NCBI GenBank assembly: GCA_030065265.1 | Contig: JASJCW010000031.1 | Coordinates: 1-29,681 of the forward strand | Direction of reading: 5' to 3' | Source of the DNA: Prochloraceae cyanobacterium | GTDB taxonomy: Bacteria; Cyanobacteriota; Cyanobacteriia; Cyanobacteriales; JASJDA01 | Length of the DNA: 29,681 nucleotides | In this document: positions 1 to 29,681 of the stretch, piece after piece | Position numbering within the stretch: the first letter of the stretch is position 1 | Layout: every line of letters begins with the position of its first letter | Position numbers and translations under genes: made by a program | The notes under the pieces: model-generated | Told to the model about the DNA's origin: nothing | Database searches by the model: none | The model's input: only the letters and a program-made list of their open reading frames with translations

Positions 1-117
1 GCCCAAGCCTCAGATATTTTGCAACGTTATTTAAGTGCAGCTTTAACCGATACTATGCCCGTCGAAAAAGCAATGACAGCAGCGGCTTCAGAAACAAGAA
101 GATTGCTCGCCAAGTAA
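1..117 (+). CDS. 3' end (C-terminal ~38 aa) of an upstream gene, possibly a family-1 sugar ABC transporter substrate-binding protein; runs off the window start
   Basis: Open frame from base 1 to TAA at 115-117: AQASDILQRYLSAALTDTMPVEKAMTAAASETRRLLAK*. The ending resembles the C-termini of MalE/GgtB-like SBPs (A/T-rich helix, ...Q/E-T-R-x-L-L-K). Fragment only, so weak. Confidence 0.35.
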   Translation, partial: AQASDILQRYLSAALTDTMPVEKAMTAAASETRRLLAK

Positions 118-260
118 GCGATCGAGCCAAAAAAGATCTCGAAAAATCCGAATCGGCGATCCTTTTTAACATTTCCAAGATTAAATGAAAGAAGCAGCTC
201 TTTAGATTGGTACTCATTTTATCGATTTTCAAGCAGGTAAATTAATCAAAAAACAAATTC

Positions 261-1676
261 ATGAGCGATCGCGAAACAACCTTAGAAAAATTAAAACTAT
301 ACCAGCTATGGAATATGAATTGTGGCTTCCTCGGAATTCAATTCGGTTGGGGACTGCAAATGGCAAACATGAGTGCTATTTTTGAGTATCTAGGAGCTAA
401 TGCTTATCAACTACCCCTGCTTTGGATTGCCGCCCCTTTAACTGGTTTAGTCGTTCAACCGATCGTTGGCAATCTCAGCGATTATACTTGGGGGCCTTTA
501 GGGAGAAGAAGGCCTTATATCTTAGTCGGTGGAATACTTGCTTTTATTGGCCTGATATTGATGCCACATTGTTCTGCTCTCTGGATGGCCGCAGGATTGT
601 TGTGGATTTTAGATACCAGCGTCAATGTAAGTATGGTACCGTTTCGGGCATTTGTCGGCGATTTATTGCCTAAAGAGCAACGTACTTTAGGCTTTGCGAT
701 GCAAAGTCTGATGGTAGGAATCGGTGCAGTATCAGCTTCAGCTTTACCCTGGATTCTAAGTCATATTTTTTCAATATCCAACGCCAGCACGATCGCGAAC
801 ACAATACCCCTCAATATTGAAATTTCTTTTTACATCGGTGCGGCAGTATTTTTAATTACAATATTGTGGACTGTCATCACCACTAAGGAAAAACCTCCCA
901 AAAATTTAGAAAAGTTCGAGCAATTGCAAGAGCAAAGAGGCGGTATTCTCTCGAGCGTAAAAGAAACTTGGCTCTCTTTAGGAAAAATGCCTCCAACCAT
1001 GCAACAATTAGCCTGGGTGCAGTTTTTTACCTGGTTGGGTATCTTTTGTTTCTTTCTCTATTTTGCTCCAGCCGTAGCCAGAAATATCTTCGGTGCAGTT
1101 TCTCAAGACTCGAATTTATACGCTGAAGGAGTCGAATGGGCCGGATTGTGTTTTGCTTTGTATAATGCTATTTGCGTTGGTTTTTCTTTTCTTTTACCCT
1201 ATCTCGCCGAACGCACCAGCCGTCAAATTACCCACAGTTTTTGTCTGGTTTGCGGCGGGTTGAGTTTAATCTCGTTATTAGTAATTCAAAATCAATATGT
1301 TTTACTCTTAACTACGATCGGATTTGGGATAACTTGGGCCAGTGCCCTCTCAATGCCTTATGCAATGTTAGTCGGATCTATTCCCCCGCAACGTCAAGGA
1401 ATATATCAAGGCATTTTTAACCTCTTTATCGTTCTACCAGAAATAGCTGTTTCTTTAGGTTTTGGTTGGGTAATGAGAAACGTACTCCACGAAGATCGGG
1501 TTTTAGCAGTGGTCTTAGGGGGAGCATTTTTACTAGTAGCCGCAGCTTTAACCCTATTGGTCAAAACAGCTCCAACTACAATCGAGAGTCAATCCCCAGC
1601 TCAAAGCTTGTCGGGACTGACTTCAGGAGATTCTCAAAAAGTAGCTGTCAAATTAGAAGCTAAAATCGAAAATTAA
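261..1676 (+). CDS. MFS transporter of the GPH / sucrose:H+ symporter (SUT/SLC45-like) family, 12-TM
   Basis: 471-aa ORF. The N-terminal region LGIQFGWGLQMANMSAIFEYLGA...PLLWIAAPLTGLVVQPIVGNLSDYTWGPLGRRRPYIL closely matches the signature of plant/bacterial sucrose transporters (LGIQFGWALQ...GPLSGLLVQPLVG..SD....RFGRRRPFI). It is hydrophobic throughout. Confidence 0.75.
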   Translation: MSDRETTLEKLKLYQLWNMNCGFLGIQFGWGLQMANMSAIFEYLGANAYQLPLLWIAAPLTGLVVQPIVGNLSDYTWGPLGRRRPYILVGGILAFIGLILMPHCSALWMAAGLLWILDTSVNVSMVPFRAFVGDLLPKEQRTLGFAMQSLMVGIGAVSASALPWILSHIFSISNASTIANTIPLNIEISFYIGAAVFLITILWTVITTKEKPPKNLEKFEQLQEQRGGILSSVKETWLSLGKMPPTMQQLAWVQFFTWLGIFCFFLYFAPAVARNIFGAVSQDSNLYAEGVEWAGLCFALYNAICVGFSFLLPYLAERTSRQITHSFCLVCGGLSLISLLVIQNQYVLLLTTIGFGITWASALSMPYAMLVGSIPPQRQGIYQGIFNLFIVLPEIAVSLGFGWVMRNVLHEDRVLAVVLGGAFLLVAAALTLLVKTAPTTIESQSPAQSLSGLTSGDSQKVAVKLEAKIEN

Positions 1677-1864
1677 CGTTATTATTCCTTGAGGAAGAGG
1701 ATCGAAATAATTCTTATTATCTAGAATTGAGAGGATAATGGCAAAAAGCGAAAATAAGCGCAATTTCCTTGGTGTTTAAGCTTTTTGCTCGTACTAAATG
1801 TCTTAATTTCTACTTGAATCGATCTAGATTTTAGTTCGGCCCTAATTTAAATCAATCAAACAAT

Positions 1865-4800
1865 ATGGTCAATCGTTTAGTAGAGCAAAGTCTAGGTATA
1901 TCCAGGTGGAAAGTGGGTCGCTTGACTCAACTTCTCCTTCTGGCTGGCTCTGTACTGATATATAGTGTCATGTCAATGGCAGTTGCAAATTCTCTATTTG
2001 TCAGTCATGTCGGAGCCGAAAAATTGCCGATCGCTTTTATTTTAATCGGCTTATTTTCTCTGCCAGCTTATGCTGTATTTTCCCAGGTTGTCGATAGTTA
2101 CAGTCGCCCCAAACTATTTCGCTACGCTTTATTTGTCGCGATCGCCCTGGCAATTGGCTTGCGTCTTTTACTCAATTTAGAAGCAACACCAGTTTATTAT
2201 CTGCTGCTAATTATTGTTTTCTTCCATTGGGATTTTCATAACAATATTTTGTATCCCAGTTTACTAACAGATTATTTTACAACTTTAGAATACAAAAAAT
2301 ACGCCCCTTTTATCGGCATAACTCAAGCGATTGGAACTCTTTTAGGAGGAGTTTTAACAGCTTTATTGTGTCAATTTTTAACCACTAAAGACTTACTACT
2401 TTGTTTGCCGATTGTCTTCGCAATTGCGATCGCCCAATTAATTTATTTAGAGAATTCCCAACGACCTTTAGATCGGATTAAAACAGAAAATAGAGTTAGT
2501 ATTGTCGAAGCTTTAAGAACTTTCCCAGATTTAGTAAAACGCTTTCCTTTGGTTTTATTTTTAGCTAGTAGCAGCTTCGTTTTAGTTATTATTTATATTA
2601 CATCGGAATTTTTATGGTTTAATATTTACGGTCAGCATTTCAGCCACGAAGCTTTAACCGCATTTTTAGGTTTAATGCGGATTTATATTAGCATTTTAAG
2701 CGCGATCGTTTTATATGTAATCACCCGTCCTTTATTGCAATGGTTGGGAGTGATGCGAATGAATGCGATCTACCCGATGACAACTTTAGCTAGTTTTATC
2801 CTTCTGAATCTAAATTTTAATTTAGGCTCGGCTATTTTACTTCATCTCAACGGCGATTCTCTCTATAAAAGCATTAACTTGCCCGTCCATCAACTCAACT
2901 ACAATGCCATTCCTCCCGAATTTTTAGGGCGAGTGAGAACCATTAGCGACGGTGTAATTTACTCGGTGGGTTTGACCTTAGCCGGAGTTTTACTCTGGAT
3001 CTGTAACTCTTATCTAGAATTAAACCAAATAGTCTGGATCGGCATCTTTTTAAGCGCGATACTGCTCTTAATTCGCTTGCCAATGGGCAAATATTACGCC
3101 AAAGGTCTAGAAGATACGATCAGATCCGGATCGATTGAATTAGACGATTTCAATAATTATCACATTCAACTACCCCCCCAATCCAGCGCGGCAATTCGCG
3201 AACTACTAACCGACAGCGATCGCTACAGTCAAATAAAAGGTTTAGAAATGGCCGCTAAAGTAGGCAACCCGAGTCAATTCTTGCCAGAAGTTCGCGCCAT
3301 CTTACCCCAGGCTAACCCCGAATTTCGCCATTCGATCGTCAAGCTGTTTAGTTCTACTACCGACTCAAAAATGTTAGAACATTTTGAGAGCCTTCTCGAA
3401 GCAGAAAATCCAATTTTGCGAGAAACAGCTTTAGAAATATTAATTGCCAATCAATATCCAATTGCCGAAGCAAAACTAGATATTCTATTATTAGACCGTC
3501 AAAAAGAAATCAGCGTTTTAGCAGCAGTAGCGGTCAATCAGTTAAAAGAAACCGGAGAAATAAACGAAACTATTTTTGAAACCGAACTAGCCGAAAAAAC
3601 CGCCACAACCCTAGCTAGAGTAATCGGTTACACCGGCGATCGCAACTTAATCGGCATGCTCGAACCGATTTTAGCCAGCGAAAGTTCCCAAGTTAAAACA
3701 AAAGTTCTCGAAGCACTAACCAATTTAGCCCAAATCGGCGATCGCCAACTAGCCAACTTAGCAGTTAAAGAAATCAAAAATTCCTCCGCAATGGTCAGAG
3801 CTAGTGCTTTTAACCTCTTGAAAGCAACTAGATGCAAAGGAATGTTGCGTTACGCCGCGATCGGCCTCGAAGACGAAGATCCTAAAGTGCGGAATGCAGC
3901 AGCCAAAACCCTCGCAGCATACGGCAAAGAAGGTTTATCCCTTGCAGAAGATAGTTTATCATCTTCCAACCCAGAAGTAGTCACAGCAGCGATCGCCGCG
4001 ATCGGACAAGTCAAAACCAAACAAGCTAGCGACATTCTCTTTCAATATCTCGCTCCAGATTTTCAACAACTGAGTTTAACTCGCAAATGGCAGCAACAAA
4101 TCCCGCAAAATGACCCCAGTTGGCAGCCATTTACGATTGCGATCGCAGACTACCATCAACGTTTAATTCAAAAAGTTCTCTACATCCTCTCTTGTTTGGG
4201 ACACTATAAAACAGTTAATACAGTCAACCGCATTCTGGCAATTAGCGATCGCAGAACTTTAGCAAACGCTGTCGAAGTATTAGCCTCTCTCAACCATCGT
4301 CGCTTCTTTTTGCCAGTAATGCCCCTACTCGAAGATTTAGTAAAATCTAACGAAAAATCGGCCTCAAACAGCAAAAAAGACCGCAATCCTTGGCTGCGAT
4401 CGAAAGGCTACAAAATTCTCCTAGAAGCACTCGAGTCGGAAGATCGCTGGATTAGAACTGGCGCGCTGATCGCAACCGCAGGAATACCTTATGCTTTAAT
4501 AAAAGACCCCGATCCTTTTGTTAAACAAGTTGCCAGAGAAATATTTCCCCCAGTCGATCGATGTTCCCTAACTACCGCAAGTGCTGCTATGAATAGATTA
4601 CTATTACTTAAAAATATTGCCCTTTTTAAAAATCTCTCCCTCGATGAATTGCTGCAAATCGATCGAGCATTAGAATCAGAACAATATTTAGCCGGAGATA
4701 CGATCTTTAGCGAAGCTAGTTGGGGTACTCACCTTTACATTGTCGCCGAGGGACAAGTAAAAATTATCAAAGAGATAGATGGGGAAACAACCGAGATTAA

Positions 4801-5137
4801 AAGACTCGGTGTCGGTCAATATTTTGGCGAGGTTACTCTGTTCGACGATGCACCCCACTGGGAAGGGGCGATCGCTTTTTCCGACTGCACCTTACTTAAA
4901 TTAGAAAAGAATCGCTTTATTAGTTTGATTACCCAGCGACCCCATATTATTCTAGAAATTTGCCGTTTCTTGAGTCAAAGACTTCGGGAAACAGACCGTT
5001 TTAGAACCCCGAAAAAGTTCTTACCTCCTGCTGAAAATCTCAAATTAGATTTAGATACTTTTTCAGAAACACCCCGAGATCGAGTTGCCAACAGGATTCA
5101 AAATCACAATCAAAGCGAAGCTTCTTTTAAATCATAA
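1865..5137 (+). CDS. Large multidomain membrane protein: N-terminal ~400-aa polytopic domain resembling TLC (ATP/ADP translocase-like)/MFS, central HEAT/PBS-lyase-type repeats, C-terminal cyclic-nucleotide-binding (cNMP/CAP-family) domain
   Basis: 1090-aa ORF. N-terminus SHVGAEKLPIAFILIGLFSLPAYAVFSQVVDSYSRPKLFRYALFV fits the TLC-family pattern (GAE-ipflK...P....lY..l...). The middle has repeated DxDxxVRxxAAxALGxIG-type HEAT units (e.g. EDEDPKVRNAAAKTLAAYG, LESEDRWIRTGALIATAG). The C-terminus LLKNIALFKNLSLDELLQI...GDTIFSEASWGTHLYIVAEGQVKI...GVGQYFGEVTLFDDAPHWEGAIAFSDCTLLKL matches the cNMP-binding fold (FGE..L, RTA-like region). Its stop TAA (5135-5137) overlaps the next ATG (5137-5139). Confidence 0.8.
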   Translation: MVNRLVEQSLGISRWKVGRLTQLLLLAGSVLIYSVMSMAVANSLFVSHVGAEKLPIAFILIGLFSLPAYAVFSQVVDSYSRPKLFRYALFVAIALAIGLRLLLNLEATPVYYLLLIIVFFHWDFHNNILYPSLLTDYFTTLEYKKYAPFIGITQAIGTLLGGVLTALLCQFLTTKDLLLCLPIVFAIAIAQLIYLENSQRPLDRIKTENRVSIVEALRTFPDLVKRFPLVLFLASSSFVLVIIYITSEFLWFNIYGQHFSHEALTAFLGLMRIYISILSAIVLYVITRPLLQWLGVMRMNAIYPMTTLASFILLNLNFNLGSAILLHLNGDSLYKSINLPVHQLNYNAIPPEFLGRVRTISDGVIYSVGLTLAGVLLWICNSYLELNQIVWIGIFLSAILLLIRLPMGKYYAKGLEDTIRSGSIELDDFNNYHIQLPPQSSAAIRELLTDSDRYSQIKGLEMAAKVGNPSQFLPEVRAILPQANPEFRHSIVKLFSSTTDSKMLEHFESLLEAENPILRETALEILIANQYPIAEAKLDILLLDRQKEISVLAAVAVNQLKETGEINETIFETELAEKTATTLARVIGYTGDRNLIGMLEPILASESSQVKTKVLEALTNLAQIGDRQLANLAVKEIKNSSAMVRASAFNLLKATRCKGMLRYAAIGLEDEDPKVRNAAAKTLAAYGKEGLSLAEDSLSSSNPEVVTAAIAAIGQVKTKQASDILFQYLAPDFQQLSLTRKWQQQIPQNDPSWQPFTIAIADYHQRLIQKVLYILSCLGHYKTVNTVNRILAISDRRTLANAVEVLASLNHRRFFLPVMPLLEDLVKSNEKSASNSKKDRNPWLRSKGYKILLEALESEDRWIRTGALIATAGIPYALIKDPDPFVKQVAREIFPPVDRCSLTTASAAMNRLLLLKNIALFKNLSLDELLQIDRALESEQYLAGDTIFSEASWGTHLYIVAEGQVKIIKEIDGETTEIKRLGVGQYFGEVTLFDDAPHWEGAIAFSDCTLLKLEKNRFISLITQRPHIILEICRFLSQRLRETDRFRTPKKFLPPAENLKLDLDTFSETPRDRVANRIQNHNQSEASFKS

Positions 5138-6447
5138 TGAATACTCCCACAGATTATTTACTCCATCGCGATACCTTATCTCTCAAACATCAAGAATTAG
5201 CCCTAACCTTGGCAAATACAGAAAATATTCTGATAATTCAGGATCTCGATGGGGTATGTATGGGATTAGTTAAAGATCCGCTCAAAAGAACTATTGCCAA
5301 AGAATACGTTGCAGCAACTAGATCCTTTCAAAGCCACTTTTATGTCTTAACAAACGGAGAACATATCGGCCGCAGAGGAGTTAATGGCATTATTGAAAGA
5401 GCATTTCAAGATCGGCTCAAAGTCAAAGAAGAAGGTTTATTCTTACCCGGCTTGGCTGCTGGAGGAATTCAGTGGCAAGATAATTACGGTAATATCGATC
5501 ATATCGGTGTCAGCGAAGCAGAACTGTCTTTTCTCGAAGCAGTACCCGTTAAAATTGAAACTCGCTTAAAAGAGTTTTTCGCTCGATATCCAGAAGTTTT
5601 CAATCCAGCAGAACTAGAAGCATGCATTCAAGCCACCGTACTCAAAAACAAAGTCTCCCCTACAGCTAATTTAAATACTTTTTACGACCGACTCGGCAGC
5701 GATCGCCGCGATATTTATATTTCTTTGCAACAAGCAATGCAAGATTTAATGGCCGAGTTATTGCTTGAAGCCAAACAAAAAGGTCTAGAAGATTCCTTCT
5801 TCGTCCATTATGCTCCCAACCTCGGTAAAGGCGATCGGGGCAATGAAATTCTCTGGCCCGCTAGTGCTGAAAATTCAGGAACTACTGACTTTCAATTTAT
5901 GCTCGTCGGTGCCGTCAAAGAAGCAGGAGTCGTCGTAATTTTAAACAAATACTATCATTACCAGATCGGGGAATATCCCCTCGGCAAAGATTTTAACATC
6001 AGAGCCGCCGTGCAACAAAAACAAGATCTCTTCGGCTTAATTAAAAGTAATTTCGACCCGCAAATTATGCCGAAAATAGTCGGTGTTGGCGATACGGTGA
6101 CCAGCAAAGCTGAAACTACCGATAACGGCCTCGAGTTTAAAAGAGGAGGAAGCGATCGCAACTTTTTGCAATTAATTCAAGACCTCAGCGCAGCGTTCGA
6201 TACTGGTAATATTATTACTTATATCGACAGTTCTGGCGGCGAAGTTAAAAACCGCAAACCGCTCCAATTAGCTAAATTGAGCGACGATCGCCGAGAAAAT
6301 GTTACCGAAGAATTTAAAGTCATTCAAGGGCCCGGAGACGATCGCGATCGAGAAGATCCTCTCAAGCTCAACGTTGTCTTTCCCGGAGGCCATCAAGATT
6401 ATATTAAATGCTTTGTTCGAGCAGCAAAAATGCGCGCTAGCAAATAA
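5137..6447 (+). CDS. ggpP: HAD-like phosphatase, candidate glucosylglycerol-3-phosphate phosphatase (GgpP/StpA-like)
   Basis: 436-aa ORF. It has an N-terminal DLDGV motif (HAD motif I). Its size is close to Synechocystis StpA (422 aa). It sits immediately upstream of ggpS, within a glpK/glpD/ggpS cluster. It is translationally coupled (TAATG) to the upstream sensor-like gene. The functional call comes from context plus motif, not a verified alignment. Confidence 0.5.
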   Translation: MNTPTDYLLHRDTLSLKHQELALTLANTENILIIQDLDGVCMGLVKDPLKRTIAKEYVAATRSFQSHFYVLTNGEHIGRRGVNGIIERAFQDRLKVKEEGLFLPGLAAGGIQWQDNYGNIDHIGVSEAELSFLEAVPVKIETRLKEFFARYPEVFNPAELEACIQATVLKNKVSPTANLNTFYDRLGSDRRDIYISLQQAMQDLMAELLLEAKQKGLEDSFFVHYAPNLGKGDRGNEILWPASAENSGTTDFQFMLVGAVKEAGVVVILNKYYHYQIGEYPLGKDFNIRAAVQQKQDLFGLIKSNFDPQIMPKIVGVGDTVTSKAETTDNGLEFKRGGSDRNFLQLIQDLSAAFDTGNIITYIDSSGGEVKNRKPLQLAKLSDDRRENVTEEFKVIQGPGDDRDREDPLKLNVVFPGGHQDYIKCFVRAAKMRASK

Positions 6448-7001
6448 TAGTCTGGCAAAAAATTAATATTTCACCAATTGATTTGACTTCTCTTCATAAA
6501 GTGTAATAAAAGGTTTCCTTCGGAGAATCGTAATGTTAGTATATGTTACGTATTAGTGAAAAATTAACTGCAATACTGCGTTTATAGCAAAGCTATGCAA
6601 TAGGAAATTGCCATAAATTGAAAAATAATTCTATAAATACAAAAAGTTGGGATTGAATTAAAAATTGATAGTAGTTAGAAAGTATTTTTAATCTAGATTT
6701 AATAGCTCCAATAAAGATCCCATTTACCTAAAAATTCTGCCAAAAAACAATAAATAAATTGGAGAAAATCTAGAAAATAAAATAGCAGCAAGTTCGAGAT
6801 ACTAACTTTTTACTGAAAATATAATCTCAATTATAAGTATTTAATCGTATTGTCTGTTAGGGTAGCAAAAATTATTTTCAATGTTATCTAAATTTTTATA
6901 AACGCGATCGGCCCGTTTTACTGATAAGTTAGAAAAATGTTTTATAAAACTCCTGTAGGTTAGTTCCAATTAACACAAAGGATTATTCAAAAAATAAACC
7001 C
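6448..7001 (+). promoter_or_regulatory. 554-bp AT-rich non-coding 5' region of ggpS (promoter/leader; possible regulatory RNA or small ORF region)
   Basis: No ORF of 60 aa or more on either strand. It is extremely AT-rich with poly-A/T tracts. In Synechocystis the ggpS upstream region carries the small regulator ggpR and is post-transcriptionally regulated. Exact promoter elements not resolved. Confidence 0.3.
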
Positions 7002-8486
7002 ATGAAATCTTCTCTAGTCATTCTCTATCATCGCGAACCTTACGACGAAGTAGTCGAAAACGGGAAAACTCGCTATTTACCCAAAAAAAGCCCCAACGGT
7101 ATCGTTCCTACCCTCAAAAGCTTCTTCGCTGAAGTCAGTCAAGGAGCGTGGATCGCTTGGAAACAAATAACAGTCAAACAAAAAGCAAAATTTCAAGCCA
7201 AAGTGCAGGTTGAAGAAGAACAGGGAAACTACGATGTTGTCAGAATTCCTTTAAACGCAGAACAAGTTAAACAGTTCTATCACATCACTTCCAAAGAAGC
7301 ATTTTGGCCTATTTTGCACTCTTTTCCTTTTCACTTCACCTACGAATCTTCCGACTGGGAAAACTTTAAAAATATCAATCGTTTATTCGCCGAAGCAGCC
7401 TGTGAAGAAGCTGCAGACGATGCTTTAATTTGGATTCACGATTATAATTTGTGGCTAACACCTCAATACATCAGAGAAATTAAACCAGACGCAAAAATTG
7501 CATTTTTTCACCATACCCCCTTCCCTTCAGTAGACATTTTTAACATTTTGCCTTGGCGAGAAGAAATCGTTAATAGTTTGCTTTGTTGCGACATTGTCGG
7601 GTTTCACATTCCTAGGTATGCAGAAAATTTTGTTAATGTTGCTCGCAGTTTGCAGCCGTTAGAAATTTTAGAAAAAAAAGCTGTCACCGGACATATGACC
7701 CCCGTAGGGACTGCTTTAGCAGAGCCAGAAGTAACCACTAAGCTCAAGTTTAAAGGACAGGTGGTCAACGTCGATGCTTTCCCCGTCGGAACTAATCCCG
7801 GATATATTCTCTCAGTATTGAGCCAAGAAGAAACTCAAAAAAGACTCGCTCAAATTGAAGAAGAGTTACAAGGACGCAAATTAATTATTGCTGCAGGTCG
7901 AGTAGACTACGTTAAAGGCAACAAAGAAAAATTAGATGCTTTCGGTCGCTTGCTAGAACGCCGTCCCGACCTACATGGTAAAATCAACTTCGTCATGACC
8001 TGCGTGCAACCTGCGGTTGGTATGCGAGTCTATAAAACTGCTCAAGGTCAAATCGAGCAATTAGTCGGGAAAATAAACGGCAGATATGCCAAACTAGGCT
8101 GGACACCGATCTTACTCTTCACCCAACCCTTACCCCTATCAGATTTATTCTGTTACTACCGTTTAGCAGATATTTGTTGGACGACACCCCTGCGAGACGG
8201 CTTAAATTTAGTCGCCAAAGAATATGTGATCGCTCACAAAGGTGAAGGAGGAGTTCTGGTTCTTTCCGAATTCGTTGGTGCTGCAGTAGAATTGCCAGAA
8301 GCAATTTTAACTAATCCTTACTCCATCGATCGCATGGATGAATCCATCGATCGCGCCCTATCGATGCCCAAAGAAGAACAAAAAGAAAGAATGGCGAAAA
8401 TGTACGAAACCGTCAGCAAATACGATGTTAAGTATTGGGCCGATCGCCTTCTAGACTCCTTCAAAGCCATTAAAGAGCAAAATTGA
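7002..8486 (+). CDS. ggpS: Glucosylglycerol-phosphate synthase (GT20 family, OtsA-like)
   Basis: 494-aa ORF. It contains LIWIHDYNLWLTPQYIRE (compare OtsA IIWIHDYHLLP), FFHHTPFPSVDIFNILPWREEI and LNLVAKEY motifs of GT20 trehalose-P/GG-P synthases. The N-terminus SLVILYHREPYDEV... and the length (~499 aa in Synechocystis GgpS) fit GgpS rather than OtsA. It neighbours glpK and glpD. Confidence 0.8.
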   Translation: MKSSLVILYHREPYDEVVENGKTRYLPKKSPNGIVPTLKSFFAEVSQGAWIAWKQITVKQKAKFQAKVQVEEEQGNYDVVRIPLNAEQVKQFYHITSKEAFWPILHSFPFHFTYESSDWENFKNINRLFAEAACEEAADDALIWIHDYNLWLTPQYIREIKPDAKIAFFHHTPFPSVDIFNILPWREEIVNSLLCCDIVGFHIPRYAENFVNVARSLQPLEILEKKAVTGHMTPVGTALAEPEVTTKLKFKGQVVNVDAFPVGTNPGYILSVLSQEETQKRLAQIEEELQGRKLIIAAGRVDYVKGNKEKLDAFGRLLERRPDLHGKINFVMTCVQPAVGMRVYKTAQGQIEQLVGKINGRYAKLGWTPILLFTQPLPLSDLFCYYRLADICWTTPLRDGLNLVAKEYVIAHKGEGGVLVLSEFVGAAVELPEAILTNPYSIDRMDESIDRALSMPKEEQKERMAKMYETVSKYDVKYWADRLLDSFKAIKEQN

Positions 8487-8557
8487 CAGCCCAAATAAAC
8501 CGGCAAATTTGAGAGTTCGAGCAGTCAGCAGTTAGCAGTCAGCAAGATTCTTACTCG

Positions 8558-10063
8558 CTACTCGCTCCAATTTTTTGCCCTTTCTACGGCTTTTTGCCAA
8601 ATGCGATAACTATCCTCAATGCGATCGCGACCGCCTTTTGCCGGCTCGAAAACGCGATCGATCTTGCGAGTCGAAATTAAAGCACCGTAATCGTCCCAAA
8701 AACCGACAGCTAAACCAGCACCAAAAGCAGCACCTTGCGCGGTAGCATCCAAAATAGCCGGACGCTCGACGGGAATACCTAAAGCATCAGCTTGAAACTG
8801 CATTAAAAAATTATTTTGAGAAGCACCACCATCAACTTTTAAACGAGCCACAGAAAAATCGCTATCTCGGTTAGCCGCTTCAACAACCTCTTTAACCCGA
8901 TAGGCGATCGCTTCTAAAACAGCTCTGACGGCATGTTCTCGCTTCACTCCCCCAGTAAGACCTAAAAAAGCACCTCGAGCGTTAGTATCCCAGTGTGGCG
9001 CGCCCAAACCGCTCAATGCAGGGACAAAATAGACCCCATTCGTATCTTCGACGCTGCTGGCTAAATCTTCCGTTTCTGGCGCGCTGGCAATTATTTTCAA
9101 GCCATCTCGCAACCATTGTATCGATGCACCCGTAGTGAAGATCGCACCTTCTAAAGCGTAATTAGTCGAATCAGGTTGCGTCCAAGCAACGGTAGAGAGC
9201 AGTTTTTGGGACGAGCGAGTTAAATTGAGTCCGGTTTGTACGATTAAAAAAGAACCAGTGCCGTAGGTGCATTTTAACAAGCCCGGGCGATCGCACCCAT
9301 GAGCGAATAAAGCCGACTGCTGGTCGCCAAATATTGCCGTAATCGGAATTTCTGCATCCAATAGTTGGGGATCGGTCTTGCCGAAACTGCCCATACTGTG
9401 TTTGATTTCCGGCATCATCTGGGTGGGAATGGCAAATAAATCCAATAATCGGCGATCCCATTCTAAAGTGGCTAAATTCATTAGCATAGTCCGACTTGCG
9501 TTACTATGGTCGGTGGCATGTACTTGACCGCCAGTCAAATTCCACAAAATCCAACTATCGATCGTCCCAGCAATTACATTATCTAAATCGATCGCCGGTC
9601 TTTCTTGCTTGACCCAATTTAGCAACCAAGTCAGTTTAGTTGCCGAAAAATAAGGATCGAGAATTAATCCCGTAATTTCTTGAATTTCTTTATCTTTGCC
9701 TTTTGCTGCTAAATCGCGACACATTGAAGCAGTACGACGATCTTGCCAGACGATCGCCTTGTGCAAAGGTTCTCCTGTTGTTTTGTCCCATAACAAACAA
9801 GTTTCTCTTTGAACTGTCAAACCGATTGCAGCAATTTCTCGAGCCGAAATCTTGGTATTTTGCAAAACTAATTCGATTACAGTGCGAGTATCTTGCCAAA
9901 TTTCCCGCGCGTCGTGTTCGAGCCAGCCGGGTTGGGGATAATATTGAGTTAATTCTTTGTAAGCTTGGCCGACAATATTGCCGCTGCGATCGAATAAAAT
10001 TGCTCTATTTCCTGTCGTACCTAAATCTATTGCTAGAACGTATTTATAAGTATTGTTTGTCAT
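8558..10063 (-). CDS. glpK: Glycerol kinase
   Basis: N-terminal YVLAIDLGTTGNRAILFD matches the FGGY-kinase / GlpK signature, as do the internal GLTVQRET, ALEGAIFTTGASIQWLRDGL and GGASQNNFLMQFQADALGIPVERP motifs. The ORF-track start at 10111 adds 16 non-conserved residues. The internal ATG at 10061-10063 (MTNNTYKYVLAIDLG) is the likely start. Confidence 0.9.
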   Translation of the reverse strand: MTNNTYKYVLAIDLGTTGNRAILFDRSGNIVGQAYKELTQYYPQPGWLEHDAREIWQDTRTVIELVLQNTKISAREIAAIGLTVQRETCLLWDKTTGEPLHKAIVWQDRRTASMCRDLAAKGKDKEIQEITGLILDPYFSATKLTWLLNWVKQERPAIDLDNVIAGTIDSWILWNLTGGQVHATDHSNASRTMLMNLATLEWDRRLLDLFAIPTQMMPEIKHSMGSFGKTDPQLLDAEIPITAIFGDQQSALFAHGCDRPGLLKCTYGTGSFLIVQTGLNLTRSSQKLLSTVAWTQPDSTNYALEGAIFTTGASIQWLRDGLKIIASAPETEDLASSVEDTNGVYFVPALSGLGAPHWDTNARGAFLGLTGGVKREHAVRAVLEAIAYRVKEVVEAANRDSDFSVARLKVDGGASQNNFLMQFQADALGIPVERPAILDATAQGAAFGAGLAVGFWDDYGALISTRKIDRVFEPAKGGRDRIEDSYRIWQKAVERAKNWSE

Positions 10064-10213
10064 AGTAGGGAACGGGTCAAAATAATAAATTGAACTGCAA
10101 TTATAGAGCAAGTCGCGAGTAAAATTCCGAGGAGAAAATCTTACTTAAATTAATTTAAAATTCAAGATTTTTTTACTCTTTATTCAAAAAATTTTACTCT
10201 CTTGATGCTCTAT

Positions 10214-12721
10214 TTAATCTTCCGATTTTTGAATCGGTTTTAATAATAAAGCTTGACTGTTAGCTAAATTAAAACAACGCAGATCTGCTAAATTATTATT
10301 ATCATTTAGTCCTACAGAAGCAAGATCGACAGTCCATTCTGACATATCCAGTTGCAACCAGTCCCCTAAAGTAATTTCAAAAGGCTCGCCTTCGAGATGG
10401 GCTACCATTGCGATTTGTTCGGTAGGATTTTCTGGATTAGAGCGAATCCCGTAAAAAATCGTGCGATCGCCTTCACTAATTTTATTAAAACGATCTGTTG
10501 CTTTGAGATTCCCATTCAACCAGGAGCGATCGCGACGAAATTGTCGCAATTTAAGATTGAATTCCGTATTGTCAGGATTGAGATCTTCTAAGTAATGGGA
10601 AACATTGCAAACTTCATAGCAATCTTCCATAAACATTTGGGCAAATTTTTTAAATCTTTCTACATTTAGCTTGCGAATGTAACTGATAATTTCAGGAGTA
10701 TCCAGAAATTTCATGAAGAAAAGATCGGTATCGGAAATATCAATGCGATCGTTTTTAATTAAACTGTGAAAAGTTTGAATTACCTCTAAGAGATCGTAAT
10801 TTCTTTCTAATATGGTTTCTTCTAAAAACCTACCAAAAGCCCGCAACTGTTCTAAAGTTTTAAAACCGAGAGATTTGACCCGAGGAAAAACCCATTCTCG
10901 ATCGTAAAATTCCGGGCTAATTTGCCAATCTAAAAAGCCCATTTCTTCGGAAATAACTTTAACACCGTAGCGATCGTCAGTATTGCGAAAAAACATCCAG
11001 GGCGATCTGGTAGTACAATTAATAAAATCCATCGGCAAACCCGGAGAAAAACCGTAAACCCACAAAGTGACGGCTTGATTGTCGTAGGCATGGCGAATTA
11101 CTTCAGTTAAATTTTCCCCCAATCGCCAGTTGATTGGCTTGCTAGGATCTACTTGAGAACCGCGTCTGAGGGTATCGTGATTGCCGCAACCAGTGATCCA
11201 GCGATCGCCCATCTGAATTACTTCGCAGACTCGCCGCCATTTCCGTTCCCAAAAACCAGTCAAAGTGGGGGTATTGTGGGCAAAAATTAGCGGCCCCCAT
11301 TGGTAAGATTCGGGTTTGAGTTCGATTAATTCCCGATAGGTAGATTTTTCTTCCCAACCTTCTTCGGGCCAGGGGCGACCGTCTTCATAAATCGTGAAAA
11401 GCAATCTTTGACAGCCATTTATTTCTTGAACTAAATCGCTCATTGCCAACAAATAGGCATCGTCTTGTTCTACTCTTCCAGATAAAGGATTAAAAAAGCG
11501 GAAATCCTGACCGCCATCGACGCGAATACCATCAGCCCCAGTGTTAATTTTACGACGCTGCAGTTCCAAAAATATCGCCCGCACCGTCGGCAATTGATGG
11601 TTGAGATCTTGCCCGTACATATTCGGGCCTTTAAGATACTGACGGTTAATTAATAATTCGGCTTGATTGTCAGCATGACCGTAAACTAAATCGTAAATGA
11701 TTTGAATCGGGCCCGTAGGAAAATTATGTAAAGTAGCGATAAAATCAATTAGTTCGTCCGGGCGCAGACTTTGTAAAATAGCTGGGTTGGTAGCACTAGA
11801 ACCGAGAATAGGAACGTCGTAGCCCCAATCTTGAGTATTTGGTTTTAATAATTTAATTGGCGATCTGTTGAGGGGAGGAAGTATTCTCGCTTTGCGATCT
11901 GATTCTTTATCAGCAAACAAAAAAAATTCACTTTCTTGCTGGTAATTTTGCCTGTATTCGATCGGCGGTTCGATCGGCAATAACTGTACTGCATCGTAAC
12001 CGACATAACATTCTTCTGCCGGAGTAAGCGGAATATTTTCTCGGATTTTGCGACTGATTTGACGGTAAATTTCCGTTAAACCGGCGATCGTTCCCGATCG
12101 CGAAGCAGTACCGATATGAAGTTGTAAAATAGCAACTGGCGCGCCAACTCGAGGCACTTCTTCATCCCCGTTCGCTCTTGAAGTGCGCCGCAAATATTCC
12201 ATATCTTCCCGATTGGCCTGCAAACTCTCCATATCGTAAAGTTCGGCCGGAGCAAAGATACCGAAAGGTAGAGAATAGGGCATCATATCCCGAATTGTTT
12301 GCAATTGCCCTTTTTGATTGTAGTAGCGCAACCAATAAAAACAACCAGGTCGATCTTTAGTTCCAGCTTGCATCCCTTCGATCGCACCCCAAAAAAATTC
12401 ACCTTGCTGTTTTAAACGCAAACAGTCGCGGCGAAAATGAGTAGTTTGCATCGGCGATCGCCAGTCGATTTCTTCTAAGGGAGTAAAAACTTCTAAATAT
12501 ATATCTCGCGGTCGCATTATTTCCCCAGTTAATTCCGGGGCCCAAAAACCTATTTCAGTCAAACCATTCTGACGGTGGTAGTGCGCACCTAATTTAGTAG
12601 CTAAGGCTTCTGCTCTCTCAAAAACAGTTGCATCGGACTGTTCTATTTCTTTAGCCCAGTCCAATAATTCTTGGGTTGCATCCTCAGCAAGTTTGACAAA
12701 ATCTTTTGTTTCTATAACCAT
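10214..12721 (-). CDS. gghA: GH13-like glycoside hydrolase, candidate glucosylglycerol hydrolase (GghA-like)
   Basis: 835-aa ORF. GYDAVQLLPIEP resembles GH13 region I (GxTHVELLPV). ADGIRVDGGQDF resembles GH13 catalytic region II (DGFRxDAAKH). Its size is close to Synechocystis Slr1670/GghA. It lies directly upstream of glpK on the same strand, as gghA does relative to glpK in Synechocystis. Confidence 0.5.
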   Translation of the reverse strand: MVIETKDFVKLAEDATQELLDWAKEIEQSDATVFERAEALATKLGAHYHRQNGLTEIGFWAPELTGEIMRPRDIYLEVFTPLEEIDWRSPMQTTHFRRDCLRLKQQGEFFWGAIEGMQAGTKDRPGCFYWLRYYNQKGQLQTIRDMMPYSLPFGIFAPAELYDMESLQANREDMEYLRRTSRANGDEEVPRVGAPVAILQLHIGTASRSGTIAGLTEIYRQISRKIRENIPLTPAEECYVGYDAVQLLPIEPPIEYRQNYQQESEFFLFADKESDRKARILPPLNRSPIKLLKPNTQDWGYDVPILGSSATNPAILQSLRPDELIDFIATLHNFPTGPIQIIYDLVYGHADNQAELLINRQYLKGPNMYGQDLNHQLPTVRAIFLELQRRKINTGADGIRVDGGQDFRFFNPLSGRVEQDDAYLLAMSDLVQEINGCQRLLFTIYEDGRPWPEEGWEEKSTYRELIELKPESYQWGPLIFAHNTPTLTGFWERKWRRVCEVIQMGDRWITGCGNHDTLRRGSQVDPSKPINWRLGENLTEVIRHAYDNQAVTLWVYGFSPGLPMDFINCTTRSPWMFFRNTDDRYGVKVISEEMGFLDWQISPEFYDREWVFPRVKSLGFKTLEQLRAFGRFLEETILERNYDLLEVIQTFHSLIKNDRIDISDTDLFFMKFLDTPEIISYIRKLNVERFKKFAQMFMEDCYEVCNVSHYLEDLNPDNTEFNLKLRQFRRDRSWLNGNLKATDRFNKISEGDRTIFYGIRSNPENPTEQIAMVAHLEGEPFEITLGDWLQLDMSEWTVDLASVGLNDNNNLADLRCFNLANSQALLLKPIQKSED

Positions 12722-12847
12722 AATGTTAATACGTTGGAAATATTATTGCTGATTTTTAAACAATACAGCAAAATTAACACTCAATATTTCTTTGGCAAAA
12801 AACCGAACTATGATGGAATTTAGTAAACATTCATAAAATCGTAAATC

Positions 12848-14533
12848 GTGAGAGACTATCAATCAATTAAAAATACAAGCTACGAAGCAATAATTATCGG
12901 TGGAGGGATAAATGGAGCGGGAGTAGCTCGAGATGCTGCTTTAAGAGGATTAAAAACTATTTTAATCGAAAAAAACGATTTTGCTAGTGGTAGTTCTAGT
13001 TGGTCTACTAGATTAGTGCATGGAGGGTTGCGATATCTAGAATATTTTGAATTACCTTTAGTAAGAGAGTCTTTAAAAGAAAGAGAAATTTTATTAAACA
13101 TCGCCCCTCATTTAGTTAAACCTCTTTTATTAACCGTACCAGTTTACGGCGATCGCTCTCGCCCTTATTGGAAAATTTGGGCTGGAATGATTCTGTACGA
13201 TCTTTTTAGCTTTGATAAAACCCTCCCGGGTTATAGAATGCTAAATAAAGCAAAATTTAAGCGGATTTTTCCGACTTTAGATCCTGAAAATTTAAGTGGT
13301 GGAGCGCAATATTACGACGCTCGAGTTGCTCATGCTGAAAGATTGTGTCTTGAAAATATTATTTCAGCTAAAGAAGCCGGTGCAGACGTACTCAATTACG
13401 TCAAAGTAACTCGATTGCACCTTGAAGGGAAGAAAATTACTCATCTTACCTGCAAAGATACCTTGACAGGAGAAGAATTTACAGTTAAAGGCACAGAAGA
13501 TGCAGTGATTGTAAACACTTCAGGCCCTTGGGTAGATGAAGTATGTGGTTCTATTGAAATCGAAGCAACCAAAGCCGACAGTTCCAAGGCGATCGTTCAC
13601 GGTAAAAAAATGGGGCCGACTAAAGGCAGCCATATTGTTGTCGATCCTTTTCCAGGTGCGCCAGAAAGCGGTCTTTACGTTGAAGCTAAATCCGACGGTC
13701 GTCCTTTCTTTATTTTGCCTTGGTTGGGTAAATATTTAATCGGAACTACGGATTTTCCCTATCACAAAGATCTCGAATCGATCAAAGCAGATAACGATGA
13801 AATCGATTATTTATTAACAGAAACAAATAATATTTTACCGACAGCTAATTTATCGCGCCAAGATATTAAATTCACCTATTCTGGAGTGCGTCCTTTACCA
13901 AACGAAGCAGGAAAAAAAGCCGGGAGTATTACTCGCTCTCACATTCTCTTTGACGGAAAAAAAGAAGGGGTATTTAATTTAATTTCTCTAATTGGCGGCA
14001 AACTAACAACCTATCGTCAAGTAGGCGAAGAAATAGTCGATGCGATTTTAAAAAAACAAGGCAAACCAATTTCTAGCTCTAAAACGGCTCTTCAACCTTT
14101 ACCCGGAGCTATTAAAGCCTCTAATCCTCTGATTCAAAAAACTATCGATCTATATCGGGATAAAGTTTCTTTAAACATTATTGCCCATCTCTTTTCTCTT
14201 TACGGAGCTAGAGCTGTCTCAGTTTTAGAATTAACCGAAGAAAATCCTGAATTAGCCGAAACTATTCATCCCGAATTACCAGATATTAAAGCCCAACTCG
14301 TCTATGGAGTCCGAGTTGAATTTGCCCTGAGTTTAGTAGATTTGATTCGCCGTCGCACTGCGATCGCCATGGAGGCTAATTACGGCTTAGATGTACTGAC
14401 AACCTCGATCGAAGTTTTACAAAAATATTGCAATTGGAGCGCAGAACGTTGCGAACTGGCTCGTTCTGAATATATTACTTATATGAAAAACAATTGCATT
14501 CCCGATTTTGAATTAGAGGCAAACTTAATATAG
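12848..14533 (+). CDS. glpD: FAD-dependent glycerol-3-phosphate dehydrogenase
   Basis: YEAIIIGGGINGAGVARDAALRGLKTILIEKNDFASGSSSWSTRLVHGGLRYLE is the classic GlpD N-terminal FAD-binding signature (GGGINGAG...D.A.GTSS.S.KL.HGGLRYLE). 561 aa. Confidence 0.9.
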   Translation: MRDYQSIKNTSYEAIIIGGGINGAGVARDAALRGLKTILIEKNDFASGSSSWSTRLVHGGLRYLEYFELPLVRESLKEREILLNIAPHLVKPLLLTVPVYGDRSRPYWKIWAGMILYDLFSFDKTLPGYRMLNKAKFKRIFPTLDPENLSGGAQYYDARVAHAERLCLENIISAKEAGADVLNYVKVTRLHLEGKKITHLTCKDTLTGEEFTVKGTEDAVIVNTSGPWVDEVCGSIEIEATKADSSKAIVHGKKMGPTKGSHIVVDPFPGAPESGLYVEAKSDGRPFFILPWLGKYLIGTTDFPYHKDLESIKADNDEIDYLLTETNNILPTANLSRQDIKFTYSGVRPLPNEAGKKAGSITRSHILFDGKKEGVFNLISLIGGKLTTYRQVGEEIVDAILKKQGKPISSSKTALQPLPGAIKASNPLIQKTIDLYRDKVSLNIIAHLFSLYGARAVSVLELTEENPELAETIHPELPDIKAQLVYGVRVEFALSLVDLIRRRTAIAMEANYGLDVLTTSIEVLQKYCNWSAERCELARSEYITYMKNNCIPDFELEANLI

Positions 14534-14536
14534 AGA

Positions 14537-16054
14537 TTGAGGATAATGGATAATAATTTTTTTAAGGACTCGTTGGATAAAAAAGTTATCGAACAACGGG
14601 TTAGTGCAATTAGCCAAGCTAAGGTGGGATTTTATAGCATCGGTCTTTATCCGGCCTCTCTTGCTTACAATTCGGCAATGCAAAAAAGCAATAAATCTCT
14701 TCTATTAGCTACCCGGCCGGGAAGATCTCTCCTCGGGGCATTTTCTGAAGAGGAAATTAAAGGAATGGATCCCCGACACCTCGTCAAGATGCGTCGCATG
14801 GCATCCCATAAAGAAAACGGAAAATCCGTACCGAATACTCTAGAATACTTGATCGCAAAGTGCGATTTAATCGTCTTGAGTTCTAATAGTAAATACATCA
14901 AGCAAGATCTCGACCAAGCTTGCAATCTTAGAAAAAAGCTCGGTCGCACTAATGTCGTGCTTTCCTGTCTAGCAGGTTCTTTCAACCACGATGAAGCTAA
15001 TAATGAGTCTTATGTATTGTGCGAAAAATATCCCAATCTGGCCTTTTTCTCTGGATTTCATCGACACGGTTCGTTAAGAGATCCGGTAGATAGTTTTACA
15101 GCTAATTTTTGCCATCCCAATTCTTTAACAGCTTTGATCGGGGCCCACATACTGAATCAACTTTCTCCGAACATTCAAGTTTCTCCTGGAATTCACAATG
15201 TTGAAGCGCAATATTTGAAAGCTGCTAAAAATATGGCATCTATTTTTGCCGGTTTTGGTTATGTTTATCACGAGCAAAATCCAGGGATTCTGCCTACTCT
15301 ATTGACTTTGTTGCTCCATCAATGTTTAGATCAGGCTGCGACCGTTTCTATGTCGCGACAAGATCGCGAAAAGCTTTACACTCAGCAAACCATTGCTTTA
15401 ACGGAGTTAGGTTATGCTATACCGAGAATTGAAGCAGTCTTAAATAAAGGTGGTTTTACCGAAAAAGTTCGCGATCATACTTTTTCTCAATTAACGGCGA
15501 TGGTTGCTGACGTGCGAGGAAGTATGATGCTTCCAGTCACTGGGAAACCTACCAGAAATTTTCAAGCCGGACAAGCTTTAGCCTACGGTATGTCGAAACA
15601 CGGTCGCTGTCCGATCGACGTTAAAGAATTTGAACAGTGGTGTAAAGATGCTGGATTAAATGTCGGATCTTTAGAAGGTTTAAAAGCTTTGAAATACTGG
15701 CCGCAAATCGAAGCAAAATACTCAATTCAAAATCACGATGCTTCAATGGTTAATCTTCTTTATAAGGGATTGTATGGCACTGAAGAAGAAAAAGATTTTG
15801 CTTTTGAAGTGATGACACAAAGTCGAGAATTATCAAATTATTGTCAAGAGTCGGTTCGACATACCCACAGTCGCAAGTATGCAGAAGCCCTTAATCATAT
15901 CGAACAATTAGAAGCACTCGAATTAATTTCAAACGCTATTATTGCCGACAACGCGCGCAAAGCTATTCGCAATAACGATAATCCAATTGAAGAAAGAGAA
16001 TTAAATTCAGATACTCCAGCTTATTTGCGAGCAATTGACTCTATCGAACAATAG
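14537..16054 (+). CDS. Hypothetical protein with a GpsA-like (NAD-dependent G3P dehydrogenase / opine-DH fold) core, degenerate dinucleotide motif, ~120-aa C-terminal extension
   Basis: 505-aa ORF starting 3 nt after the glpD stop. Weak but collinear resemblance to GpsA: KVGFYSIGLYPASLA versus KIAVLGAGSWGTALA (glycines lost), CDLIVLSSNSKYIKQ versus ADLVLFVVPSQAFRE, LSCLAGSF versus VISGPTF, and TGKPTRNFQAGQALAYGMS versus TDNQSRNRRFGMMLGQGMD. Assignment is tentative. Confidence 0.4.
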   Translation: MRIMDNNFFKDSLDKKVIEQRVSAISQAKVGFYSIGLYPASLAYNSAMQKSNKSLLLATRPGRSLLGAFSEEEIKGMDPRHLVKMRRMASHKENGKSVPNTLEYLIAKCDLIVLSSNSKYIKQDLDQACNLRKKLGRTNVVLSCLAGSFNHDEANNESYVLCEKYPNLAFFSGFHRHGSLRDPVDSFTANFCHPNSLTALIGAHILNQLSPNIQVSPGIHNVEAQYLKAAKNMASIFAGFGYVYHEQNPGILPTLLTLLLHQCLDQAATVSMSRQDREKLYTQQTIALTELGYAIPRIEAVLNKGGFTEKVRDHTFSQLTAMVADVRGSMMLPVTGKPTRNFQAGQALAYGMSKHGRCPIDVKEFEQWCKDAGLNVGSLEGLKALKYWPQIEAKYSIQNHDASMVNLLYKGLYGTEEEKDFAFEVMTQSRELSNYCQESVRHTHSRKYAEALNHIEQLEALELISNAIIADNARKAIRNNDNPIEERELNSDTPAYLRAIDSIEQ

Positions 16055-16105
16055 TAAATTTAATTAAATCTAAGATATTTATTTAGTCCCACTTCCTCTG
16101 TAATA

Positions 16106-16177
16106 TTACCCCAAAAGTTTTGGGGTATTTTCTAGATAAAACCCTTCAATTATCAAAGTTTTAATCCCAATTCTGTT
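16106..16177 (-). pseudogene. Relic of a methyltransferase 3' end (degenerate duplicate of the C-terminus of the 17097..17714 gene)
   Basis: Minus-strand translation gives NRIGIKTLIIEGFYLENTPKLLG*. The C-terminus of the adjacent SAM-MTase reads ...KSIIIEEFYVENAPKIMGYYY. Identical or similar at 15 of 18 positions, K[ST][IL]IIE[EG]FY[VL]EN[AT]PK[IL][ML]G, including the stop-proximal position. There is no upstream ORF continuation (stop immediately 5'). Confidence 0.35.
16107..16133 (+). terminator. Rho-independent terminator candidate downstream of the 505-aa ORF
   Basis: TACCCCAAAAG TTTTGGGGTA forms a perfect 9-10-bp inverted repeat (ACCCCAAAA/TTTTGGGGT), followed by TTTTCT. It lies 53 bp after the stop at 16054. 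Confidence 0.5.
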
Positions 16178-16323
16178 TAAAGTTGCTAAACTTCGGTGAT
16201 GAGAGGGAAGAGGCAATAGATTCGGAAAATAGATCTGTAGTATTATTTTAGGGAATTAGTATAAATCGATTTTTAACTACTTTAAAAAAAAGTACAATAA
16301 CATTGCAAAAAAATAGGTATTTT

Positions 16324-17091
16324 TCAAGCATTTTTAATAAAGCGAATAATTTCGCGAACGTTGCCTAAAAATTTACTGTCTTCTGCGAGCTGAGAAATAG
16401 CATTTTTTGCTGCTTCAGATAAGCGTTGATGTTCTCTTTGGTTATCCGCTTTTAATCCTTCTAAATTTGCCCTTAATTTTGCCGTATTTTCGCGAATTTG
16501 TTGCCATTCTCTTTGCTGAATGTTAACTAAGGAACTATCGTTTTTTGGATCTAATTTTTCCGAAATTTTTTGAACGTTATTCTCTAAGAATATCAAGCGA
16601 GATTGCAATTCAATTACATCTTCTCGAGGATATTTGATTTCACGGCGAATTGAAGATATCCTAGCCTCTAGGTACTGATAAAAACTAATCGCAGGACGCA
16701 ATCCAGTTAACAATAAAGCAGCAGCAGAACTAATATAACCGATCGCACTAATTCCGGTAGCTGCTAAAATATAAAGTCCGATCGCCGAAATAAGATGCAA
16801 TGCGATCGCAATTATAATCGACCAACGAGATACCAAAGTAACGTATTCAATTTGTTTGTTATCTACTGTTATTCCTTTTTCTTGCGATGTTTCGCTTTCT
16901 ATTATTACTTGTTTGGCTTCAAAATAGATATTCCAAGGTATAGTTACAATAACTACTAACCACCAAAAACTAGCTATTCCGAAGATCCAATCGATTAAAT
17001 TACCTGCCGGAATGTGAAGCCATTCTAAAATTCCAAATAATAGTAAAACAAGCAAGCCTAATCCTATAGTAAACATTACTGACGCAATCAT
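16324..17091 (-). CDS. Hypothetical membrane protein: 4 predicted TM helices followed by a long coiled-coil C-terminal domain
   Basis: 255-aa ORF. Hydrophobic segments IASVMFTIGLGLLVLLLFGIL, IFGIASFWWLVVIVTIPW, WSIIIAIALHLISAIGLYILAA and IGYISSAAALLLTGL. The C-terminus is rich in heptad-like E/K/Q/L (LQSRLIFLENNVQKISEKL...LRANLEGLKADNQREHQRLSEAAKNAISQLAEDS). Its start lies 5 nt downstream of the MTase stop (operon). Confidence 0.6.
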   Translation of the reverse strand: MIASVMFTIGLGLLVLLLFGILEWLHIPAGNLIDWIFGIASFWWLVVIVTIPWNIYFEAKQVIIESETSQEKGITVDNKQIEYVTLVSRWSIIIAIALHLISAIGLYILAATGISAIGYISSAAALLLTGLRPAISFYQYLEARISSIRREIKYPREDVIELQSRLIFLENNVQKISEKLDPKNDSSLVNIQQREWQQIRENTAKLRANLEGLKADNQREHQRLSEAAKNAISQLAEDSKFLGNVREIIRFIKNA

Positions 17092-17096
17092 ATTTT

Positions 17097-17714
17097 TTAG
17101 TTTGATTTTGTTGCAATTCCTTTGTAATAATATCCCATAATTTTCGGGGCATTTTCTACATAAAATTCTTCGATTATTATGCTTTTAAATTGGTTTTCAA
17201 GAATTTTTTTGATATTACGATTTAAATGACAACCATCCCCGATCGCTTTTTGAATTGGATTAAGTCTATTTTGCCAAACTTGAATTTTCGCTTCGTTACT
17301 CAATCCGTGTTCGATAAAATAAAATTTGCCGTTAGGTTTTAAGACGCGATAAATTTCGGCTATAGCTCGATCTATATTGGCAATACTACAAAGCGTCCAA
17401 GTGCTAACTATACTATCAAAATTATTGTCTGGAAAAGGTAAATCTTCACTGCTTAATAAGCGGTTATCGACGGTAATTTTAGATTCTTGAATTCTTTTTC
17501 GTGCCAATCTATTCATCCCCGGATTGGGATCGATAGTTGTTACTTTGGTGATATTTTCTGGATAATAAGCTAAATTTAATCCAGTACCAAAACCAATTTC
17601 TAAGACTTCTCCAGATACTTCCGATAATAGTTGTTTGCGATATTTACTAGAGATCGGATCTGATAAACTCAAATCCAATAAATAAGGTAAAATGAGACGA
17701 GAATAAAGGCTCAT
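17097..17714 (-). CDS. Class I SAM-dependent methyltransferase
   Basis: 205-aa ORF with motif I VLEIGFGTGLNLAYY, post-I acidic D (TIDPN), motif II/III (FDSIVSTWTLCS, LKPNGKFYFIEH). Substrate unknown. Confidence 0.8.
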   Translation of the reverse strand: MSLYSRLILPYLLDLSLSDPISSKYRKQLLSEVSGEVLEIGFGTGLNLAYYPENITKVTTIDPNPGMNRLARKRIQESKITVDNRLLSSEDLPFPDNNFDSIVSTWTLCSIANIDRAIAEIYRVLKPNGKFYFIEHGLSNEAKIQVWQNRLNPIQKAIGDGCHLNRNIKKILENQFKSIIIEEFYVENAPKIMGYYYKGIATKSN

Positions 17715-18112
17715 AACTGAGATTATCCTAATTTATTTTAAGTTTAATATAAAAGATTTTCTGAAATAAGTATCTCTAGATGAAGAATAATAATAATTTA
17801 TAAATTGTTTGTTTGGCTGATAAATATCGCCCTAAATTTCCAATTTTTTGTTGGCTATAGTTAGTTTATTCTCTCCCTGCTTCCCATATCCCCGATGCTC
17901 AGCATCTGCAACCAGTTTAAATAATTTTAAAGAGCGATCGCCATAGTATTTCATTTAAACTGGCTTCAATTTTTTGAGGTTCAAAAGGAACTAAATAATC
18001 TTTACTTTCGCTGTAATAGCTGAAGCATCATTTTAATTTGCAATTGCGAGTAAGAGTCTTGTAATTTATGTTGAGTTAGATTCCTTGTCACTCAAGAAAA
18101 AATTAATTTCTT

Positions 18113-18709
18113 TTAATATGATTCTACCAATTGTTGCAAACCGGATATTTTAATTCCTTCGCCGATCGCTTGCACGTTCCAACCTTCATTTTCGCGATAA
18201 ATTTCAGCCATAATCATTCCCGTACTACCTTGATATTGTTGACCGGATAGATTGTAACGAGCGATTTCTCGATTGTTAGCAGTATCGACTAAGCGAACGA
18301 AAGCATTATTAACTTGACTAAAATCTTGCTGGCGATCGAACGCTTGAAAAATACTGACAGCAAAAACTAACTTATGAATATTTTCGGGTATTTTAGGCAA
18401 ATCGACCAGAATTTGTTCGTCGTCTCCTTCCCCTTCACCTGTGAGATTATCGCCTAAATGGGTAATTCCTCCAGAAACGTGAGCGAGATTGTTATAGTAA
18501 ATAACATTCATATTGTTATCTAATTTGCCCTGAGCATTTAAACACAAAACCGAAGCATCTAAATCTAGATTTGAACTGGCTTTAAAAATGCCAAGAAAAC
18601 CCCCAGAAGATTGGGCTATATCCCAACCTAAACCACACATAATTGTAGTTAAACCTGGGGACTCTTTTTTTAAAGAAATACGCTGTCCTTTTTGTAAATT
18701 AATAGACAT
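18113..18709 (-). CDS. TerD-family stress protein (divergent paralog, TerZ/TerX-like)
   Basis: 198 aa. MSINLQKGQRISL..GLGWD...GDNLTGEGEGDDEQI...VQAIGEG pattern of the TerD/CABP1 fold, with ~35-40% identity to the three downstream paralogs. Confidence 0.85.
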   Translation of the reverse strand: MSINLQKGQRISLKKESPGLTTIMCGLGWDIAQSSGGFLGIFKASSNLDLDASVLCLNAQGKLDNNMNVIYYNNLAHVSGGITHLGDNLTGEGEGDDEQILVDLPKIPENIHKLVFAVSIFQAFDRQQDFSQVNNAFVRLVDTANNREIARYNLSGQQYQGSTGMIMAEIYRENEGWNVQAIGEGIKISGLQQLVESY

Positions 18710-18721
18710 TGTTTCAATCTT

Positions 18722-19300
18722 TTAACTGTTGTAGCGGTTGAGGAGAGCTTGTAAGCCGCCCTGATAACCCGATCCTACAGCATTGACGCGCCACTCGCCA
18801 TCCTTGCGATAAAATTCGGCCATGATAATCGCAGTTTCGATCGAAAAGTCTTCAGCTAAGTCGTAACGTAAGACCTCTTCTTGAGTTTCGACATTAACCA
18901 AACGCACGTAAGCATTACTAACTTGGCCGAAATTTTGTTTGCGTTTTTCCGCTTCGTAAATAGTTACGCTGACGACCATTTTATTGACATCCGGGGGGAT
19001 TTTACGGAAATCTGCAATTAAAGCTTCGTCATCTCCTTCTCCTTCACCGGTTCGATTATCTCCCATCAATTGCACCGATTTATCTGGATCGGGACTGGTA
19101 AGATTGTTATAAAAAATAAAGTGTTTTTCTGTAATTAACTTCTGATCGGCACCAACAAGAAAAACAGATAAGTCTAAGTCAAATTCATTACCCGTATCCG
19201 TAGCATTGATATCCCATCCTAACCCGATTAAAGCCGCACTCAGCCCTGGTGCTACCTTATCTAACGATACTCTTTGACCTTTTTGTAGTGAAATTGCCAT
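18722..19300 (-). CDS. terD: TerD-family tellurium-resistance/Ca-binding stress protein
   Basis: 192 aa. It aligns end-to-end with E. coli TerD (MAISLQKGQRVSLDK..IGLGWD..FDLDLSVFL..FIFYNNL..GDNRTGEGEGDDE..VTIYEAE..QNFGQVSNAYVRLVN..RYDL.EDFS.ETA.IMAEFYR..GEWR..AVGSGYQGGL). Confidence 0.9.
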   Translation of the reverse strand: MAISLQKGQRVSLDKVAPGLSAALIGLGWDINATDTGNEFDLDLSVFLVGADQKLITEKHFIFYNNLTSPDPDKSVQLMGDNRTGEGEGDDEALIADFRKIPPDVNKMVVSVTIYEAEKRKQNFGQVSNAYVRLVNVETQEEVLRYDLAEDFSIETAIIMAEFYRKDGEWRVNAVGSGYQGGLQALLNRYNS

Positions 19301-19338
19301 ATTATAATTTTAGTTTTTGCGAGGATATTACAATTTTT

Positions 19339-19914
19339 TTATTGATAGCGGTTTAAAAGAGCCTGTAAGCCACCTTCATAGCCAGATCCTACAGCACCGA
19401 CGCGCCAGTCGCCATCCTTGCGATAAAATTCGGCCATAATAATCGCAGTTTCGATCGAAAAGTCTTCAGCTAAGTCGTAACGCAAAACCTCATCTTTAGT
19501 TTCGACATTAACCAAACGCACGTAAGCATTATTAACTTGACCGAAATTCTGTCCCCGTTTCTCTGCTTCGTGAATGGTAACGGTGACAGCCATTTTAGCA
19601 ACTTCTGGGGGGATTTTACGAAAATCTGCAATCAAAGCTTCGTCATCTCCTGCACCTTCACCGGTTCGATTATCTCCCATCAATTGCACCGATTTATCTG
19701 GATCGGGACTGTTGAGATTATTGTAGAAAACAAAGTGTTTGTCTGAAATTAATTTTTCATTGTCTCCTAATAAAAAAACCGATACGTCGAGATCGAAATC
19801 AGTACCCGTATCTGTGGGGTTGACATCCCATCCCAAACCGATCATTCCTGCATTAATTCCCGGTGCTACTTTCTCTAGGGCGATTTTTTGTCCTTTTTGG
19901 AGTGAAATAGCCAT
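19339..19914 (-). CDS. terD: TerD-family tellurium-resistance/Ca-binding stress protein
   Basis: 191 aa. ~85% identical to the 18722..19300 and 20138..20713 products. It has the GDNRTGEGAGDDE motif. Confidence 0.9.
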   Translation of the reverse strand: MAISLQKGQKIALEKVAPGINAGMIGLGWDVNPTDTGTDFDLDVSVFLLGDNEKLISDKHFVFYNNLNSPDPDKSVQLMGDNRTGEGAGDDEALIADFRKIPPEVAKMAVTVTIHEAEKRGQNFGQVNNAYVRLVNVETKDEVLRYDLAEDFSIETAIIMAEFYRKDGDWRVGAVGSGYEGGLQALLNRYQ

Positions 19915-20137
19915 ATATTTCTACCTAATCGTAAATTGCAAACTAATTTTATTATTATCGATTTGCTCGAGCGATCGATGTAGGGATAATACCCATTGGG
20001 AGCGTCGGGAGAGGTTAGTCGTTAGTGGGGAGTGTTGAAAGCGTCTGCAGAAAAAAATCAGCTGATTTTACCAATTTACAATTAATCAACCAATTTCAAA
20101 CTAAACAACTACCTACTACCTACTCCCTAACTTCGCT

Positions 20138-20713
20138 TTAATTGTAGCGAGACAAAAGTGCTTCTAGACCCCCTTGATAGCCAGATCCTACTGCGTTAAC
20201 CCGCCATTCGTTATCTTTGCGATAAAATTCGGCCATGACAATTGCAGTTTCGATCGAAAAGTCTTCATCTAATTCGTAGCGCAAGACTTCATCTTTAGTT
20301 TCGACGTTAACTAAGCGGACGTAAGCATTATTAACTTGACCGAAATTTTGACCGCGTTTGTCTGCTTCGTGAATGGTAACTGTAACGGTTATTTTATTAA
20401 CATCTGCGGGTACTTTACGAAAATCAACGATCGCCGCTTCGTCATCCCCACTACCTTCACCTGTTTTATTGTCCCCCATTAATTGAATCGATTTATCTGG
20501 ATCGGGACTGGTCAGGTTATTGTAAAAAATAAAGTGTTTTTGTGAAACTAATTTATCGTTAGCACCCAAAAGAAACAAAGACACGTCGAGATCGAAATCA
20601 GTACCCGTATCGGTAGGGTTAACATCCCATCCCAAACCAACAAGTGCTGCGGATATACCGGGTGCAGCTTTTTCTAAAGATATTTTTTGCCCTTTTTGGA
20701 GTGAAATTGTCAT
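20138..20713 (-). CDS. terD: TerD-family tellurium-resistance/Ca-binding stress protein
   Basis: 191 aa. It has the GDNKTGEGSGDDE motif and is near-identical in organisation to the two preceding paralogs. Confidence 0.9.
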   Translation of the reverse strand: MTISLQKGQKISLEKAAPGISAALVGLGWDVNPTDTGTDFDLDVSLFLLGANDKLVSQKHFIFYNNLTSPDPDKSIQLMGDNKTGEGSGDDEAAIVDFRKVPADVNKITVTVTIHEADKRGQNFGQVNNAYVRLVNVETKDEVLRYELDEDFSIETAIVMAEFYRKDNEWRVNAVGSGYQGGLEALLSRYN

Positions 20714-20733
20714 TATTTTTCCTACCTAATTTT

Positions 20734-21777
20734 ATGTTATTTAATCGAATTGTCGAAAAACTAGGAGATGCAGTCGAGCGACATAGCATAACGGCTAATA
20801 ATCTTAACCCCGAAATTACTGGAGTAGCCTCAGTAGATAGCGCAAAAGCCGGAACTATCAGCTATGTTGAAGGGGGCAAATTTGCCGCAATGGTAAGTCA
20901 AACTGCTGCTAGTGCTTTGATTTTGCCTTTAGATGAATCGCTGATAATCGCAGCCACAGAGCGAGGTCTTGCTTGGGTTGCAACCAAACAACCTCGGTTA
21001 TTATTTGCTAAGGCGATCGCCTTGTTTTATCAACCGTTTCAACCAGGCCCTGGTATTCATCCTACAGCAGTAATTGACCCTTCGGTAGTTCTCGGTAAAG
21101 ATGTTTCGATCGCATCCCACGTTGTCATTCAACCGGGAGTAACTATCGGCGATCGCGCTTGCATTCATCCTAACGTTGTCATTTATCCCGATGTTGAAAT
21201 CGGCGATCGCACGATCCTGCACGCTAACTGTACGATCCACGAACGGGCTAAAATTGGGGCCGATTGCGTGATTCATAGCGGTGCGGTTATTGGTGCGGAA
21301 GGATTTGGTTTTGTTCCCACTCCACAAGGTATTTTTAAAATGGAACAATCGGGCCGTACTGTTTTAGAGGATCGCGTAGAAGTTGGTTGCAATAGCGCGA
21401 TCGACCGCCCTGCAGTTGGTGAAACTATTATTAAACGCAATACCAAATTAGACAATATGGTGCATATCGCTCACGGTTGCGAAGTTGGCGAAAATTGCTT
21501 TATGGCGGCTCAAGTCGGCTTAGCTGGAGGCGTTAAAGTAGGTAGGGGGGTTATGCTTGGCGGACAGGTTGGTGTCGCTAATAACGCTAAAATCGGCGAT
21601 GGTGCGATCGCTACGGCTCAAACTGGTATTCCCAGCGACATTGCACCCGGAGCAATTGTTTCGAGTTCTCCGGCCGTTCCTAACAAGTTATATCTTAAAG
21701 TTTCGGCTATTTACAAGCGTCTGCCGGAAATGTATAGAATTTTGAAAAAGTTGCAAAAAAAATTAGATTTAGATTGA
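20734..21777 (+). CDS. lpxD: UDP-3-O-(3-hydroxyacyl)glucosamine N-acyltransferase
   Basis: The N-terminal motif ITGVASVDSAKAGTISYVEGGKFAAMVSQTAASALI matches the LpxD N-domain. It is followed by ~10 hexapeptide (left-handed beta-helix) repeats (IHPTAVIDPSVVLGKDVSIASHVVIQPGVTIGDRACIHPNVVIYPDVEIGDRTIL...). The ORF-track start at 20644 overlaps TerD on the other strand and adds a non-conserved hydrophobic extension. ATG 20734 (MLFNRIVEKLG) gives a ~347-aa LpxD-sized protein. Confidence 0.8.
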   Translation: MLFNRIVEKLGDAVERHSITANNLNPEITGVASVDSAKAGTISYVEGGKFAAMVSQTAASALILPLDESLIIAATERGLAWVATKQPRLLFAKAIALFYQPFQPGPGIHPTAVIDPSVVLGKDVSIASHVVIQPGVTIGDRACIHPNVVIYPDVEIGDRTILHANCTIHERAKIGADCVIHSGAVIGAEGFGFVPTPQGIFKMEQSGRTVLEDRVEVGCNSAIDRPAVGETIIKRNTKLDNMVHIAHGCEVGENCFMAAQVGLAGGVKVGRGVMLGGQVGVANNAKIGDGAIATAQTGIPSDIAPGAIVSSSPAVPNKLYLKVSAIYKRLPEMYRILKKLQKKLDLD

Positions 21778-21792
21778 GATTTCGAGGGAATT

Positions 21793-21827
21793 GAGTGGGC
21801 TTTTTGTAGTATCTTCCAGCCCACTTA
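21793..21827. terminator. Possible bidirectional terminator hairpin between convergent lpxD and the 111-aa ORF
   Basis: GAGTGGGCT (21793-21801) and AGCCCACTt (21819-21827) form an 8-9-bp stem, but with a long 17-nt loop and no clear U-tract. Weak. Confidence 0.25.
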
Positions 21828-21840
21828 AAATGAGGCCTAT

Positions 21841-22176
21841 TTATTGTAATTTCTCCGTTAAACTGATATTTTTCTCGGTTAAATTGACATTTCCTGCCAT
21901 TTGAGGGACTTGTAATAATATACCTACTCCTCCTACTAATACGGCGATCGCCATTGTCAATAAAGCTAACTTTGGTGCCAAGCTGGACTCTTTTTGAATT
22001 GGCGGCTGATTTTCTAGGTCTACTGGTTCGGTTTCGTCGTAATTTTCACTGTCGGCAAAGCATTCTTTTTCTACTAAATGAGTCCAATTATCGCCAATTG
22101 TCGGGTGAAAAAATAACCAGTTTTGATTGTTACTTGTATATCTGGGTCGTTTGTAACTCATTTGTCTTGCTCCCAA
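21841..22176 (-). CDS. Hypothetical small protein with one C-terminal TM helix
   Basis: 111-aa ORF, with an alternative start at MSYKRPRY 15 nt in. One hydrophobic helix, LALLTMAIAVLVGGVGILL. No recognisable family. Supported only by ORF length and position between lpxD and a long AT-rich region. Confidence 0.3.
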   Translation of the reverse strand: MGARQMSYKRPRYTSNNQNWLFFHPTIGDNWTHLVEKECFADSENYDETEPVDLENQPPIQKESSLAPKLALLTMAIAVLVGGVGILLQVPQMAGNVNLTEKNISLTEKLQ

Positions 22177-22741
22177 TTAAAAATAAAGTATTTTCAAGTT
22201 ATGTTGGATTTAACTATATCTTATGAGCGTTTTAACTCAAAAAATTCATTTCTTCACTCAAATTAAACATTATATTTTACGCAAATTAAACATTTTGTAA
22301 TGTTGGAGTGGAAAAATAAATATTTTTTTATTGGCTTGTAAAATATTTAAGGGATCGCGATCGCAATTAATATCTTTATTCAAGCAATTTTTTTATCAAT
22401 TTATTATTAAAAAGCAACATTAAAAATAAAAGAAAAATATATCTAAAAAAAGCCCTTTATTTAAACAAGATTTGCAATAGCAATTACTATTCATATCAAT
22501 GACCGAACAATTAAGGAAAATAAATTTAATAAGTAATTCTTTTTAAGCGATCCAGCCTAAATATTTATACTGAGGCTCTGCTCTTGACAATTAATATCTT
22601 ATAGATTCAGAACTTGAATTCAATTTGATTGTGATAAAGTAAATTAAAAGCAAATTTAAATTTTAGATCTAATTTAATGCAATCGTCTGAAAAAATAACG
22701 ATCTAAATCACTTAATAAACTAGAGAATAGGAACCGATTAA

Positions 22742-24040
22742 ATGGGGTTATTTGACAGAATTCGCGGCGAATTTGTTGATGTTATTGAATGGTTAGATTC
22801 AACTAATGATACGATTGTTTACCGCTTCGAGCGTTATAAAAACGAGATAAAAATGGGAGCAAAATTAACAGTGCGTCCGGGGCAAATGGCTGTATTTGTT
22901 AAAGAGGGTCAAGTTGCCGATGTTTTCTCGCCAGGAATGTATCAACTTTCGACCAGAAACTTACCGATTTTAACTACTTTAATGTCCTGGTCTCATGCCT
23001 TCAACTCGCCATTTAAAGCAGAAGTTTACTTTTTTAGTACCAAAGTTTTTACTAACCTTAAATGGGGAACATCTAAACCAATTACTCTGCGCGATCGCGA
23101 ATTAGGGCCGGTTCGGATCAGAGCTTATGGAAACTACAGTATTAAAGTCGAATCTCCAACCTTATTATTACAAGAATTAGTTAGCACAGATGGGTTATTT
23201 CAAGTAGATGAAGTTAGCGATCATCTCCGTAATATTATCGTTAGTTCCTTTGCTAAATGGCTAGGTAGTTCCCAAATTGCCGTCTTAGATTTAGCCGCTC
23301 ATTATGGCGATTTGGGGGATAAAATTCAAGCCGCAATCAAACCGGAAATGAATCAGGTTGGCATCGAATTAGATCGTTTATTAATTGAAAATATTTCTTT
23401 ACCTTCAGCGGTAGAAGAAGCTTTGGACAAACGTGCTTCGATGGGATTGTTAGGGAATATGCAACAATATACCCAGTTTCAAACTGCTAACGCGATCGAG
23501 CGATCGGCTGAAAACCCCAATAGTAGCAATCCCGGTTTAGATTTTGGCATGGGTATGATGATGGCTCAGCAAATGTCTTCTGCAATGCAGCAACCACAAA
23601 ATCAAGTCCCGCGATCGAATTCCGCTCCAGTTGCTCCCCCTCCTTTAACTCCTCAATGGTATATTGTTGAAAACGGTCAACAAATAGGGCCTTTAGATTT
23701 TCATCAGCTATCCCAAAGAAGGTTAATTTCTCAAACCTTGGTATGGCGTAATGGTATGAGCGAGTGGCTTCCGGCCGCTCGAGTAGGGGAATTATCATCT
23801 TTATTGACACCGCCAACACCACCGACACCACCGACACCACCAACCCCTCCAATATCAGCACCAACATCTTCTTTAGGTAAAGCAGAGTGGTATATTTTTC
23901 GGAGCGGTCAAGCTACGGGGCCGTTCACCAAACAACAATTAAAAGAACAAGGAATATCCGGGAGAACTAACGTCCGTAAAGAAGGTGACGAAGGATGGAC
24001 TAGAGCCAGAGATATCTCCGAATTAAGTTCTATTATTTGA
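22742..24040 (+). CDS. SPFH/band-7 superfamily protein of the YdjI/COG4260 type with two C-terminal DUF4339 (GYF-like) domains separated by a (PT)n linker
   Basis: N-terminal MGLFDRIRGEFVDVIEWLDSTNDTIVYRFERYKNEIKMGAKLTVRPGQMAVFVKEGQVADVFSPGMYQLSTRNLPILTTL is highly similar to the B. subtilis YdjI family as I recall it. The C-terminus has two repeats, QWYIVENGQQIGPLDFHQL......LVWRNGMSEWLPAARVGEL and EWYIFRSGQATGPFTKQQL...NVRKEGDEGWTRARDISEL (DUF4339/GYF-like, W-Y-x-x-x-G-x-x-x-GP). These flank LTPPTPPTPPTPPTPP. Confidence 0.8.
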   Translation: MGLFDRIRGEFVDVIEWLDSTNDTIVYRFERYKNEIKMGAKLTVRPGQMAVFVKEGQVADVFSPGMYQLSTRNLPILTTLMSWSHAFNSPFKAEVYFFSTKVFTNLKWGTSKPITLRDRELGPVRIRAYGNYSIKVESPTLLLQELVSTDGLFQVDEVSDHLRNIIVSSFAKWLGSSQIAVLDLAAHYGDLGDKIQAAIKPEMNQVGIELDRLLIENISLPSAVEEALDKRASMGLLGNMQQYTQFQTANAIERSAENPNSSNPGLDFGMGMMMAQQMSSAMQQPQNQVPRSNSAPVAPPPLTPQWYIVENGQQIGPLDFHQLSQRRLISQTLVWRNGMSEWLPAARVGELSSLLTPPTPPTPPTPPTPPISAPTSSLGKAEWYIFRSGQATGPFTKQQLKEQGISGRTNVRKEGDEGWTRARDISELSSII

Positions 24041-24072
24041 TAATCCATTTTTAGACCACAAAAAAAGCTAAA

Positions 24073-25146
24073 ATGACGACTACTTCCCAGTCAGATATTA
24101 AACGATATCCTTGTTCTAGCTGCGGTGCAGAGTTAGAATTTAATACCGAACAAGCTCAACTTAAGTGTAATTATTGCGGTTATCAAGAAGTTATTTCCAG
24201 CGATCGAGTAGTAGAAGAAAAGTGTTTTAACCAACAGTTAAATAGCGATCGAATTAAACTAAAGGCATTATCAGAAACAGCATTAGAAGTAAGTTGCTCT
24301 GATTGTGGTGCTAATATTATCTTTGAACCGCCTCAAGTAGCCGGTAGTTGTCCTTTTTGTGCTGCTAATATTGTTACTCAACCTAAACTAGCCGAACCAA
24401 TTATTACACCTGAAGCGGTAATTCCTTTTACTATCGGTCGGAAAAAAGTTAGCAAAAATTTACAACAATGGTTGAGCAAACATTGGTTTGTTCCTAATGA
24501 ATTAAAAAAATTAGCTCAATTAGAGAAAATACAAGGTGTTTATCTTCCTTTTTGGACTTACGATGCCGATACTGCTACCTACTATCGAGGAGAAAGAGGA
24601 ATAACCGAATGCGACGAAGATGAGGATGGAAACTCTTCTAATTGTACTACTAGTTGGTCTCCGGTTAGCGGTCAAGTAGGGCGTTTTTTCGATGATATTT
24701 TAGTATCTGGAACTAATTTAATTGAGAGCGATCGCCTGGGTAAGTTAGAACCTTGGCATCTTCAAGAATCTTTAAAACCTTATAGTCCTTCTTATTTAGC
24801 AGGTTTTGAAGCCCAAAGATCGCAGATCGATCTCGAAGATGGTTTTGAAATTGCAAAAAATATAATGGCTTGTCAAATTAGAGATGATGTTGAAAAAGAT
24901 ATCGGTGGCGACGAACAACGCATTCACCATCTTTCTACAAGCTACAATGCAACTACTTTTAAACATATTTTACTTCCAGTTTGGTTGACATCTTACCGCT
25001 ATCGCAACAAGCAATATCAAGTAATAATTAACGGATACACTGGAAAAATTAAAGGCGATCGCCCCTTAAGCAATTTTAAAATTGTTTGTACGGTTTTAGC
25101 CTGTATCGCCCTCGTTGGTTTGATTATTTTTCTATGCTCAAAATAG
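24073..25146 (+). CDS. Double zinc-ribbon membrane-anchored protein (YdjG-like partner of the SPFH protein)
   Basis: 357 aa. Two CxxC-x(n)-CxxC ribbons (CSSCGAELEF..CNYCGY; CSDCGANIIF..CPFCAAN) and one C-terminal TM helix (IVCTVLACIALVGLIIFLC). It lies 32 bp downstream of the SPFH gene on the same strand. In Bacillus the ydjG (Zn-ribbon)/ydjI (SPFH) genes are co-operonic. Confidence 0.65.
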   Translation: MTTTSQSDIKRYPCSSCGAELEFNTEQAQLKCNYCGYQEVISSDRVVEEKCFNQQLNSDRIKLKALSETALEVSCSDCGANIIFEPPQVAGSCPFCAANIVTQPKLAEPIITPEAVIPFTIGRKKVSKNLQQWLSKHWFVPNELKKLAQLEKIQGVYLPFWTYDADTATYYRGERGITECDEDEDGNSSNCTTSWSPVSGQVGRFFDDILVSGTNLIESDRLGKLEPWHLQESLKPYSPSYLAGFEAQRSQIDLEDGFEIAKNIMACQIRDDVEKDIGGDEQRIHHLSTSYNATTFKHILLPVWLTSYRYRNKQYQVIINGYTGKIKGDRPLSNFKIVCTVLACIALVGLIIFLCSK

Positions 25147-25719
25147 TTTTTATTTTTTATTTTCCTTCAATCTTTAAGCTATTTTCTGTAATGCTAGTTA
25201 CTAGCAAAAGGAAGTGAAATCATTTAAATGTTTATAAATAAAAGATCGAGTCAGTTTTTTTTAAAACTAAAATAGTCTTTTTGATTTTAAATATTTTTGA
25301 ATCGTAAATAATAAATACTAAGATTTAAACTTCGACAAAAATAAATTGTTGTCGGACTTTGATTGTATTTTATTTGACTTTTTATATATCTAAAAAAAAT
25401 CCAAATAAATTATTGACAAAGCTAAGAATCTTGCGTAAGAATTAAATTTATATGTAATTTATATCTCGACCTTTTTAGCAATAACGATCGAAATCTTAGA
25501 GCGATCGGGAACACATTAGCATTGGTTTTGCTTCAAGCAGAGCCAAACTAAATTTTATACTTATTTTTTTTCGACGTAATGAAAAATACTAAACTGCAAA
25601 AAATGTCTTAGAAAAATTAAAAATATACCAGGAAATCCGGCTGATTCTTACAGTTTGATTCGCTTAAAAGTTTGCATCTAATAATTAAGCGATCGATTAA
25701 ATTGAAAACTTCAGTAAAT

Positions 25720-27543
25720 ATGAACGAAACAATTCTAAGAAAAACAAAACCATCTATTTTTGTTTTTGCAACTTTACTAGCCGTTACTGCAGCAAAAAGC
25801 ACTTTAGCTCAAAACGTTAATATTAGCGATGCGATCGCCCAAGAAGGCAATCCTTTAACTTTCGATCTCACTTTATCAACTCCCAGCACTGGCAATATCG
25901 TACTTAATCTTAATACTACCGACATTAATGCTGCGGGAAATATAGACTATCAAAATAATAATTTTCAGTTTAGTATTGATGGCGGTACTAACTTTCAACC
26001 TGGTGGAGGAACAAATGGCACGGAAATTACTATTCCTAGCGGAGTAACTAACATTCAAGTACAAATTGATAGTATTGCAGATAGCAACCTCGAACTAGAT
26101 GAAACTTTTACTTTGAGGGTAGCTAATTTAGTTAGCGGTACGGTAGACAATATTACAGATACGGGTACGGGGACGATCGCCGATTTTAATTCTACTAGCG
26201 TGAGTTGTCCGACTCCTTCAGTGCTAATTATCGGCAATCCTTCGCGTCGATCGCTTTACGATTTAACTAATGCGACAATCGATCCCGGTACTCCTATTAC
26301 GGGTTTAGATCCTGGGGTTACTTTAAACGCGACTGGTTTTAATATTATCGATCGCTATTTTTACGGATTAGAAGATGTCAACGGCGATCGCAGTCTTTAT
26401 CGTTTTGATAGCTTTGGCAATGCCCTAAAATTAGGAGAAATTGCTAGTTTAAATTTCGGCCGCTATAATTCTGGAGATATCGATTTAGATGGCTATTATT
26501 ACGCCAGTAATAGCGGGAGAACTTTAATTGAAGTTCTCGATCTCAATCCCAATCGCAGCACTTATTTAACTAAAATTGCTACTATTACTTCTCCGATTAC
26601 TTTAAGCTCTGATTTAGCCGTCAGTCCGATCGACAATCGGATCTATTTCATTCGCAACAATCGCGATTTGTGGTCTTTGGAAATAGATTTAGCAACCCAA
26701 TCAGTTATAAGTTCGATTAATTTCGGGCAAACTAATTTTCCGGGAACGACATCCGTAGCAACTGGTGCGGCTTTTTTTGATGTTGATGGAAATTTTTACG
26801 CATATAATAACCGGACTGGAGATTTATTAAGATTTCCAACTCAACCGACTGTTTCAACTACCGGTCAATTCATCGGTCAAGGGAGTATTGTAAATAATAA
26901 TGATGGAACTCGCTGTTCGATCGCTCCGGTTGTCCCGACTTTAACTGCTCCTGAATTAATTCTTGTCAAGCGGATCGCGGCTATTAACGGAAATATCCTT
27001 ACTAATGGAGGTCAAGATCTAAGTATTTTTAATAACGATTTTAACGACCTCAACGATAACAATCCTAACTGGCCGACTCCTTTAAATACTTTCCTCAGAG
27101 GTGGAATTAATGGCGGTTTAGTTCGGCCGGGAGACGAAGTAGAATATATAATTTATTTTCTCTCATCTGGCGTTGGAGCGGTCAGAAACGTCAAAATATG
27201 CAGCGTGCTTCCAACCAATACTAATTTTGTTGCCGATGCTTTTGGGATTAATAGCGGCATTGCTTTAGCTAACAGTAATAGCATTTTACCGATCGCACCA
27301 ACAGATTTATTAACTAATAATATTAACGACGATCGGGGTAATTTTTATCCACCATTTTCTCAAACTCCCGATGTTTGTAAAGATCCGAATAATTTAACCA
27401 ATCCTCTAACTGCTGCGAATAATACTAACGGTGCGGTAGTCGTCAATGTTGTCAGCGATCCGGTTATTTTAGACAATGCAATTGCACCGGGAAATCCCGC
27501 TAATTCTTACGGTTTTATTCGCTTTAAAGTTCGCATTGAGTAA
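25720..27543 (+). CDS. Secreted surface protein: signal peptide + Calx-beta domain + beta-propeller-like middle + C-terminal DUF11-type repeat domain
   Basis: Start moved to ATG 25720 (MNETILRKTKPSIFVFATLLAVTAAKSTLAQ is a Sec signal). The Calx-beta signature reads DAIAQEGNPLTFDLTLSTPSTGNIVLNLNTTD..AGNIDYQ......DETFTLRVANL. The C-terminus LILVKRIAAING...VRPGDEVEYIIYFLSSGVGAVRNVKICSVLPTNTNFV matches the DUF11 pattern (pGd.v.Y.i...N.G...a.nv.i.d.lP). Confidence 0.7.
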   Translation: MNETILRKTKPSIFVFATLLAVTAAKSTLAQNVNISDAIAQEGNPLTFDLTLSTPSTGNIVLNLNTTDINAAGNIDYQNNNFQFSIDGGTNFQPGGGTNGTEITIPSGVTNIQVQIDSIADSNLELDETFTLRVANLVSGTVDNITDTGTGTIADFNSTSVSCPTPSVLIIGNPSRRSLYDLTNATIDPGTPITGLDPGVTLNATGFNIIDRYFYGLEDVNGDRSLYRFDSFGNALKLGEIASLNFGRYNSGDIDLDGYYYASNSGRTLIEVLDLNPNRSTYLTKIATITSPITLSSDLAVSPIDNRIYFIRNNRDLWSLEIDLATQSVISSINFGQTNFPGTTSVATGAAFFDVDGNFYAYNNRTGDLLRFPTQPTVSTTGQFIGQGSIVNNNDGTRCSIAPVVPTLTAPELILVKRIAAINGNILTNGGQDLSIFNNDFNDLNDNNPNWPTPLNTFLRGGINGGLVRPGDEVEYIIYFLSSGVGAVRNVKICSVLPTNTNFVADAFGINSGIALANSNSILPIAPTDLLTNNINDDRGNFYPPFSQTPDVCKDPNNLTNPLTAANNTNGAVVVNVVSDPVILDNAIAPGNPANSYGFIRFKVRIE

Positions 27544-27582
27544 GCGATCTTAATTTATTTTTTAGGTGCTATAACTCAGCAA

Positions 27583-28992
27583 TTAAATTTTTGAGCGATC
27601 TATAAATAAAACTTTTTTATTTTGCTTTAATCTATCCTTACTTTGATGGAGCAGATTGCGATCGAGATTACCTATTTTATCCGCTTCTATTAAAGATTTC
27701 ATGGCTGGATAATACAGGCTCGGATCGTGAGAAATTAAAATTAAATCTACTCCTGCATTGATGGCTTTTACTGTGGCTATTTTGATACCATCTTTGCTGC
27801 CATAAACTGCTTGCATGCAAAAATCGTCGGTAATTAAAACTCCGTTATATTGCCATCGATCTCTAATTAATCCCCGAACTACTTTGTTAGAAAAAGATAC
27901 CGGATTGAATTCATCTAATGCTTTTAACTTAACGTGAGATAACATAATAAAAGCATCAGAAAATTTAATTATTGTCCGAAATGGTTGCCAGTCATCTCGA
28001 TTTAATAGGGAGATCGGCGTATCTAAATTTGCTTCTGATACGTGAGTATCTTGTTTGACTCGACCCAAACCAGGAAAATGTTTTAAAGTACATCTCACGT
28101 TGAATTTAGATAAACTATTGCAATACCACAAAGCAACTTTTGTAACTATTTTCGGATCTTCTGAAATGGCGCGATCGTAAATTCGAGAATATCGATCTTC
28201 TGGATTAATAATTCCTTTATTAAGATCTACTACTGGAGCAAAATTTAAATTAACTCCAATGTAAGCTAATTCTGCAGCTTTTTCAGTTGCGTATTCAGCG
28301 ATCGCCTCTCTTTTTTGATTAATATTATCTACCTTATCGACAATTTTTGCTAGGGTAGAAATCGGTTTTAAAGGTGGCGATAATCTGGCGATATTTCCCC
28401 CTTCTTGGTCGGTAGCGATCCAGAGCGGAGACAAACCTTGAGAACTGCGAATTTTTTGTAATGAGGCGATTTCTACTTTAACTTCTTCAATCGTTTTATT
28501 GTAAACATTTCGTTGGGTAATAAAAACACCGCCGACCGCTCTTTTTTCTACTAATTGTTTAACTTCGTCATAATTCCAGTAACCGACAATAAAATGTTGA
28601 CCCAAATCTTCTAAACGACTGATATCTTCGCTTAAAATTTGCTGTTTAGTTATCAAAAAGTTGGTTTCTCTTCCGAGGGCGATCGAAGTTCCAGTAGCAG
28701 CTAAAAATATCAATAAAAAACTCACAAATTTTCGCAATTTGTTTTGAATTTTTCTCAGACTATATATTTCTAATAAAATTAACCCCAAACCTAAAAATAA
28801 TATCAGGCCGAATAATAATCCTCGAATTTTTAATAAAGAAGGTTCTCTGAAGATTAAAGCCAAACAGATCGCAGATAAAGCGATAATCAGTTTAAAAATT
28901 TGACTTAAAAATATTGCTAAATTCATTGCATATCTCCAAGAAAGAGGAGCGGTCAATTTTATTGTCTTAGATTGTAAAAAGTTGTCAAACAC
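27583..28992 (-). CDS. nagZ: Beta-N-acetylhexosaminidase (GH3, NagZ-like) with an N-terminal ~110-aa multi-TM anchor
   Basis: GH3 motifs: GGVFITQRN, ATDQEGGNIARL, KHFPGLGRVKQDTHV and VLITDDFCMQAV (catalytic D in the ITDD/KHFPGHG context). The N-terminus has 3 hydrophobic helices (LIIALSAICLALIF, LLFGLILFLGLGLILL, FVSFLLIFLAATGTSIAL). Confidence 0.85.
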   Translation of the reverse strand: MFDNFLQSKTIKLTAPLSWRYAMNLAIFLSQIFKLIIALSAICLALIFREPSLLKIRGLLFGLILFLGLGLILLEIYSLRKIQNKLRKFVSFLLIFLAATGTSIALGRETNFLITKQQILSEDISRLEDLGQHFIVGYWNYDEVKQLVEKRAVGGVFITQRNVYNKTIEEVKVEIASLQKIRSSQGLSPLWIATDQEGGNIARLSPPLKPISTLAKIVDKVDNINQKREAIAEYATEKAAELAYIGVNLNFAPVVDLNKGIINPEDRYSRIYDRAISEDPKIVTKVALWYCNSLSKFNVRCTLKHFPGLGRVKQDTHVSEANLDTPISLLNRDDWQPFRTIIKFSDAFIMLSHVKLKALDEFNPVSFSNKVVRGLIRDRWQYNGVLITDDFCMQAVYGSKDGIKIATVKAINAGVDLILISHDPSLYYPAMKSLIEADKIGNLDRNLLHQSKDRLKQNKKVLFIDRSKI

Positions 28993-29145
28993 AATTTTAA
29001 GTTTCAGTATTTTGGATTACAAATCAACTAATTTAAGATTTTTTTTATTAATTTGAGAATTGCAAGTGTTAAGATACAGGATAAAAACTAGCAGTTGAAT
29101 TAATATATTTACATAATAAAAAAATAATATTTTTCCAAGCGATCG

Positions 29146-29681
29146 ATGAAACAAAACAGCTTACAACCAATAGATAAAATATCCCTGAGTGTCATATTTA
29201 TTTTAAGTATTGTTATTGTCATTTTATTAGGAAGCGGCAAAATTTGTGAGAATAATAACTGCTTCTTTCATACAGGGCCGACAGTTAAAAAATTTAGCTG
29301 GCAAGATAAAGAAATAAGTGCTAAAGATACTGCATTTGTGATTACATTCGATCGCCCGATGAATCGAGCTAGCGTCGAAAAAAATCTAGTTATCGATCCG
29401 CCCTTACCAGGTAAAATAAGCTGGGCAGGAAGAAGACTGGCCTATACTTTAGACAATCCAGCACCCTACGGATTAAAATACAAAGTTTTTCTTGAAGGAG
29501 CAACAGGAAACTATCAAGTAGCAGAAGAGATAGAGCCATTTGTTGGCAAATTTAAAACCCGCGATCGCGCTTTTGCTTACATCGGTAGCGAAGGAAAAGA
29601 ACAAGGGAGATTGATACTTTATAATTTTACAAATAAAACAAAAACCTTACTAACACCGCAAGAATTAACGGTATTTGACTT
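29146..29681 (+). CDS. Partial CDS (N-terminal 178 aa, continues beyond the window): exported protein with an N-terminal TM/signal and SbsA-Ig-like / TolB-like beta-propeller features
   Basis: ATG at 29146 with an open frame to the end of the window (no stop). MKQNSLQPIDKISLSVIFILSIVIVILLG is a signal anchor. VITFDRPMNRASVEKNLVIDPPLPGKISWAGRRLAYTL resembles bacterial Ig-like (Big_5/SbsA) domains. AYIGSEGKEQGRLILYNFTNKTKTLLT resembles PD40/TolB propeller blades. Confidence 0.5.
   Translation, partial: MKQNSLQPIDKISLSVIFILSIVIVILLGSGKICENNNCFFHTGPTVKKFSWQDKEISAKDTAFVITFDRPMNRASVEKNLVIDPPLPGKISWAGRRLAYTLDNPAPYGLKYKVFLEGATGNYQVAEEIEPFVGKFKTRDRAFAYIGSEGKEQGRLILYNFTNKTKTLLTPQELTVFD

Follow-up and report, generated by a model that had tools for sequence, protein, structure and literature searches.

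A glucosylglycerol metabolism locus in a Pleurocapsales-like cyanobacterium and the divergent glycerol-3-phosphate dehydrogenase relative at its edge

Positions 1-16054 of contig JASJCW010000031.1 (assembly GCA_030065265.1), studied here within a window of 29,681 nt, i.e. the whole stretch of DNA that was analysed, are almost certainly a chromosomal glucosylglycerol (GG) metabolism locus of a Pleurocapsales-like cyanobacterial MAG labelled 'Prochloraceae cyanobacterium' at NCBI. In profile searches, GgpP, GgpS, GlpK, GghA and GlpD were all found to be encoded in this region, each above curated thresholds, and judged from their sequences the identities of the genes are close to certain. Besides these enzymes, the region encodes a sugar:H+ symporter related to SUT/SLC45, the last part of a sugar ABC binding protein, and two further proteins that are uncharacterised; one of these, referred to here as X505, is a very divergent relative of glycerol-3-phosphate (G3P) dehydrogenase. 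Every gene named in a preliminary description of this DNA is present where it had been placed, and six pathway genes lie within 11 kb, which is far beyond chance, with the same clustering recurring in related genomes. The cluster is real, but mostly ordinary for cyanobacteria. Taken together, the reading developed below (a GG locus of four units, a role for X505, a role for the transport genes and a continuum of related arrangements) is given a probability of roughly 0.7.

The two genes of GG synthesis lie on the forward strand. The first, ggpP (or stpA; 5137..6447), encodes a glucosylglycerol-3-phosphate phosphatase with 506 bits on TIGR02399 (cut-off 365.5) and 559 bits on PF09506, and the second, ggpS (7002..8486), a GT20 glucosylglycerol-phosphate synthase with 760 bits on TIGR02398 (cut-off 569); a protein identical to the latter carries the name GgpS in the NCBI record of a 'Prochloraceae cyanobacterium' MAG. 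The preliminary description had itself named the finding that would overturn it, namely an OtsA at 7002..8486 and no similarity to StpA/GgpP at 5137..6447, in which case the locus would serve trehalose and glycerol with OtsA/OtsB-like enzymes. The GT20 fold is indeed common to GgpS and OtsA, and PF00982 alone cannot tell them apart. However, all four OtsA models score this protein below their cut-offs (418 bits against 565 for TIGR02400) whereas TIGR02398 scores it above, the phosphatase is a TIGR02399/PF09506 protein and not OtsB, and GghA is present; a trehalose locus was therefore rejected, and its probability is practically nil. An AT-rich spacer of 554 bp (6448..7001) in front of ggpS is presumed to be its promoter and regulatory region; it has no match in Rfam, no GgpR-like ORF was identified in it, and its conservation is only patchy when compared with the corresponding spacer of a relative whose GgpS is 88% identical.

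Degradation is encoded on the opposite strand by glpK and gghA. The glycerol kinase gene glpK (8558..10063; TIGR01311 661 bits, cut-off 590) probably starts at the ATG at 10063 and not at the end of the ORF at 10111. The glucosylglycerol hydrolase gene gghA (10214..12721) had been taken for a member of GH13, wrongly so: its product matches PF14872 over positions 1-809 of 809 with 1395 bits and belongs to the GHL5 family, as does Slr1670/GghA (PMC5002435), has no alpha-amylase domain and finds no match in a PDB sequence search. It is 56-64% identical to the product of a ggpS-adjacent gene in Stanieria, Xenococcaceae and Acaryochloris. Divergent from gghA and back on the forward strand is glpD (12848..14533), with 362 bits on NF008899 (cut-off 360), 182 bits on DAO, 86 bits on DAO_C and the FAD motif IIIGGGINGAG; the 126 bp between the two genes (12722..12847) presumably hold promoters in both directions. 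GG is split by GghA into glucose and glycerol, the glycerol is rephosphorylated by GlpK, and G3P is oxidised to DHAP by GlpD.

The locus would be organised as about four transcription units: the symporter, a 1090-aa protein and ggpP, with translational coupling between the last two; ggpS alone, behind its long spacer; gghA and glpK on the opposite strand; and glpD followed by X505, with a hairpin terminator at the end. The ATG of ggpP overlaps the stop codon of the 1090-aa gene (TAATG, read from the sequence), X505 starts 12 nt past the glpD stop with GAGGA in front, and a terminator-like hairpin on the forward strand (16107..16127; 9-bp stem then T-run, 53 nt past the X505 stop) closes the cluster on the right. 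On these three features the earlier suggestion of a tightly co-regulated regulon is plausible; a promoter scan returned sites no more numerous than in shuffled sequence.

In Synechocystis sp. PCC 6803, sll1566 ggpS and sll1085 glpD face slr1670 gghA and slr1672 glpK (slr1670-1677), with equivalents in other GG accumulators (PMC6753628 Fig. 6B; PMC8670252). The enzymes are the same as in this window, gghA-glpK form one same-strand unit, ggpS and glpD lie on one strand in both organisms, and the Synechocystis genes are salt-regulated. However, glpK converges here on ggpS, and gghA faces glpD instead of ggpS; ggpP, which in Synechocystis sits with ggtA at a separate locus, lies 555 bp upstream of ggpS; X505 follows glpD; the locus is extended by the symporter/1090-aa pair and the ABC binding protein; and neither a GgpR-like small ORF nor spoU was found. 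The locus is more consolidated than in Synechocystis, as had been stated. That it holds the whole salt-acclimation pathway is overstated, uptake being incomplete here because the window lacks ggtC, ggtD and ggtA, which encode ABC permease and ATPase components. Nor is the consolidation new in kind, since gghA/glpK facing ggpS/glpD is published as the core organisation conserved in GG-producing cyanobacteria (PMC6753628, PMC8670252), stpA (A2841), ggpS (A2851) and glpD (A2852) are close by locus-tag number in Synechococcus PCC 7002 (PMC6950573), and one of the loci compared, L029, is as consolidated as this one.

Could the region instead be a mobile 'halotolerance island' that carries the whole salt-acclimation pathway between genomes? 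Pathway genes that all lie together are a potential transferable unit, the island genes have a slightly higher GC3 than the rest of the contig (0.36 versus 0.30, with overlapping per-gene ranges), and X505 is 79% identical to its counterpart in Synechococcus PCC 7336, a phylogenetically distant organism. Against this, neither a tRNA nor an integrase nor a transposase is encoded in the contig, and there is no compositional break, with a tetranucleotide correlation of 0.89 between island and remainder and of 0.87 and 0.91 within these parts, although these checks cover the island only in part, its left boundary falling outside the window. The nearest matches of each gene come from the same Pleurocapsales-like taxa, and the high identity of X505 reflects a protein that is more conserved than its neighbours everywhere. 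Gene order, moreover, is different in every relative examined, which argues for repeated local rearrangement and not for transfer of a fixed cassette. The horizontal mobility put forward earlier is therefore very improbable: relatives show a continuum of partial GG clusters, and the consolidation seen here is the extreme end of this continuum of rearranged GG neighbourhoods.

The left part of the locus concerns transport. Positions 1..116 (forward strand) encode the C-terminal 38 residues of a carbohydrate ABC substrate-binding protein of 443 aa, whose full ORF is found in an overlapping contig (L085:935-2266; the contigs are 99-100% identical); its NCBIfam matches are weak and point to proteins that bind sugars (GanS, MalE and UgpB, for example), and it may be GgtB-like. 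It is followed by the 471-aa symporter ('MFS471'; 261..1676, forward strand; MFS_1 97 bits, MFS_2 38.6 bits), which shares the 12-helix MFS/GPH architecture of plant SUC/SUT sucrose:H+ symporters and animal SLC45 (PDB 8bb6, 9giu), its best sequence relatives (Arabidopsis SUC1, E 1e-22; SLC45A4, E 3e-11). It nevertheless falls far under the cut-off of TIGR01301 GPH_sucrose (119 versus 511 bits), its sugar substrate being putative, and, unlike those proteins, it is paired with the gene of the 1090-aa membrane protein (1865..5137, forward strand). The latter comprises an MFS-like domain (about 14-404), HEAT repeats (about 440-900; HEAT_2 71 bits) and a cNMP-binding domain (926-1046; 68.6 bits); its isolated N-terminus matches MFS_1 weakly (E 1.4e-5), its AF2 model has a 6+6-helix pattern in the MFS-like domain, and Foldseek returns alphaRep/HEAT proteins and the CNB domains of PKG, PKA and CRP. 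Through the CNB domain it also matches SLC9C1 and the SthK/MloK1 channels, in which a membrane transport-type domain likewise precedes a C-terminal CNB; their membrane domain, however, is an NHE or a channel, whereas here it is MFS-like, some 450 aa of HEAT repeats intervene, and the phosphate-binding cassette is atypical (PRW[DE]G, and PHWEG in this copy, where His stands in place of the key Arg).

The 1090-aa family is conserved across cyanobacteria (57-64% identity), and homologues of the symporter (63-84% identical) adjoin it: the two genes are adjacent in about 73% of loci (17 of the 23 with room on both sides, and 30 of the 41 with enough sequence upstream). The pair is an independent conserved module, which this organism would have placed in its ggpP operon, and the symporter, with its partner and the ABC binding protein, would recover leaked or external compatible solute. 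The chance that the pair serves GG is about even. Only slightly less probable is a transport module of general function for sugars or metabolites, possibly regulated by cNMP and unrelated to GG, that came to lie upstream of ggpP by chance: most of the cyanobacteria examined share this pair (e.g. Pleurocapsa PCC 7319), and it is joined to ggpP in this organism's contigs alone and has no GG gene within 8-10 kb in the others, so that the link may be incidental. Yet the overlap with the ggpP start implies that the 1090-aa gene and ggpP are transcribed together and that their translation is coupled, the gene directly upstream of the pair encodes a sugar ABC binding protein, a symporter homologue directly follows X505 in Leptolyngbya cf. 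ectocarpi (L072), and the symporter's nearest characterised relatives transport sucrose, which is also a compatible solute of cyanobacteria.

X505 (14546..16054, forward strand; 502 aa, or 505 aa from an alternative start at 14537) is an orphan with no match among Pfam, NCBIfam or PDB sequences. Its description as GpsA-like is borne out for the fold and for remote homology, hhalign giving probabilities of 92-97% and E values of 7e-7 to 5e-10 (0.71 for a reversed control), although every Pfam and NCBIfam GpsA model misses it, its identity to GpsA proteins (E. coli b3608; PDB 3k96, 1txg, 1z82; human GPD1 1x0v) is only 13-15%, and GpsA measures about 335 aa, without a counterpart to an insertion of about 45 aa and to some 80 aa added at the C-terminus. 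At a mean pLDDT of 62 the AF2 model of X505 is mediocre, and poor in the C-terminal half. The residues kept are K228-N229 (human GPD1 K204/N205, the Lys being common to the superfamily), D322 (D260), R337-N338 (the R269/N270 phosphate clamp) and E377-G378, of which the Lys-Asn pair, the Asp and the Glu-Gly motif are invariant in the family. In place of GxGxxG, however, the dinucleotide-binding loop reads SxGxxP (invariant 'SIGLYP'), the catalytic Lys specific to GPDH (human K120, 'KG' motif) has given way to other residues ('LAGSF'), and 'SGFHRHG' stands where GpsA has 'SGPxxAxE', so that redox activity is not assured. A distant bacterial sister clade (P0259, P0261) retains 'NPGPYG' and 'AKG', and the losses of the glycine-rich loop and of the Lys are therefore derived. 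Unlike X505, the osmoregulatory G3P dehydrogenases yeast GPD1 and Dunaliella salina DsGPDH (PDB 6iuy), the latter carrying a fused phosphatase domain, retain a canonical NAD site together with the catalytic lysines. The family is almost confined to cyanobacteria and extremely conserved, at 65-85% identity across their orders, and X505 is better conserved than its neighbours everywhere; one source (JGI) names a homologue 'glycerol-3-phosphate dehydrogenase'.

It is from gene neighbourhood alone that we infer an osmotic-response role for X505. Of 80 genome loci, 14 link its gene to those of GG metabolism, in varied architectures: ggpS-glpD-X505 (L023, L027), glpD-X505 (L025 and this window), gghA-X505-glpK (L029), divergent from ggpP in six marine Synechococcus loci including WH7803, ahead of the symporter in L072, and about 2 kb from gghA in L079. 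The other 66 loci, those of the closest Xenococcaceae relatives included, have no GG gene within 10 kb, and none of four ggpS-anchored loci contains X505. Only two freshwater picocyanobacteria have ggpSP and glpK (PMC9361551); one of them, Cyanobium ATX 6A2, carries X505 (L065). As a very divergent GpsA-type protein acting on G3P or DHAP, X505 would most likely be an osmolyte-dedicated NAD(P)H-dependent DHAP reductase feeding G3P to GgpS, a supply step currently credited to GlpD in the literature; the odds of an enzymatic role are roughly even. Less probably, it would be a non-catalytic, GpsA-derived pseudoenzyme that binds G3P, DHAP or some similar phosphorylated ligand and serves as sensor, as regulator or as an accessory subunit, for instance of GlpD or GgpS, a reading consistent with phosphate-binding residues retained while the loop and K120-equivalent Lys were secondarily lost, with the strong conservation, the added segments and the position directly after glpD in several lineages. 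The invariant Lys-Asn pair, Asp and Glu-Gly motif nevertheless exceed the needs of ligand binding alone, Arg57 and Arg60, likewise invariant and located just past beta-strand 2, would fit an NADPH 2'-phosphate, and in marine Synechococcus X505 is not adjacent to glpD. It is X505 that makes this locus worth pursuing, as an uncharacterised and very divergent glycerol-3-phosphate dehydrogenase relative encoded beside GG genes in several unrelated cyanobacteria.

The novelty of the glucosylglycerol (GG) cluster at window 1-16054 lies in two riders, both widespread and uncharacterised: an orphan GpsA-like family, represented by a 505/502-aa protein (X505, 14537/14546-16054 (+)), and a pair formed by a 471-aa MFS symporter (261-1676 (+)) and a 1090-aa protein (1865-5137 (+)). 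The cluster itself is a more compact form of an already described neighbourhood and adds little. Genes were called from an ORF listing and curated profile searches (Pfam, NCBIfam), and each of the gene names put forward in a preliminary description of this DNA was confirmed in this way. GgpP/StpA (5137-6447) reaches 506 bits with TIGR02399 (cut-off 365.5) and 559 bits with PF09506, covering positions 1-388/388; GgpS (7002-8486) reaches 760 bits with TIGR02398 (cut-off 569); and GlpK (8558-10111, likely start 10063) scores 661 bits with TIGR01311 (cut-off 590) and carries both FGGY_N and FGGY_C. GlpD (12848-14533) is a borderline match to NF008899, with 362 bits against a cut-off of 360, accompanied by DAO (182 bits), DAO_C (86 bits) and the FAD-binding GxGxxG motif in the form 'IGGGINGAG'. 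When scored with the OtsA model TIGR02400, GgpS obtains 418 bits, under the cut-off of 565, and every OtsA model stays below its own cut-off. A trehalose locus, envisaged in case the synthase proved to be OtsA and its neighbour bore no similarity to StpA, was thus rejected, since GgpS exceeds the TIGR02398 cut-off and StpA/GgpP is present; the locus is therefore a GG one, as originally proposed. The product of 10214-12721 is a GghA-type GHL5 protein and putative GG hydrolase, with a full-length match to PF14872 (1395 bits, positions 1-809/809). Its earlier placement in GH13 was wrong, as there is no alpha-amylase domain and GHL5 is the sole Pfam match; a PDB sequence search with GghA gave no match at E below 1e-3. 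Slr1670 has likewise been assigned to the GHL5 family (PMC5002435).

The idea that the whole pathway is held in one island has to be given up, because the window lacks the genes for the ABC permease and ATPase. Positions 1-116 hold the C-terminal 38 codons of a carbohydrate ABC binding protein of 443 aa, found at full length in an overlapping contig of the same organism (L085:935-2266). The protein may be a counterpart of GgtB (Slr0529), which serves the ABC transporter for GG, sucrose and trehalose; its profiles are those of a generic carbohydrate binder, and no permease genes follow downstream in that contig, where 934 bp are present upstream. Co-localisation of gghA, ggpS, glpK and glpD has been reported in many cyanobacteria (PMC6753628, section 13, Fig. 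6B), with 'gpsA' also listed in one figure legend on the subject (PMC6753628), and the organisation of ggpS/glpD and of slr1670-1677 is widely conserved in GG accumulators (PMC8670252); in Synechococcus PCC 7002, stpA, ggpS and glpD are A2841, A2851 and A2852, respectively (PMC6950573). The clustering noted at the outset is real, and is a theme already published (PMC6753628, PMC8670252). Among ggpS-anchored contexts, the closest relative (L154, GgpS 88% identical) has only ggpP and ggpS in tandem, converging on glpK; gghA is divergent from ggpS-glpD in Stanieria PCC 7437 and in a Xenococcaceae MAG; and in Acaryochloris marina ggpP and two unrelated genes are followed by glpK and gghA, both pointing away from ggpS. 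An X505-anchored locus, L029, in which ggpP, glpD and ggpS face gghA, X505 and glpK, equals the window in consolidation but differs from it in gene order. Given these partial clusters in relatives and the equally consolidated L029, the window lies at one extreme in a continuous range of rearranged GG neighbourhoods.

Horizontal mobility, also raised in the preliminary description, finds no backing, and a mobile genomic island was rejected. Profile and tRNA searches revealed no integrase, transposase or tRNA in the window, and the composition of the cluster resembles that of the rest of the contig: the two correlate at 0.89 in tetranucleotide usage, the values inside each part being 0.87 and 0.91, and the GC3 ranges per gene overlap. 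The best matches of all cluster genes come from the same Pleurocapsales-like taxa, and the left boundary lies beyond the window. A little over 2 kb past the right end of the cluster there is a TerD stress-protein array (18113-20713 (-)), in which four TerD-domain paralogues, 191-198 aa long, follow one another in tandem, each with a full-length PF02342 match of 239-259 bits. Further on, at 22742-25146 (+), a gene for a 432-aa SPFH/Band-7 protein that carries two GYF_2 domains at its C-terminus is directly followed by one whose 357-aa product has zinc-ribbon-like motifs at its N-terminus and matches no Pfam family. The genes for a DUF6923 repeat protein (25672-27543 (+)) and a NagZ-like beta-N-acetylhexosaminidase (27583-28992 (-); NF003740 156 bits, sub-cut-off) are unrelated to the GG cluster.

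Tight co-regulation within the cluster, the other possibility originally considered, holds as likely: the ggpP ATG is overlapped by the stop codon of the 1090-aa gene (TAATG), the X505 ATG at 14546 lies 12 nt past the glpD stop and is preceded by GAGGA, and a hairpin with a 9-bp stem and T-tail is found 53 nt 3' of X505. The genes gghA and glpK form one minus-strand unit, divergent from glpD over 126 bp, and ggpS is preceded by an AT-rich spacer of 554 bp. This layout suggests four transcription units, which we infer from gene arrangement because a promoter scan of the window returned sites no more numerous than in shuffled sequence; Rfam and tRNA scans of the window gave no families and no tRNAs. 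Just 3' of the ggpP stop, a short block (…AAAAGGTTT…AATGTTA[GA]TAT…TACGT[AG]TTA) is conserved between window 6448-6560 and L154:9568-9680, possibly as a terminator or regulatory element. The remainder of the ggpP-ggpS spacer has diverged between the window and this closest relative, their alignment showing patchy AT-rich similarity only.

As for the transport genes, the 1090-aa protein has an MFS-like domain of 6+6 helices, followed by HEAT repeats over about 450 aa and a C-terminal cNMP-binding (CNB) domain, the latter recognised by PF00027 with 68.6 bits (cut-off 27.5) and superimposable on the CNB domains of PKG/PKA with Foldseek TM-scores of 0.7-0.8. A Foldseek search with the whole-protein model yielded HEAT and CNB matches only, the membrane domain being too poorly modelled to classify. 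The phosphate-binding cassette FGEVTLFDDAPHWEGAIA (window 4820-4875, residues about 986-1003) departs from the canonical FGE...R[ST]A in that the phosphate-binding Arg is replaced by His; across 120 homologues, Arg occupies this position in 100 and His in 15, the window copy included, and W[DE]G stands in place of the canonical [ST]A throughout the family, which is conserved across cyanobacteria at 57-64% identity. The symporter has Arabidopsis SUC1 (E 1e-22) and SLC45A4 as its closest solved relatives, and belongs to the broader MFS_1 and MFS_2 families, since it falls below the cut-off of the GPH/SUT sucrose model TIGR01301 (119 versus 511 bits). Its homologue is the immediate same-strand neighbour of the 1090-aa homologue at 17 of the 23 loci that extend far enough on both sides, and at 30 of the 41 that extend far enough upstream. 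No GG genes were found near these pairs except in the contigs of the window organism itself, which makes the pair a conserved module in its own right, joined to ggpP in the window lineage. The symporter might carry GG or sucrose and might work together with the 1090-aa protein. A literature search on sll1084, slr1671, slr1674 and the MFS/HEAT/cNMP architecture found nothing relevant, and the pair represents a second uncharacterised module of wide occurrence in cyanobacteria.

X505 has no Pfam or NCBIfam match, PF01210, PF07479 and the NCBIfam gpsA models remaining silent even at E up to 10, and searches of the PDB (phmmer, hmmsearch) also gave no match. Its homologues number in the hundreds, are all cyanobacterial and, save for one JGI entry named 'glycerol-3-phosphate dehydrogenase', are all annotated as 'hypothetical'; identity stays at 65-85% even when Pleurocapsales are compared with marine Synechococcus. 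When 1.84 billion representatives were searched exhaustively with HMMER, the yield was essentially a single full-length cluster, along with fragments and two distant bacterial relatives of 660-676 aa with about 30% identity, whose genomic neighbours are uninformative. The AF2 model has a mean pLDDT of 62, with a good N-terminal domain. The label 'GpsA-like' given to X505 from the start nevertheless stands. When a shallow X505 alignment was compared by hhalign with E. coli GpsA alone, the probability was a non-significant 0.5%, and significance was reached only after adding divergent X505 members on one side and eight further, plasmid-borne GpsA sequences to that of E. coli on the other. The profiles so widened align over >313 columns, with a probability of 91.9% (E 7e-7) for local and 96.7% for global alignment, versus 0.1% for a reversed-sequence control. 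X505 thus combines the two-domain fold of GpsA with remote homology to it.

The alignment shows which features of GpsA were kept and which were remodelled. Conserved family-wide are K228-N229 ('AAKN'), D322, R337-N338 ('TRN', the Arg-Asn phosphate clamp) and E377-G378; of these, K228-N229, D322 and R337-N338 presumably correspond, through the hhalign mapping, to K204/N205, D260 and R269/N270 of GPD1. In contrast, the GxGxxG dinucleotide loop of GpsA has become 'SIGLYP', invariant in the X505 family, the catalytic Lys of the GpsA 'KG' motif (K120 in human GPD1) is lost, its position aligning to 'LAGSF', and 'SGPxxAxE' is replaced by 'SGFHRHG'. Since the distant bacterial sister clade (P0259, P0261) keeps 'NPGPYG' and 'AKG', the losses of the loop and of the 'KG' Lys are derived in X505. 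We read X505 as a GpsA-derived protein that would act on G3P or DHAP. Two roles come into consideration: the most likely, to which we give roughly even odds, is that of a dedicated DHAP reductase that would feed GgpS, whereas its main rival, a non-catalytic regulator that binds G3P, is possible but less probable.

Genomic linkage bears on any such role in GG metabolism. Of 80 species-representative loci, 14 place X505 beside GG genes, with several architectures and distant lineages represented: ggpS-glpD-X505 in two Synechococcus MAGs, glpD-X505 in the window and one further locus (L025), gghA-X505-glpK in L029, and ggpP divergent from X505, with about 75 bp between them, in six loci of marine Synechococcus, that of WH7803 among them. 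Elsewhere, a SUT-like symporter directly follows X505 (L072) or gghA is about 2 kb away (L079). By a rough estimate, in a genome with about 5000 genes and a few GG loci, adjacency to any of the latter would arise by chance in about 1% of cases. However, the other 66 loci, those of the closest Xenococcaceae relatives included, have no GG gene within 10 kb, which counts against a strict GG role for X505. One data point in its support is the presence of X505 in Cyanobium ATX 6A2 (L065), which shares the possession of ggpSP and glpK with only one other freshwater picocyanobacterium (PMC9361551). In six Waterburya/Pleurocapsa-like loci (L013, L016, L019, L021, L032 and L074, at about 11.5-14.8 kb), X505 is directly followed by a trio comprising a Ser/Thr kinase, a P-loop GTPase-like protein with a faint DO-GTPase2 match and an unknown protein; the same trio (41-70% identity; L155:17701-20652) occurs 4.3 kb past ggpS-glpD in Stanieria PCC 7437, perhaps as a vestige of ancestral ggpS-glpD-X505 linkage. 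About 4 kb 3' of X505 (L013:15209-16908, L059:15335-17168 and eight or nine further loci) come the gene for an APH-family phosphotransferase of about 390-416 aa and, overlapping it, one for a 175-193-aa protein without a known family, an unexpectedly long-range synteny conserved in Pleurocapsales-like genomes and marine Synechococcus.

Moderately salt-tolerant cyanobacteria have GG as their main compatible solute. It is also a biotechnology product, and the enzymes for its synthesis and breakdown are known. GlpD usually works in the oxidative direction. The supply of G3P from DHAP for GG has been attributed to the FAD-dependent GlpD (PMC8670252, PMC6950573), and in this literature on GG synthesis the actual source of G3P has apparently not been examined. 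In its widest form, our proposal is that X505 founds an unrecognised, almost only cyanobacterial family derived from GpsA, with a remodelled cofactor and catalytic site, which would be the missing dedicated G3P supplier or a G3P-sensing controller for GG synthesis, and that the SUT-like symporter and the MFS-like/HEAT/CNB protein form a two-protein, nucleotide-regulated system for compatible-solute transport; taken as a whole, this remains tentative and rather unlikely. Here, an orphan GpsA-like gene that keeps its G3P-binding residues is found beside ggpS, glpD, gghA, glpK or ggpP in several distant lineages, and this recurrent adjacency, together with the retained residues, makes X505 a testable candidate for the missing G3P step or for its regulation. 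If X505 does act as a G3P supplier or regulator, it would also be of use in engineering the production of GG.

Follow-up and report, generated by a model that had tools for sequence, protein, structure and literature searches.

A SUT/SLC45-like transporter gene upstream of cyanobacterial glucosylglycerol genes is one half of a conserved two-gene cassette

Sucrose and glucosylglycerol (GG) are large-scale cyanobacterial products, and the reviews consulted describe only the Ggt ABC system for their uptake. Ggt is the accepted route for GG, sucrose and trehalose (PMC6753628), as the first-pass annotation of the DNA studied here had correctly stated. In a contig of a Prochloraceae cyanobacterium (JASJCW010000031.1, positions 1 to 29,681; "the window" below means this whole stretch of 29,681 nucleotides), a gene for an MFS carrier follows the end of an ABC binding-protein gene and lies upstream of a set of GG genes. 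The first-pass annotation read this arrangement as a plant-SUT-like symporter that heads a GG island in place of the canonical ABC system. Is the carrier a functional part of GG metabolism, or does it belong to some other unit? The question concerns the following features.

1-117, forward strand: C-terminal 38 codons and stop of the gene for a 430-aa CUT1-type ABC substrate-binding protein
118-260: 143-nt spacer that separates the binding-protein gene from the MFS gene (read from the sequence)
261-1676, forward strand: SUT/SLC45-like MFS transporter of 471 aa with 12 TM helices, a probable H+:glucoside symporter
1677-1864: 188-nt spacer within the conserved cassette (read from the sequence)
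1865-5137, forward strand: membrane protein of 1090 aa that combines an MFS-like "NTT" domain with HEAT repeats and a cyclic-nucleotide-binding domain (Pfam, synteny); the partner gene
5137-6447, forward strand: glucosylglycerol-3-phosphate phosphatase GgpP/StpA (PF09506, 559 bits; TIGR02399, 506 bits; above cut-off)
7002-8486, forward strand: glucosylglycerol-phosphate synthase GgpS (TIGR02398, 760 bits; above cut-off)
8558-10111, reverse strand: glycerol kinase GlpK (TIGR01311, 661 bits)
10214-12721, reverse strand: GHL5-family glycoside hydrolase (PF14872, 1395 bits)
12848-14533, forward strand: glycerol-3-phosphate dehydrogenase GlpD (NF008899, 362 bits; Pfam DAO, DAO_C)

Genes of GG synthesis and degradation do lie downstream, as had been noted, with GgpP, GgpS and the GHL5 hydrolase among those identified by Pfam and NCBIfam models. 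The GG hydrolase GghA/Slr1670 probably belongs to GHL5 as well. The role of GghA has been described (PMC6753628).

The transporter reading frame is intact, and it carries both halves of the sucrose-transporter signature that had drawn attention to it. In the translation, LGIQFGWGLQ (residues 24-33) and GRRRPYIL (residues 81-88) pair with AGVQFGWALQ and GRRRPFIA in the phmmer alignment with Arabidopsis SUC1 (E 1.1e-22), the TM1 pattern QFGWxLQ being found as QFGWGLQ at 27-33 and the loop 2-3 pattern GRRRP(F/Y)I as GRRRPYI at 81-87; the loop motif G81-Y86 is invariant in a 26-sequence alignment. The protein scores above the Pfam cut-offs for MFS_1 (97 bits) and MFS_2 (38.6 bits), and its AF2 model (pLDDT 81.5) has 12 long helices and two short loop helices. 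Against PDB sequences at E <= 0.01, phmmer returned only SUC1 (1.1e-22) and SLC45A4 (3e-11); the top three Foldseek matches of the model were likewise SLC45A4 (two entries, E about 1e-13) and SUC1 (E 3e-12), and the MFS match ranked after them reached only E 8e-9. The best NCBIfam match is TIGR01301 (GPH_sucrose, E 2e-34), at 119 bits against a cut-off of 511 and over model positions 14-329 of 476 only. With a score so far under the cut-off, the transporter does not qualify as a plant-type SUT in the narrow sense. It also falls below the cut-off of TIGR00792 (gph, GPH:cation symporter; 30 versus 231 bits), although MFS_2, the Pfam model of the wider group, is passed. The NCBIfam top match, PDB phmmer and Foldseek all place the transporter in the SUT/SLC45 branch of GPH-type MFS carriers, in agreement with the GPH assignment of the first-pass annotation, and in itself it is a further example of an already known transporter type.

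To what extent are the functional residues of this branch kept? Those of SUC1 (proton site, glucosyl contacts, gate Arg) have been named (PMC10281868). In the alignment, SUC1 Q44, W47 and Q50 correspond to Q27, W30 and Q33 of the transporter, D152 to D118, N156 to N122, R163 to R129, W294 and F298 to W258 and F262, and N449 to N387. All nine are invariant among 120 cyanobacterial homologues, one F262Y excepted, when scored over those homologues that have a residue at the given position. The TM4 proton-site Asp of SUC1 (D152), its TM1 Gln partner (Q50) and the TM4 Arg (R163) are thus present as D118, Q33 and R129. At about 22% identity, SUC1 (PDB 8bb6) and the transporter share the 12-TM GPH-type MFS fold, the TM1 QFGWxLQ and the GRRRP loop, the TM4 proton-site Asp with its TM1 Gln partner, the Trp and Asn of the glucosyl contact, the gate Arg and, in TM11, the motif NLxIVxP. 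Twelve mapped SUC1 positions, however, differ in the transporter, including N155, F184, M188, F423 and Q456 (E394 here), in an alignment that is uncertain over a TM5 stretch; Q159 is not kept either, and the long extracellular TM1-2 insertion of SUC1 corresponds to gaps. Since the aglycone-facing residues of SUC1 are changed, the favoured glucoside need not be sucrose. SLC45A4 (PDB 9giu/9ghz), which the model matches best in fold (TM-score about 0.75, E about 1e-13), has the TM4 Asp and Arg in common with the transporter. Its chains, however, are 774-792 aa long, and the 471 aa of the transporter leave no room for a counterpart of the long cytoplasmic plug domain described for SLC45A4 (PMC12507699).

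The transporter gene had been placed directly upstream of the GG genes, but a 3.3-kb gene (1865-5137) intervenes before ggpP, and it is this gene that accompanies the transporter elsewhere. In each of the 17 cyanobacterial genome loci whose flank is long enough, the partner lies immediately 3' of the transporter, and a search from the partner side found the transporter adjoining on the same strand in 34 of the 42 informative metagenome loci. The gap between the two genes in many relatives is 0-60 nt or an ATGA overlap, the overlap being confirmed in loci L007 and L080. Nucleotide homology between the window and an 85%-identical relative (L002) is confined to 250-5044. The conserved unit is therefore a two-gene cassette of the transporter and its NTT-HEAT-cNBD partner. 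This unit is found across cyanobacteria, its two genes are often translationally coupled via ATGA, and it probably moves as one block. The GC profile is about 0.40 throughout 1-17000, and thus gives no sign that the cassette or the island was transferred recently. In a Pfam census of the 109 genes that flank the cassette in the 17 loci there was no enrichment for compatible-solute or glycoside-hydrolase genes; all that stood out was a GT4 glycosyltransferase, in 4 of the 17 loci.

On the other side of the transporter, frame 1 of bases 1-117 reads AQASDILQRYLSAALTDTMPVEKAMTAAASETRRLLAK followed by a stop. The first-pass annotation had recognised here the tail of a truncated binding-protein gene. 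The sequence is indeed the C-terminus of a sugar-type ABC binding protein, but the truncation is only apparent: when the DNA upstream of position 1 was checked, the full 430-aa SBP_bac_1/SBP_bac_8 gene was found both on an identical ENA contig (L001, 253-1545) and on a 98%-identical NCBI contig (L039, which equals L043; 974-2266), so that the gene is cut by the window edge and is no pseudogene. The CUT1 assignment follows from SBP_bac_1/SBP_bac_8, from weak GanS, UgpB and MalE matches and from one homologue named "CUT1 family". There are more than 3000 homologues, mostly cyanobacterial proteins named "ABC transporter substrate-binding protein"; Synechocystis GgtB (slr0529) is absent from the best 120 of these matches, whose identity is 62% or more. 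On L039 the binding-protein gene stands between the MFS gene and a divergent unknown gene, with no permease or ATPase gene on either side. The orthologue in Halothece PCC 7418, however, heads an SBP-permease-permease-ATPase operon, and a single permease gene comes after that of Pleurocapsa PCC 7319. A complete ABC binding-protein gene that adjoins the transporter, with orthologues that adjoin permease genes, speaks against describing the carrier as present "rather than" an ABC system. We also considered that the binding protein might feed the MFS carrier, and rejected this, because no MFS carrier is known to use a binding protein and because the genes lie apart in the 85%-identical relative. 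Promoter-like and terminator-like matches in 1-8600 were as numerous as in shuffled sequences, and an Rfam scan of the whole window found no family at gathering score.

The context makes it tempting to regard the transporter as a dedicated re-uptake symporter for GG or a similar osmolyte, a functional part of the GG island that replaces or supplements the Ggt ABC system; this we think possible but doubtful. The transporter is co-directional with ggpP and ggpS, its co-directional upstream neighbour encodes a sugar binding protein, the residues by which SUC1 recognises a glucosyl group are kept and GG is itself an alpha-glucoside, and most named homologues come, to judge from an impression of organism names, from marine or saline cyanobacteria. 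There is also a precedent for the clustering of transport and GG genes: in Synechocystis ggtA lies immediately 3' of ggpP (PMC8670252). The GG genes of that organism are partly clustered with those of GgtABCD, and the gene at 1-117 of the window encodes a binding protein of the same class (SBP_bac_1, CUT1); GgtABCD, however, is a primary, ATP-driven system, whereas the transporter here is a predicted proton symporter. Against the dedicated role stand the 3.3-kb gene between the transporter and ggpP and the distribution of the arrangement. The 98%-identical relative L039 has a gene order identical to that of the window, but around transporter relatives in 36 genome loci (to 10 kb) and 56 metagenome loci (to 6 kb) there was no gene for GgpS, GgpP, GlpK, GghA, GlpD or the binding protein. 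Of the roughly 95 related loci, only the contigs of this lineage (L001, L039 = L043) show such vicinity (6-10 kb), and no GG, sucrose or trehalose genes are linked to the cassette in the other lineages surveyed. Even in the 85%-identical relative the cassette has different surroundings and the binding-protein orthologue is on a separate contig. That the transporter heads a GG island as a functional unit is thus not supported, its conserved neighbour being the NTT-HEAT-cNBD gene, which the first-pass annotation had not mentioned; the first-pass observation of a carrier beside a binding-protein tail is real while the interpretation put on it is only partly supported. Because the GG context is limited to one lineage, the family should not be annotated as GG transporters.

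Three other readings concern the cargo or the direction of transport. The carrier may move maltose or maltooligosaccharides, products of alpha-glucans, with the GG genes nearby by accident, a reading that we hold to be conceivable without favouring it. Caulobacter MalA is a characterised maltose/maltodextrin member of this family. JGI names several homologues of 70-73% identity "maltose/moltooligosaccharide transporter", though by automatic transfer. MFS transporters of alpha-glucan loci in Acidobacteria, Chitinophagaceae and Verrucomicrobia are 50-58% identical to the transporter; those of the Acidobacteria and Chitinophagaceae lie beside GH13 alpha-amylase or cyclomaltodextrinase genes, the Acidobacteria loci have adjoining genes for TonB-type outer-membrane barrels, and another relative comes after an OprB sugar porin. 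These closest heterotroph relatives point to maltodextrins. The cyanobacterial genes, in contrast, stand with NTT-HEAT-cNBD genes, and in the loci of the Pfam census no GH13, alpha-glucan or other glycoside-hydrolase gene adjoins the cassette. That SLC45A4 is the top fold match, and was itself long mis-assigned as a sucrose carrier (PMC12507699), raises a non-sugar substrate such as polyamines, which we consider highly improbable: polyamine uptake by SLC45A4 needs an acidic TM4 ladder, D169/D173/E176, and TM1 E63 (PMC12507699), whereas the transporter has D118/N122/M125 and Q27 at these positions, so that three of the four essential acidic residues are neutral (E63 to Q27, D173 to N122, E176 to M125), matching SUC1. 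It is also quite unlikely that the carrier runs mostly backwards to release compatible solutes after hypo-osmotic shock, with the cyclic-nucleotide domain of the partner gating or signalling the release. Proton symporters do reverse at high internal sugar, E. coli CscB exports sucrose from engineered cyanobacteria in this way (PMC9971976), and so close a coupling to a cNMP-binding membrane protein hints at regulation, but the heterotroph relatives sit in uptake loci.

With the proton site, glucosyl contacts and gate Arg of SUC1 kept and the polyamine ladder missing, a proton-coupled glucoside symporter is the likeliest identity. We consider it reasonably probable that the transporter is a 12-helix symporter of a glucoside and a proton from the SUT/SLC45 branch, that it forms one half of the cassette, and that it has here been placed by ggpP, where it could recapture osmolyte. 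It would import a glucoside together with a proton, D118 in TM4 taking up the proton with Q33 in TM1 as its partner, and W30 and N122 would recognise the glucosyl ring; R129 and N387 occupy positions whose mutation in SUC1 abolished transport. Sucrose, glucosylglycerol, trehalose and maltose are the candidate substrates, and re-uptake of GG or sucrose would be a plausible role. In this lineage only, the cassette has come to stand next to ggpP, with an orphan gene for a sugar-ABC binding protein on its other side. The TAA stop of the partner gene overlaps the ATG of ggpP by 1 nt (TAATG, 5135-5139), from which we infer that the cassette and ggpP are probably co-transcribed in this lineage; a cassette co-transcribed with GG synthesis could recapture leaked osmolyte. 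In the literature searched we found no published transport assay for any member of this cyanobacterial clade, and nothing relevant on cyanobacterial SUT/SLC45 homologues, an MFS transporter for GG or slr0593. If the assignment is right, a native proton-coupled carrier of plant-SUT type would give a second route of recapture or export for osmolyte physiology and for sugar-secreting strains, in a field where sucrose-export engineering depends on E. coli CscB, and would offer a prokaryotic model of the SUT/SLC45 mechanism. The codon differences between the transporter gene of the window and that of the 98%-identical relative, 34 synonymous against 9 non-synonymous, are a sign of selection that favours this explanation.

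The pairing with a cNMP-binding protein is, in our opinion, a more interesting lead than the GG context. The partner matches Pfam HEAT_2, cNMP_binding and, weakly, MFS_1, and has the order of membrane domain, HEAT repeats and cNMP-binding domain that defines the architecture of the NTT-HEAT-cNBD fusion proteins (PMC5381601). In the membrane domain it shares 66% identity with Pleurocapsa PCC 7319 WP_019507100.1, which is labelled HEAT_cNBD in the dataset of Major et al. 2017 (PMC5381601); that paper makes no mention of a linkage between NTT-HEAT-cNBD proteins and a SUT-like transporter. One could imagine that the symporter and the partner form a single module, in which the cNMP-sensing protein controls or co-operates in glucoside transport, and which has here been recruited to the ggpP operon for GG; we regard this as fairly unlikely. 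An example of the action of such a module would be cAMP-gated uptake or release of a sugar or osmolyte, and a recruited module would run parallel to the ABC system as a secondary-transport route for glucosylglycerol. A function for the carrier, if confirmed, would open a first way into the function of the widespread and conserved NTT-HEAT-cNBD family, which has no known role. As to the "NTT" part of the partner, its membrane domain matches no Pfam TLC (ATP/ADP-translocase) model even at E <= 10, with MFS_1 (24.8 bits) the only match, and no TLC/NTT model of NCBIfam at E <= 10, where weak MFS and OxlT matches are all that appear; a PDB profile search likewise gave a single weak match, the oxalate:formate antiporter OxlT. 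A homologue search with the same domain returned 30 matches, mostly partial, named "cyclic nucleotide-binding domain-containing protein".

In the window, the gene that follows the transporter is not a GG gene, as the first-pass annotation had it in placing the transporter directly upstream of them; a 1090-aa gene intervenes, in the following order:

261-1676, + strand, SUT-like MFS transporter (471-aa ORF; Pfam MFS_1, MFS_2)
1865-5137, 1090-aa protein with a membrane domain, HEAT repeats and a cNMP-binding domain (the partner)
5137-6447, GgpP
7002-8486, GgpS
8558-10111, − strand, GlpK
10214-12721, − strand, GHL5 hydrolase
12848-14533, GlpD

Newer than the transporter itself is its pairing with an NTT-HEAT-cNBD protein: the gene for the SUT-like symporter and that for its partner stay together across cyanobacteria and are often translationally coupled, an arrangement of which we found no description in the literature searched. 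In its membrane domain the partner shares 66% identity with Pleurocapsa PCC 7319 WP_019507100.1, which Major et al. 2017 list among their NTT 'HEAT_cNBD' fusions; the family has no assigned function, and that paper mentions no sugar-transporter neighbour (PMC5381601). The domain did not match the Pfam TLC model and matched MFS_1 weakly. Transporter relatives were sought in 185,579 species genomes, which gave 37 loci; in every cyanobacterial one with enough flank (17/17) the partner gene lies downstream of the transporter in the same orientation. A metagenome scan from the 1090-aa protein gave 57 loci with 6-kb flanks. The transporter is present in 34 of the 42 informative ones (31 upstream of the partner, 3 immediately downstream) and missing beside the partner in 8. 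The gaps between the two genes are short across loci, and in L007 and L080 inspection by eye showed an ATGA overlap of stop and start codons. Three JGI metagenome contigs (L050-L052) have the inverted order, partner then transporter, with about 90 nt between; the pairing has therefore outlasted a rearrangement. In one Waterburya MAG (L009, 11388-12572) a 394-aa ORF, which may be a mobile element, is inserted between the two genes. In blastn of the window against the 85% relative (L002) only 250-5044 aligns, and since nucleotide homology is confined to this stretch, the cassette moves as a block. The surroundings of the cassette otherwise vary: among 109 flanking genes counted by Pfam family, nothing was enriched apart from a GT4 glycosyltransferase (about 395 aa), found divergently upstream of the gene pair in four loci from cyanobacteria (L002, 1-1064; L008, 1758-2945; L012, 1-1179; L038, 8462-9652), whose copies share 71-73% mutual identity.

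The transporter contains the sucrose-transporter signature motifs exactly as first annotated (LGIQFGWGLQ at residues 24-33, GRRRPYIL at 81-88) and scores above the Pfam cut-offs for MFS_1 (97 bits) and MFS_2 (38.6 bits). A search of all PDB sequences (E <= 0.01) retrieved only three distinct sequences of two proteins, Arabidopsis SUC1 (E 1.1e-22) and two constructs of human SLC45A4 (E about 3e-11). An AlphaFold2 model, built with 26 homologues as input, has 12 long helices (pLDDT 81.5, pTM 0.79), and in a Foldseek search of the PDB its top matches were SLC45A4 (E about 1e-13) and SUC1 (3e-12), the following MFS protein appearing only at 8e-9. The feature first annotated is confirmed and its family assignment is right; these two proteins are the best PDB matches by both sequence and fold. 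The top NCBIfam model was TIGR01301 (GPH_sucrose; E 2e-34), of which the first two thirds were covered; because the score of 119 bits is far under the curated cut-off of 511, the transporter is a relative of plant SUTs and not a member by NCBI's definition. Purifying selection acts on its gene: compared with the 98% relative, 34 codons differ synonymously and 9 non-synonymously.

We mapped functional residues of SUC1, the importance of which comes from mutagenesis and simulation (PMC10281868), onto the transporter by a scripted phmmer alignment. The proton acceptor D152 and its partner Q50 correspond to D118 and Q33, the glucosyl contacts W47 and N156 to W30 and N122, Q44 to Q27, the gate R163 to R129, W294/F298 to W258/F262, and N449 to N387. 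Among those of 120 cyanobacterial homologues with a residue at the given position, these residues do not vary, bar one F262Y. I452 corresponds to I390, which is I or V across the transporter family. In contrast, differences from SUC1 occur at N155 (V/A), Q159 (M), F184 (Q), M188 (V/L), F423 (L) and Q456 (E394), the alignment being uncertain in TM5. SLC45A4, now known as a polyamine carrier, requires for this activity the acidic ladder D169/D173/E176 and E63 (PMC12507699); at these positions the transporter has D118/N122/M125 and Q27 and so follows SUC1. Read most simply, these residues predict a proton-coupled symporter for glucosides, which may prefer an aglycone other than that of sucrose.

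Non-cyanobacterial relatives (50-58% identity) are found without the partner, in alpha-glucan utilisation loci. Those of Acidobacteria (L022, 2749-8102; L024; L030, 11248-13041) adjoin GH13 alpha-amylase/cyclomaltodextrinase genes, to which L022 and L030 add TonB-type outer-membrane barrel genes as neighbours; a Chitinophagaceae relative (L028, 6564-9761) has a GH13 protein next door, and in L029 (4203-5645) the gene comes after an OprB carbohydrate porin. Several of the homologues in cyanobacteria go under the name 'maltose/moltooligosaccharide transporter' at JGI, and one is an 'SLC45 family MFS transporter' at NCBI. These contexts and names are consistent with alpha-glucosides in general and do not single out GG.

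The linkage of the transporter to GG genes is not conserved. By tblastn, neither the island proteins nor the binding protein were found within 10 kb in the 37 species-genome loci, and only one of the 57 metagenome loci has GG genes, L043 (= L039; 98% identical, same lineage); the remaining window proteins were absent from every fetched locus. On L039 the gene order is identical from the binding-protein gene through GlpK. At 5135-5139 (TAATG) the TAA stop of the partner gene overlaps the ggpP ATG, suggesting that the two may be co-transcribed and that, in no lineage but this one, translation of the GG-phosphate phosphatase would be coupled to that of the cassette. In Synechocystis ggtA is immediately downstream of ggpP (PMC8670252), so clustering of transport genes with GG genes has precedent.

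Bases 1-117 translate in frame 1 as AQASDILQRYLSAALTDTMPVEKAMTAAASETRRLLAK*. The whole gene, encoding 430 aa with SBP_bac_1/SBP_bac_8, is present on the identical ENA contig L001 and on L039 (JAAUYH010073299.1). The supposed truncated tail is therefore the C-terminus of a solute-binding protein, as the first-pass annotation proposed, yet its truncation is an effect of the window edge and the gene is intact. On L039 its upstream neighbour is a divergent gene of no assigned function. The protein falls within a large CUT1 group of cyanobacteria. Its orthologue in Halothece PCC 7418 (63%) is the first gene of an SBP-permease-permease-ATPase operon, and the one in Pleurocapsa PCC 7319 has a single permease gene after it. 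Across the 29.7-kb window we found no ABC permease or ATPase genes, and in this lineage the gene is an orphan. As first annotated, the Ggt system is accepted as the route by which GG, sucrose and trehalose are taken up (PMC6753628); presenting the symporter as standing in place of a canonical ABC system is unjustified, since the adjacent gene encodes one component of such a system. In the MAG with the 85%-identical transporter, the 77% binding-protein orthologue is on a separate contig, with dapB upstream and a rhodopsin gene downstream. The latter, of the bacteriorhodopsin family, lies about 650 nt downstream of this orphan orthologue, with a small unannotated ORF between (L040/L041, 11957-12907).

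Since an orphan sugar binding protein, the cassette and GG genes are brought together here, osmolyte re-uptake by the transporter is plausible in this lineage, a reading that rests on one lineage-specific arrangement.

The very GC-poor 554-nt spacer upstream of ggpS (6448-7001; 26% GC in the 6501-7000 bin) has no sizeable ORF and is probably the ggpS regulatory region. A 505-aa ORF (14537-16054, +) starts 3 nt past the glpD stop, without a match in Pfam or NCBIfam, and may be an uncharacterised member of the GG/glycerol cluster. Beyond it are a methyltransferase gene and a 255-aa ORF of no assigned function (16324-17714), and four TerD-domain genes in tandem, each encoding 191-198 aa (18113-20713, −).

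Follow-up and report, generated by a model that had tools for sequence, protein, structure and literature searches.

The longest open reading frame of the window (the whole stretch of 29,681 nucleotides analysed here, from a Prochloraceae cyanobacterium) is one half of a conserved and mobile two-gene module, the other half being a gene for a SUT/SLC45-type symporter, and in the window's lineage this module stands directly upstream of stpA, inside an island for glucosylglycerol (GG) synthesis and turnover. The large protein very probably belongs to the NTT-HEAT-cNBD family, a cyanobacterial clade (sections I–III) described by Major, Embley and Williams (2017, Genome Biol Evol; PMC5381601) as having members without characterised function. 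The three-domain design is thus already known; the gene context is absent from that report, and the SUT/SLC45-like carrier gene, as a constant neighbour, provides the first testable lead to the function of the large protein. Our overall reading, that of a ligand-regulated transporter which acts with a glucoside symporter and has here been recruited into a GG operon, we consider evenly poised between right and wrong. The module comprises the following features.

1677-1864, no strand: 188-bp spacer that separates the MFS gene from the large gene (ORF coordinates)
261-1676, + strand: gene for a SUT/SLC45-type (GPH) H+:glucoside symporter-like MFS protein, 471 residues (Pfam, TIGR01301, solved relatives)
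1865-5137, + strand: NTT-HEAT-cNBD protein gene, 1090 residues (ATG start)
1904-3124, + strand: N-terminal 12-helix membrane domain of NTT/TLC-type MFS fold, residues 14-420 (AlphaFold helices, Foldseek, profile)
3176-4612, + strand: cytoplasmic HEAT-repeat solenoid, residues 438-916 (HEAT_2, HEAT, model)
4640-4996, + strand: C-terminal CAP/PKA-type cyclic-nucleotide-binding (CNB) domain, residues 926-1044 (Pfam, model, structures)
4823-4876, + strand: phosphate-binding cassette F987-G-E-V-T-L-F-D-D-A-P-H998-W-E-G-A-I-A1004 (column counts, alignment)
5009-5134, + strand: C-terminal tail, residues 1049-1090, predicted disordered and unconserved, extending the frame to the stpA start
5135-5139, + strand: TAATG stop/start overlap, from the large gene into the ORF 5137-6447

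A gene of 1090 residues had been proposed by an earlier sequence-only reading, and its frame proves to be real: it opens with an ATG at 1865, runs to 5137 on the + strand and was translated. The three-part anatomy claimed for it was recovered in full. The AlphaFold model (pLDDT 75) places transmembrane helices in a 6+6 arrangement, together with a solenoid and a β-barrel, the geometry between domains being unreliable at a pTM of 0.52. The description of the membrane domain as TLC-like stands for the fold and the profile comparison but not as a Pfam assignment: the N-terminal 420 residues have no match to TLC (PF03219) even at E≤10 and stay below the MFS_1 threshold (21–24 bits against 33.4), but the best Foldseek matches of the model are AtNTT1 (9j3l) and C. 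pneumoniae NTT1, with TM-scores, normalised to the target, of 0.65–0.75 (0.75 for 9j3l, over 480 columns). The same two proteins come out best when the profile of this domain is compared with solved sequences (E-values of 5e-9 and 5.5e-6, respectively), and PF03219 is matched directly by 5 of 48 distant family members. In all of 47 homologues the membrane domain keeps many of its polar residues unchanged, among others N42, S43, D123, D136, K144, E248, N329, D331, H342, Q343, N345, N347, R356, R358 and D362; the distribution of such polar and charged positions over the membrane helices, together with the intact 6+6 architecture, resembles that of a working carrier.

The solenoid scores 71–75 bits with HEAT_2 over four stretches (gathering score 27.7) and 50 bits with HEAT, is modelled as all-helical hairpins and has AlphaRep/HEAT among its solved-structure matches. 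The CNB domain (cNMP_binding 68.6–71.9 bits over residues 939–1024, gathering score 27.5) is modelled as a β-barrel with a C-helix and matches the solved CNB domains of PKA, PKG, CRP and MloK1. As for the Glu and Arg that the sequence-only reading had singled out for inspection in its cassette, the Glu is present but the canonical Arg position is occupied by His998 (codon 4856–4858), which aligns with the cassette Arg of PKA and PKG. The cassette Gly and Glu are invariant among 47 relatives, of which 37 carry Arg and 10 carry His at position 998. Because of this His the window protein may have an effector other than a classical cyclic nucleotide, or may bind its effector weakly.

The fusion of the three domains had also been called unusual, which does not hold, since the same architecture is found in more than 120 full-length cyanobacterial homologues (56–99% identity) and the clade was published in 2017 (PMC5381601). 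Indeed, the data set of that paper includes an orthologue, WP_019507100.1 of Pleurocapsa PCC 7319, with 59% full-length identity to the window protein. The N-domain family counts 1742 representatives at 50% clustering, mostly of about 1000–1100 residues; of the 48 distant representatives, 42 have HEAT_2 and 39 have cNMP_binding.

What had been overlooked is the gene upstream, which turns out to be the conserved partner of the large gene. Its product scores 97 bits with MFS_1 and 38.6 bits with MFS_2 in Pfam, and 119 bits with TIGR01301 (GPH_sucrose), under the cut-off of 511; among solved structures it comes closest to Arabidopsis SUC1 (8bb6, E 1e-22) and human SLC45A4. In the alignment it keeps equivalents of SUC1 Trp47, Gln50, Asp152, Asn156 and Arg163, the proton- and glucosyl-site residues having been taken from PMC10281868, and on these sequence grounds a glucoside:H+ symporter is a plausible assignment. 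Lineages were grouped at 90% identity, resulting in a main set of 42 informative lineages, and four more were examined afterwards. Within the main set a SUT-like MFS gene adjoins the large gene on the same strand in 34 lineages, upstream in 32 and downstream in 2, and in 14 lineages other than the window's the junction is a 4-bp start/stop overlap, also according to independent gene calls. In the window the two genes are set apart by the 188-bp spacer, on whose + strand the scan found no terminator-like site. The adjacent MFS gene is absent from eight informative lineages of the main set and from two of the four later ones, and these ten lineages indicate that the large protein is able to stand alone. 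In Acaryochloris marina S15 a plasmid-borne second copy is paired and lies beside an IS5 transposase, the chromosomal copy being unpaired. The neighbourhood comparison revealed no further conserved neighbour of the large gene besides the SUT-like MFS gene, and a functional pairing of the large protein with this carrier appears likely.

Downstream of the module, the GG island is made up of the following genes.

5137-6447, + strand: stpA, glucosylglycerol 3-phosphatase (TIGR02399 506 bits, cut-off 365.5; PF09506 Salt_tol_Pase 559 bits)
7002-8486, + strand: ggpS, glucosylglycerol-phosphate synthase (TIGR02398 760 bits, cut-off 569)
8558-10111, − strand: glpK, glycerol kinase (TIGR01311 661 bits)
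10214-12721, − strand: GHL5-family glycoside hydrolase of the Slr1670/GghA family, GG hydrolase (PF14872 1395 bits; family function from PMC5002435)
12848-14533, + strand: glpD, FAD-dependent glycerol-3-phosphate dehydrogenase (NF008899 362 bits, cut-off 360)

The phosphatase candidate is therefore a bona fide stpA by its TIGR02399 and Salt_tol_Pase scores, and the location of the large gene in an osmolyte island, as originally suggested, is borne out by these profile matches. Likewise, the sharing of one base between stop and start codon was read directly (TCATAATGAAT at 5132–5142), the last A of TAA (5135–5137) being the first A of ATG (5137–5139). The TAATG is shared with two metagenome contigs of 99% identity (L020 and L025), whereas the other lineages lack it. 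The claim built upon it, that both genes are almost certainly co-expressed, goes too far: the overlap stems from the C-terminal tail, which has a pLDDT below 50 in the AlphaFold model, shows no conservation and is the longest among 47 homologues. The stpA gene could have its own promoter within this tail, and scans for consensus promoters and terminators gave chance level only, so that co-transcription with stpA is unsupported by these scans.

The sequence-only reading had staked itself on a TLC/MFS resemblance, a CNB fold and the co-location of homologues with GG genes in other genomes, and all of these were found, the last one in Lyngbya aestuarii. Such co-location is rare, however: GG genes flank the module in 2 of the 42 informative lineages, the window's own included, and in none of the four examined afterwards. 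In L. aestuarii the order is ggpS (766 bits)-glpD-gpsA-large gene-MFS...glpK, unlike that of the window. A relative 85% identical to the window protein has an entirely different neighbourhood without GG genes, and a relative 72.5% identical to the Lyngbya protein has pfkB in their place; neighbours elsewhere include the pfkB sugar kinase, phosphoglucomutase, a GT4 glucosyltransferase and MscS-type channels. For a single GG case beyond the window's own lineage among about 45, the chance probability is about 0.1–0.15, a rough estimate that takes a 15–20 kb target in a 5.5–6 Mb genome. Since the closest relatives are without GG genes and just two lineages have them, the coupling to stpA is lineage-specific and the link of the NTT-HEAT-cNBD gene to GG metabolism is weak; a specific role in GG or compatible-solute handling is a tentative proposal.

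In the reading that we favour, the large protein would be a ligand-regulated membrane transport component. Its 12-helix domain, of secondary-transporter type and from the NTT/TLC branch of the MFS fold, is connected by a cytoplasmic HEAT solenoid of ~480 residues to a CAP/PKA-type ligand-binding domain, and the carrier domain would be informed of ligand binding there by way of the HEAT arm. The large protein and the glucoside symporter would jointly take up, salvage or release a solute of glucoside type (GG, sucrose or similar), the large protein either moving a co-substrate or counter-substrate or gating the partner carrier, and in the window's lineage the module would have been brought under common expression with the GG-phosphate phosphatase. 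The scarcity of GG flanks, the wholly different neighbourhood of the 85%-identical relative, the pfkB found beside the closest Lyngbya relative, the unconserved tail that creates the overlap and the plasmid copy by an IS element would also fit a neutral juxtaposition: a module serving another purpose (for example general sugar scavenging or carbon-status signalling) and having no GG role would have been placed by stpA through a rearrangement, the overlap having arisen incidentally when a stop codon was lost. That the module entered GG clusters twice independently, with differing gene orders, is nevertheless unlikely, yet possible, by chance; the partner would, from its residues, recognise glucosyl-type substrates, GG being an α-glucoside; and the overlap forces transcriptional read-through into stpA unless there is an internal promoter. 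We regard such a juxtaposition as possible, if somewhat doubtful.

For the family as a whole, Major et al. put forward cAMP-tuned nucleotide transport (PMC5381601), in which the NTT domain would serve as exchanger or importer of ATP/ADP or another nucleotide, at a rate set by energy status through cAMP binding at the C-terminus. Besides this precedent, the resemblance to ATP/ADP translocators, by homology as well as in fold, and the TLC Pfam match of 5 of 48 relatives favour it. The island has in addition a nucleotide connection of its own, ADP-glucose being the substrate of GgpS. Contrary to this idea, among the four charged residues reportedly found essential in AtNTT1 by Trentmann et al. 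in 2000 (K155, E245, E385, K527), at most E385 is matched, by E248; Phe stands opposite E245 in the alignment, K155 lies in an NTT insertion relative to the large-protein family and K527 is opposite Leu370 when aligned by hand, the alignment being weak or partly manual at two of the four positions. Moreover, TM1 is uncharged where NTTs have RDTKD, identity to NTTs is just 13–14% in the Foldseek alignment, no external supply of nucleotides is obvious for a free-living phototroph and the conserved neighbour encodes a sugar carrier. The retention of at most one charged residue and the Arg-to-His exchange in the cassette argue against simple cAMP-gated ATP transport; nucleotide transport of this kind is quite improbable, and the substrate is probably not ATP/ADP. 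Loss of the NTT substrate-site residues would also suit a non-transporting sensor or scaffold ('transceptor'), whose membrane domain senses a solute or the membrane state and whose solenoid binds and regulates the SUT-like carrier, or here StpA/GgpS, according to the C-terminal ligand. HEAT repeats do act as scaffolds for protein interaction (PMC5381601), and the tight operon pairing with the carrier gene, often with translational coupling, fits a stoichiometric complex; however, the invariant membrane residues, the intact 6+6 architecture and the ten lineages in which the partner gene is not adjacent make this rather unlikely.

We know of no secondary GG carrier in cyanobacteria, nor of an earlier case in which a SUT/SLC45 gene shares its operon with a gene of the NTT-HEAT-cNBD family. 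A transporter gene is likewise tied to GG synthesis genes in the case of the Synechocystis ABC importer GgtABCD and of ycaD, which adjoins ggpS in Stenotrophomonas and encodes an uncharacterised MFS candidate exporter (PMC6753628), whereas the transporter families differ and those systems have no second-messenger domain. Among plant SUC/SUT and animal SLC45 symporters, the partner is closest to SUC1 and SLC45A4 and keeps the RRRP motif, its bacterial relatives being named 'SLC45 family MFS transporter' by NCBI, although it scores under the TIGR01301 cut-off. With the canonical NTT/TLC translocators (AtNTT1, Chlamydia and Rickettsia Npt1/Tlc; 9j3l, 9j3n) the large protein has in common the 12-helix MFS-type fold, alignable motifs of helices 4, 7 and 10–11 and the Glu equivalent to AtNTT1 E385; it differs from them in the missing PF03219 match, the low identity, the absent RDTKD of TM1, the lack of three of the four charged residues of ATP/ADP exchange, 670 extra cytoplasmic residues and a free-living phototrophic host. 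The K+ channels MloK1 and SthK and the sperm Na+/H+ exchanger SLC9C1 likewise have a membrane transport domain followed by a CAP/PKA-type CNB domain, and the CNB domain of the large protein matches such structures; unlike in these, a long HEAT solenoid replaces the short C-linker and the cassette Arg is His, the membrane domains being unrelated. Finally, the window protein agrees with the published NTT-HEAT-cNBD fusions (PMC5381601) in its three domains and in their order; it has His for the phosphate-binding Arg, and the present analysis adds a gene context, namely the pairing with a SUT/SLC45-like gene and, in the window's lineage, the overlap with stpA in a GG island.

The large gene studied here lies between an MFS gene and a set of genes for glucosylglycerol (GG) metabolism, and the features to which we refer are the following:

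261-1676, (+): SUT/SLC45-like ORF, the MFS gene
1865-5137, (+): large gene, 1090 codons from an ATG start, by ORF call and translation
5137-6447, (+): stpA, glucosylglycerol 3-phosphatase (TIGR02399 506 bits against a cut-off of 365.5; Salt_tol_Pase 559 bits)
7002-8486: ggpS, GG-phosphate synthase (TIGR02398, 760 bits)
8558-10111, (-): glpK, GG island
10214-12721, (-): GHL5 hydrolase, of the Slr1670/GghA GG hydrolase family (PMC5002435)
12848-14533: glpD, GG island

The sequence-only reading described the large protein as a TLC/MFS-like membrane domain joined to HEAT repeats and a cyclic-nucleotide-binding (CNB) domain, and this is borne out by the Pfam scan, the AlphaFold2 model, the Foldseek matches and the profile of the N-domain. 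Indeed, HEAT_2 scores above its gathering score (71-75 bits), and cNMP_binding reaches 68.6-71.9 bits against a gathering score of 27.5 at residues 939-1024. The TLC model PF03219, which that reading had proposed as a check, gave no match to residues 1-450 even at E<=10, MFS_1 being the sole Pfam match there and sub-threshold; the likeness to TLC carriers is thus set by fold and profile. The model was built on 47 homologues (mean pLDDT 75, pTM 0.52; its inter-domain geometry is unreliable) and comprises twelve long helices in a 6+6 layout at residues 14-420, an all-helical solenoid at about 438-916, a β-barrel with C-terminal helices at 926-1044 (strands at 937-1014, helices after) and a disordered tail at 1049-1090. 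Among solved structures, Foldseek places two ATP/ADP translocators first, AtNTT1 and Chlamydia pneumoniae NTT1 (9j3l, 9j3n, 9j3m; target-normalised TM-score 0.65-0.75 over some 480 columns at 13-14% identity), followed by HEAT/alphaRep proteins and then by CNB domains of CRP, PKA and PKG. In agreement, the N-domain profile places NTTs at the top of all PDB sequences (CpNTT1 at E 5e-9, AtNTT1 at E 5.5e-6). A single polypeptide carries, in this order, an NTT-type membrane domain, HEAT repeats and a CNB domain, and the modelled twelve-helix fold is homologous to that of NTT/TLC transporters, with the PF03219 gathering score not reached.

The same reading took the fusion to be unusual, which does not hold: a protein search with the large protein returned more than 120 full-length cyanobacterial homologues that share its domains, at 56-99% identity. 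With the N-domain alone as query, an exhaustive search gave 1742 cluster representatives, 108 of them at E<=1e-30 and the majority 1000-1100 aa long; among 48 distant members sampled, Pfam detects HEAT_2 in 42, cNMP_binding in 39 and TLC in five. The NTT-HEAT fusion family has been described as monophyletic and broadly distributed in bacteria, with an NTT-HEAT-cNBD clade confined, among cyanobacteria, to sections I-III; no NTT-HEAT member had a characterised function, and tuning of ATP transport by cAMP is offered there as a speculation (Major, Embley and Williams 2017; PMC5381601). Their sequence file includes an Acaryochloris marina member and the entry 'Pleurocapsa sp. PCC 7319 ... HEAT_cNBD WP_019507100.1', which we recognised by its identical N-terminus as one of our protein-search matches (P0038; 59% identity to the window protein over 95% coverage). 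The large protein is thus an orthologue of a cyanobacterial HEAT_cNBD sequence on their list, and its identity as an NTT-HEAT-cNBD protein is near certain. A literature search found no later functional study of NTT-HEAT proteins, with or without a cNBD. Synechocystis slr0593, annotated as 'cAMP binding membrane protein', is only a candidate orthologue.

We have compared the residues on which nucleotide exchange depends. Trentmann and co-workers are said to have found in 2000 that four charged residues of AtNTT1, K155, E245, E385 and K527, are essential for ATP/ADP exchange; in the sequence that we take to be AtNTT1, these positions fall on K, E, E and K, and this sequence matches the alignment to chain 9j3j. 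The counterpart of E385 is E248 of the large protein, invariant in the family, and that of E245 is Phe119/120. As hmmalign of AtNTT1 to the family profile leaves the ends unaligned, the two lysines were placed by the printed HMMER alignment, where K155 falls in an NTT insertion relative to the NTT-HEAT-cNBD family, and by a manual alignment, the sole basis for setting K527 opposite Leu370. The charged residues therefore seem not to be retained as a set, which we regard as a lead and not as proof. The first membrane helix also lacks a charged residue at the NTT RDTKD site, yet the clade keeps many polar residues within the membrane unchanged, a combination that argues for a functional carrier with a substrate other than ATP/ADP.

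At the other end of the protein, the CNB domain matches those of PKA, PKG, CRP and MloK1 among solved structures. The phosphate-binding cassette, which the sequence-only reading had proposed to check for a conserved Glu and Arg, keeps F987-G988-E989 invariant across the 47 homologues and loses the arginine in the window protein, where His998 (codon 4856-4858) falls exactly on the Arg of PKA and PKG in the alignment. In the family alignment this position is Arg in 37 of 47 sequences and His in the other 10, the latter including the window protein, the Acaryochloris group and others; the variant does not correlate with whether the MFS partner or GG genes are present. Binding of a cyclic nucleotide is likely for most of the family and, because of this replacement, uncertain for the window protein. 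As modelled, the carrier bears a HEAT arm of about 480 residues tipped by a CNB domain, a layout that suggests control by allostery or as a scaffold.

The most constant feature of the gene's surroundings is its neighbour on the 5' side. We have collected 93 loci from genomes, metagenomes and one plasmid, searched the first 86 with every window protein and clustered the neighbouring ORFs over 86-87 of them; grouping the large proteins at 90% identity gave 50 lineages, 42 of which were informative by flank length. An MFS homologue adjoins the large gene on the same strand in 34 of these 42 lineages, upstream in 32 and downstream in two. In longest-ORF coordinates the junction is a 4-bp overlap in 14 lineages, and independent gene calls confirm it in Pleurocapsa PCC 7319 and another complete genome (7556-9004/9001-12132 and 7601-9004/9001-12132). 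In the window the junction is a gap of 188 bp, and many relatives are tightly coupled there. The clustering revealed no other conserved neighbour, the recurrent ones being generic cyanobacterial genes (pentapeptide, TPS, CHAT/TPR, Amt and, judged by eye, RmuC-like proteins) and, in 6 loci, a GT4 transferase gene. A 500-aa upstream ORF in a sub-clade of about 53% identity (L053-L056) was considered as a divergent MFS gene and rejected, being coiled-coil and RmuC-like by eye and not a transporter.

Four further lineages comprise one pair with a 65-bp gap, two large genes without a partner, and Acaryochloris marina S15. In the latter, a plasmid copy (L090, NZ_CP064924) forms a pair with the MFS gene, with an IS5 transposase adjacent and an MscS-type channel gene 4 kb away, and a chromosomal copy (L021, CP064923) has no partner and is surrounded by P-type cation ATPase genes. 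We regard the pairing as well supported, and from the lineage survey together with the plasmid copy we infer that the inherited unit is a mobile two-gene module.

The partner's product is an MFS/GPH protein of 471 aa by Pfam, for which Arabidopsis SUC1 (E 1e-22) and human SLC45A4 rank best among proteins of solved structure, and whose bacterial relatives carry the NCBI name 'SLC45 family MFS transporter'; TIGR01301 gives 119 bits and does not reach its curated cut-off of 511. The closest relative outside the cyanobacteria is on a Gemmatirosa plasmid (54% identity), in an uninformative gene context, and a literature search yielded nothing usable on a cyanobacterial SUT homologue. SUC1 recognises the glucosyl moiety first, and its Asp152, the sole intramembrane acid, acts as proton donor/acceptor and contacts the glucosyl group (PMC10281868). 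In the phmmer alignment to 8bb6_A, the motifs QFGW..Q, W-I-L-D and P-x-R-A-F are conserved, and with them the equivalents of SUC1 Trp47, Gln50, Asp152, Asn156 and the substrate residue Arg163. Since SUC1 reads the glucosyl moiety and GG is, like sucrose, an α-glucoside, either GG or sucrose would be, by analogy, a chemically reasonable substrate of the partner.

On the 3' side, the overlap with stpA pointed out in the sequence-only reading is present: in TAATG (5135-5139) the large gene's TAA (5135-5137) shares a base with the stpA ATG (5137-5139) on the same strand. This stpA start is likely the true one, as there is no alternative Met ahead of the conserved QDLDG motif. Elsewhere the overlap occurs only in L020 and L025, two 99%-identical metagenome contigs; neither the 85%-identical relative nor any other lineage has it. 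Family C-termini stop shortly after a conserved ...RLRETDKY motif, and the tail of the window protein is the longest of 47, unconserved and predicted to be disordered, so that the overlap looks like a run-on of the reading frame through former intergenic DNA up to the stpA start. It guarantees read-through transcription into stpA unless a terminator intervenes, and an stpA promoter may lie within nt 5009-5134. Consensus scans for promoters and terminators over 1-8600 gave counts like those of shuffled controls and no site in either junction, and an Rfam scan of the whole window gave no match and hence no riboswitch or leader. Co-expression of the two genes, held by the first reading to be almost certain, is plausible from this arrangement. 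Striking though it is, the link to stpA arose recently in this one lineage and is not conserved.

The central place which that reading gave to GG is likewise not upheld by the survey. GG genes adjoin the module in two lineages only, the window's own and Lyngbya aestuarii, which carries ggpS (766 bits)-glpD-gpsA-large gene-736 bp-MFS ... glpK, an order unlike that of the window. The window protein's nearest relative (85% identity) has an unrelated neighbourhood, and that of the Lyngbya protein (72.5% identity) is found in the order pfkB-x-large gene-MFS, without GG genes, which indicates that the two associations are recent and independent. Because the window case generated the hypothesis, the independent evidence amounts to one further case in about 45 lineages, the chance of which we estimate at 0.1-0.15 (target of 15-20 kb, genome of 5.5-6 Mb). 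The link between module and GG genes is therefore suggestive and not significant.

Sugar- and osmolyte-related neighbours elsewhere, namely pfkB kinase, phosphoglucomutase, GT4, MscS-type channels and an OpuAC-domain channel, lend softer support to the GG connection. A pfkB-family sugar kinase adjoins the large gene at L019 (1460-2317), L032 (8126-8995) and L092 (5703-6578), loci of Oscillatoriales-type lineages in which the large gene precedes the MFS gene; in L019 a phosphoglucomutase gene lies close by too. A GT4 glycosyltransferase of 395 aa, best matched by the glgA_Coryne subfamily (170 bits, below cut-off), lies upstream of the pair, in its flank and on the opposite strand, at L004, L029, L036, L049, L085 and L086; in L085 (6130-7317, -) it is divergent and about 0.3 kb from the MFS gene, and in L086 about 3 kb off with genes between. 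At L087 (5959-8145, -) a 728-aa protein divergent from the pair joins an OpuAC domain of the glycine-betaine-binding type to glutamate-receptor-like ion-channel domains, an unusual, osmolyte-sensor-like channel. On the 99%-identical contig L020, a sugar-type ABC binding protein of 443 aa (SBP_bac_1/SBP_bac_8; 1406-2737) is encoded 5' of the MFS gene, mapping just upstream of window position 1, so the GG island may continue leftwards beyond the window, with a GgtB-like binding protein among its products.

Within the window, GC content over 1-17000 is uniform at about 0.40 and gives no hint of a recent insertion of the module from a foreign source. Upstream of ggpS lies an AT-rich spacer of 554 bp (6448-7001; GC 0.34 in the 1-kb bin 6001-7000) without any plus-strand ORF of at least 20 aa wholly inside it. 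Synechocystis has a small regulator gene, ggpR, upstream of ggpS, and nothing comparable is obvious in this spacer. A 505-aa ORF (14537-16054, +) begins 4 bp past glpD in the GG island and is apparently co-transcribed with it; neither Pfam nor NCBIfam matches it, and the other collected loci contain no homologue. Just past the island, four tandem TerD-domain paralogues (18113-20713, -; about 190 aa each, 236-255 bits) form a stress-associated cluster with an SPFH/Band-7 protein that bears a GYF_2 domain and is encoded beyond them on the opposite strand (22742-24040, +).

The model that we prefer is that of a ligand-regulated transport module for glucoside-type solutes, wired into the GG operon in the window lineage. 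Under its fullest form, the SUT/SLC45-like symporter and the NTT-HEAT-cNBD protein would together transport GG or sucrose under the gating of a ligand, and the NTT-derived domain would have passed from nucleotides to a sugar-related substrate or counter-substrate. A role of the module in GG metabolism is a tentative proposition, and this complete scheme of ligand-gated secondary transport of glucoside compatible solutes with a switched substrate is rather improbable as it stands. Neither a cyclic-nucleotide nor an MFS link is mentioned in a 2019 review on how GG and sucrose are regulated, which states that no cyanobacterial GG exporter is known (PMC6753628).

Three other explanations have to be weighed. 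The module may stand beside stpA by neutral juxtaposition, as the run-on tail and the GG-free neighbourhoods of the nearest relatives would fit, the Lyngbya locus and the softer sugar-related neighbours being what speaks for more than coincidence. The large protein may instead be a cAMP-tuned nucleotide carrier, to which its fold and its closest solved relatives would lend themselves; the symporter partner and the lost ATP-exchange residues point away from nucleotide transport. It may also be a non-transporting sensor or scaffold, a role congenial to the long HEAT arm and its CNB domain and less so to the invariant polar residues within the membrane. If the complete scheme of ligand-gated glucoside transport were true, it would provide the first function for a widespread family, present also in Chlamydia and oomycetes, identify the missing cyanobacterial secondary GG carrier or exporter, and tie second-messenger signalling to osmolyte fluxes; a native secondary carrier of glucoside osmolytes would be useful to osmoadaptation research and to GG and sucrose biotechnology.

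In respect to known systems, NTT-HEAT(-cNBD) proteins are widespread and have been speculated to move ATP, none having a known function (PMC5381601). The three-domain family itself was thus already known, and the large gene had been correctly described in the sequence-only reading. What is new here is the gene's place in an operon, conserved among relatives, with a glucoside symporter of SUT/SLC45 type, and the evidence that speaks against ATP/ADP as substrate; this near-constant partner of sucrose-transporter type is the first concrete functional lead found for the cyanobacterial clade.

What the first reader, a model, noticed from the sequence alone, without database searches (positions are those of the whole stretch)
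14537..16054. GpsA-like protein with a degenerate NAD-binding glycine motif, translationally coupled to glpD
The 505-aa ORF starts 3 nt after the glpD stop. It shows a collinear but weak resemblance to NAD(P)-dependent glycerol-3-phosphate dehydrogenase (GpsA) / 6PGDH-like folds. The GxGxxG dinucleotide fingerprint is replaced by IGLYPASLA, and there is an extra ~120-aa C-terminal region. Pairing a catabolic FAD-GlpD with a GpsA-like protein of opposite nominal direction is odd. It may be a pseudo-enzyme or regulator, a glycerol/G3P-sensing partner of GlpD, or a divergent dehydrogenase supplying G3P to GgpS.
Basis: inference. Interest (0 to 1): 0.6.

Follow-up and report, generated by a model that had tools for sequence, protein, structure and literature searches.

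The report
Divergent GpsA-like protein in glucosylglycerol cluster
The gene after glpD encodes an unannotated, very highly conserved cyanobacterial relative of NAD(P)H-dependent glycerol-3-phosphate dehydrogenase that keeps the phosphate-binding half of the active site, has lost one catalytic lysine and two of the three cofactor-loop glycines, and recurs next to salt-protection (glucosylglycerol) genes.

Summary
The ORF is real. Its likely start is ATG 14546 (502 aa), not TTG 14537. No Pfam or NCBIfam model reaches threshold, and every named homologue is called "hypothetical protein".

- **Kept:** K228-N229, T336-R337-N338 and E377-G378. These correspond to human GPDH K204/N205 and the R269/N270 phosphate gripper.
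- **Changed:** GxGxxG has become SxGxxP. The catalytic Lys (human K120) is Gly in all 121 cyanobacterial members aligned, but is still Lys in the three non-cyanobacterial relatives.

The family is almost confined to cyanobacteria: 402 species, 170 of 502 positions at least 98% identical. It sits next to different glucosylglycerol genes in different lineages, and it is present in both freshwater Cyanobium strains reported to be the only ones of 67 carrying ggpS/ggpP/glpK.

Best reading: a rewired DHAP/G3P-handling enzyme of the glucosylglycerol/glycerol module. Activity is not shown, and a non-catalytic G3P-binding role remains open. I class it as a new variant of a known kind.

The parts
14546..16054 (+). 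CDS of the GpsA-like protein 'X' (502 aa plus stop). The start is set at the ATG.
14537..14545 (+). Probably untranslated leader between glpD and X.
   Evidence: Sequence read directly. N-termini of homologues.
14636..14665 (+). Residues 31-40, SIGLYPASLA: the degenerate dinucleotide loop (GxGxxG has become SxGxxP). G33 and Y35 are kept.
   Evidence: hhalign map Ec G12/G14/G17 to S31/G33/P36. Column counts: S31 121/124, G33 122/124, Y35 124/124, P36 121/124.
14975..14992 (+). Residues 144-149, GSFNHD. G144 occupies the place of the catalytic Lys of the GpsA 'TKG' motif (human K120). H148-D149 are conserved only in the cyanobacterial clade.
   Evidence: hhalign Ec K110 to G144. Position 144 is G in 121 and K in the 3 non-cyanobacterial relatives. 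H148 and D149 are each 118/124.
15053..15067 (+). Residues 170-174, GFHRH. This replaces the GpsA 'GPSxA' loop at the domain interface.
   Evidence: hhalign Ec G139/P140/A143 to G170/F171/H174. Conservation: G170 124/124; H172 123/124, R173 121/124, H174 118/124.
15227..15232 (+). K228-N229, equivalent to the GpsA K-N pair (E. coli K195-N196, human K204-N205).
   Evidence: hhalign. Invariant in 124/124. The role of K204/N205 is taken from PMC9119304.
15281..15493 (+). Residues 246-316: family-specific extra sequence inside the C-terminal domain (helices 246-270, 274-279, 285-288, then a loop). It is highly conserved but has no counterpart in GpsA.
   Evidence: Gapped against GpsA in hhalign. 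Mean column conservation 0.83-0.89. Model secondary structure, with pLDDT below 50 only for 296-310.
15509..15523 (+). D322...S326, invariant. Candidate equivalents of the GpsA Asp/Thr pair (human D260/T264), by spacing and helix position.
   Evidence: 124/124 conserved. hhalign instead puts S326 opposite the Asp and P330 opposite the Thr, so the equivalence is my inference. It rests on the +4 spacing, on the helix ending at 327, and on the shorter loop in P0241.
15551..15559 (+). T336-R337-N338, equivalent to the GpsA S/T-R-N phosphodianion gripper (E. coli S258-R259-N260, human R269-N270).
   Evidence: hhalign. 124/124 invariant. Roles taken from PMC9119304.
15674..15679 (+). E377-G378, equivalent to the conserved E-G of bacterial GpsA (E. 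coli E285-G286), next to the flexible loop that closes over the substrate.
   Evidence: hhalign. 124/124 invariant.
15827..16051 (+). Residues 428-502: helical C-terminal extension absent from GpsA. The first part is well conserved (…LSNYCQESVR…RKY…). The acidic tail is variable and ends in a PAY…IEQ helix.
   Evidence: The default hhalign alignments end at residue 427. Helices 426-437, 440-450, 455-478 and 492-501. Conservation 0.89 falling to 0.58.
16107..16127 (+). Terminator-like hairpin (9-bp stem followed by a T run), 53 nt after the X stop. Probable end of a glpD-X transcript.
   Evidence: Pattern scan. Sequence. This is a consensus match only.
12848..14533 (+). glpD, FAD-dependent G3P dehydrogenase, directly upstream of X.
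   Evidence: PF01266 plus PF16901. NF008899 at 361.8 bits against a cut-off of 360.
10214..12721 (-). gghA (glucosylglycerol hydrolase, GHL5 family), divergent from glpD-X.
   Evidence: PF14872 at 1395 bits. Function of the Synechocystis homologue from PMC6753628.
8558..10111 (-). glpK, glycerol kinase.
   Evidence: TIGR01311 at 660.7 bits against a cut-off of 590.
7002..8486 (+). ggpS, glucosylglycerol-phosphate synthase (GT20).
   Evidence: PF00982 at 492.7 bits. 60-72% identical to the ggpS genes in related GG clusters.
5137..6447 (+). ggpP/stpA, glucosylglycerol-phosphate phosphatase.
   Evidence: PF09506 at 559 bits.

Best explanation
X is a deeply diverged paralogue of NAD(P)H-dependent G3P dehydrogenase (GpsA fold), almost confined to cyanobacteria, most of them marine or halotolerant.

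Proposed role: X binds dihydroxyacetone phosphate (DHAP) or G3P in a GpsA-type site and interconverts them with a nicotinamide cofactor. This ties central carbon metabolism to the GG module. It would supply G3P to GgpS when salinity rises, and could return G3P (from GghA plus GlpK) to DHAP when salinity falls.

The catalytic centre is rewired relative to GpsA:
- The K120-type lysine is gone. A clade-specific His-Asp (H148-D149) or the GFHRH loop is proposed to take over as the acid.
- The dinucleotide loop is SxGxxP rather than GxGxxG.

What is shown: the fold, homology to GpsA, which residues are kept and which lost, the taxonomic range, and the gene neighbourhoods.

What is inferred: substrate, cofactor use, catalytic activity, direction of flux and physiological role.
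For: **Fold**

**Homology**
- hhalign of the family against six GpsA sequences gives 95% probability, E 3.3e-8, 322 columns.
- 6 of 15 family members give sub-threshold hits to PF07479, and one to PF01210.

**Site**
- K228-N229, T336-R337-N338, E377-G378, D322 and S326 are invariant in 124/124 sequences, including the three distant relatives.
- In human GPDH, R269 and N270 bind the phosphodianion and K204 helps form the oxyanion hole. The substitutions R269A, N270A and K204A cost 9.1, 5.6 and 3.1 kcal/mol (PMC9119304).

**Nucleotide-domain loops are under strong constraint, not drifting**
- G33 122/124, Y35 124/124, R57 122/124, R60 121/124 and N114-S115 124/124.
- Positions 26-50 average 0.85 conservation.

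**Context**
- In the window X follows glpD inside a cluster of ggpP, ggpS, glpK and gghA.
- PCC 7336-type loci have ggpS-glpD-X.
- L032 has gghA-X-glpK.
- Six marine Synechococcus loci have ggpP divergent from X.
- L082 has gghA 2 kb downstream. L075 has a homologue of the window's MFS/GPH transporter just downstream.
- In all, 14 of 83 loci carry a gene of this cluster within 8 kb, in at least five different arrangements.

**Phylogenetic profile**
- X is present in Cyanobium ATX 6A2 (L068) and Cyanobium CH-040 (P0371).
- These are reported as the only 2 of 67 freshwater picocyanobacteria with ggpS/ggpP/glpK (PMC9361551).
Against: - No activity, ligand-binding or expression data exist for any member.
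- Two hallmark features are missing in the cyanobacterial clade. These are the first and third glycines of GxGxxG, and the K120-type lysine (K120A costs 5.3 kcal/mol in human GPDH). The three non-cyanobacterial relatives still have that lysine, so this is a derived loss of the kind seen in pseudoenzymes.
- hhalign does not align D322/S326 with the GpsA Asp/Thr pair.
- Most X loci (69 of 83) show no GG gene within 8 kb.
- Very high conservation (170 of 502 positions at least 98% identical) fits a protein constrained by partners as well as it fits an enzyme.
- I could not see model coordinates, so no claim about the three-dimensional clustering of the new His/Asp/Arg residues has been tested.
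Confidence: 0.5

Rival explanations
1. X is a non-catalytic GpsA-derived protein (pseudoenzyme). It still binds G3P or DHAP and acts as a sensor or regulator of the GG/glycerol module, for instance by modulating GlpD, GgpS or GghA according to the G3P level.
For: - The catalytic Lys (G144 in 121/121 cyanobacterial members, K in the 3 outgroup relatives) and two of the three loop glycines were lost in this clade specifically.
- The phosphate gripper is retained, so ligand binding is likely to be preserved.
- X is more conserved than any neighbouring enzyme. Against PCC 7336: X 79%, GlpK 66%, GgpS 60%, GlpD 54%, GghA 51%.
- X has conserved family-specific additions (246-316 and 428-450) that could be interaction surfaces.
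Against: - K228, N229, D322 and S326, and the nucleotide-domain loops, are invariant. A pure ligand sensor would not need all of them.
- New invariant His/Asp/Arg residues appear exactly in the loops that line the GpsA active site (H148-D149, H172-R173-H174). This looks like replacement rather than decay.
- No partner is consistently adjacent.
Confidence: 0.25
2. X is an active oxidoreductase, or another kind of enzyme, of the GpsA fold that acts on a different phosphorylated substrate or uses a different cofactor. Examples would be another phospho-polyol or phospho-ketose linked to compatible-solute metabolism, or a non-nicotinamide cofactor bound by the altered Rossmann loop.
For: - The phosphate gripper is kept, but the residues around the reacting carbonyl are changed: K to G144, GPSxA to GFHRH.
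- Conserved extra sequence of about 70 residues sits within the substrate-binding domain.
- The dinucleotide loop is unusual.
- Many invariant His and Cys residues (H148, H172, H174, H190, H217, H242, H311; C106, C141, C159, C189, C366, C433) have no counterpart in GpsA.
Against: - The neighbours all make or use G3P or glycerol (ggpS, glpK, glpD, gghA).
- No other phosphorylated intermediate is known in that pathway apart from GG-phosphate, which already has its phosphatase (PMC6753628).
- K-N and R-N are the G3P/DHAP-specific signature of the family.
Confidence: 0.15
3. X is a dedicated partner of FAD-GlpD. Either it is a subunit, or it is the cytosolic half of a G3P shuttle that passes NAD(P)H electrons to the quinone pool through GlpD.
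For: - In this window there is a 12-nt glpD-X junction with no terminator-like site between the genes.
- glpD-X adjacency also occurs in PCC 7336-type loci.
- Synechocystis GlpD was found only in the membrane-associated fraction (PMC8670252).
- NAD-GPDH plus FAD-GPDH shuttles are established in eukaryotes (general knowledge).
Against: - Adjacency to glpD is seen in only 5 of 83 loci (two of them, L001 and L002, carry the same protein).
- Elsewhere X sits between gghA and glpK, with glpD on the other strand (L032), or next to ggpP without glpD (marine Synechococcus).
- The close spacing is unique to the window.
Confidence: 0.08
4. X belongs to another 6PGDH-like family, such as ketopantoate reductase, opine dehydrogenase or a beta-hydroxyacid dehydrogenase, and the GpsA resemblance is only fold-level.
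Against: - There is a gap of about 11-14 Z units between the six GPDHs and everything else, in both models.
- The GpsA-specific K-N, S/T-R-N and E-G motifs align and are invariant.
- The only sub-threshold Pfam hits that recur, or that fit the fold, are the two GPDH domains.
Confidence: 0.02

Closest known systems
GpsA / NAD(P)H-dependent glycerol-3-phosphate dehydrogenase (EC 1.1.1.94/1.1.1.8; Pfam PF01210 + PF07479; e.g. PDB 3k96, 1txg, 1z82, 1x0v, 1evy)
   Same: - Two-domain architecture: an N-terminal Rossmann domain and a helical C-terminal domain.
- The alignment is collinear over nearly the whole GpsA length.
- K-N, S/T-R-N and E-G motifs are conserved. These include one oxyanion-hole lysine and the phosphodianion gripper.
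- The middle glycine and the aromatic residue of the dinucleotide loop are conserved.
   Different: - Sequence identity is only 12-16%, and no Pfam or NCBIfam model reaches threshold.
- GxGxxG has become SxGxxP.
- The catalytic Lys of 'TKG' has become Gly.
- 'GPSxAxE' has become 'GFHRH'.
- X is about 160 residues longer: an N-terminal helix, conserved extra sequence at 246-316 and a 75-aa C-terminal extension.
- The family is almost confined to cyanobacteria and is far more conserved within them than its neighbouring enzymes.
Osmoregulated GPDH isoforms (yeast Gpd1; Dunaliella salina GPDH, PDB 6iuy)
   Same: - They provide a functional analogy: an extra GPDH-fold protein tied to osmolyte production whose backbone is G3P or glycerol.
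   Different: - Those enzymes have canonical cofactor and catalytic motifs and proven activity (general knowledge, not tested here).
- X has neither.
- Dunaliella GPDH is fused to a phosphatase-like domain; X is not.
Ketopantoate reductase (PanE/ApbA), the next-nearest fold
FAD-dependent GlpD/GlpA (PF01266 + PF16901), the upstream neighbour
   Same: Handles the same metabolite pair (G3P/DHAP). It is co-located with X in this window and in PCC 7336-type loci.
   Different: Unrelated fold and cofactor. It is a neighbour of X, not a homologue.

Membership tests
GpsA / NAD(P)H-dependent G3P dehydrogenase | Two-domain GPDH fold (Rossmann N-domain plus helical C-domain) | tested here: met
GpsA / NAD(P)H-dependent G3P dehydrogenase | Sequence matches the curated family models (PF01210, PF07479; NCBIfam gpsA) above threshold | tested here: not met
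   No Pfam or NCBIfam hit for X even at E 0.1. Relatives give only sub-threshold hits: PF07479 in 6 of 15 with best E 0.0033, PF01210 in 1 of 15 with E 0.0094. PDB sequence searches with family profiles find no GPDH.
GpsA / NAD(P)H-dependent G3P dehydrogenase | Remote homology detectable by profile-profile comparison | tested here: met
   hhalign of A2 against A3 gives 95.1% probability, E 3.3e-8. A4 against A3 gives 74.8% in local mode and 95.7% in global mode.
GpsA / NAD(P)H-dependent G3P dehydrogenase | GxGxxG dinucleotide-binding fingerprint | tested here: not met
   The aligned loop is S31-I-G33-L-Y35-P36. The first and third Gly are replaced in 121/124 members.
GpsA / NAD(P)H-dependent G3P dehydrogenase | Phosphodianion gripper Arg-Asn (human R269/N270) | tested here: met
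   R337-N338 align and are invariant in 124/124.
GpsA / NAD(P)H-dependent G3P dehydrogenase | Lys-Asn of the C-domain (human K204/N205) | tested here: met
   K228-N229 align and are invariant in 124/124.
GpsA / NAD(P)H-dependent G3P dehydrogenase | Catalytic Lys of the 'TKG' loop (human K120) | tested here: not met
   It aligns to G144. This position is Gly in 121 cyanobacterial members and Lys only in P0140, P0144 and P0241.
GpsA / NAD(P)H-dependent G3P dehydrogenase | Asp/Thr pair that positions the lysines (human D260/T264) | tested here: inconclusive
   hhalign puts S326 and P330 at these positions. However, an invariant D322-x3-S326 pair with the same +4 spacing lies at the end of the corresponding helix. 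A residue-level structural superposition was not available.
GpsA / NAD(P)H-dependent G3P dehydrogenase | NAD(P)H-dependent reduction of DHAP to G3P | not testable with these tools
   This needs an enzyme assay or genetic complementation.
Ketopantoate reductase (PanE/ApbA) | Closest structural and sequence family | tested here: not met
Cyanobacterial glucosylglycerol (GG) gene module (ggpS, ggpP, gghA, glpK, glpD) | Recurrent genomic association with GG genes | tested here: met
   14 of 83 loci carry a homologue of a gene of the window's GG cluster within 8 kb of X (a GG enzyme in 13, the MFS/GPH transporter in L075), in at least five arrangements. The window itself does too.
Cyanobacterial glucosylglycerol (GG) gene module (ggpS, ggpP, gghA, glpK, glpD) | Co-occurrence with ggpS/ggpP across genomes | tested here: inconclusive
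   X is present in both freshwater Cyanobium strains that carry ggpS/ggpP/glpK (L068; P0371; PMC9361551), and in many marine Synechococcus. Absence from genomes without GG genes could not be checked, because whole genomes were not searchable.
Cyanobacterial glucosylglycerol (GG) gene module (ggpS, ggpP, gghA, glpK, glpD) | Salt-regulated expression | not tested
   I found no transcriptome or proteome data for any member. The Synechocystis salt studies I read describe only a ggpS/glpD operon and do not mention such a gene. Whether Synechocystis has a homologue was not checked.

The most novel reading that the evidence does not exclude
X may be the unrecognised biosynthetic G3P dehydrogenase of marine Synechococcus and other GG-producing cyanobacteria.

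A comparative study of 132 picocyanobacteria reports that marine strains have only the FAD-type enzyme (glpA) and lack gpsA (PMC9361551). Yet every cell needs G3P for membrane lipids, and these strains also need it in bulk for GG.

X is present throughout marine Synechococcus, always annotated 'hypothetical', and is kept even by a genome-reduced dinoflagellate cyanobiont (P0359). If X reduces DHAP, it fills that pathway gap with an enzyme that uses a re-engineered catalytic centre (His/Asp in place of Lys) and an atypical cofactor loop.

I could not verify the absence of gpsA myself. The only direct check available showed no canonical gpsA in the 1.18 Mb of window and fetched loci, apart from the E. 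coli control locus.
Probability: 0.3. Interest if true: 0.75.

Novelty: new variant of a known kind. Interest (0 to 1): 0.6.

Why it matters
- **GG is the main compatible solute of moderately halotolerant and marine cyanobacteria.** Its pathway is treated as complete, and the supply of G3P is usually credited to the FAD enzyme GlpD (for example PMC8670252), which normally runs in the oxidative direction.
- **This gene has not been placed in that picture.** It is conserved, GG-linked, GpsA-derived and present in at least 402 species, including ocean-abundant Synechococcus. One cluster was seen on 246 contigs, including Tara data. In the sources that name it, it is 'hypothetical protein', apart from a JGI 'glycerol-3-phosphate dehydrogenase' label on one cluster.
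- **If it is active,** it revises how the G3P node is fed under salt stress, and perhaps how marine Synechococcus makes its lipid backbone. It would also offer a natural experiment in replacing the well-studied K120/D260 catalytic pair of GPDH.
- **If it is inactive,** it is a clean case of an enzyme turned metabolite sensor.
- **Either way the tests are simple:** complementation of an E. coli gpsA mutant, and a DHAP/NAD(P)H assay.

Tried and rejected
**Searches that gave nothing**
- Direct family assignment: Pfam and NCBIfam gave nothing for X.
- PDB sequence searches with the family profiles A1 and A2 gave only chance-level hits to thioredoxin and P-Rex1.
- Rfam on the whole window: no RNA family.
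- The afdb50 fold library was not available.

**A conserved neighbour across all X loci**
- Clustering of 2,096 flanking ORFs found none present in more than 11 of 83 loci. The 'always next to glpD' idea is therefore rejected.

**Context of the three non-cyanobacterial relatives**
- It was uninformative.
- P0241 has no further relatives in the protein database.
- P0259 looks like a frameshifted translation and was dropped.

**Testing whether X-bearing genomes lack gpsA**
- No canonical gpsA lies in the window or in the cyanobacterial and metagenome loci fetched; the only hits were to the E. coli control locus L084.
- A tblastn of E. coli GpsA against plasmids returned no cyanobacterial sequence to use as a query.
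- I therefore report the claim of PMC9361551 as unverified.

**Literature**
- Searches for slr1671, sll1084 and SYNPCC7002_A2851-A2853 found nothing relevant.
- The Slr1670 paper and the Cyanobacterium DS4 paper do not mention such a gene.
- The legend of Fig. 6B of PMC6753628 lists 'gpsA' among genes co-located with ggpS/gghA. This may be X, since JGI calls one cluster 'glycerol-3-phosphate dehydrogenase', but the figure itself cannot be read.

**Other**
- I looked for a GgpR-like small ORF upstream of ggpS in the window. None was evident.
Full report
**1. The observation**

An ORF runs from TTG 14537 to the stop at 16052-16054 on the + strand. It begins 3 nt after the TAG of the upstream gene at 14531-14533. 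All 27 homologues first aligned begin M-x-N-(S/N)-F-F. This corresponds to ATG 14546, which is preceded by GAGGA at 14539-14543. The product is therefore most likely 502 aa, with a 12-nt gap to the upstream gene.

The upstream gene is a bona fide FAD-dependent glpD. It matches PF01266 plus PF16901, and NF008899 just above its cut-off. No terminator-like site lies between the two genes. A 9-bp hairpin followed by a T run sits 53 nt after the X stop, at 16107-16127. A glpD-X transcript is plausible, but translational coupling is not shown.

The peptide IGLYPASLA is present at residues 32-40.

**2. Surroundings**

The window holds a complete GG cluster:

| Coordinates | Strand | Gene |
|---|---|---|
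| 261-1676 | + | MFS/GPH sucrose-symporter-like transporter |
| 1865-5137 | + | MFS-HEAT-cNMP-binding fusion |
| 5137-6447 | + | ggpP |
| 7002-8486 | + | ggpS |
| 8558-10111 | - | glpK |
| 10214-12721 | - | gghA (GHL5) |
| 12848-14533 | + | glpD |
| 14546-16054 | + | X |

The roles of these enzymes in GG synthesis and breakdown are described in PMC6753628.

**3. What X is**

X matches no Pfam or NCBIfam model. PDB sequence searches with family profiles find nothing meaningful. Structure prediction settles the fold.

- A first model from 28 sequences (pLDDT 68.8) and a second from 124 sequences (pLDDT 85.1, pTM 0.82) both show an N-terminal beta-alpha-beta domain followed by a helical domain.

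To test homology by sequence, I took E. coli gpsA from MG1655 and harvested five PDB GPDH sequences from printed alignments. I aligned these six (A3) and compared them with the X family.

- hhalign gives 95% probability, E 3.3e-8, over 322 collinear columns. X residues 25-427 align to E. coli GpsA 5-332 (repeated).
- Six of 15 family members give sub-threshold hits to PF07479, and one to PF01210.

X is therefore a genuine but very distant GpsA homologue.

**4. Anatomy relative to GpsA**

The conserved hydrogen-bonded network of human GPDH is Q295, R269, N270, N205, T264, K204, D260 and K120. Substitutions cost 9.1 (R269A), 6.5 (D260G), 5.6 (N270A), 5.3 (K120A) and 3.1 (K204A) kcal/mol (PMC9119304).

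The hhalign map gives the following:

| E. coli GpsA | Human GPDH | X | Status |
|---|---|---|---|
| K195-N196 | K204-N205 | K228-N229 | kept |
| S258-R259-N260 | R269-N270 | T336-R337-N338 | kept |
| E285-G286 | — | E377-G378 | kept |
| G12/G14/G17 | — | S31/G33/P36 | first and third Gly lost |
| K110 | K120 | G144 | lost |
| G139-P-S-x-A | — | G170-F-H-R-H | changed |
| D248/T252 | D260/T264 | S326/P330 (as aligned) | uncertain |

All the "kept" residues are invariant in 124/124 sequences.

On the last row, D322 and S326 are themselves invariant in 124/124. They have the same +4 spacing as the GpsA Asp/Thr pair and lie at the end of the corresponding helix (317-327). The loop that follows is four residues shorter in the relative P0241. 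I therefore think D322/S326 are the true equivalents of the Asp/Thr pair, but this is my inference.

X is longer than GpsA for three reasons. It has an N-terminal helix, extra sequence at about 246-316, and a helical C-terminal extension at 428-502. The internal extra sequence is among the best conserved parts of the protein, at 0.83-0.89.

**5. The family**

- The protein database holds about 637 homologues. Apart from one JGI cluster labelled "glycerol-3-phosphate dehydrogenase", all that carry a name are "hypothetical" or "uncharacterised".
- A scan of one genome per species found 402 species. All 80 loci listed are from cyanobacteria or unnamed MAGs: Pleurocapsales/Xenococcaceae, Acaryochloris, Synechococcus PCC 7336, Leptolyngbya, Lyngbya, marine Synechococcus and Cyanobium.
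- An exhaustive HMM search of 1.84 billion cluster representatives found essentially one full-length 50% cluster plus fragments. It also found three usable distant full-length relatives, from non-cyanobacterial or unidentified contigs: P0140, P0144 and P0241.
- Among 240 full-length members, 170 of 502 positions are at least 98% identical. Identity to the window protein never falls below 59%.
- X is more conserved than any neighbour. Against PCC 7336: X 79%, GlpK 66%, GgpS 60%, GlpD 54%, GghA 51%. Against WH7803: X 66%, GgpP 42%.
- The three outgroup relatives keep the 'AKG/AKS' lysine, and two of them keep the second and third glycines (GPYGSG). All 121 cyanobacterial members have 'AGS' and 'SxGLYP', and they have gained H148-D149. 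The loss of the lysine and glycines is thus a derived feature of the cyanobacterial clade.

**6. Context elsewhere**

Fourteen of 83 X loci carry a homologue of a gene of the window's GG cluster within 8 kb of X. Thirteen carry a GG enzyme gene and one (L075) the MFS/GPH transporter. They fall into several different arrangements:

| Loci | Arrangement |
|---|---|
| PCC 7336-type: L001, L002, L026, L030 (partial in L028) | ggpS-glpD-X |
| L032 | gghA-X-glpK |
| Six marine Synechococcus loci (L062, L073, L074, L076, L078, L080) | ggpP divergent from X |
| L082 | gghA 2 kb downstream |
| L075 | homologue of the window's MFS/GPH transporter downstream |

No single neighbour is conserved across the family. 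Even the closest relatives of the window protein lack glpD upstream. The association is with the GG/glycerol module, not with glpD as such.

A comparative study reports that ggpS, ggpP and glpK occur in only two of 67 freshwater picocyanobacteria, Cyanobium ATX 6A2 and CH-040 (PMC9361551). Both strains have X (L068; P0371).

The same paper states that marine strains carry the FAD enzyme (glpA) but not gpsA. I could not verify this. All I can say is that no canonical gpsA lies in the 1.18 Mb of window and fetched loci, apart from the E. coli control locus.

**7. How it most likely works**

Shown: GpsA fold and homology, an intact phosphodianion gripper and K-N pair, strong constraint on the nucleotide-domain loops, and recurrent linkage to genes that make or consume G3P.

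Inferred: X binds DHAP/G3P and interconverts them with NAD(P)(H). It would feed GgpS on salt upshift and possibly drain G3P made by GghA plus GlpK on downshift. A clade-specific His-Asp or the GFHRH loop would replace the missing lysine as the acid. Arg57 and Arg60 after strand 2 suggest an NADP-type 2'-phosphate site.

I give this reading 0.5. The rivals are:
- a non-catalytic G3P/DHAP sensor or regulator (0.25), favoured by the derived loss of the lysine and glycines and by the extreme conservation;
- a different substrate or cofactor (0.15);
- a dedicated GlpD partner or shuttle (0.08), weakened by the variable context;

**8. Comparison with what is known, and verdict**

X works from a GpsA scaffold but fails three membership criteria for GpsA: the curated sequence models, GxGxxG, and the TKG lysine. 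It passes the tests for fold, remote homology, the R-N gripper and the K-N pair. I found no paper describing it. The legend of Fig. 6B of PMC6753628 lists a 'gpsA' in ggpS/gghA clusters, which may be this gene.

I class X as a new variant of a known kind, with interest 0.6. The most novel reading still open is that X is the unrecognised biosynthetic G3P dehydrogenase of marine Synechococcus (probability about 0.3). This can be tested directly by complementing an E. coli gpsA mutant and by a DHAP/NAD(P)H assay.

Noticed in passing
L062:13338-15168; L019:12805-14474; also L016, L022, L024, L035, L073, L074, L076, L077, L078: An APH-family kinase-like gene (PF01636) lies 3.7-4.8 kb downstream of X on the same strand, and in all but L076 it is followed by a 173-193 aa protein with no family hit. 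This holds in both Pleurocapsales-type and marine Synechococcus loci, although the genes in between differ completely. It may be a remnant of an older cluster.
   Followed up: partly
window 1865-5137 (+): A 1090-aa fusion of an MFS-like N-terminus, HEAT repeats and a cyclic-nucleotide-binding domain. Its stop overlaps the ggpP start at 5137, so it looks co-transcribed with GG synthesis genes.
   Followed up: no
window 261-1676 (+); L075:2102-3304: An MFS/GPH transporter resembling sucrose/H+ symporters (sub-threshold TIGR01301) heads the cluster. A 70% identical homologue lies about 310 nt downstream of X in Leptolyngbya cf. ectocarpi. It may be a compatible-solute transporter.
   Followed up: partly
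window 18113-20713 (-): Four tandem TerD-domain genes of 191-198 aa each. A methyltransferase (17097-17714) and a coiled-coil protein (16324-17091) lie between them and X.
   Followed up: no
window 20644-21777 (+); L046:5908-7905: lpxD lies 4.6 kb downstream of X in the window. In Acaryochloris loci, two conserved genes directly upstream of X and divergent from it look by eye like lpxA (hexapeptide-repeat acyltransferase) and lpxB; I ran no family scan on them. This may be coincidence, or a hint of a link to lipid metabolism.
   Followed up: no
P0359: The cyanobiont of the dinoflagellate Ornithocercus magnificus, which I understand (from memory, not checked here) to have a reduced genome, keeps a full-length X (74% identical to the WH7803 protein; its contig is 1.58 Mb). 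This suggests the gene is not dispensable there.
   Followed up: no
window 12722-12847: A 126-bp AT-rich divergent intergenic region lies between gghA (-) and glpD (+). In Synechocystis the equivalent divergent region is gghA/ggpS and holds ggpR (PMC6753628). Here ggpS is elsewhere in the cluster, and no GgpR-like ORF was evident upstream of it.
   Followed up: partly
X residues C106, C141, C159, C189, C366, C433 (window 14861-15844): Six cysteines are at least 98% conserved across 240 family members, and two more (C260, C355) are at least 90% conserved in the 124-sequence alignment. None has a counterpart in GpsA. They may reflect redox regulation or metal binding.
   Followed up: no

What the first reader, a model, noticed from the sequence alone, without database searches (positions are those of the whole stretch)
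18113..20713. Four-gene tandem TerD array with near-identical nucleotide blocks (concerted evolution or recent amplification)
Four consecutive TerD-family genes sit on the minus strand. Copies 2-4 share long identical DNA stretches and ~85% protein identity. Copy 1 is an older, diverged paralog. Tandem identical units make this locus prone to recombination or copy-number variation. TerD proteins are Ca2+-binding stress proteins whose cyanobacterial role is unknown. The amplification suggests dosage selection.
Basis: seen in the sequence. Interest (0 to 1): 0.5.

Follow-up and report, generated by a model that had tools for sequence, protein, structure and literature searches.

The report
Old four-gene TerD stress-protein array
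Four neighbouring TerD calcium-binding stress-protein genes in a cyanobacterium are old, separately conserved duplicates that swap short DNA patches, not a recent amplification, so the locus is an ordinary gene-family expansion.

Summary
The four minus-strand TerD genes are real and sit at the stated coordinates. Each is a full-length PF02342 domain. The "near-identical" description is overstated. T2, T3 and T4 are 78.5-81.7% identical in protein and 77-83% in DNA, with third-codon-position identity of 55-68% and dS of 0.64-1.2. The longest identical run is 57 nt. T1 is a distinct, ancient "B-type" paralog (44-46% identity).

Related Prochloraceae contigs keep the same lpxD | TerD array | methyltransferase | membrane-protein layout. 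Each window copy groups with its positional ortholog (bootstrap 100/99/70%) and never with its neighbours. The duplications therefore predate species whose flanking DNA is only about 80-85% identical. All copies are under purifying selection (dN/dS 0.07-0.16).

Short-tract gene conversion is real but patchy. About 220 nt of T2 and T3 group by genome with 98% bootstrap. A 13-59 nt T4-like patch in T3 differs between 99.9%-identical strains.

An [A]n-B TerD layout is common in cyanobacteria: A-B in 22 loci, A-A-B in 11, and up to A-A-A-A-B. Classical ter and yce loci also carry tandem TerD paralogs.

Verdict: a stable, expanded member of a known kind of array. Recent amplification is refuted and concerted evolution is only partly supported. 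Function in cyanobacteria remains inferred, not tested.

The parts
18113..18709 (-). T1: B-type TerD paralog (198 aa), last gene of the array. It carries an 8-residue insertion relative to T2-T4 and keeps the GDNLTGEGEGDDE motif.
   Evidence: ORF. PF02342 E=2.8e-71. 44-46% aa identity to T2-T4. PDB 3ibz E=1.2e-51 and 2kxt E=6.8e-44. Positional orthologs: L085_4 97%, L086_5 84%. B-type relatives at 60-72% identity sit last in arrays of many cyanobacteria.
18722..19300 (-). T2: A-type TerD paralog (192 aa), third in transcription order.
   Evidence: Orthologs: L085_3 100% aa, L086_4/L087_4 88%. Ortholog group bootstrap 70% on protein and 100% on whole-gene nucleotides.
19339..19914 (-). T3: A-type TerD paralog (191 aa), second in transcription order.
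   Evidence: PDB 3ibz E=1.3e-56 and 2kxt E=1.9e-56. Orthologs: L085_2 97%, L086_2/L087_2/L088_3 91%. Protein bootstrap 99%.
20138..20713 (-). T4: A-type TerD paralog (191 aa), first in transcription order. Its start lies 20 nt from the divergent lpxD start.
   Evidence: Orthologs: L085_1 94%, L086_1/L087_1 93%. Bootstrap 100%.
19655..19711 (-). T3 side of the longest identical block (57 nt) shared with T2 (19041-19097). It is the core of an inferred T2/T3 gene-conversion tract and covers part of the Ca2+-motif region.
   Evidence: identical runs; 26 consecutive matching polymorphic sites, p=0.0012; orthologs in L086/L088 differ at many synonymous sites in this block.
18795..18917 (-). T2 side of the second T2/T3 high-identity region (identical runs of 34, 44 and 29 nt; T3 partner 19409-19531).
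   Evidence: sliding identity 0.90-0.94. T2+T3 of window+L085 group at 98% bootstrap for nt 196-290 plus 384-506.
19507..19519 (-). Polymorphic micro-tract in T3 (gene nt 396-408; maximal tract 19490-19548). The window and L085 carry G,T,G,T, which is the T2 state. Strains L001-L004 carry C,C,A,C, which is the T4 state.
   Evidence: Four of only 21 mismatches in 18,420 nt between the window and L001 fall here. Chance that four random substitutions all take the T4 base is about 1.9e-5.
19915..19997 (-). Conserved noncoding block directly upstream of T3. It is a probable promoter/operator and 5' UTR of a T3-T2-T1 transcription unit (inferred).
   Evidence: alignment conserved in window/L085/L086/L087/L088 while the rest of the spacer is unalignable. 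The 20-mer at 19975-19994 is exact in all 8 related loci and unique in the window. No convincing RNA structure.
19998..20137 (-). Variable part of the T4-T3 spacer. It holds an imperfect long hairpin and a short A/T hairpin with a T-run, and differs from L085 by a 33-nt length change. It may terminate T4 transcription (inferred, weak).
   Evidence: MFE -52 kcal/mol, z -1.88; not significant.
20734..21777 (+). lpxD (UDP-3-O-acylglucosamine N-acyltransferase), the divergent neighbour of the array. It serves as a conserved synteny anchor.
   Evidence: Pfam LpxD and Hexapep. An lpxD homolog lies next to the TerD genes in 23 of 89 loci.
16324..17714 (-). Downstream co-oriented genes: a class I SAM methyltransferase (17097-17714) and a 255-aa membrane/coiled-coil protein with no family (16324-17091). 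They are syntenic with the array within this clade.
   Evidence: Synteny. Methyltransferase homolog in 11 loci and the 255-aa protein in 7.

Best explanation
The locus is a chromosomal, vertically inherited array of four TerD-domain genes in a Prochloraceae cyanobacterium. It is an expanded version (A-A-A-B) of a TerD 'A-type + B-type' pair that is widespread in cyanobacteria.

The three A-type copies (T4, T3, T2) arose by tandem duplication in an ancestor of this clade. That happened before the split from species whose flanking DNA is now about 80-85% identical. Since then they have been kept as distinct genes under purifying selection, each with its own conserved residues.

On top of this divergent history, occasional short-tract homologous recombination (gene conversion) between neighbouring copies copies patches of roughly 13 to 120 nt. 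It is seeded in the most conserved segments, such as the Ca2+-binding motif region and the C-terminal half. They leave the 5' third of each gene copy-specific.

Shown here: gene content, divergence, orthology, selection, mosaic phylogeny and the strain polymorphism.

Inferred: the proteins are Ca2+-binding beta-sandwich stress proteins like Klebsiella TerD. The distinct paralogs act together or are subfunctionalised rather than supplying dosage alone. T4 and T3-T2-T1 are separate transcription units.
For: Family: four full-length PF02342 hits. Solved TerD structures 3ibz and 2kxt match at E about 1e-56. The motif GDNxTGEGxGDDE and the DLD motif are present in all four copies (sequences).

Age: NJ tree with 200 bootstraps gives positional ortholog groups at 100/99/70% and window-paralog monophyly at 0%. 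Paralog dS is 0.64/0.86/1.2, against ortholog dS of 0.08-0.35 to L085 and 0.55-0.91 to L086. Flanking DNA identity is about 94-96% to L085 and about 80-85% to L086.

Selection: dN/dS is 0.12-0.16 between paralogs and 0.07-0.15 between orthologs. There are 15 copy-specific fixed residues and 120 of 191 invariant positions.

Conversion: permutation p=0.0012 for T2/T3. Quartet sites for T2/T3 are 16 by-genome against 29 orthology. They split 2:19 in nt 1-190 and 14:10 in the rest (Fisher p=0.0014). The ratios are 6:37 for T4/T3 and 8:43 for T4/T2. Region trees give 91-100% orthology in nt 1-195, and 98% T2+T3 by-genome grouping in nt 196-290 plus 384-506. A strain-level T4-like patch occurs in T3.

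Generality: layouts are A-B in 22 loci, A-A-B in 11, A-A-A-B in 2 and A-A-A-A-B in 2. The Pleurocapsales A1/A2 pairs are also positional orthologs.

Stability: the window plus assemblies L001-L004 (99-99.9% identical) and L085 all carry four copies.
Against: Paralog dS for T2/T3 (0.64) is no larger than ortholog dS to L086 (0.63-0.91). Conversion and/or shared codon bias therefore blur the dating.

Region B of the mosaic test was chosen after looking at the data.

All sequences are metagenome assemblies, so strain mixtures could contribute to patchy differences. However, the patch alleles each recur in independent assemblies.

Trees are distance-based NJ on short genes.

No functional data exist for cyanobacterial TerD. 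I found no relevant paper. Ca2+ binding, hetero-oligomerisation and the operon structure are untested. The spacer hairpin is not statistically distinctive.
Confidence: 0.8

Rival explanations
1. Recent tandem amplification kept by dosage selection. Under this view the three similar copies are young duplicates that have not yet diverged.
For: A-type copy number differs among related species, 3 versus 4, and among cyanobacteria generally, 1-4.
Against: Positional orthologs occur in species with about 80-85% flanking identity. dS is 0.64-1.2 and third-position identity 55-68%. Spacers are not duplicated. There are 15 copy-specific conserved residues. Six related assemblies show no copy-number polymorphism.
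Confidence: 0.03
2. Full concerted evolution: frequent gene conversion keeps the A-type copies homogenised, so apparent orthology is unreliable and the duplication could be very old.
For: Mosaic signal for T2/T3. A conversion-like run in L086 T4/T3 (p=0.0028). A segregating micro-tract. In several other lineages the A copies cluster by genome: L016 at 86%, L020 at 91%, L022 at 92%.
Against: Whole-gene trees recover positional orthology. The 5' 195 nt show 91-100% orthology support and a 2:19 by-genome to orthology site ratio. T4 shows little exchange, 6:37 and 8:43. Paralogs remain about 20% diverged.
Confidence: 0.07
3. No gene conversion at all. The identical blocks reflect only strong purifying selection and codon bias on the most conserved parts of the protein, such as the Ca2+-binding motif.
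For: The 57-nt block encodes the conserved PDPDKSVQLMGDNRTGEG segment, which includes the start of the Ca2+ motif. Conserved regions are more similar in every comparison. Overall dN/dS is low.
Against: Within the block, synonymous sites are identical between T2 and T3 of window/L085. The T2 and T3 orthologs of L086/L088 differ there at many synonymous sites while encoding nearly the same peptide. The permutation test uses only polymorphic sites (p=0.0012). By-genome grouping reaches 98% bootstrap. The four clustered strain differences exactly match a paralog (p about 2e-5).
Confidence: 0.08
4. Assembly artefact: the array or its patches result from mis-assembly of paralogous reads in a metagenome bin.
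For: All data are metagenome-assembled contigs. Differences between assemblies are clustered in several places.
Against: The same four-gene layout appears in five assemblies of the population, in a JGI contig (L085), and with one extra copy in two NCBI genomes. Paralogs at about 80% identity do not collapse in assembly. Both T3 alleles recur in independent assemblies: window+L085 versus L001-L004.
Confidence: 0.02

Closest known systems
Proteobacterial ter operon (terZABCDE(F)), e.g. on IncHI2-type and Pseudomonas plasmids
   Same: It has several TerD-domain paralogs in one locus, TerZ, TerA, TerD and TerE (annotated example L090). These form a closer pair (TerD/TerE, 67% aa) plus more distant members (TerZ, 42-45%). 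That mirrors T2-T4 (79-82%) plus T1 (44-46%). T3 is 55-57% identical to Pseudomonas TerD. The Ca2+-binding TerD fold of Klebsiella TerD (2kxt) matches at E=1.9e-56.
   Different: No TerB, TerC or two-domain TerA gene occurs among the window ORFs scanned. The window locus is chromosomal and syntenic with lpxD rather than plasmid- or island-borne. Tellurite, phage and colicin phenotypes are untested.
Bacillus yceCDEFGH-type locus (three tandem TerD genes + TerC + YceG + TelA-like)
   Same: It has three consecutive TerD-family genes in one orientation (annotated example L089). YceD/YceE-like proteins are 66% identical and the YceC-like protein is 41-44%. T2-T4 are 59-61% identical to the YceE-like protein.
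   Different: The window array is followed by a SAM methyltransferase and an uncharacterised membrane/coiled-coil protein, not by TerC/YceG/TelA. It has three close paralogs rather than two.
Cyanobacterial [A]n-B TerD module (this survey; not found described in the searchable literature)
   Same: The window layout A-A-A-B is the same module seen as A-B (22 loci), A-A-B (11 loci) and A-A-A-A-B (L086/L087). The B-type gene is last. The divergent lpxD neighbour is shared with the Prochloraceae, Geminocystis, Cyanobacterium stanieri and Gomphosphaeria loci.
   Different: It has more A-type copies than most. Only L085 (same layout), L011 (A-A-A with B further away), L008 (A-A-B-A-B) and L086/L087 (A-A-A-A-B) reach three or more A-type copies.
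Lineage-specific TerD expansions in Deinococcus and Streptomyces
   Same: The same family expands repeatedly. The TerDEXZ/CABP expansion in Deinococcus and the Ca2+-homeostasis role of a Streptomyces terD-domain gene are summarised in PMC8123226.
   Different: From my own knowledge, those paralogs are largely dispersed and more diverged. Here they are tandem, with detectable inter-copy conversion.

Membership tests
TerD family (Pfam PF02342) | Full-length TerD domain match above the curated threshold | tested here: met
   All four score 239-259 bits against a cutoff of 25.3 and cover profile 1-187/187.
TerD family (Pfam PF02342) | Sequence relationship to solved TerD structures | tested here: met
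   T3 matches 3ibz at E=1.3e-56 and 2kxt at E=1.9e-56. T1 matches 3ibz at E=1.2e-51.
TerD family (Pfam PF02342) | Conserved acidic Ca2+-binding motif GDN(R/L)TGEGxGDDE. The motif is recalled from Pan et al. 2011, which is cited in PMC8123226. | tested here: met
   T1 GDNLTGEGEGDDE, T2 GDNRTGEGEGDDE, T3 GDNRTGEGAGDDE, T4 GDNKTGEGSGDDE. Actual Ca2+ binding cannot be tested with these tools.
Classical ter operon (terZABCDE) | Adjacent TerB and TerC genes, which are required with TerD/TerE for tellurite resistance (PMC8115787, PMC8123226) | tested here: not met
   Pfam/NCBIfam scans of 21 of the window's 24 ORFs of at least 100 aa found no TerB or TerC. The 3 left out lie within larger ORFs on the opposite strand. 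The contrast is L090.
Bacillus yceCDEFGH-type locus | TerD genes followed by TerC (YceF), YceG and a TelA-like toxic anion resistance protein | tested here: not met
   The downstream genes are a Methyltransf_11 protein and a protein with no family match. The contrast is L089.
Recent tandem amplification | Near-identical repeat units including spacers, dS near 0, and paralogs monophyletic within the genome | tested here: not met
   nt identity is 77-83% and dS 0.64-1.2. Spacers are unrelated. Window-paralog monophyly is 0%.
Concerted evolution by gene conversion | Paralogs within a genome more similar than orthologs between genomes, over the gene or over segments of it | tested here: inconclusive
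   Not met for whole genes. Met for T2/T3 over nt 196-290 plus 384-506 (98% bootstrap) and for micro-tracts. Concerted evolution is therefore partial and patchy only.
Known anti-phage defence systems (PADLOC-DB 2.0) | Match of TerD or neighbouring genes to a defence-system model | tested here: not met
   No hit for any of the four TerD proteins. Neighbours give only weak or generic hits.

The most novel reading that the evidence does not exclude
The array could be a site of ongoing intra-array micro-conversion that shuffles a small set of paralog-derived patches between copies. The two T3 alleles, one equal to the T2 state and one to the T4 state, would be an example. Such shuffling would create segregating mosaic TerD alleles in natural populations. 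This allelic diversity might be selected, for example in a phage- or toxin-related conflict role like the phage-inhibition phenotype of plasmid ter operons, rather than being a neutral by-product of tandem homology.
Probability: 0.05. Interest if true: 0.5.

Novelty: new member of a known kind. Interest (0 to 1): 0.2.

Why it matters
The result corrects a tempting misreading. Similar tandem genes with identical patches are not necessarily a recent amplification. Here the copies are old and individually conserved, and only patches are homogenised.

It documents that cyanobacteria widely carry an A-type/B-type TerD module without TerB or TerC. The A-type copy has expanded independently in several lineages. 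It also gives copy-specific residues and a conserved upstream element as starting points for experiments.

TerD function remains poorly understood in any organism. A set of natural 1- to 4-copy arrays could help separate dosage from subfunctionalisation. For genome biology as a whole this is incremental.

Tried and rejected
- **Rfam scan of the whole window:** no family matched.
- **RNA structure in the T4-T3 and T1-methyltransferase spacers:** z-scores were -1.9 and -1.4, not distinctive. The consensus fold of the conserved block upstream of T3 was weak (-8.3 kcal/mol, one compensatory pair), so I read it as a DNA-level promoter/operator.
- **Terminator scan:** no terminator-like site lies inside the array. 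Promoter-like matches were not enriched over shuffles (30 versus 23.1 ± 4.8).
- **PADLOC:** no defence-system match for the TerD proteins.
- **NCBIfam:** no named equivalog for the TerD proteins.
- **Search for degraded TerD remnants in the spacers or elsewhere in the window:** none found.
- **Literature searches for cyanobacterial TerD function:** nothing relevant. The Anantharaman et al. 2012 Ter review could not be opened.
- **T4 patch in L002-L004 (gene nt 303-318):** I considered whether it has a donor within the array. No paralog in this genome matches it, so I left it as possible inter-strain recombination.
- **NtcA-type GTA-N8-TAC site in the conserved block:** the spacing is 7, not 8, so I rejected this by eye.
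Full report
**Observation**

| Gene | Coordinates | Length |
|---|---|---|
| T1 | 18113-18709 | 198 aa |
| T2 | 18722-19300 | 192 aa |
| T3 | 19339-19914 | 191 aa |
| T4 | 20138-20713 | 191 aa |

- Each ORF is a complete TerD domain (PF02342, E 2.8e-71 to 2.6e-77).
- T3 matches the solved TerD structures 3ibz and 2kxt at E about 1e-56. T1 matches 3ibz at 1e-51.
- All four keep the acidic GDNxTGEGxGDDE motif.
- No further TerD fragments exist in the window.

**How similar are the copies?**

| Pair | Protein identity | Coding DNA identity | Third codon position |
|---|---|---|---|
| T2/T3 | 81.7% | 83.1% | 68% |
| T3/T4 | 81.2% | 80.3% | 62% |
| T2/T4 | 78.5% | 76.8% | 55.5% |

- T1 is 44-46% identical in protein and about 55% in DNA to the others.
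- The longest perfectly identical run is 57 nt between T2 and T3. The other runs are 20-44 nt.
- The best long repeat is 300 nt at 87% identity.
- The spacers (12, 38 and 223 nt) are not repeated.
- "Near-identical blocks" and "~85% protein identity" are therefore overstated.

**Source and relatives**

- Sources that hold these proteins label them as from a Prochloraceae cyanobacterium MAG, and one of them sits on a contig of exactly 29,681 nt.
- Exact-protein look-ups found four other assemblies of the same population (L001-L004). They are 99-99.9% identical over 5-18 kb and have the same four-gene layout.
- L085 has flanks 94-96% identical and also carries four copies.
- L086, L087 and L088 have flanks about 80-85% identical. 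They keep the synteny lpxD | TerD array | methyltransferase | 255-aa membrane protein.
- L086 and L087 carry five TerD genes plus an acetyltransferase.

**Age of the duplications**

- Every window copy is closest to the gene at the same position in other species, not to its neighbours:
  - T4: 93-94% aa identity.
  - T3: 91-97%.
  - T2: 88-100%.
  - T1: 84-97%.
- An NJ tree of 49 A-type sequences with 200 bootstraps gives positional ortholog groups at 100%, 99% and 70%. Monophyly of the window paralogs gets 0%.
- Nei-Gojobori dS between paralogs is 0.64 (T2/T3), 0.86 (T3/T4) and 1.2 (T2/T4).
- Ortholog dS is 0.08-0.35 to L085 and 0.55-0.91 to L086.
- dN/dS is 0.12-0.16 for paralogs and 0.07-0.15 for orthologs.
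- Fifteen residues are fixed within each positional group but differ between groups. 120 of 191 positions are invariant.
- The copies are therefore old, individually conserved genes. A recent amplification is refuted.

**Gene conversion is nevertheless real, in patches**

Four lines of evidence support it.

- **(i) Permutation test.** A GENECONV-style permutation on polymorphic sites finds an unusually long matching run between T2 and T3 (26 sites, alignment nt 203-257, p=0.0012). A comparable run occurs between T4 and T3 orthologs in L086 (p=0.0028).
- **(ii) Synonymous sites in the 57-nt block.** T2 and T3 of window/L085 are identical there, including at synonymous sites. Their orthologs in L086/L088 differ at many synonymous sites.
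- **(iii) Quartet site patterns.**

| Pair | Region | By-genome sites | Orthology sites |
|---|---|---|---|
| T2/T3 | whole gene | 16 | 29 |
| T2/T3 | nt 1-190 | 2 | 19 |
| T2/T3 | rest of gene | 14 | 10 |
| T4/T3 | whole gene | 6 | 37 |
| T4/T2 | whole gene | 8 | 43 |

  - The two T2/T3 regions differ at Fisher p=0.0014.
  - Region-specific NJ bootstraps give 91-100% orthology support for nt 1-195.
  - They give 98% support for grouping T2+T3 of window+L085 over nt 196-290 plus 384-506.
  - Caveat: that region was chosen after inspection.
  - This places a T2/T3 exchange in the common ancestor of the window and L085 lineages.
- **(iv) A patch that differs between strains.**
  - Four of the 21 mismatches between the window and L001 over 18,420 nt lie within 13 nt of T3 (window 19519, 19516, 19513, 19507).
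  - The L001-L004 allele equals the T4 sequence. The window/L085 allele equals the T2 sequence.
  - Chance that four random substitutions all take the T4 base is about 2e-5.
  - T3 and T4 are identical for 29 nt on one side of the patch and 17 nt on the other. These flanks are plausible recombination substrates.
  - Similarly, four of nine T2 differences between the window and L085 cluster at nt 426-459, and all match T3.
  - Each allele recurs in independent assemblies, which argues against assembly artefacts.

**Wider pattern**

- In 80 loci from one-genome-per-species cyanobacterial (and a few other) genomes, TerD genes are typically tandem.
- I classed copies as A-type (T2-T4-like) or B-type (T1-like). 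The most common layouts are:

| Layout | Loci |
|---|---|
| A-B | 22 |
| A alone | 14 |
| A-A-B | 11 |
| A-A-A-B | 2 (window, L085) |
| A-A-A-A-B | 2 (L086, L087) |
| A-A-B-A-B | 1 (Paraprochloron, L008) |

- In Pleurocapsales the two A copies are again positional orthologs across genera (85-93% between orthologs against about 76% between paralogs).
- In other lineages the A copies pair by genome: L016 at 86%, L020 at 91%, L022 at 92%.
- A-type duplication has therefore recurred, and duplicates tend to persist.
- lpxD is the divergent neighbour in 23 loci. This marks a vertically inherited chromosomal position.

**Comparison with known systems**

- Tandem TerD paralogy is a hallmark of known ter loci.
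  - A Pseudomonas plasmid carries TerZ-TerA-TerB-TerC-TerD-TerE.
  - A Bacillus thuringiensis plasmid carries three TerD genes followed by TerC, YceG and a TelA-like protein.
- TerD/TerE are 67% identical and YceD/YceE-like proteins 66%. The outlier paralogs are 41-46% identical. This is the same "close set plus distant member" design as T2-T4 plus T1.
- The window locus differs in three ways:
  - TerB, TerC and TelA are absent nearby.
  - It has three close paralogs rather than two.
  - Its downstream partners are a SAM methyltransferase and an unclassified membrane/coiled-coil protein.
- No PADLOC defence model matches the TerD proteins.
- Background on TerD comes from PMC8123226 and PMC8115787:
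  - Ca2+ binding by Klebsiella TerD.
  - A Ca2+-homeostasis role in Streptomyces.
  - Expansion of the family in Deinococcus.
  - The requirement for terBCDE in tellurite resistance.
- I found no paper on cyanobacterial TerD function.

**Likely organisation and mechanism**

- T4 starts 20 nt from the divergent lpxD start at 20734.
- The 223-nt T4-T3 spacer has two parts:
  - A variable, hairpin-prone half, which is not statistically distinctive.
  - An about 80-nt block directly upstream of T3 that is conserved across species whose spacer is otherwise unalignable. It includes a 20-mer that is exact in all eight related loci and unique in the window.
- I infer that T4 is one transcription unit and T3-T2-T1 another.
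- I also infer that the proteins are Ca2+-binding TerD-fold stress proteins and that the distinct A and B paralogs work together or are subfunctionalised.
- The main argument against pure dosage is the copy-specific conservation and the unconverted 5' third of each gene.

**Verdict**

This is a real but ordinary locus: an expanded, stable member of a known kind of tandem TerD array. Detectable short-tract conversion explains the identical patches. The recent-amplification and dosage reading is not supported. Concerted evolution is supported only in part.

Noticed in passing
window 19915-19997 (minus strand): An about 80-nt noncoding block directly upstream of T3 is conserved across species whose remaining spacer is unalignable. 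The 20-mer GGGTATTATCCCTACATCGA (19975-19994) is exact in all 8 related loci and unique in the window. No convincing RNA fold was found, so it is probably a promoter/operator.
   Followed up: partly
window 20714-20733: Only 20 nt separate the divergent start codons of T4 (20713) and lpxD (20734), so each promoter must overlap the other gene. An lpxD homolog lies next to the TerD genes in 23 of 89 loci.
   Followed up: partly
window 18113-20713 versus L085 5162-7729: Divergence between the window and the related contig L085 is uneven across the array. T4 has 50 differences (8.7%), T3 has 22, T1 has 18 and T2 has 9 (1.6%). Flanking DNA differs by 4.4-6.2%. This suggests a recombination mosaic between strains.
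   Followed up: partly
L002-L004 T4 gene nt 303-318 (window 20396-20411): Five clustered substitutions in T4 of three 99%-identical assemblies have no matching donor among the paralogs of this genome. They may be an import from another strain.
   Followed up: partly
L086 6621-7193 and 8460-8990; L087 2935-3510 and 4738-5307: Sister species carry a fifth, more diverged A-type TerD between the T3 and T2 orthologs. They also have a GNAT acetyltransferase inserted between T1 and the methyltransferase.
   Followed up: partly
window 16324-17714 (minus strand): A class I SAM methyltransferase and a 255-aa protein with about four predicted (by eye) transmembrane segments plus a coiled coil (no Pfam family) follow the array. 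They are syntenic with it in the close relatives. A methyltransferase homolog also lies within the locus in two further Prochloraceae/Prochloron MAGs (L011, L014).
   Followed up: partly
window 5137-14533: A glucosylglycerol salt-acclimation cluster. It comprises a GG-phosphate phosphatase (Salt_tol_Pase, 5137-6447), a GT20 synthase (7002-8486), glycerol kinase (8558-10111, minus), a GHL5 hydrolase (10214-12721, minus) and glycerol-3-phosphate dehydrogenase (12848-14533). A 505-aa ORF with no family follows at 14537-16054.
   Followed up: no
window 1865-5137: A 1090-aa protein combines a weak, below-cutoff MFS-like match with HEAT repeats and a C-terminal cyclic-nucleotide-binding domain. This is an unusual fusion and lies next to the glucosylglycerol genes.
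   Followed up: no
window 22742-24040: An SPFH/Band-7 protein with two GYF_2 domains and a PPT-repeat linker.
   Followed up: no
L005 and L006 (Prochloraceae MO_167.B51): In this related species the module is split. A solo A-type TerD stays next to lpxD on one contig, and an A-B pair lies on another contig.
   Followed up: no

What the first reader, a model, noticed from the sequence alone, without database searches (positions are those of the whole stretch)
22742..25146. Psp-type membrane-stress pair (YdjI-like SPFH + YdjG-like double Zn-ribbon) without pspA, and with a tandem GYF/DUF4339 + (PT)4 C-terminal add-on
The SPFH gene and the zinc-ribbon membrane protein form the conserved pair that in Firmicutes sits in the pspA-ydjGHI envelope-stress operon. 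Here no PspA gene or YdjH-like gene is present, and the order is inverted (SPFH first). The SPFH protein has gained two C-terminal DUF4339 (GYF-like, proline-rich-ligand-binding type) domains bridged by a PTPPTPPTPPTPP linker. This suggests recruitment of an additional partner protein. The pair is preceded by a 565-bp AT-rich regulatory region.
Basis: partly seen in the sequence, partly recalled or inferred. Interest (0 to 1): 0.55.

Follow-up and report, generated by a model that had tools for sequence, protein, structure and literature searches.

The report
Common SPFH–GYF / YdjG-like membrane pair
These two adjacent cyanobacterial genes encode a soluble SPFH scaffold protein with two proline-binding GYF domains and its likely zinc-ribbon membrane anchor; the pair is real and related to Bacillus YdjI/YdjG, but this PspA-less, GYF-bearing form is the common layout in every non-Firmicute group sampled, not an oddity of this genome.

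Summary
ORF 22742..24040 (432 aa) is a Band_7_1 SPFH protein with two GYF_2 domains. A (TPP)5 linker separates them. ORF 24073..25146 (357 aa) is a full-length YdjG homologue: two CxxC…CxxC zinc ribbons, a PepSY/NTF2-like core and a C-terminal membrane helix. BLASTP against a Bacillus pspA-ydjGHI operon gives E 5e-38 (YdjI) and 4e-43 (YdjG). No PspA or YdjH (TPM) gene lies in the 29.7-kb window.

The claim of unusualness does not hold. All 120 best SPFH homologues carry GYF_2, in one, two or three copies, nearly always flanked by proline-rich stretches. The order SPFH then YdjG-like, without PspA or TPM, recurs in six other cyanobacterial loci, an Armatimonadota-like contig, Vibrio and Tsukamurella; Comamonas has an HTH instead of GYF. 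The YdjG-like family has about 6,500 cluster representatives at E ≤ 1e-10. The SPFH+GYF architecture was published in 2007.

The Firmicute four-gene operon therefore looks like the elaboration, and this window shows the common two-gene core. My inferred mechanism: the tail-anchored YdjG-like protein holds an oligomeric SPFH scaffold under the membrane, and the GYF domains bind proline-rich ligands. Interest is modest (0.3).

The parts
22177..22741 (.). 565-bp AT-rich intergenic region between a divergent small ORF (21841..22176, -) and the SPFH gene. It presumably holds the promoter and contains one HIP1 palindrome at 22357..22364.
   Evidence: GC is 0.276 for 22001-22500. Sequence was read. 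There is no Rfam family and no excess of promoter-like sites.
22742..24040 (+). Gene for a soluble YdjI/SamI-type SPFH protein with two C-terminal GYF_2 domains (432 aa).
   Evidence: ORF. Pfam hits Band_7_1 at E 2.4e-90 and GYF_2 at E 3e-31. BLASTP to Bacillus YdjI gives E 5e-38. There is no hydrophobic segment (maximum KD19 1.08). The AF2 model resembles stomatin, prohibitin, HflK/C and flotillin.
22817..23446 (+). SPFH (Band_7_1) domain, residues 26-235.
   Evidence: Pfam envelope 26-235 matches profile positions 1-210 of 211. Foldseek PDB hits are stomatin 9z7u (E 1.8e-9), prohibitin 8rrh and HflK/C 7vhq.
23447..23656 (+). Low-complexity Q/M/N-rich spacer, residues 236-305. It holds a conserved Met-rich motif, GLDFGMGMMMAQQM (about residues 264-279), and ends in a proline-rich stretch (APVAPPPLTP).
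   Evidence: G269, G271, M274, Q276 and Q277 are invariant or nearly so in 47 homologues. Bacillus YdjI has a similar Met-rich stretch. pLDDT is low in this region.
23657..23794 (+). GYF_2 domain 1, residues 306-351.
   Evidence: Best Pfam GYF_2 stretch is 306-351. phmmer hits the solved GltJ/AgmX GYF structure 7z3c_A at E 4.1e-7, over residues 304-370. pLDDT is above 90.
23807..23852 (+). 9-bp tandem repeat (ACACCACCA, 5.1 copies) encoding the (TPP)5 inter-GYF linker. Its copy number varies in the population.
   Evidence: TRF result. There are 5 copies in the window and L012, 4 in L013 and L014, and 3 in P0121; the L012-L014 contigs are 99.0-99.9% identical to the window, and P0121 is a 96%-identical protein from another contig.
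23882..24031 (+). GYF_2 domain 2, about residues 381-430.
   Evidence: This is the second GYF_2 stretch. An HMM built from the window copies finds two domains. pLDDT is 90-95.
24073..25146 (+). Gene for a tail-anchored YdjG/SamG-type protein (357 aa). It starts 32 bp after the SPFH stop codon, so the two are probably co-transcribed.
   Evidence: ORF and gap. BLASTP to Bacillus YdjG gives E 4e-43 over 333 aa. The AF2 model has pLDDT 86.9 and pTM 0.80.
24112..24177 (+). Zinc ribbon 1 (C14-x2-C17 … C32-x2-C35).
   Evidence: The cysteines are invariant. Beta-hairpins span residues 20-40 in the model. Zinc-ribbon hits are sub-threshold. This region aligns with the part of Bacillus YdjG that passes PF08271.
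24295..24360 (+). Zinc ribbon 2 (C75-x2-C78 … C93-x2-C96), with a nearly invariant EPP motif (P86, P87).
24409..25062 (+). Cytoplasmic alpha+beta core, residues 113-330. It consists of two helix-plus-curved-sheet modules of PepSY/NTF2-like type.
25072..25140 (+). C-terminal transmembrane helix (tail anchor), residues 334-356. Nothing follows it on the far side of the membrane.
   Evidence: KD19 is 3.08 at residues 337-355. The model has helix 334-356. Many homologues have a post-TM extension that is absent here.

Best explanation
This is an ordinary copy of a widespread two-gene bacterial module. Gene 1 encodes a soluble SPFH protein of the Band_7_1 (YdjI/SamI) subfamily, whose C-terminus carries two bacterial GYF domains flanked by proline-rich spacers. 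Gene 2 encodes a tail-anchored YdjG/SamG-type protein. Its two zinc ribbons and PepSY/NTF2-like core face the cytoplasm.

Proposed mechanism:
- Shown: the homology of both parts, the domain layout, the predicted topology and the conserved adjacency.
- Inferred: the YdjG-like protein tethers the SPFH protein to the cytoplasmic face of a membrane.
- Inferred: the SPFH domain oligomerises into a ring or cage, as solved SPFH proteins do.
- Inferred: the flexible GYF arms bind proline-rich sequences. These could be the protein's own or a neighbouring subunit's linkers, which would cross-link the scaffold, or a client encoded elsewhere.
- Speculative: by analogy with Bacillus SamGHI, the assembly senses or buffers membrane stress. 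Whether it also handles Vipp1/PspA is open.

The Firmicute pspA-ydjGHI operon is best read as an elaboration of this core.
For: - Pfam hits for Band_7_1 and 2x GYF_2.
- BLASTP to YdjI (E 5e-38) and YdjG (E 4e-43, full length); reciprocal tblastn agrees.
- The SPFH protein has no TM, while the YdjG-like protein has a strong C-terminal TM.
- A confident YdjG-like model has two ribbons, a YpeB/PepSY-like core and a terminal helix.
- The SPFH model matches cage-forming stomatin, prohibitin, HflK/C and flotillin.
- The same gene order, on the same strand, occurs in 7 cyanobacterial loci (the window, L005 with one inserted gene, L006, L007, L015, L017, L018). It also occurs in L010, Vibrio L019, Comamonas L020 and Tsukamurella L021. 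Flanking genes are unrelated in each case, and PspA/TPM are absent.
- 165 of 170 GYF domains in 121 homologues have a proline-rich stretch just upstream.
- The bacterial GYF domain of GltJ binds a proline-rich sequence with micromolar affinity (PMC11135422).
- In B. subtilis, YdjG and YdjH are required for YdjI membrane foci (PMC8581546).
Against: - No interaction was tested.
- In B. subtilis the two-hybrid link to YdjI ran through YdjH, not YdjG (PMC8581546), and no YdjH homologue is present here.
- The pair is not obligatorily linked. In Lusitaniella the two genes lie on different contigs. YdjG-like genes stand without an adjacent SPFH gene in an Abditibacteriales contig and a Blastocatellia contig.
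- The cytoplasmic part of the window's YdjG-like protein has no obvious proline-rich ligand apart from a conserved EPP in ribbon 2.
- No expression or stress data exist for this locus.
Confidence: 0.6

Rival explanations
1. One reading: the pair is a Psp-system module. It recruits Vipp1/PspA, encoded elsewhere in the genome, to the membrane, as YdjI does for PspA in B. subtilis. The GYF domains add a further partner.
For: Both proteins are homologous to YdjI and YdjG. YdjI is needed for PspA foci and binds PspA in two-hybrid assays (PMC8581546). From general knowledge, thylakoid-bearing cyanobacteria encode Vipp1 and often a PspA paralogue.
Against: No PspA_IM30 gene lies within 5-8 kb of the pair in any of the 12 non-Firmicute loci inspected, nor in the 29.7-kb window. 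The C-terminal zinc ribbon of YdjI is replaced by GYF domains. The 2026 SamGHI preprint finds PspA dispensable for the SamI developmental phenotype (10.64898/2026.02.06.704340). From general knowledge, Vipp1 binds membranes on its own.
Confidence: 0.22
2. The pair is mainly a membrane-stress signalling device rather than a structural scaffold. The SPFH protein restrains the YdjG-like sensor, and the variable C-terminal module (GYF, zinc ribbon, SHOCT or HTH) is the output that contacts regulators.
For: In Comamonas the C-terminal module is HTH_17. The same SPFH subfamily also carries SHOCT (PMC3581485) and a zinc ribbon. Loss of SamI in B. subtilis causes constitutive stress signalling and global transcription changes (10.64898/2026.02.06.704340). 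ZnR-GYF modules act as switches in GltJ (PMC11135422).
Against: No regulator gene is conserved next to the pair, and the flanks differ in every locus. Nothing here shows signalling. This reading is compatible with the scaffold model rather than exclusive of it.
Confidence: 0.12
3. The pair is an anti-phage or abortive-infection module, or a mobile-element cargo.
For: There is a weak PADLOC hit of the zinc-ribbon region to candidate PDC-S64 (E 3.1e-5, no stretch passing on its own). Four TerD genes lie upstream. A TIR-domain gene lies near the Vibrio copy.
Against: The SPFH protein has no PADLOC hit. The YdjG-like protein is found in only 8 of 50,697 phage records and 12 of 72,556 plasmid records, mostly megaplasmids or chromids. 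The pair is chromosomal, and its neighbours are housekeeping genes that differ between genomes. No nuclease or other effector domain is present.
Confidence: 0.03
4. The two genes are merely neighbours with no functional connection.
For: Some genomes separate them, or a YdjG-like gene stands without an adjacent SPFH gene.
Against: The same order and strand recur in four phyla plus an Armatimonadota-like metagenome contig, with unrelated flanks and gaps of 3 to about 290 bp. Their Bacillus homologues are interdependent (PMC8581546).
Confidence: 0.03

Closest known systems
Bacillus subtilis pspA-ydjGHI (pspA-samGHI) operon (Scholz et al. 2021, PMC8581546; Baur et al. 2026 preprint)
   Same: It has a soluble Band_7_1 SPFH protein (YdjI/SamI) and a YdjG/SamG protein with two zinc ribbons, a YpeB-like core and a TM. 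Both are homologous to the window proteins (E 5e-38 and 4e-43), with the same predicted topology.
   Different: The window has no pspA and no ydjH (TPM) gene. The order is SPFH first. The C-terminal zinc ribbon of YdjI is replaced by two GYF_2 domains. The organism is a cyanobacterium, so no sigma-W context applies. Among the loci I sampled, the Firmicute four-gene form is the exception.
SPFH/Band 7 + GYF architecture of bacterial GYF proteins (Balaji and Aravind 2007, PMC2034487)
   Same: It has the same domain architecture. That paper also noted proline-rich stretches flanking the GYF domains and adjacent genes for TM proteins.
   Different: That paper did not identify the YdjG-type partner or discuss tandem GYF copies. 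No experiment exists on this architecture.
Myxococcus GltJ ZnR-linker-GYF switch (Attia et al. 2024, PMC11135422; structure 7z3c)
   Same: It has a bacterial GYF_2 domain (phmmer E 4.1e-7 to 7z3c_A) that binds a proline-rich sequence. Zinc-ribbon and GYF modules work together at the cytoplasmic face of the membrane.
   Different: In GltJ both modules are on one TonB-like membrane protein of the gliding motor. Here the GYF domains sit on the SPFH protein and the zinc ribbons on the partner. There is no MglA/MglB/AglZ context.
Cage-forming SPFH complexes (HflK/C-FtsH, stomatin, prohibitin, flotillin, QmcA-YbbJ)
   Same: The SPFH fold is shared (Foldseek E 1e-9 to 1e-6). An operon partner that is a small membrane protein recalls the SPFH-NfeD pairs.
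   Different: The window protein has no TM or hairpin of its own and no long C-terminal coiled-coil 'wall'. The partner is YdjG-type, not NfeD. Whether it oligomerises is not known.

Membership tests
Band_7_1 (PF13421) / YdjI-SamI subfamily of SPFH proteins | Matches the PF13421 profile above the gathering score. | tested here: met
   302.2 bits against a cut-off of 24; E 2.4e-90; profile positions 1-210 of 211.
Band_7_1 (PF13421) / YdjI-SamI subfamily of SPFH proteins | Direct sequence similarity to Bacillus YdjI across the SPFH domain. | tested here: met
   29% identity over 248 aa, E 5e-38; reciprocal tblastn E 1.3e-34.
Band_7_1 (PF13421) / YdjI-SamI subfamily of SPFH proteins | Soluble protein with no membrane anchor of its own. 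| tested here: met
   Maximum 19-residue Kyte-Doolittle hydropathy is 1.08. The model shows no hydrophobic helix.
Band_7_1 (PF13421) / YdjI-SamI subfamily of SPFH proteins | C-terminal zinc ribbon, as in YdjI and in the COG4260 description. | tested here: not met
   The window protein ends in two GYF_2 domains and has no cysteine motif. Bacillus YdjI has Zn_ribbon_3 at residues 302-322.
YdjG / SamG family | Two N-terminal CxxC…CxxC zinc ribbons. | tested here: met
   Eight invariant cysteines and beta-hairpin ribbons in the model. The region aligns to the YdjG ribbons. Its own Pfam zinc-ribbon hits are sub-threshold only.
YdjG / SamG family | Central domain related to YpeB, with an NTF2-like or PepSY-like fold (PMC11237479). 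| tested here: met
YdjG / SamG family | Single C-terminal TM segment. | tested here: met
   KD19 is 3.08 at residues 337-355; the model has helix 334-356.
YdjG / SamG family | Full-length sequence similarity to Bacillus YdjG. | tested here: met
   28% identity over 333 aa, E 4e-43.
pspA-ydjGHI type Psp operon | A PspA_IM30 gene in the operon. | tested here: not met
   No PF04012 hit on any scanned window ORF. tblastn with Bacillus PspA finds nothing.
pspA-ydjGHI type Psp operon | A YdjH-type TPM_phosphatase membrane protein in the operon. | tested here: not met
   No PF04536 hit and no tblastn hit in the window.
pspA-ydjGHI type Psp operon | Gene order ydjG before ydjI. | tested here: not met
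   The SPFH gene precedes the YdjG-like gene, against L002.
pspA-ydjGHI type Psp operon | Induction by envelope stress and physical interaction with PspA. | not testable with these tools
   This needs expression and interaction experiments.
Bacterial GYF (GYF_2, PF14237) | Matches the profile above the gathering score. | tested here: met
   107.4 bits against a cut-off of 25.8, with two stretches. phmmer to the GltJ GYF structure 7z3c_A gives E 4.1e-7.
Bacterial GYF (GYF_2, PF14237) | Binds proline-rich sequences. | not testable with these tools
   Only circumstantial evidence is available. Proline-rich stretches lie upstream of 165 of 170 GYF domains in 121 homologues. Binding has been shown for GltJ (PMC11135422).

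The most novel reading that the evidence does not exclude
The SPFH-GYF/YdjG-like pair is a PspA-independent sub-membrane scaffold. In this reading the tandem GYF domains bind the proline-rich linkers of neighbouring subunits and build a multivalent lattice under the membrane. The slippage-prone (TPP)n repeat, which varies from 3 to 5 copies among near-identical genomes, would tune its valency. Alternatively, in cyanobacteria the pair positions Vipp1 at sites of thylakoid or plasma-membrane damage.
Probability: 0.15. Interest if true: 0.55.

Novelty: new variant of a known kind. Interest (0 to 1): 0.3.

Why it matters
The pair itself is common and already carries routine database labels, so this window adds little. 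The useful correction is one of perspective. The well-studied Bacillus pspA-ydjGHI operon appears to be a Firmicute elaboration of a two-gene core, SPFH followed by a YdjG-like anchor. That core is spread across cyanobacteria, Proteobacteria, Actinomycetota and an Armatimonadota-like metagenome contig, and usually carries GYF domains.

No one appears to have studied this core form experimentally; I found no paper on it in the searchable library. Working out what the GYF domains bind would show whether this SPFH subfamily acts with or without PspA/Vipp1. In cyanobacteria that question bears on thylakoid membrane maintenance.

Tried and rejected
- Complex prediction. I built a paired, GS-linked SPFH+YdjG-like alignment to predict the complex.
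- Rfam over the whole window found no family, so there is no known riboswitch or sRNA in the 565-bp leader.
- The promoter/terminator scan found no excess over shuffles. The 'regulatory' label stays unsupported.
- PADLOC gave only a weak zinc-ribbon hit to PDC-S64. Together with rarity in phages and plasmids, I rejected the defence reading.
- I considered the 255-aa protein at 16324..17091 as a possible divergent PspA, because of faint coiled-coil hits. I rejected this: it is a multi-TM protein with a C-terminal coiled coil and has no PspA similarity.
- The proline-rich tails of longer YdjG-like homologues are not plausible GYF ligands. They lie after the TM helix, so they are outside the cytoplasm, and the window protein lacks them.
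- Literature searches for COG4260, DUF4339, PF13421 and PF14237 found nothing on the cyanobacterial pair.
- I could not establish whether Synechocystis Sll0815 is the orthologue.
No systematic neighbourhood census was therefore possible, and the 12 contig look-ups plus 3 plasmid regions are only a sample.
Full report
**What is there.** The window is cyanobacterial. The HIP1 palindrome GCGATCGC occurs 36 times against 0.34 expected. Near-identical contigs (99.0-99.9%) come from one metagenome series, CHAS20-1. The two ORFs named in the finding exist exactly as stated: 22742..24040 (+, 432 aa) and 24073..25146 (+, 357 aa), separated by 32 bp. Upstream lies a 565-bp stretch of about 28% GC, bounded by a divergent small ORF.

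**Gene 1.** Pfam gives Band_7_1 (PF13421) at E 2.4e-90 over residues 26-235. It also gives GYF_2 (PF14237) at E 3e-31 with two stretches.
- The protein has no hydrophobic segment; maximum KD19 is 1.08.
- An AF2 model built on 47 homologues has a confident SPFH domain and two confident small GYF domains (pLDDT above 90). The spacers between them are disordered.
- The SPFH part matches stomatin, prohibitin, HflK/C and flotillin by Foldseek, at E 1e-9 to 1e-6.
- GYF domain 1 matches the solved GYF domain of Myxococcus GltJ/AgmX, 7z3c_A, at E 4.1e-7.
- The inter-GYF linker reads LLTPPTPPTPPTPPTPPISAP. It is encoded by a 9-bp tandem repeat at 23807..23852.
- The repeat number varies among otherwise near-identical sequences. 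There are five TPP units in the window and L012, four in L013 and L014, and three in the 96%-identical P0121.

**Gene 2.** No Pfam model passes threshold; there are only weak zinc-ribbon hits.
- Eight cysteines forming two CxxC…CxxC motifs are invariant in 59 homologues.
- An AF2 model with pLDDT 86.9 and pTM 0.80 shows two beta-hairpin ribbons, then two helix-plus-long-curved-sheet modules, then a terminal helix at residues 334-356.
- That helix is strongly hydrophobic, with KD19 3.08.
- This reproduces the published description of B. subtilis YdjG: two zinc ribbons, a YpeB-related NTF2-like domain and a TM segment (PMC11237479).
- Because the TM is the last element, the bulk of the protein should face the cytoplasm. 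This is an inference.

**Direct test of the YdjI/YdjG claim.** I fetched the pspA-ydjGHI operon from Bacillus stercoris, using a published ydjG primer as a DNA probe.
- Its products are PspA_IM30, YdjG (TFIIB-type zinc ribbon), YdjH (TPM_phosphatase) and YdjI (Band_7_1 plus a C-terminal zinc ribbon).
- The window's gene 2 product aligns with YdjG end to end: 28% identity over 333 aa, E 4e-43.
- The SPFH domain of gene 1 aligns with YdjI: 29% identity over 248 aa, E 5e-38.
- Reciprocal tblastn agrees.

**Absence of PspA and YdjH.** I scanned every window ORF of 150 aa or more, plus several smaller ones and the partial ORF at the 3' end, against Pfam. None hits PspA_IM30 or TPM_phosphatase. tblastn with the Bacillus proteins finds nothing. 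A 255-aa protein with faint coiled-coil hits (16324..17091) is a multi-TM protein, not a PspA. Whether the genome encodes Vipp1/PspA elsewhere cannot be seen from this window.

**Is this arrangement unusual? It is not.**
- All 120 best SPFH homologues carry GYF_2. Among them and the window protein, 75 have one copy, 43 have two and 3 have three.
- The inter-GYF linker is proline-rich in 43 of the 45 other multi-GYF homologues.
- 165 of 170 GYF domains have a proline-rich stretch within 18 residues upstream.
- 102 of 121 proteins also have a proline-rich C-terminal tail, which the window protein lacks.
- The YdjG-like family is very large. A profile search finds 9,624 50%-identity cluster representatives at E ≤ 1e-3 and 6,475 at E ≤ 1e-10.

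The gene neighbourhoods give the same answer:
- SPFH-GYF is followed on the same strand by the YdjG-like gene in Sphaerospermopsis, Leptolyngbyaceae JSC-12, Microcoleus vaginatus, Kovacikia and Desertifilum.
- In Cylindrospermum the same holds, with one HEAT-repeat gene inserted between them.
- The flanks are unrelated in every case, and no PspA or TPM gene lies within 5-8 kb.
- The same pair occurs on an Armatimonadota-like metagenome contig.
- It also occurs in Vibrio coralliilyticus and Tsukamurella, both with SPFH+GYF_2, and in Comamonas, with SPFH+HTH_17.
- Linkage is frequent but not obligatory. Lusitaniella splits the two genes across contigs. Two non-cyanobacterial contigs have the YdjG-like gene without an adjacent SPFH gene.

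**Literature.** The SPFH/Band 7+GYF architecture, the flanking proline-rich stretches and the adjacency to TM-protein genes were already noted in 2007 (PMC2034487). The same SPFH subfamily also carries SHOCT at its C-terminus (PMC3581485). The picture is a conserved SPFH-plus-YdjG core with an exchangeable C-terminal adaptor: GYF, zinc ribbon, SHOCT or HTH. The Firmicute operon adds pspA and ydjH to this core.

**How it probably works.**
- Shown: the homology, domain layout, predicted topology and conserved synteny.
- Inferred from B. subtilis: YdjI is soluble and loses its membrane foci when ydjG or ydjH is deleted (PMC8581546). The YdjG-like protein is thus the likely membrane tether here, all the more because no YdjH is present.
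- Inferred from solved SPFH complexes: the SPFH protein oligomerises at the membrane.
- Inferred from GltJ: its GYF domain binds the AglZ proline-rich sequence with micromolar affinity (PMC11135422). The GYF arms therefore probably bind proline-rich peptides. The nearest candidates are the protein's own linkers, which would cross-link subunits, or an unidentified client.
- A nearly invariant EPP in zinc ribbon 2 of the partner is a further, weak candidate.
- Speculative: any link to Vipp1/PspA, and the physiological trigger.
[quoted passage not shown] This fits a core function that does not require PspA.

**Rivals.**
- A Vipp1/PspA-recruiting role remains possible, but nothing in the gene contexts supports it.
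- A signalling role is compatible with the scaffold model. The HTH variant and the Bacillus transcriptome effects hint at it.
- A defence or mobile-element role is unlikely. There is only a weak PADLOC hit to the ribbon region. There are 8 phage and 12 plasmid records among more than 120,000. The genomic contexts are housekeeping genes.
- Chance adjacency is excluded by recurrence of the pair across phyla.

**Verdict.** The supposed peculiarities (no pspA, SPFH first, GYF add-on, PT linker) are the normal state of a widespread module that has not been studied experimentally. It is best filed as the common two-gene variant of the YdjI/YdjG (SamI/SamG) system. It is of modest interest, chiefly as a pointer that the Bacillus model system is the atypical form.

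Noticed in passing
window 18113..20713 (- strand): Four tandem TerD-domain paralogues lie at 18113..18709, 18722..19300, 19339..19914 and 20138..20713. Two are about 83% identical at the DNA level. They sit just upstream of lpxD and the SPFH pair, and the same arrangement is seen in the metagenome contigs L012 and L013.
   Followed up: partly
window 5137..14533: A glucosylglycerol/glycerol salt-acclimation cluster: glucosylglycerol-phosphate phosphatase (5137..6447), GT20 GgpS-like (7002..8486), glycerol kinase (8558..10111, -), GHL5 hydrolase (10214..12721, -) and GlpD-like oxidoreductase (12848..14533). A 1090-aa HEAT + cNMP-binding protein (1865..5137) precedes it.
   Followed up: no
window 23807..23852; L012, L013, L014; P0121: The (TPP)n linker is a 9-bp tandem repeat whose copy number differs (5, 4 or 3) among sequences that are otherwise 96-99.9% identical. 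This suggests replication slippage within a natural population.
   Followed up: yes
window 23531..23578 (SPFH residues 264-279): A conserved Met-rich motif, G-L-D-F-G-x-G-M-x-M-A-Q-Q-M, lies between the SPFH domain and the C-terminal modules. A similar stretch (AGMMMGMNMANQVMNQM) occurs in Bacillus YdjI. It could be a membrane-binding or partner-binding helix; its function is unknown.
   Followed up: partly
homologues P0006, P0049, P0061, P0064, P0073 etc.: Many cyanobacterial YdjG-like proteins (420-500 aa) continue past the TM helix with a proline-rich spacer and a conserved helical domain (…AQQKxxEYQxNLxYAxQQ). This part is presumably periplasmic or lumenal. The window protein stops right after the TM helix.
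   Followed up: no
L020 3618..4718 (Comamonas odontotermitis plasmid): Here the SPFH partner of the YdjG-like gene carries a C-terminal HTH_17 DNA-binding domain instead of GYF. This hints at a transcriptional output in some lineages.
   Followed up: partly
L005 9531..10556 (Cylindrospermum sp. NIES-4074): A 341-aa HEAT-repeat gene is inserted between the SPFH-GYF and YdjG-like genes. A HEAT-repeat gene also lies near the Tsukamurella pair (L021 2562..3194).
   Followed up: no
window, whole length: The HIP1 palindrome GCGATCGC occurs 36 times against 0.34 expected, which marks the window as cyanobacterial. One copy (22357..22364) sits in the AT-rich leader of the SPFH gene.
   Followed up: yes
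window 20644..21777 versus 20138..20713: The mechanically listed LpxD ORF (377 aa, GTG) overlaps the TerD gene on the opposite strand by 70 bp. The gene callers on the matching contigs give a 347-aa product, so the overlap is an artefact of taking the first possible start codon.
   Followed up: partly
window 16324..17091 (-) and 14537..16054 (+): Two conserved ORFs have no family assignment. One is a 255-aa protein with several TM helices and a C-terminal coiled coil. The other is a 505-aa protein with no Pfam hit even at E 0.1.
   Followed up: partly
window 25147..25671 and 25672..27543: A second very AT-rich gap (about 25% GC, 525 bp) follows the pair. It has one terminator-like hairpin at 25522..25546. 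A DUF6923 repeat protein with a hydrophobic N-terminal segment comes next.
   Followed up: no
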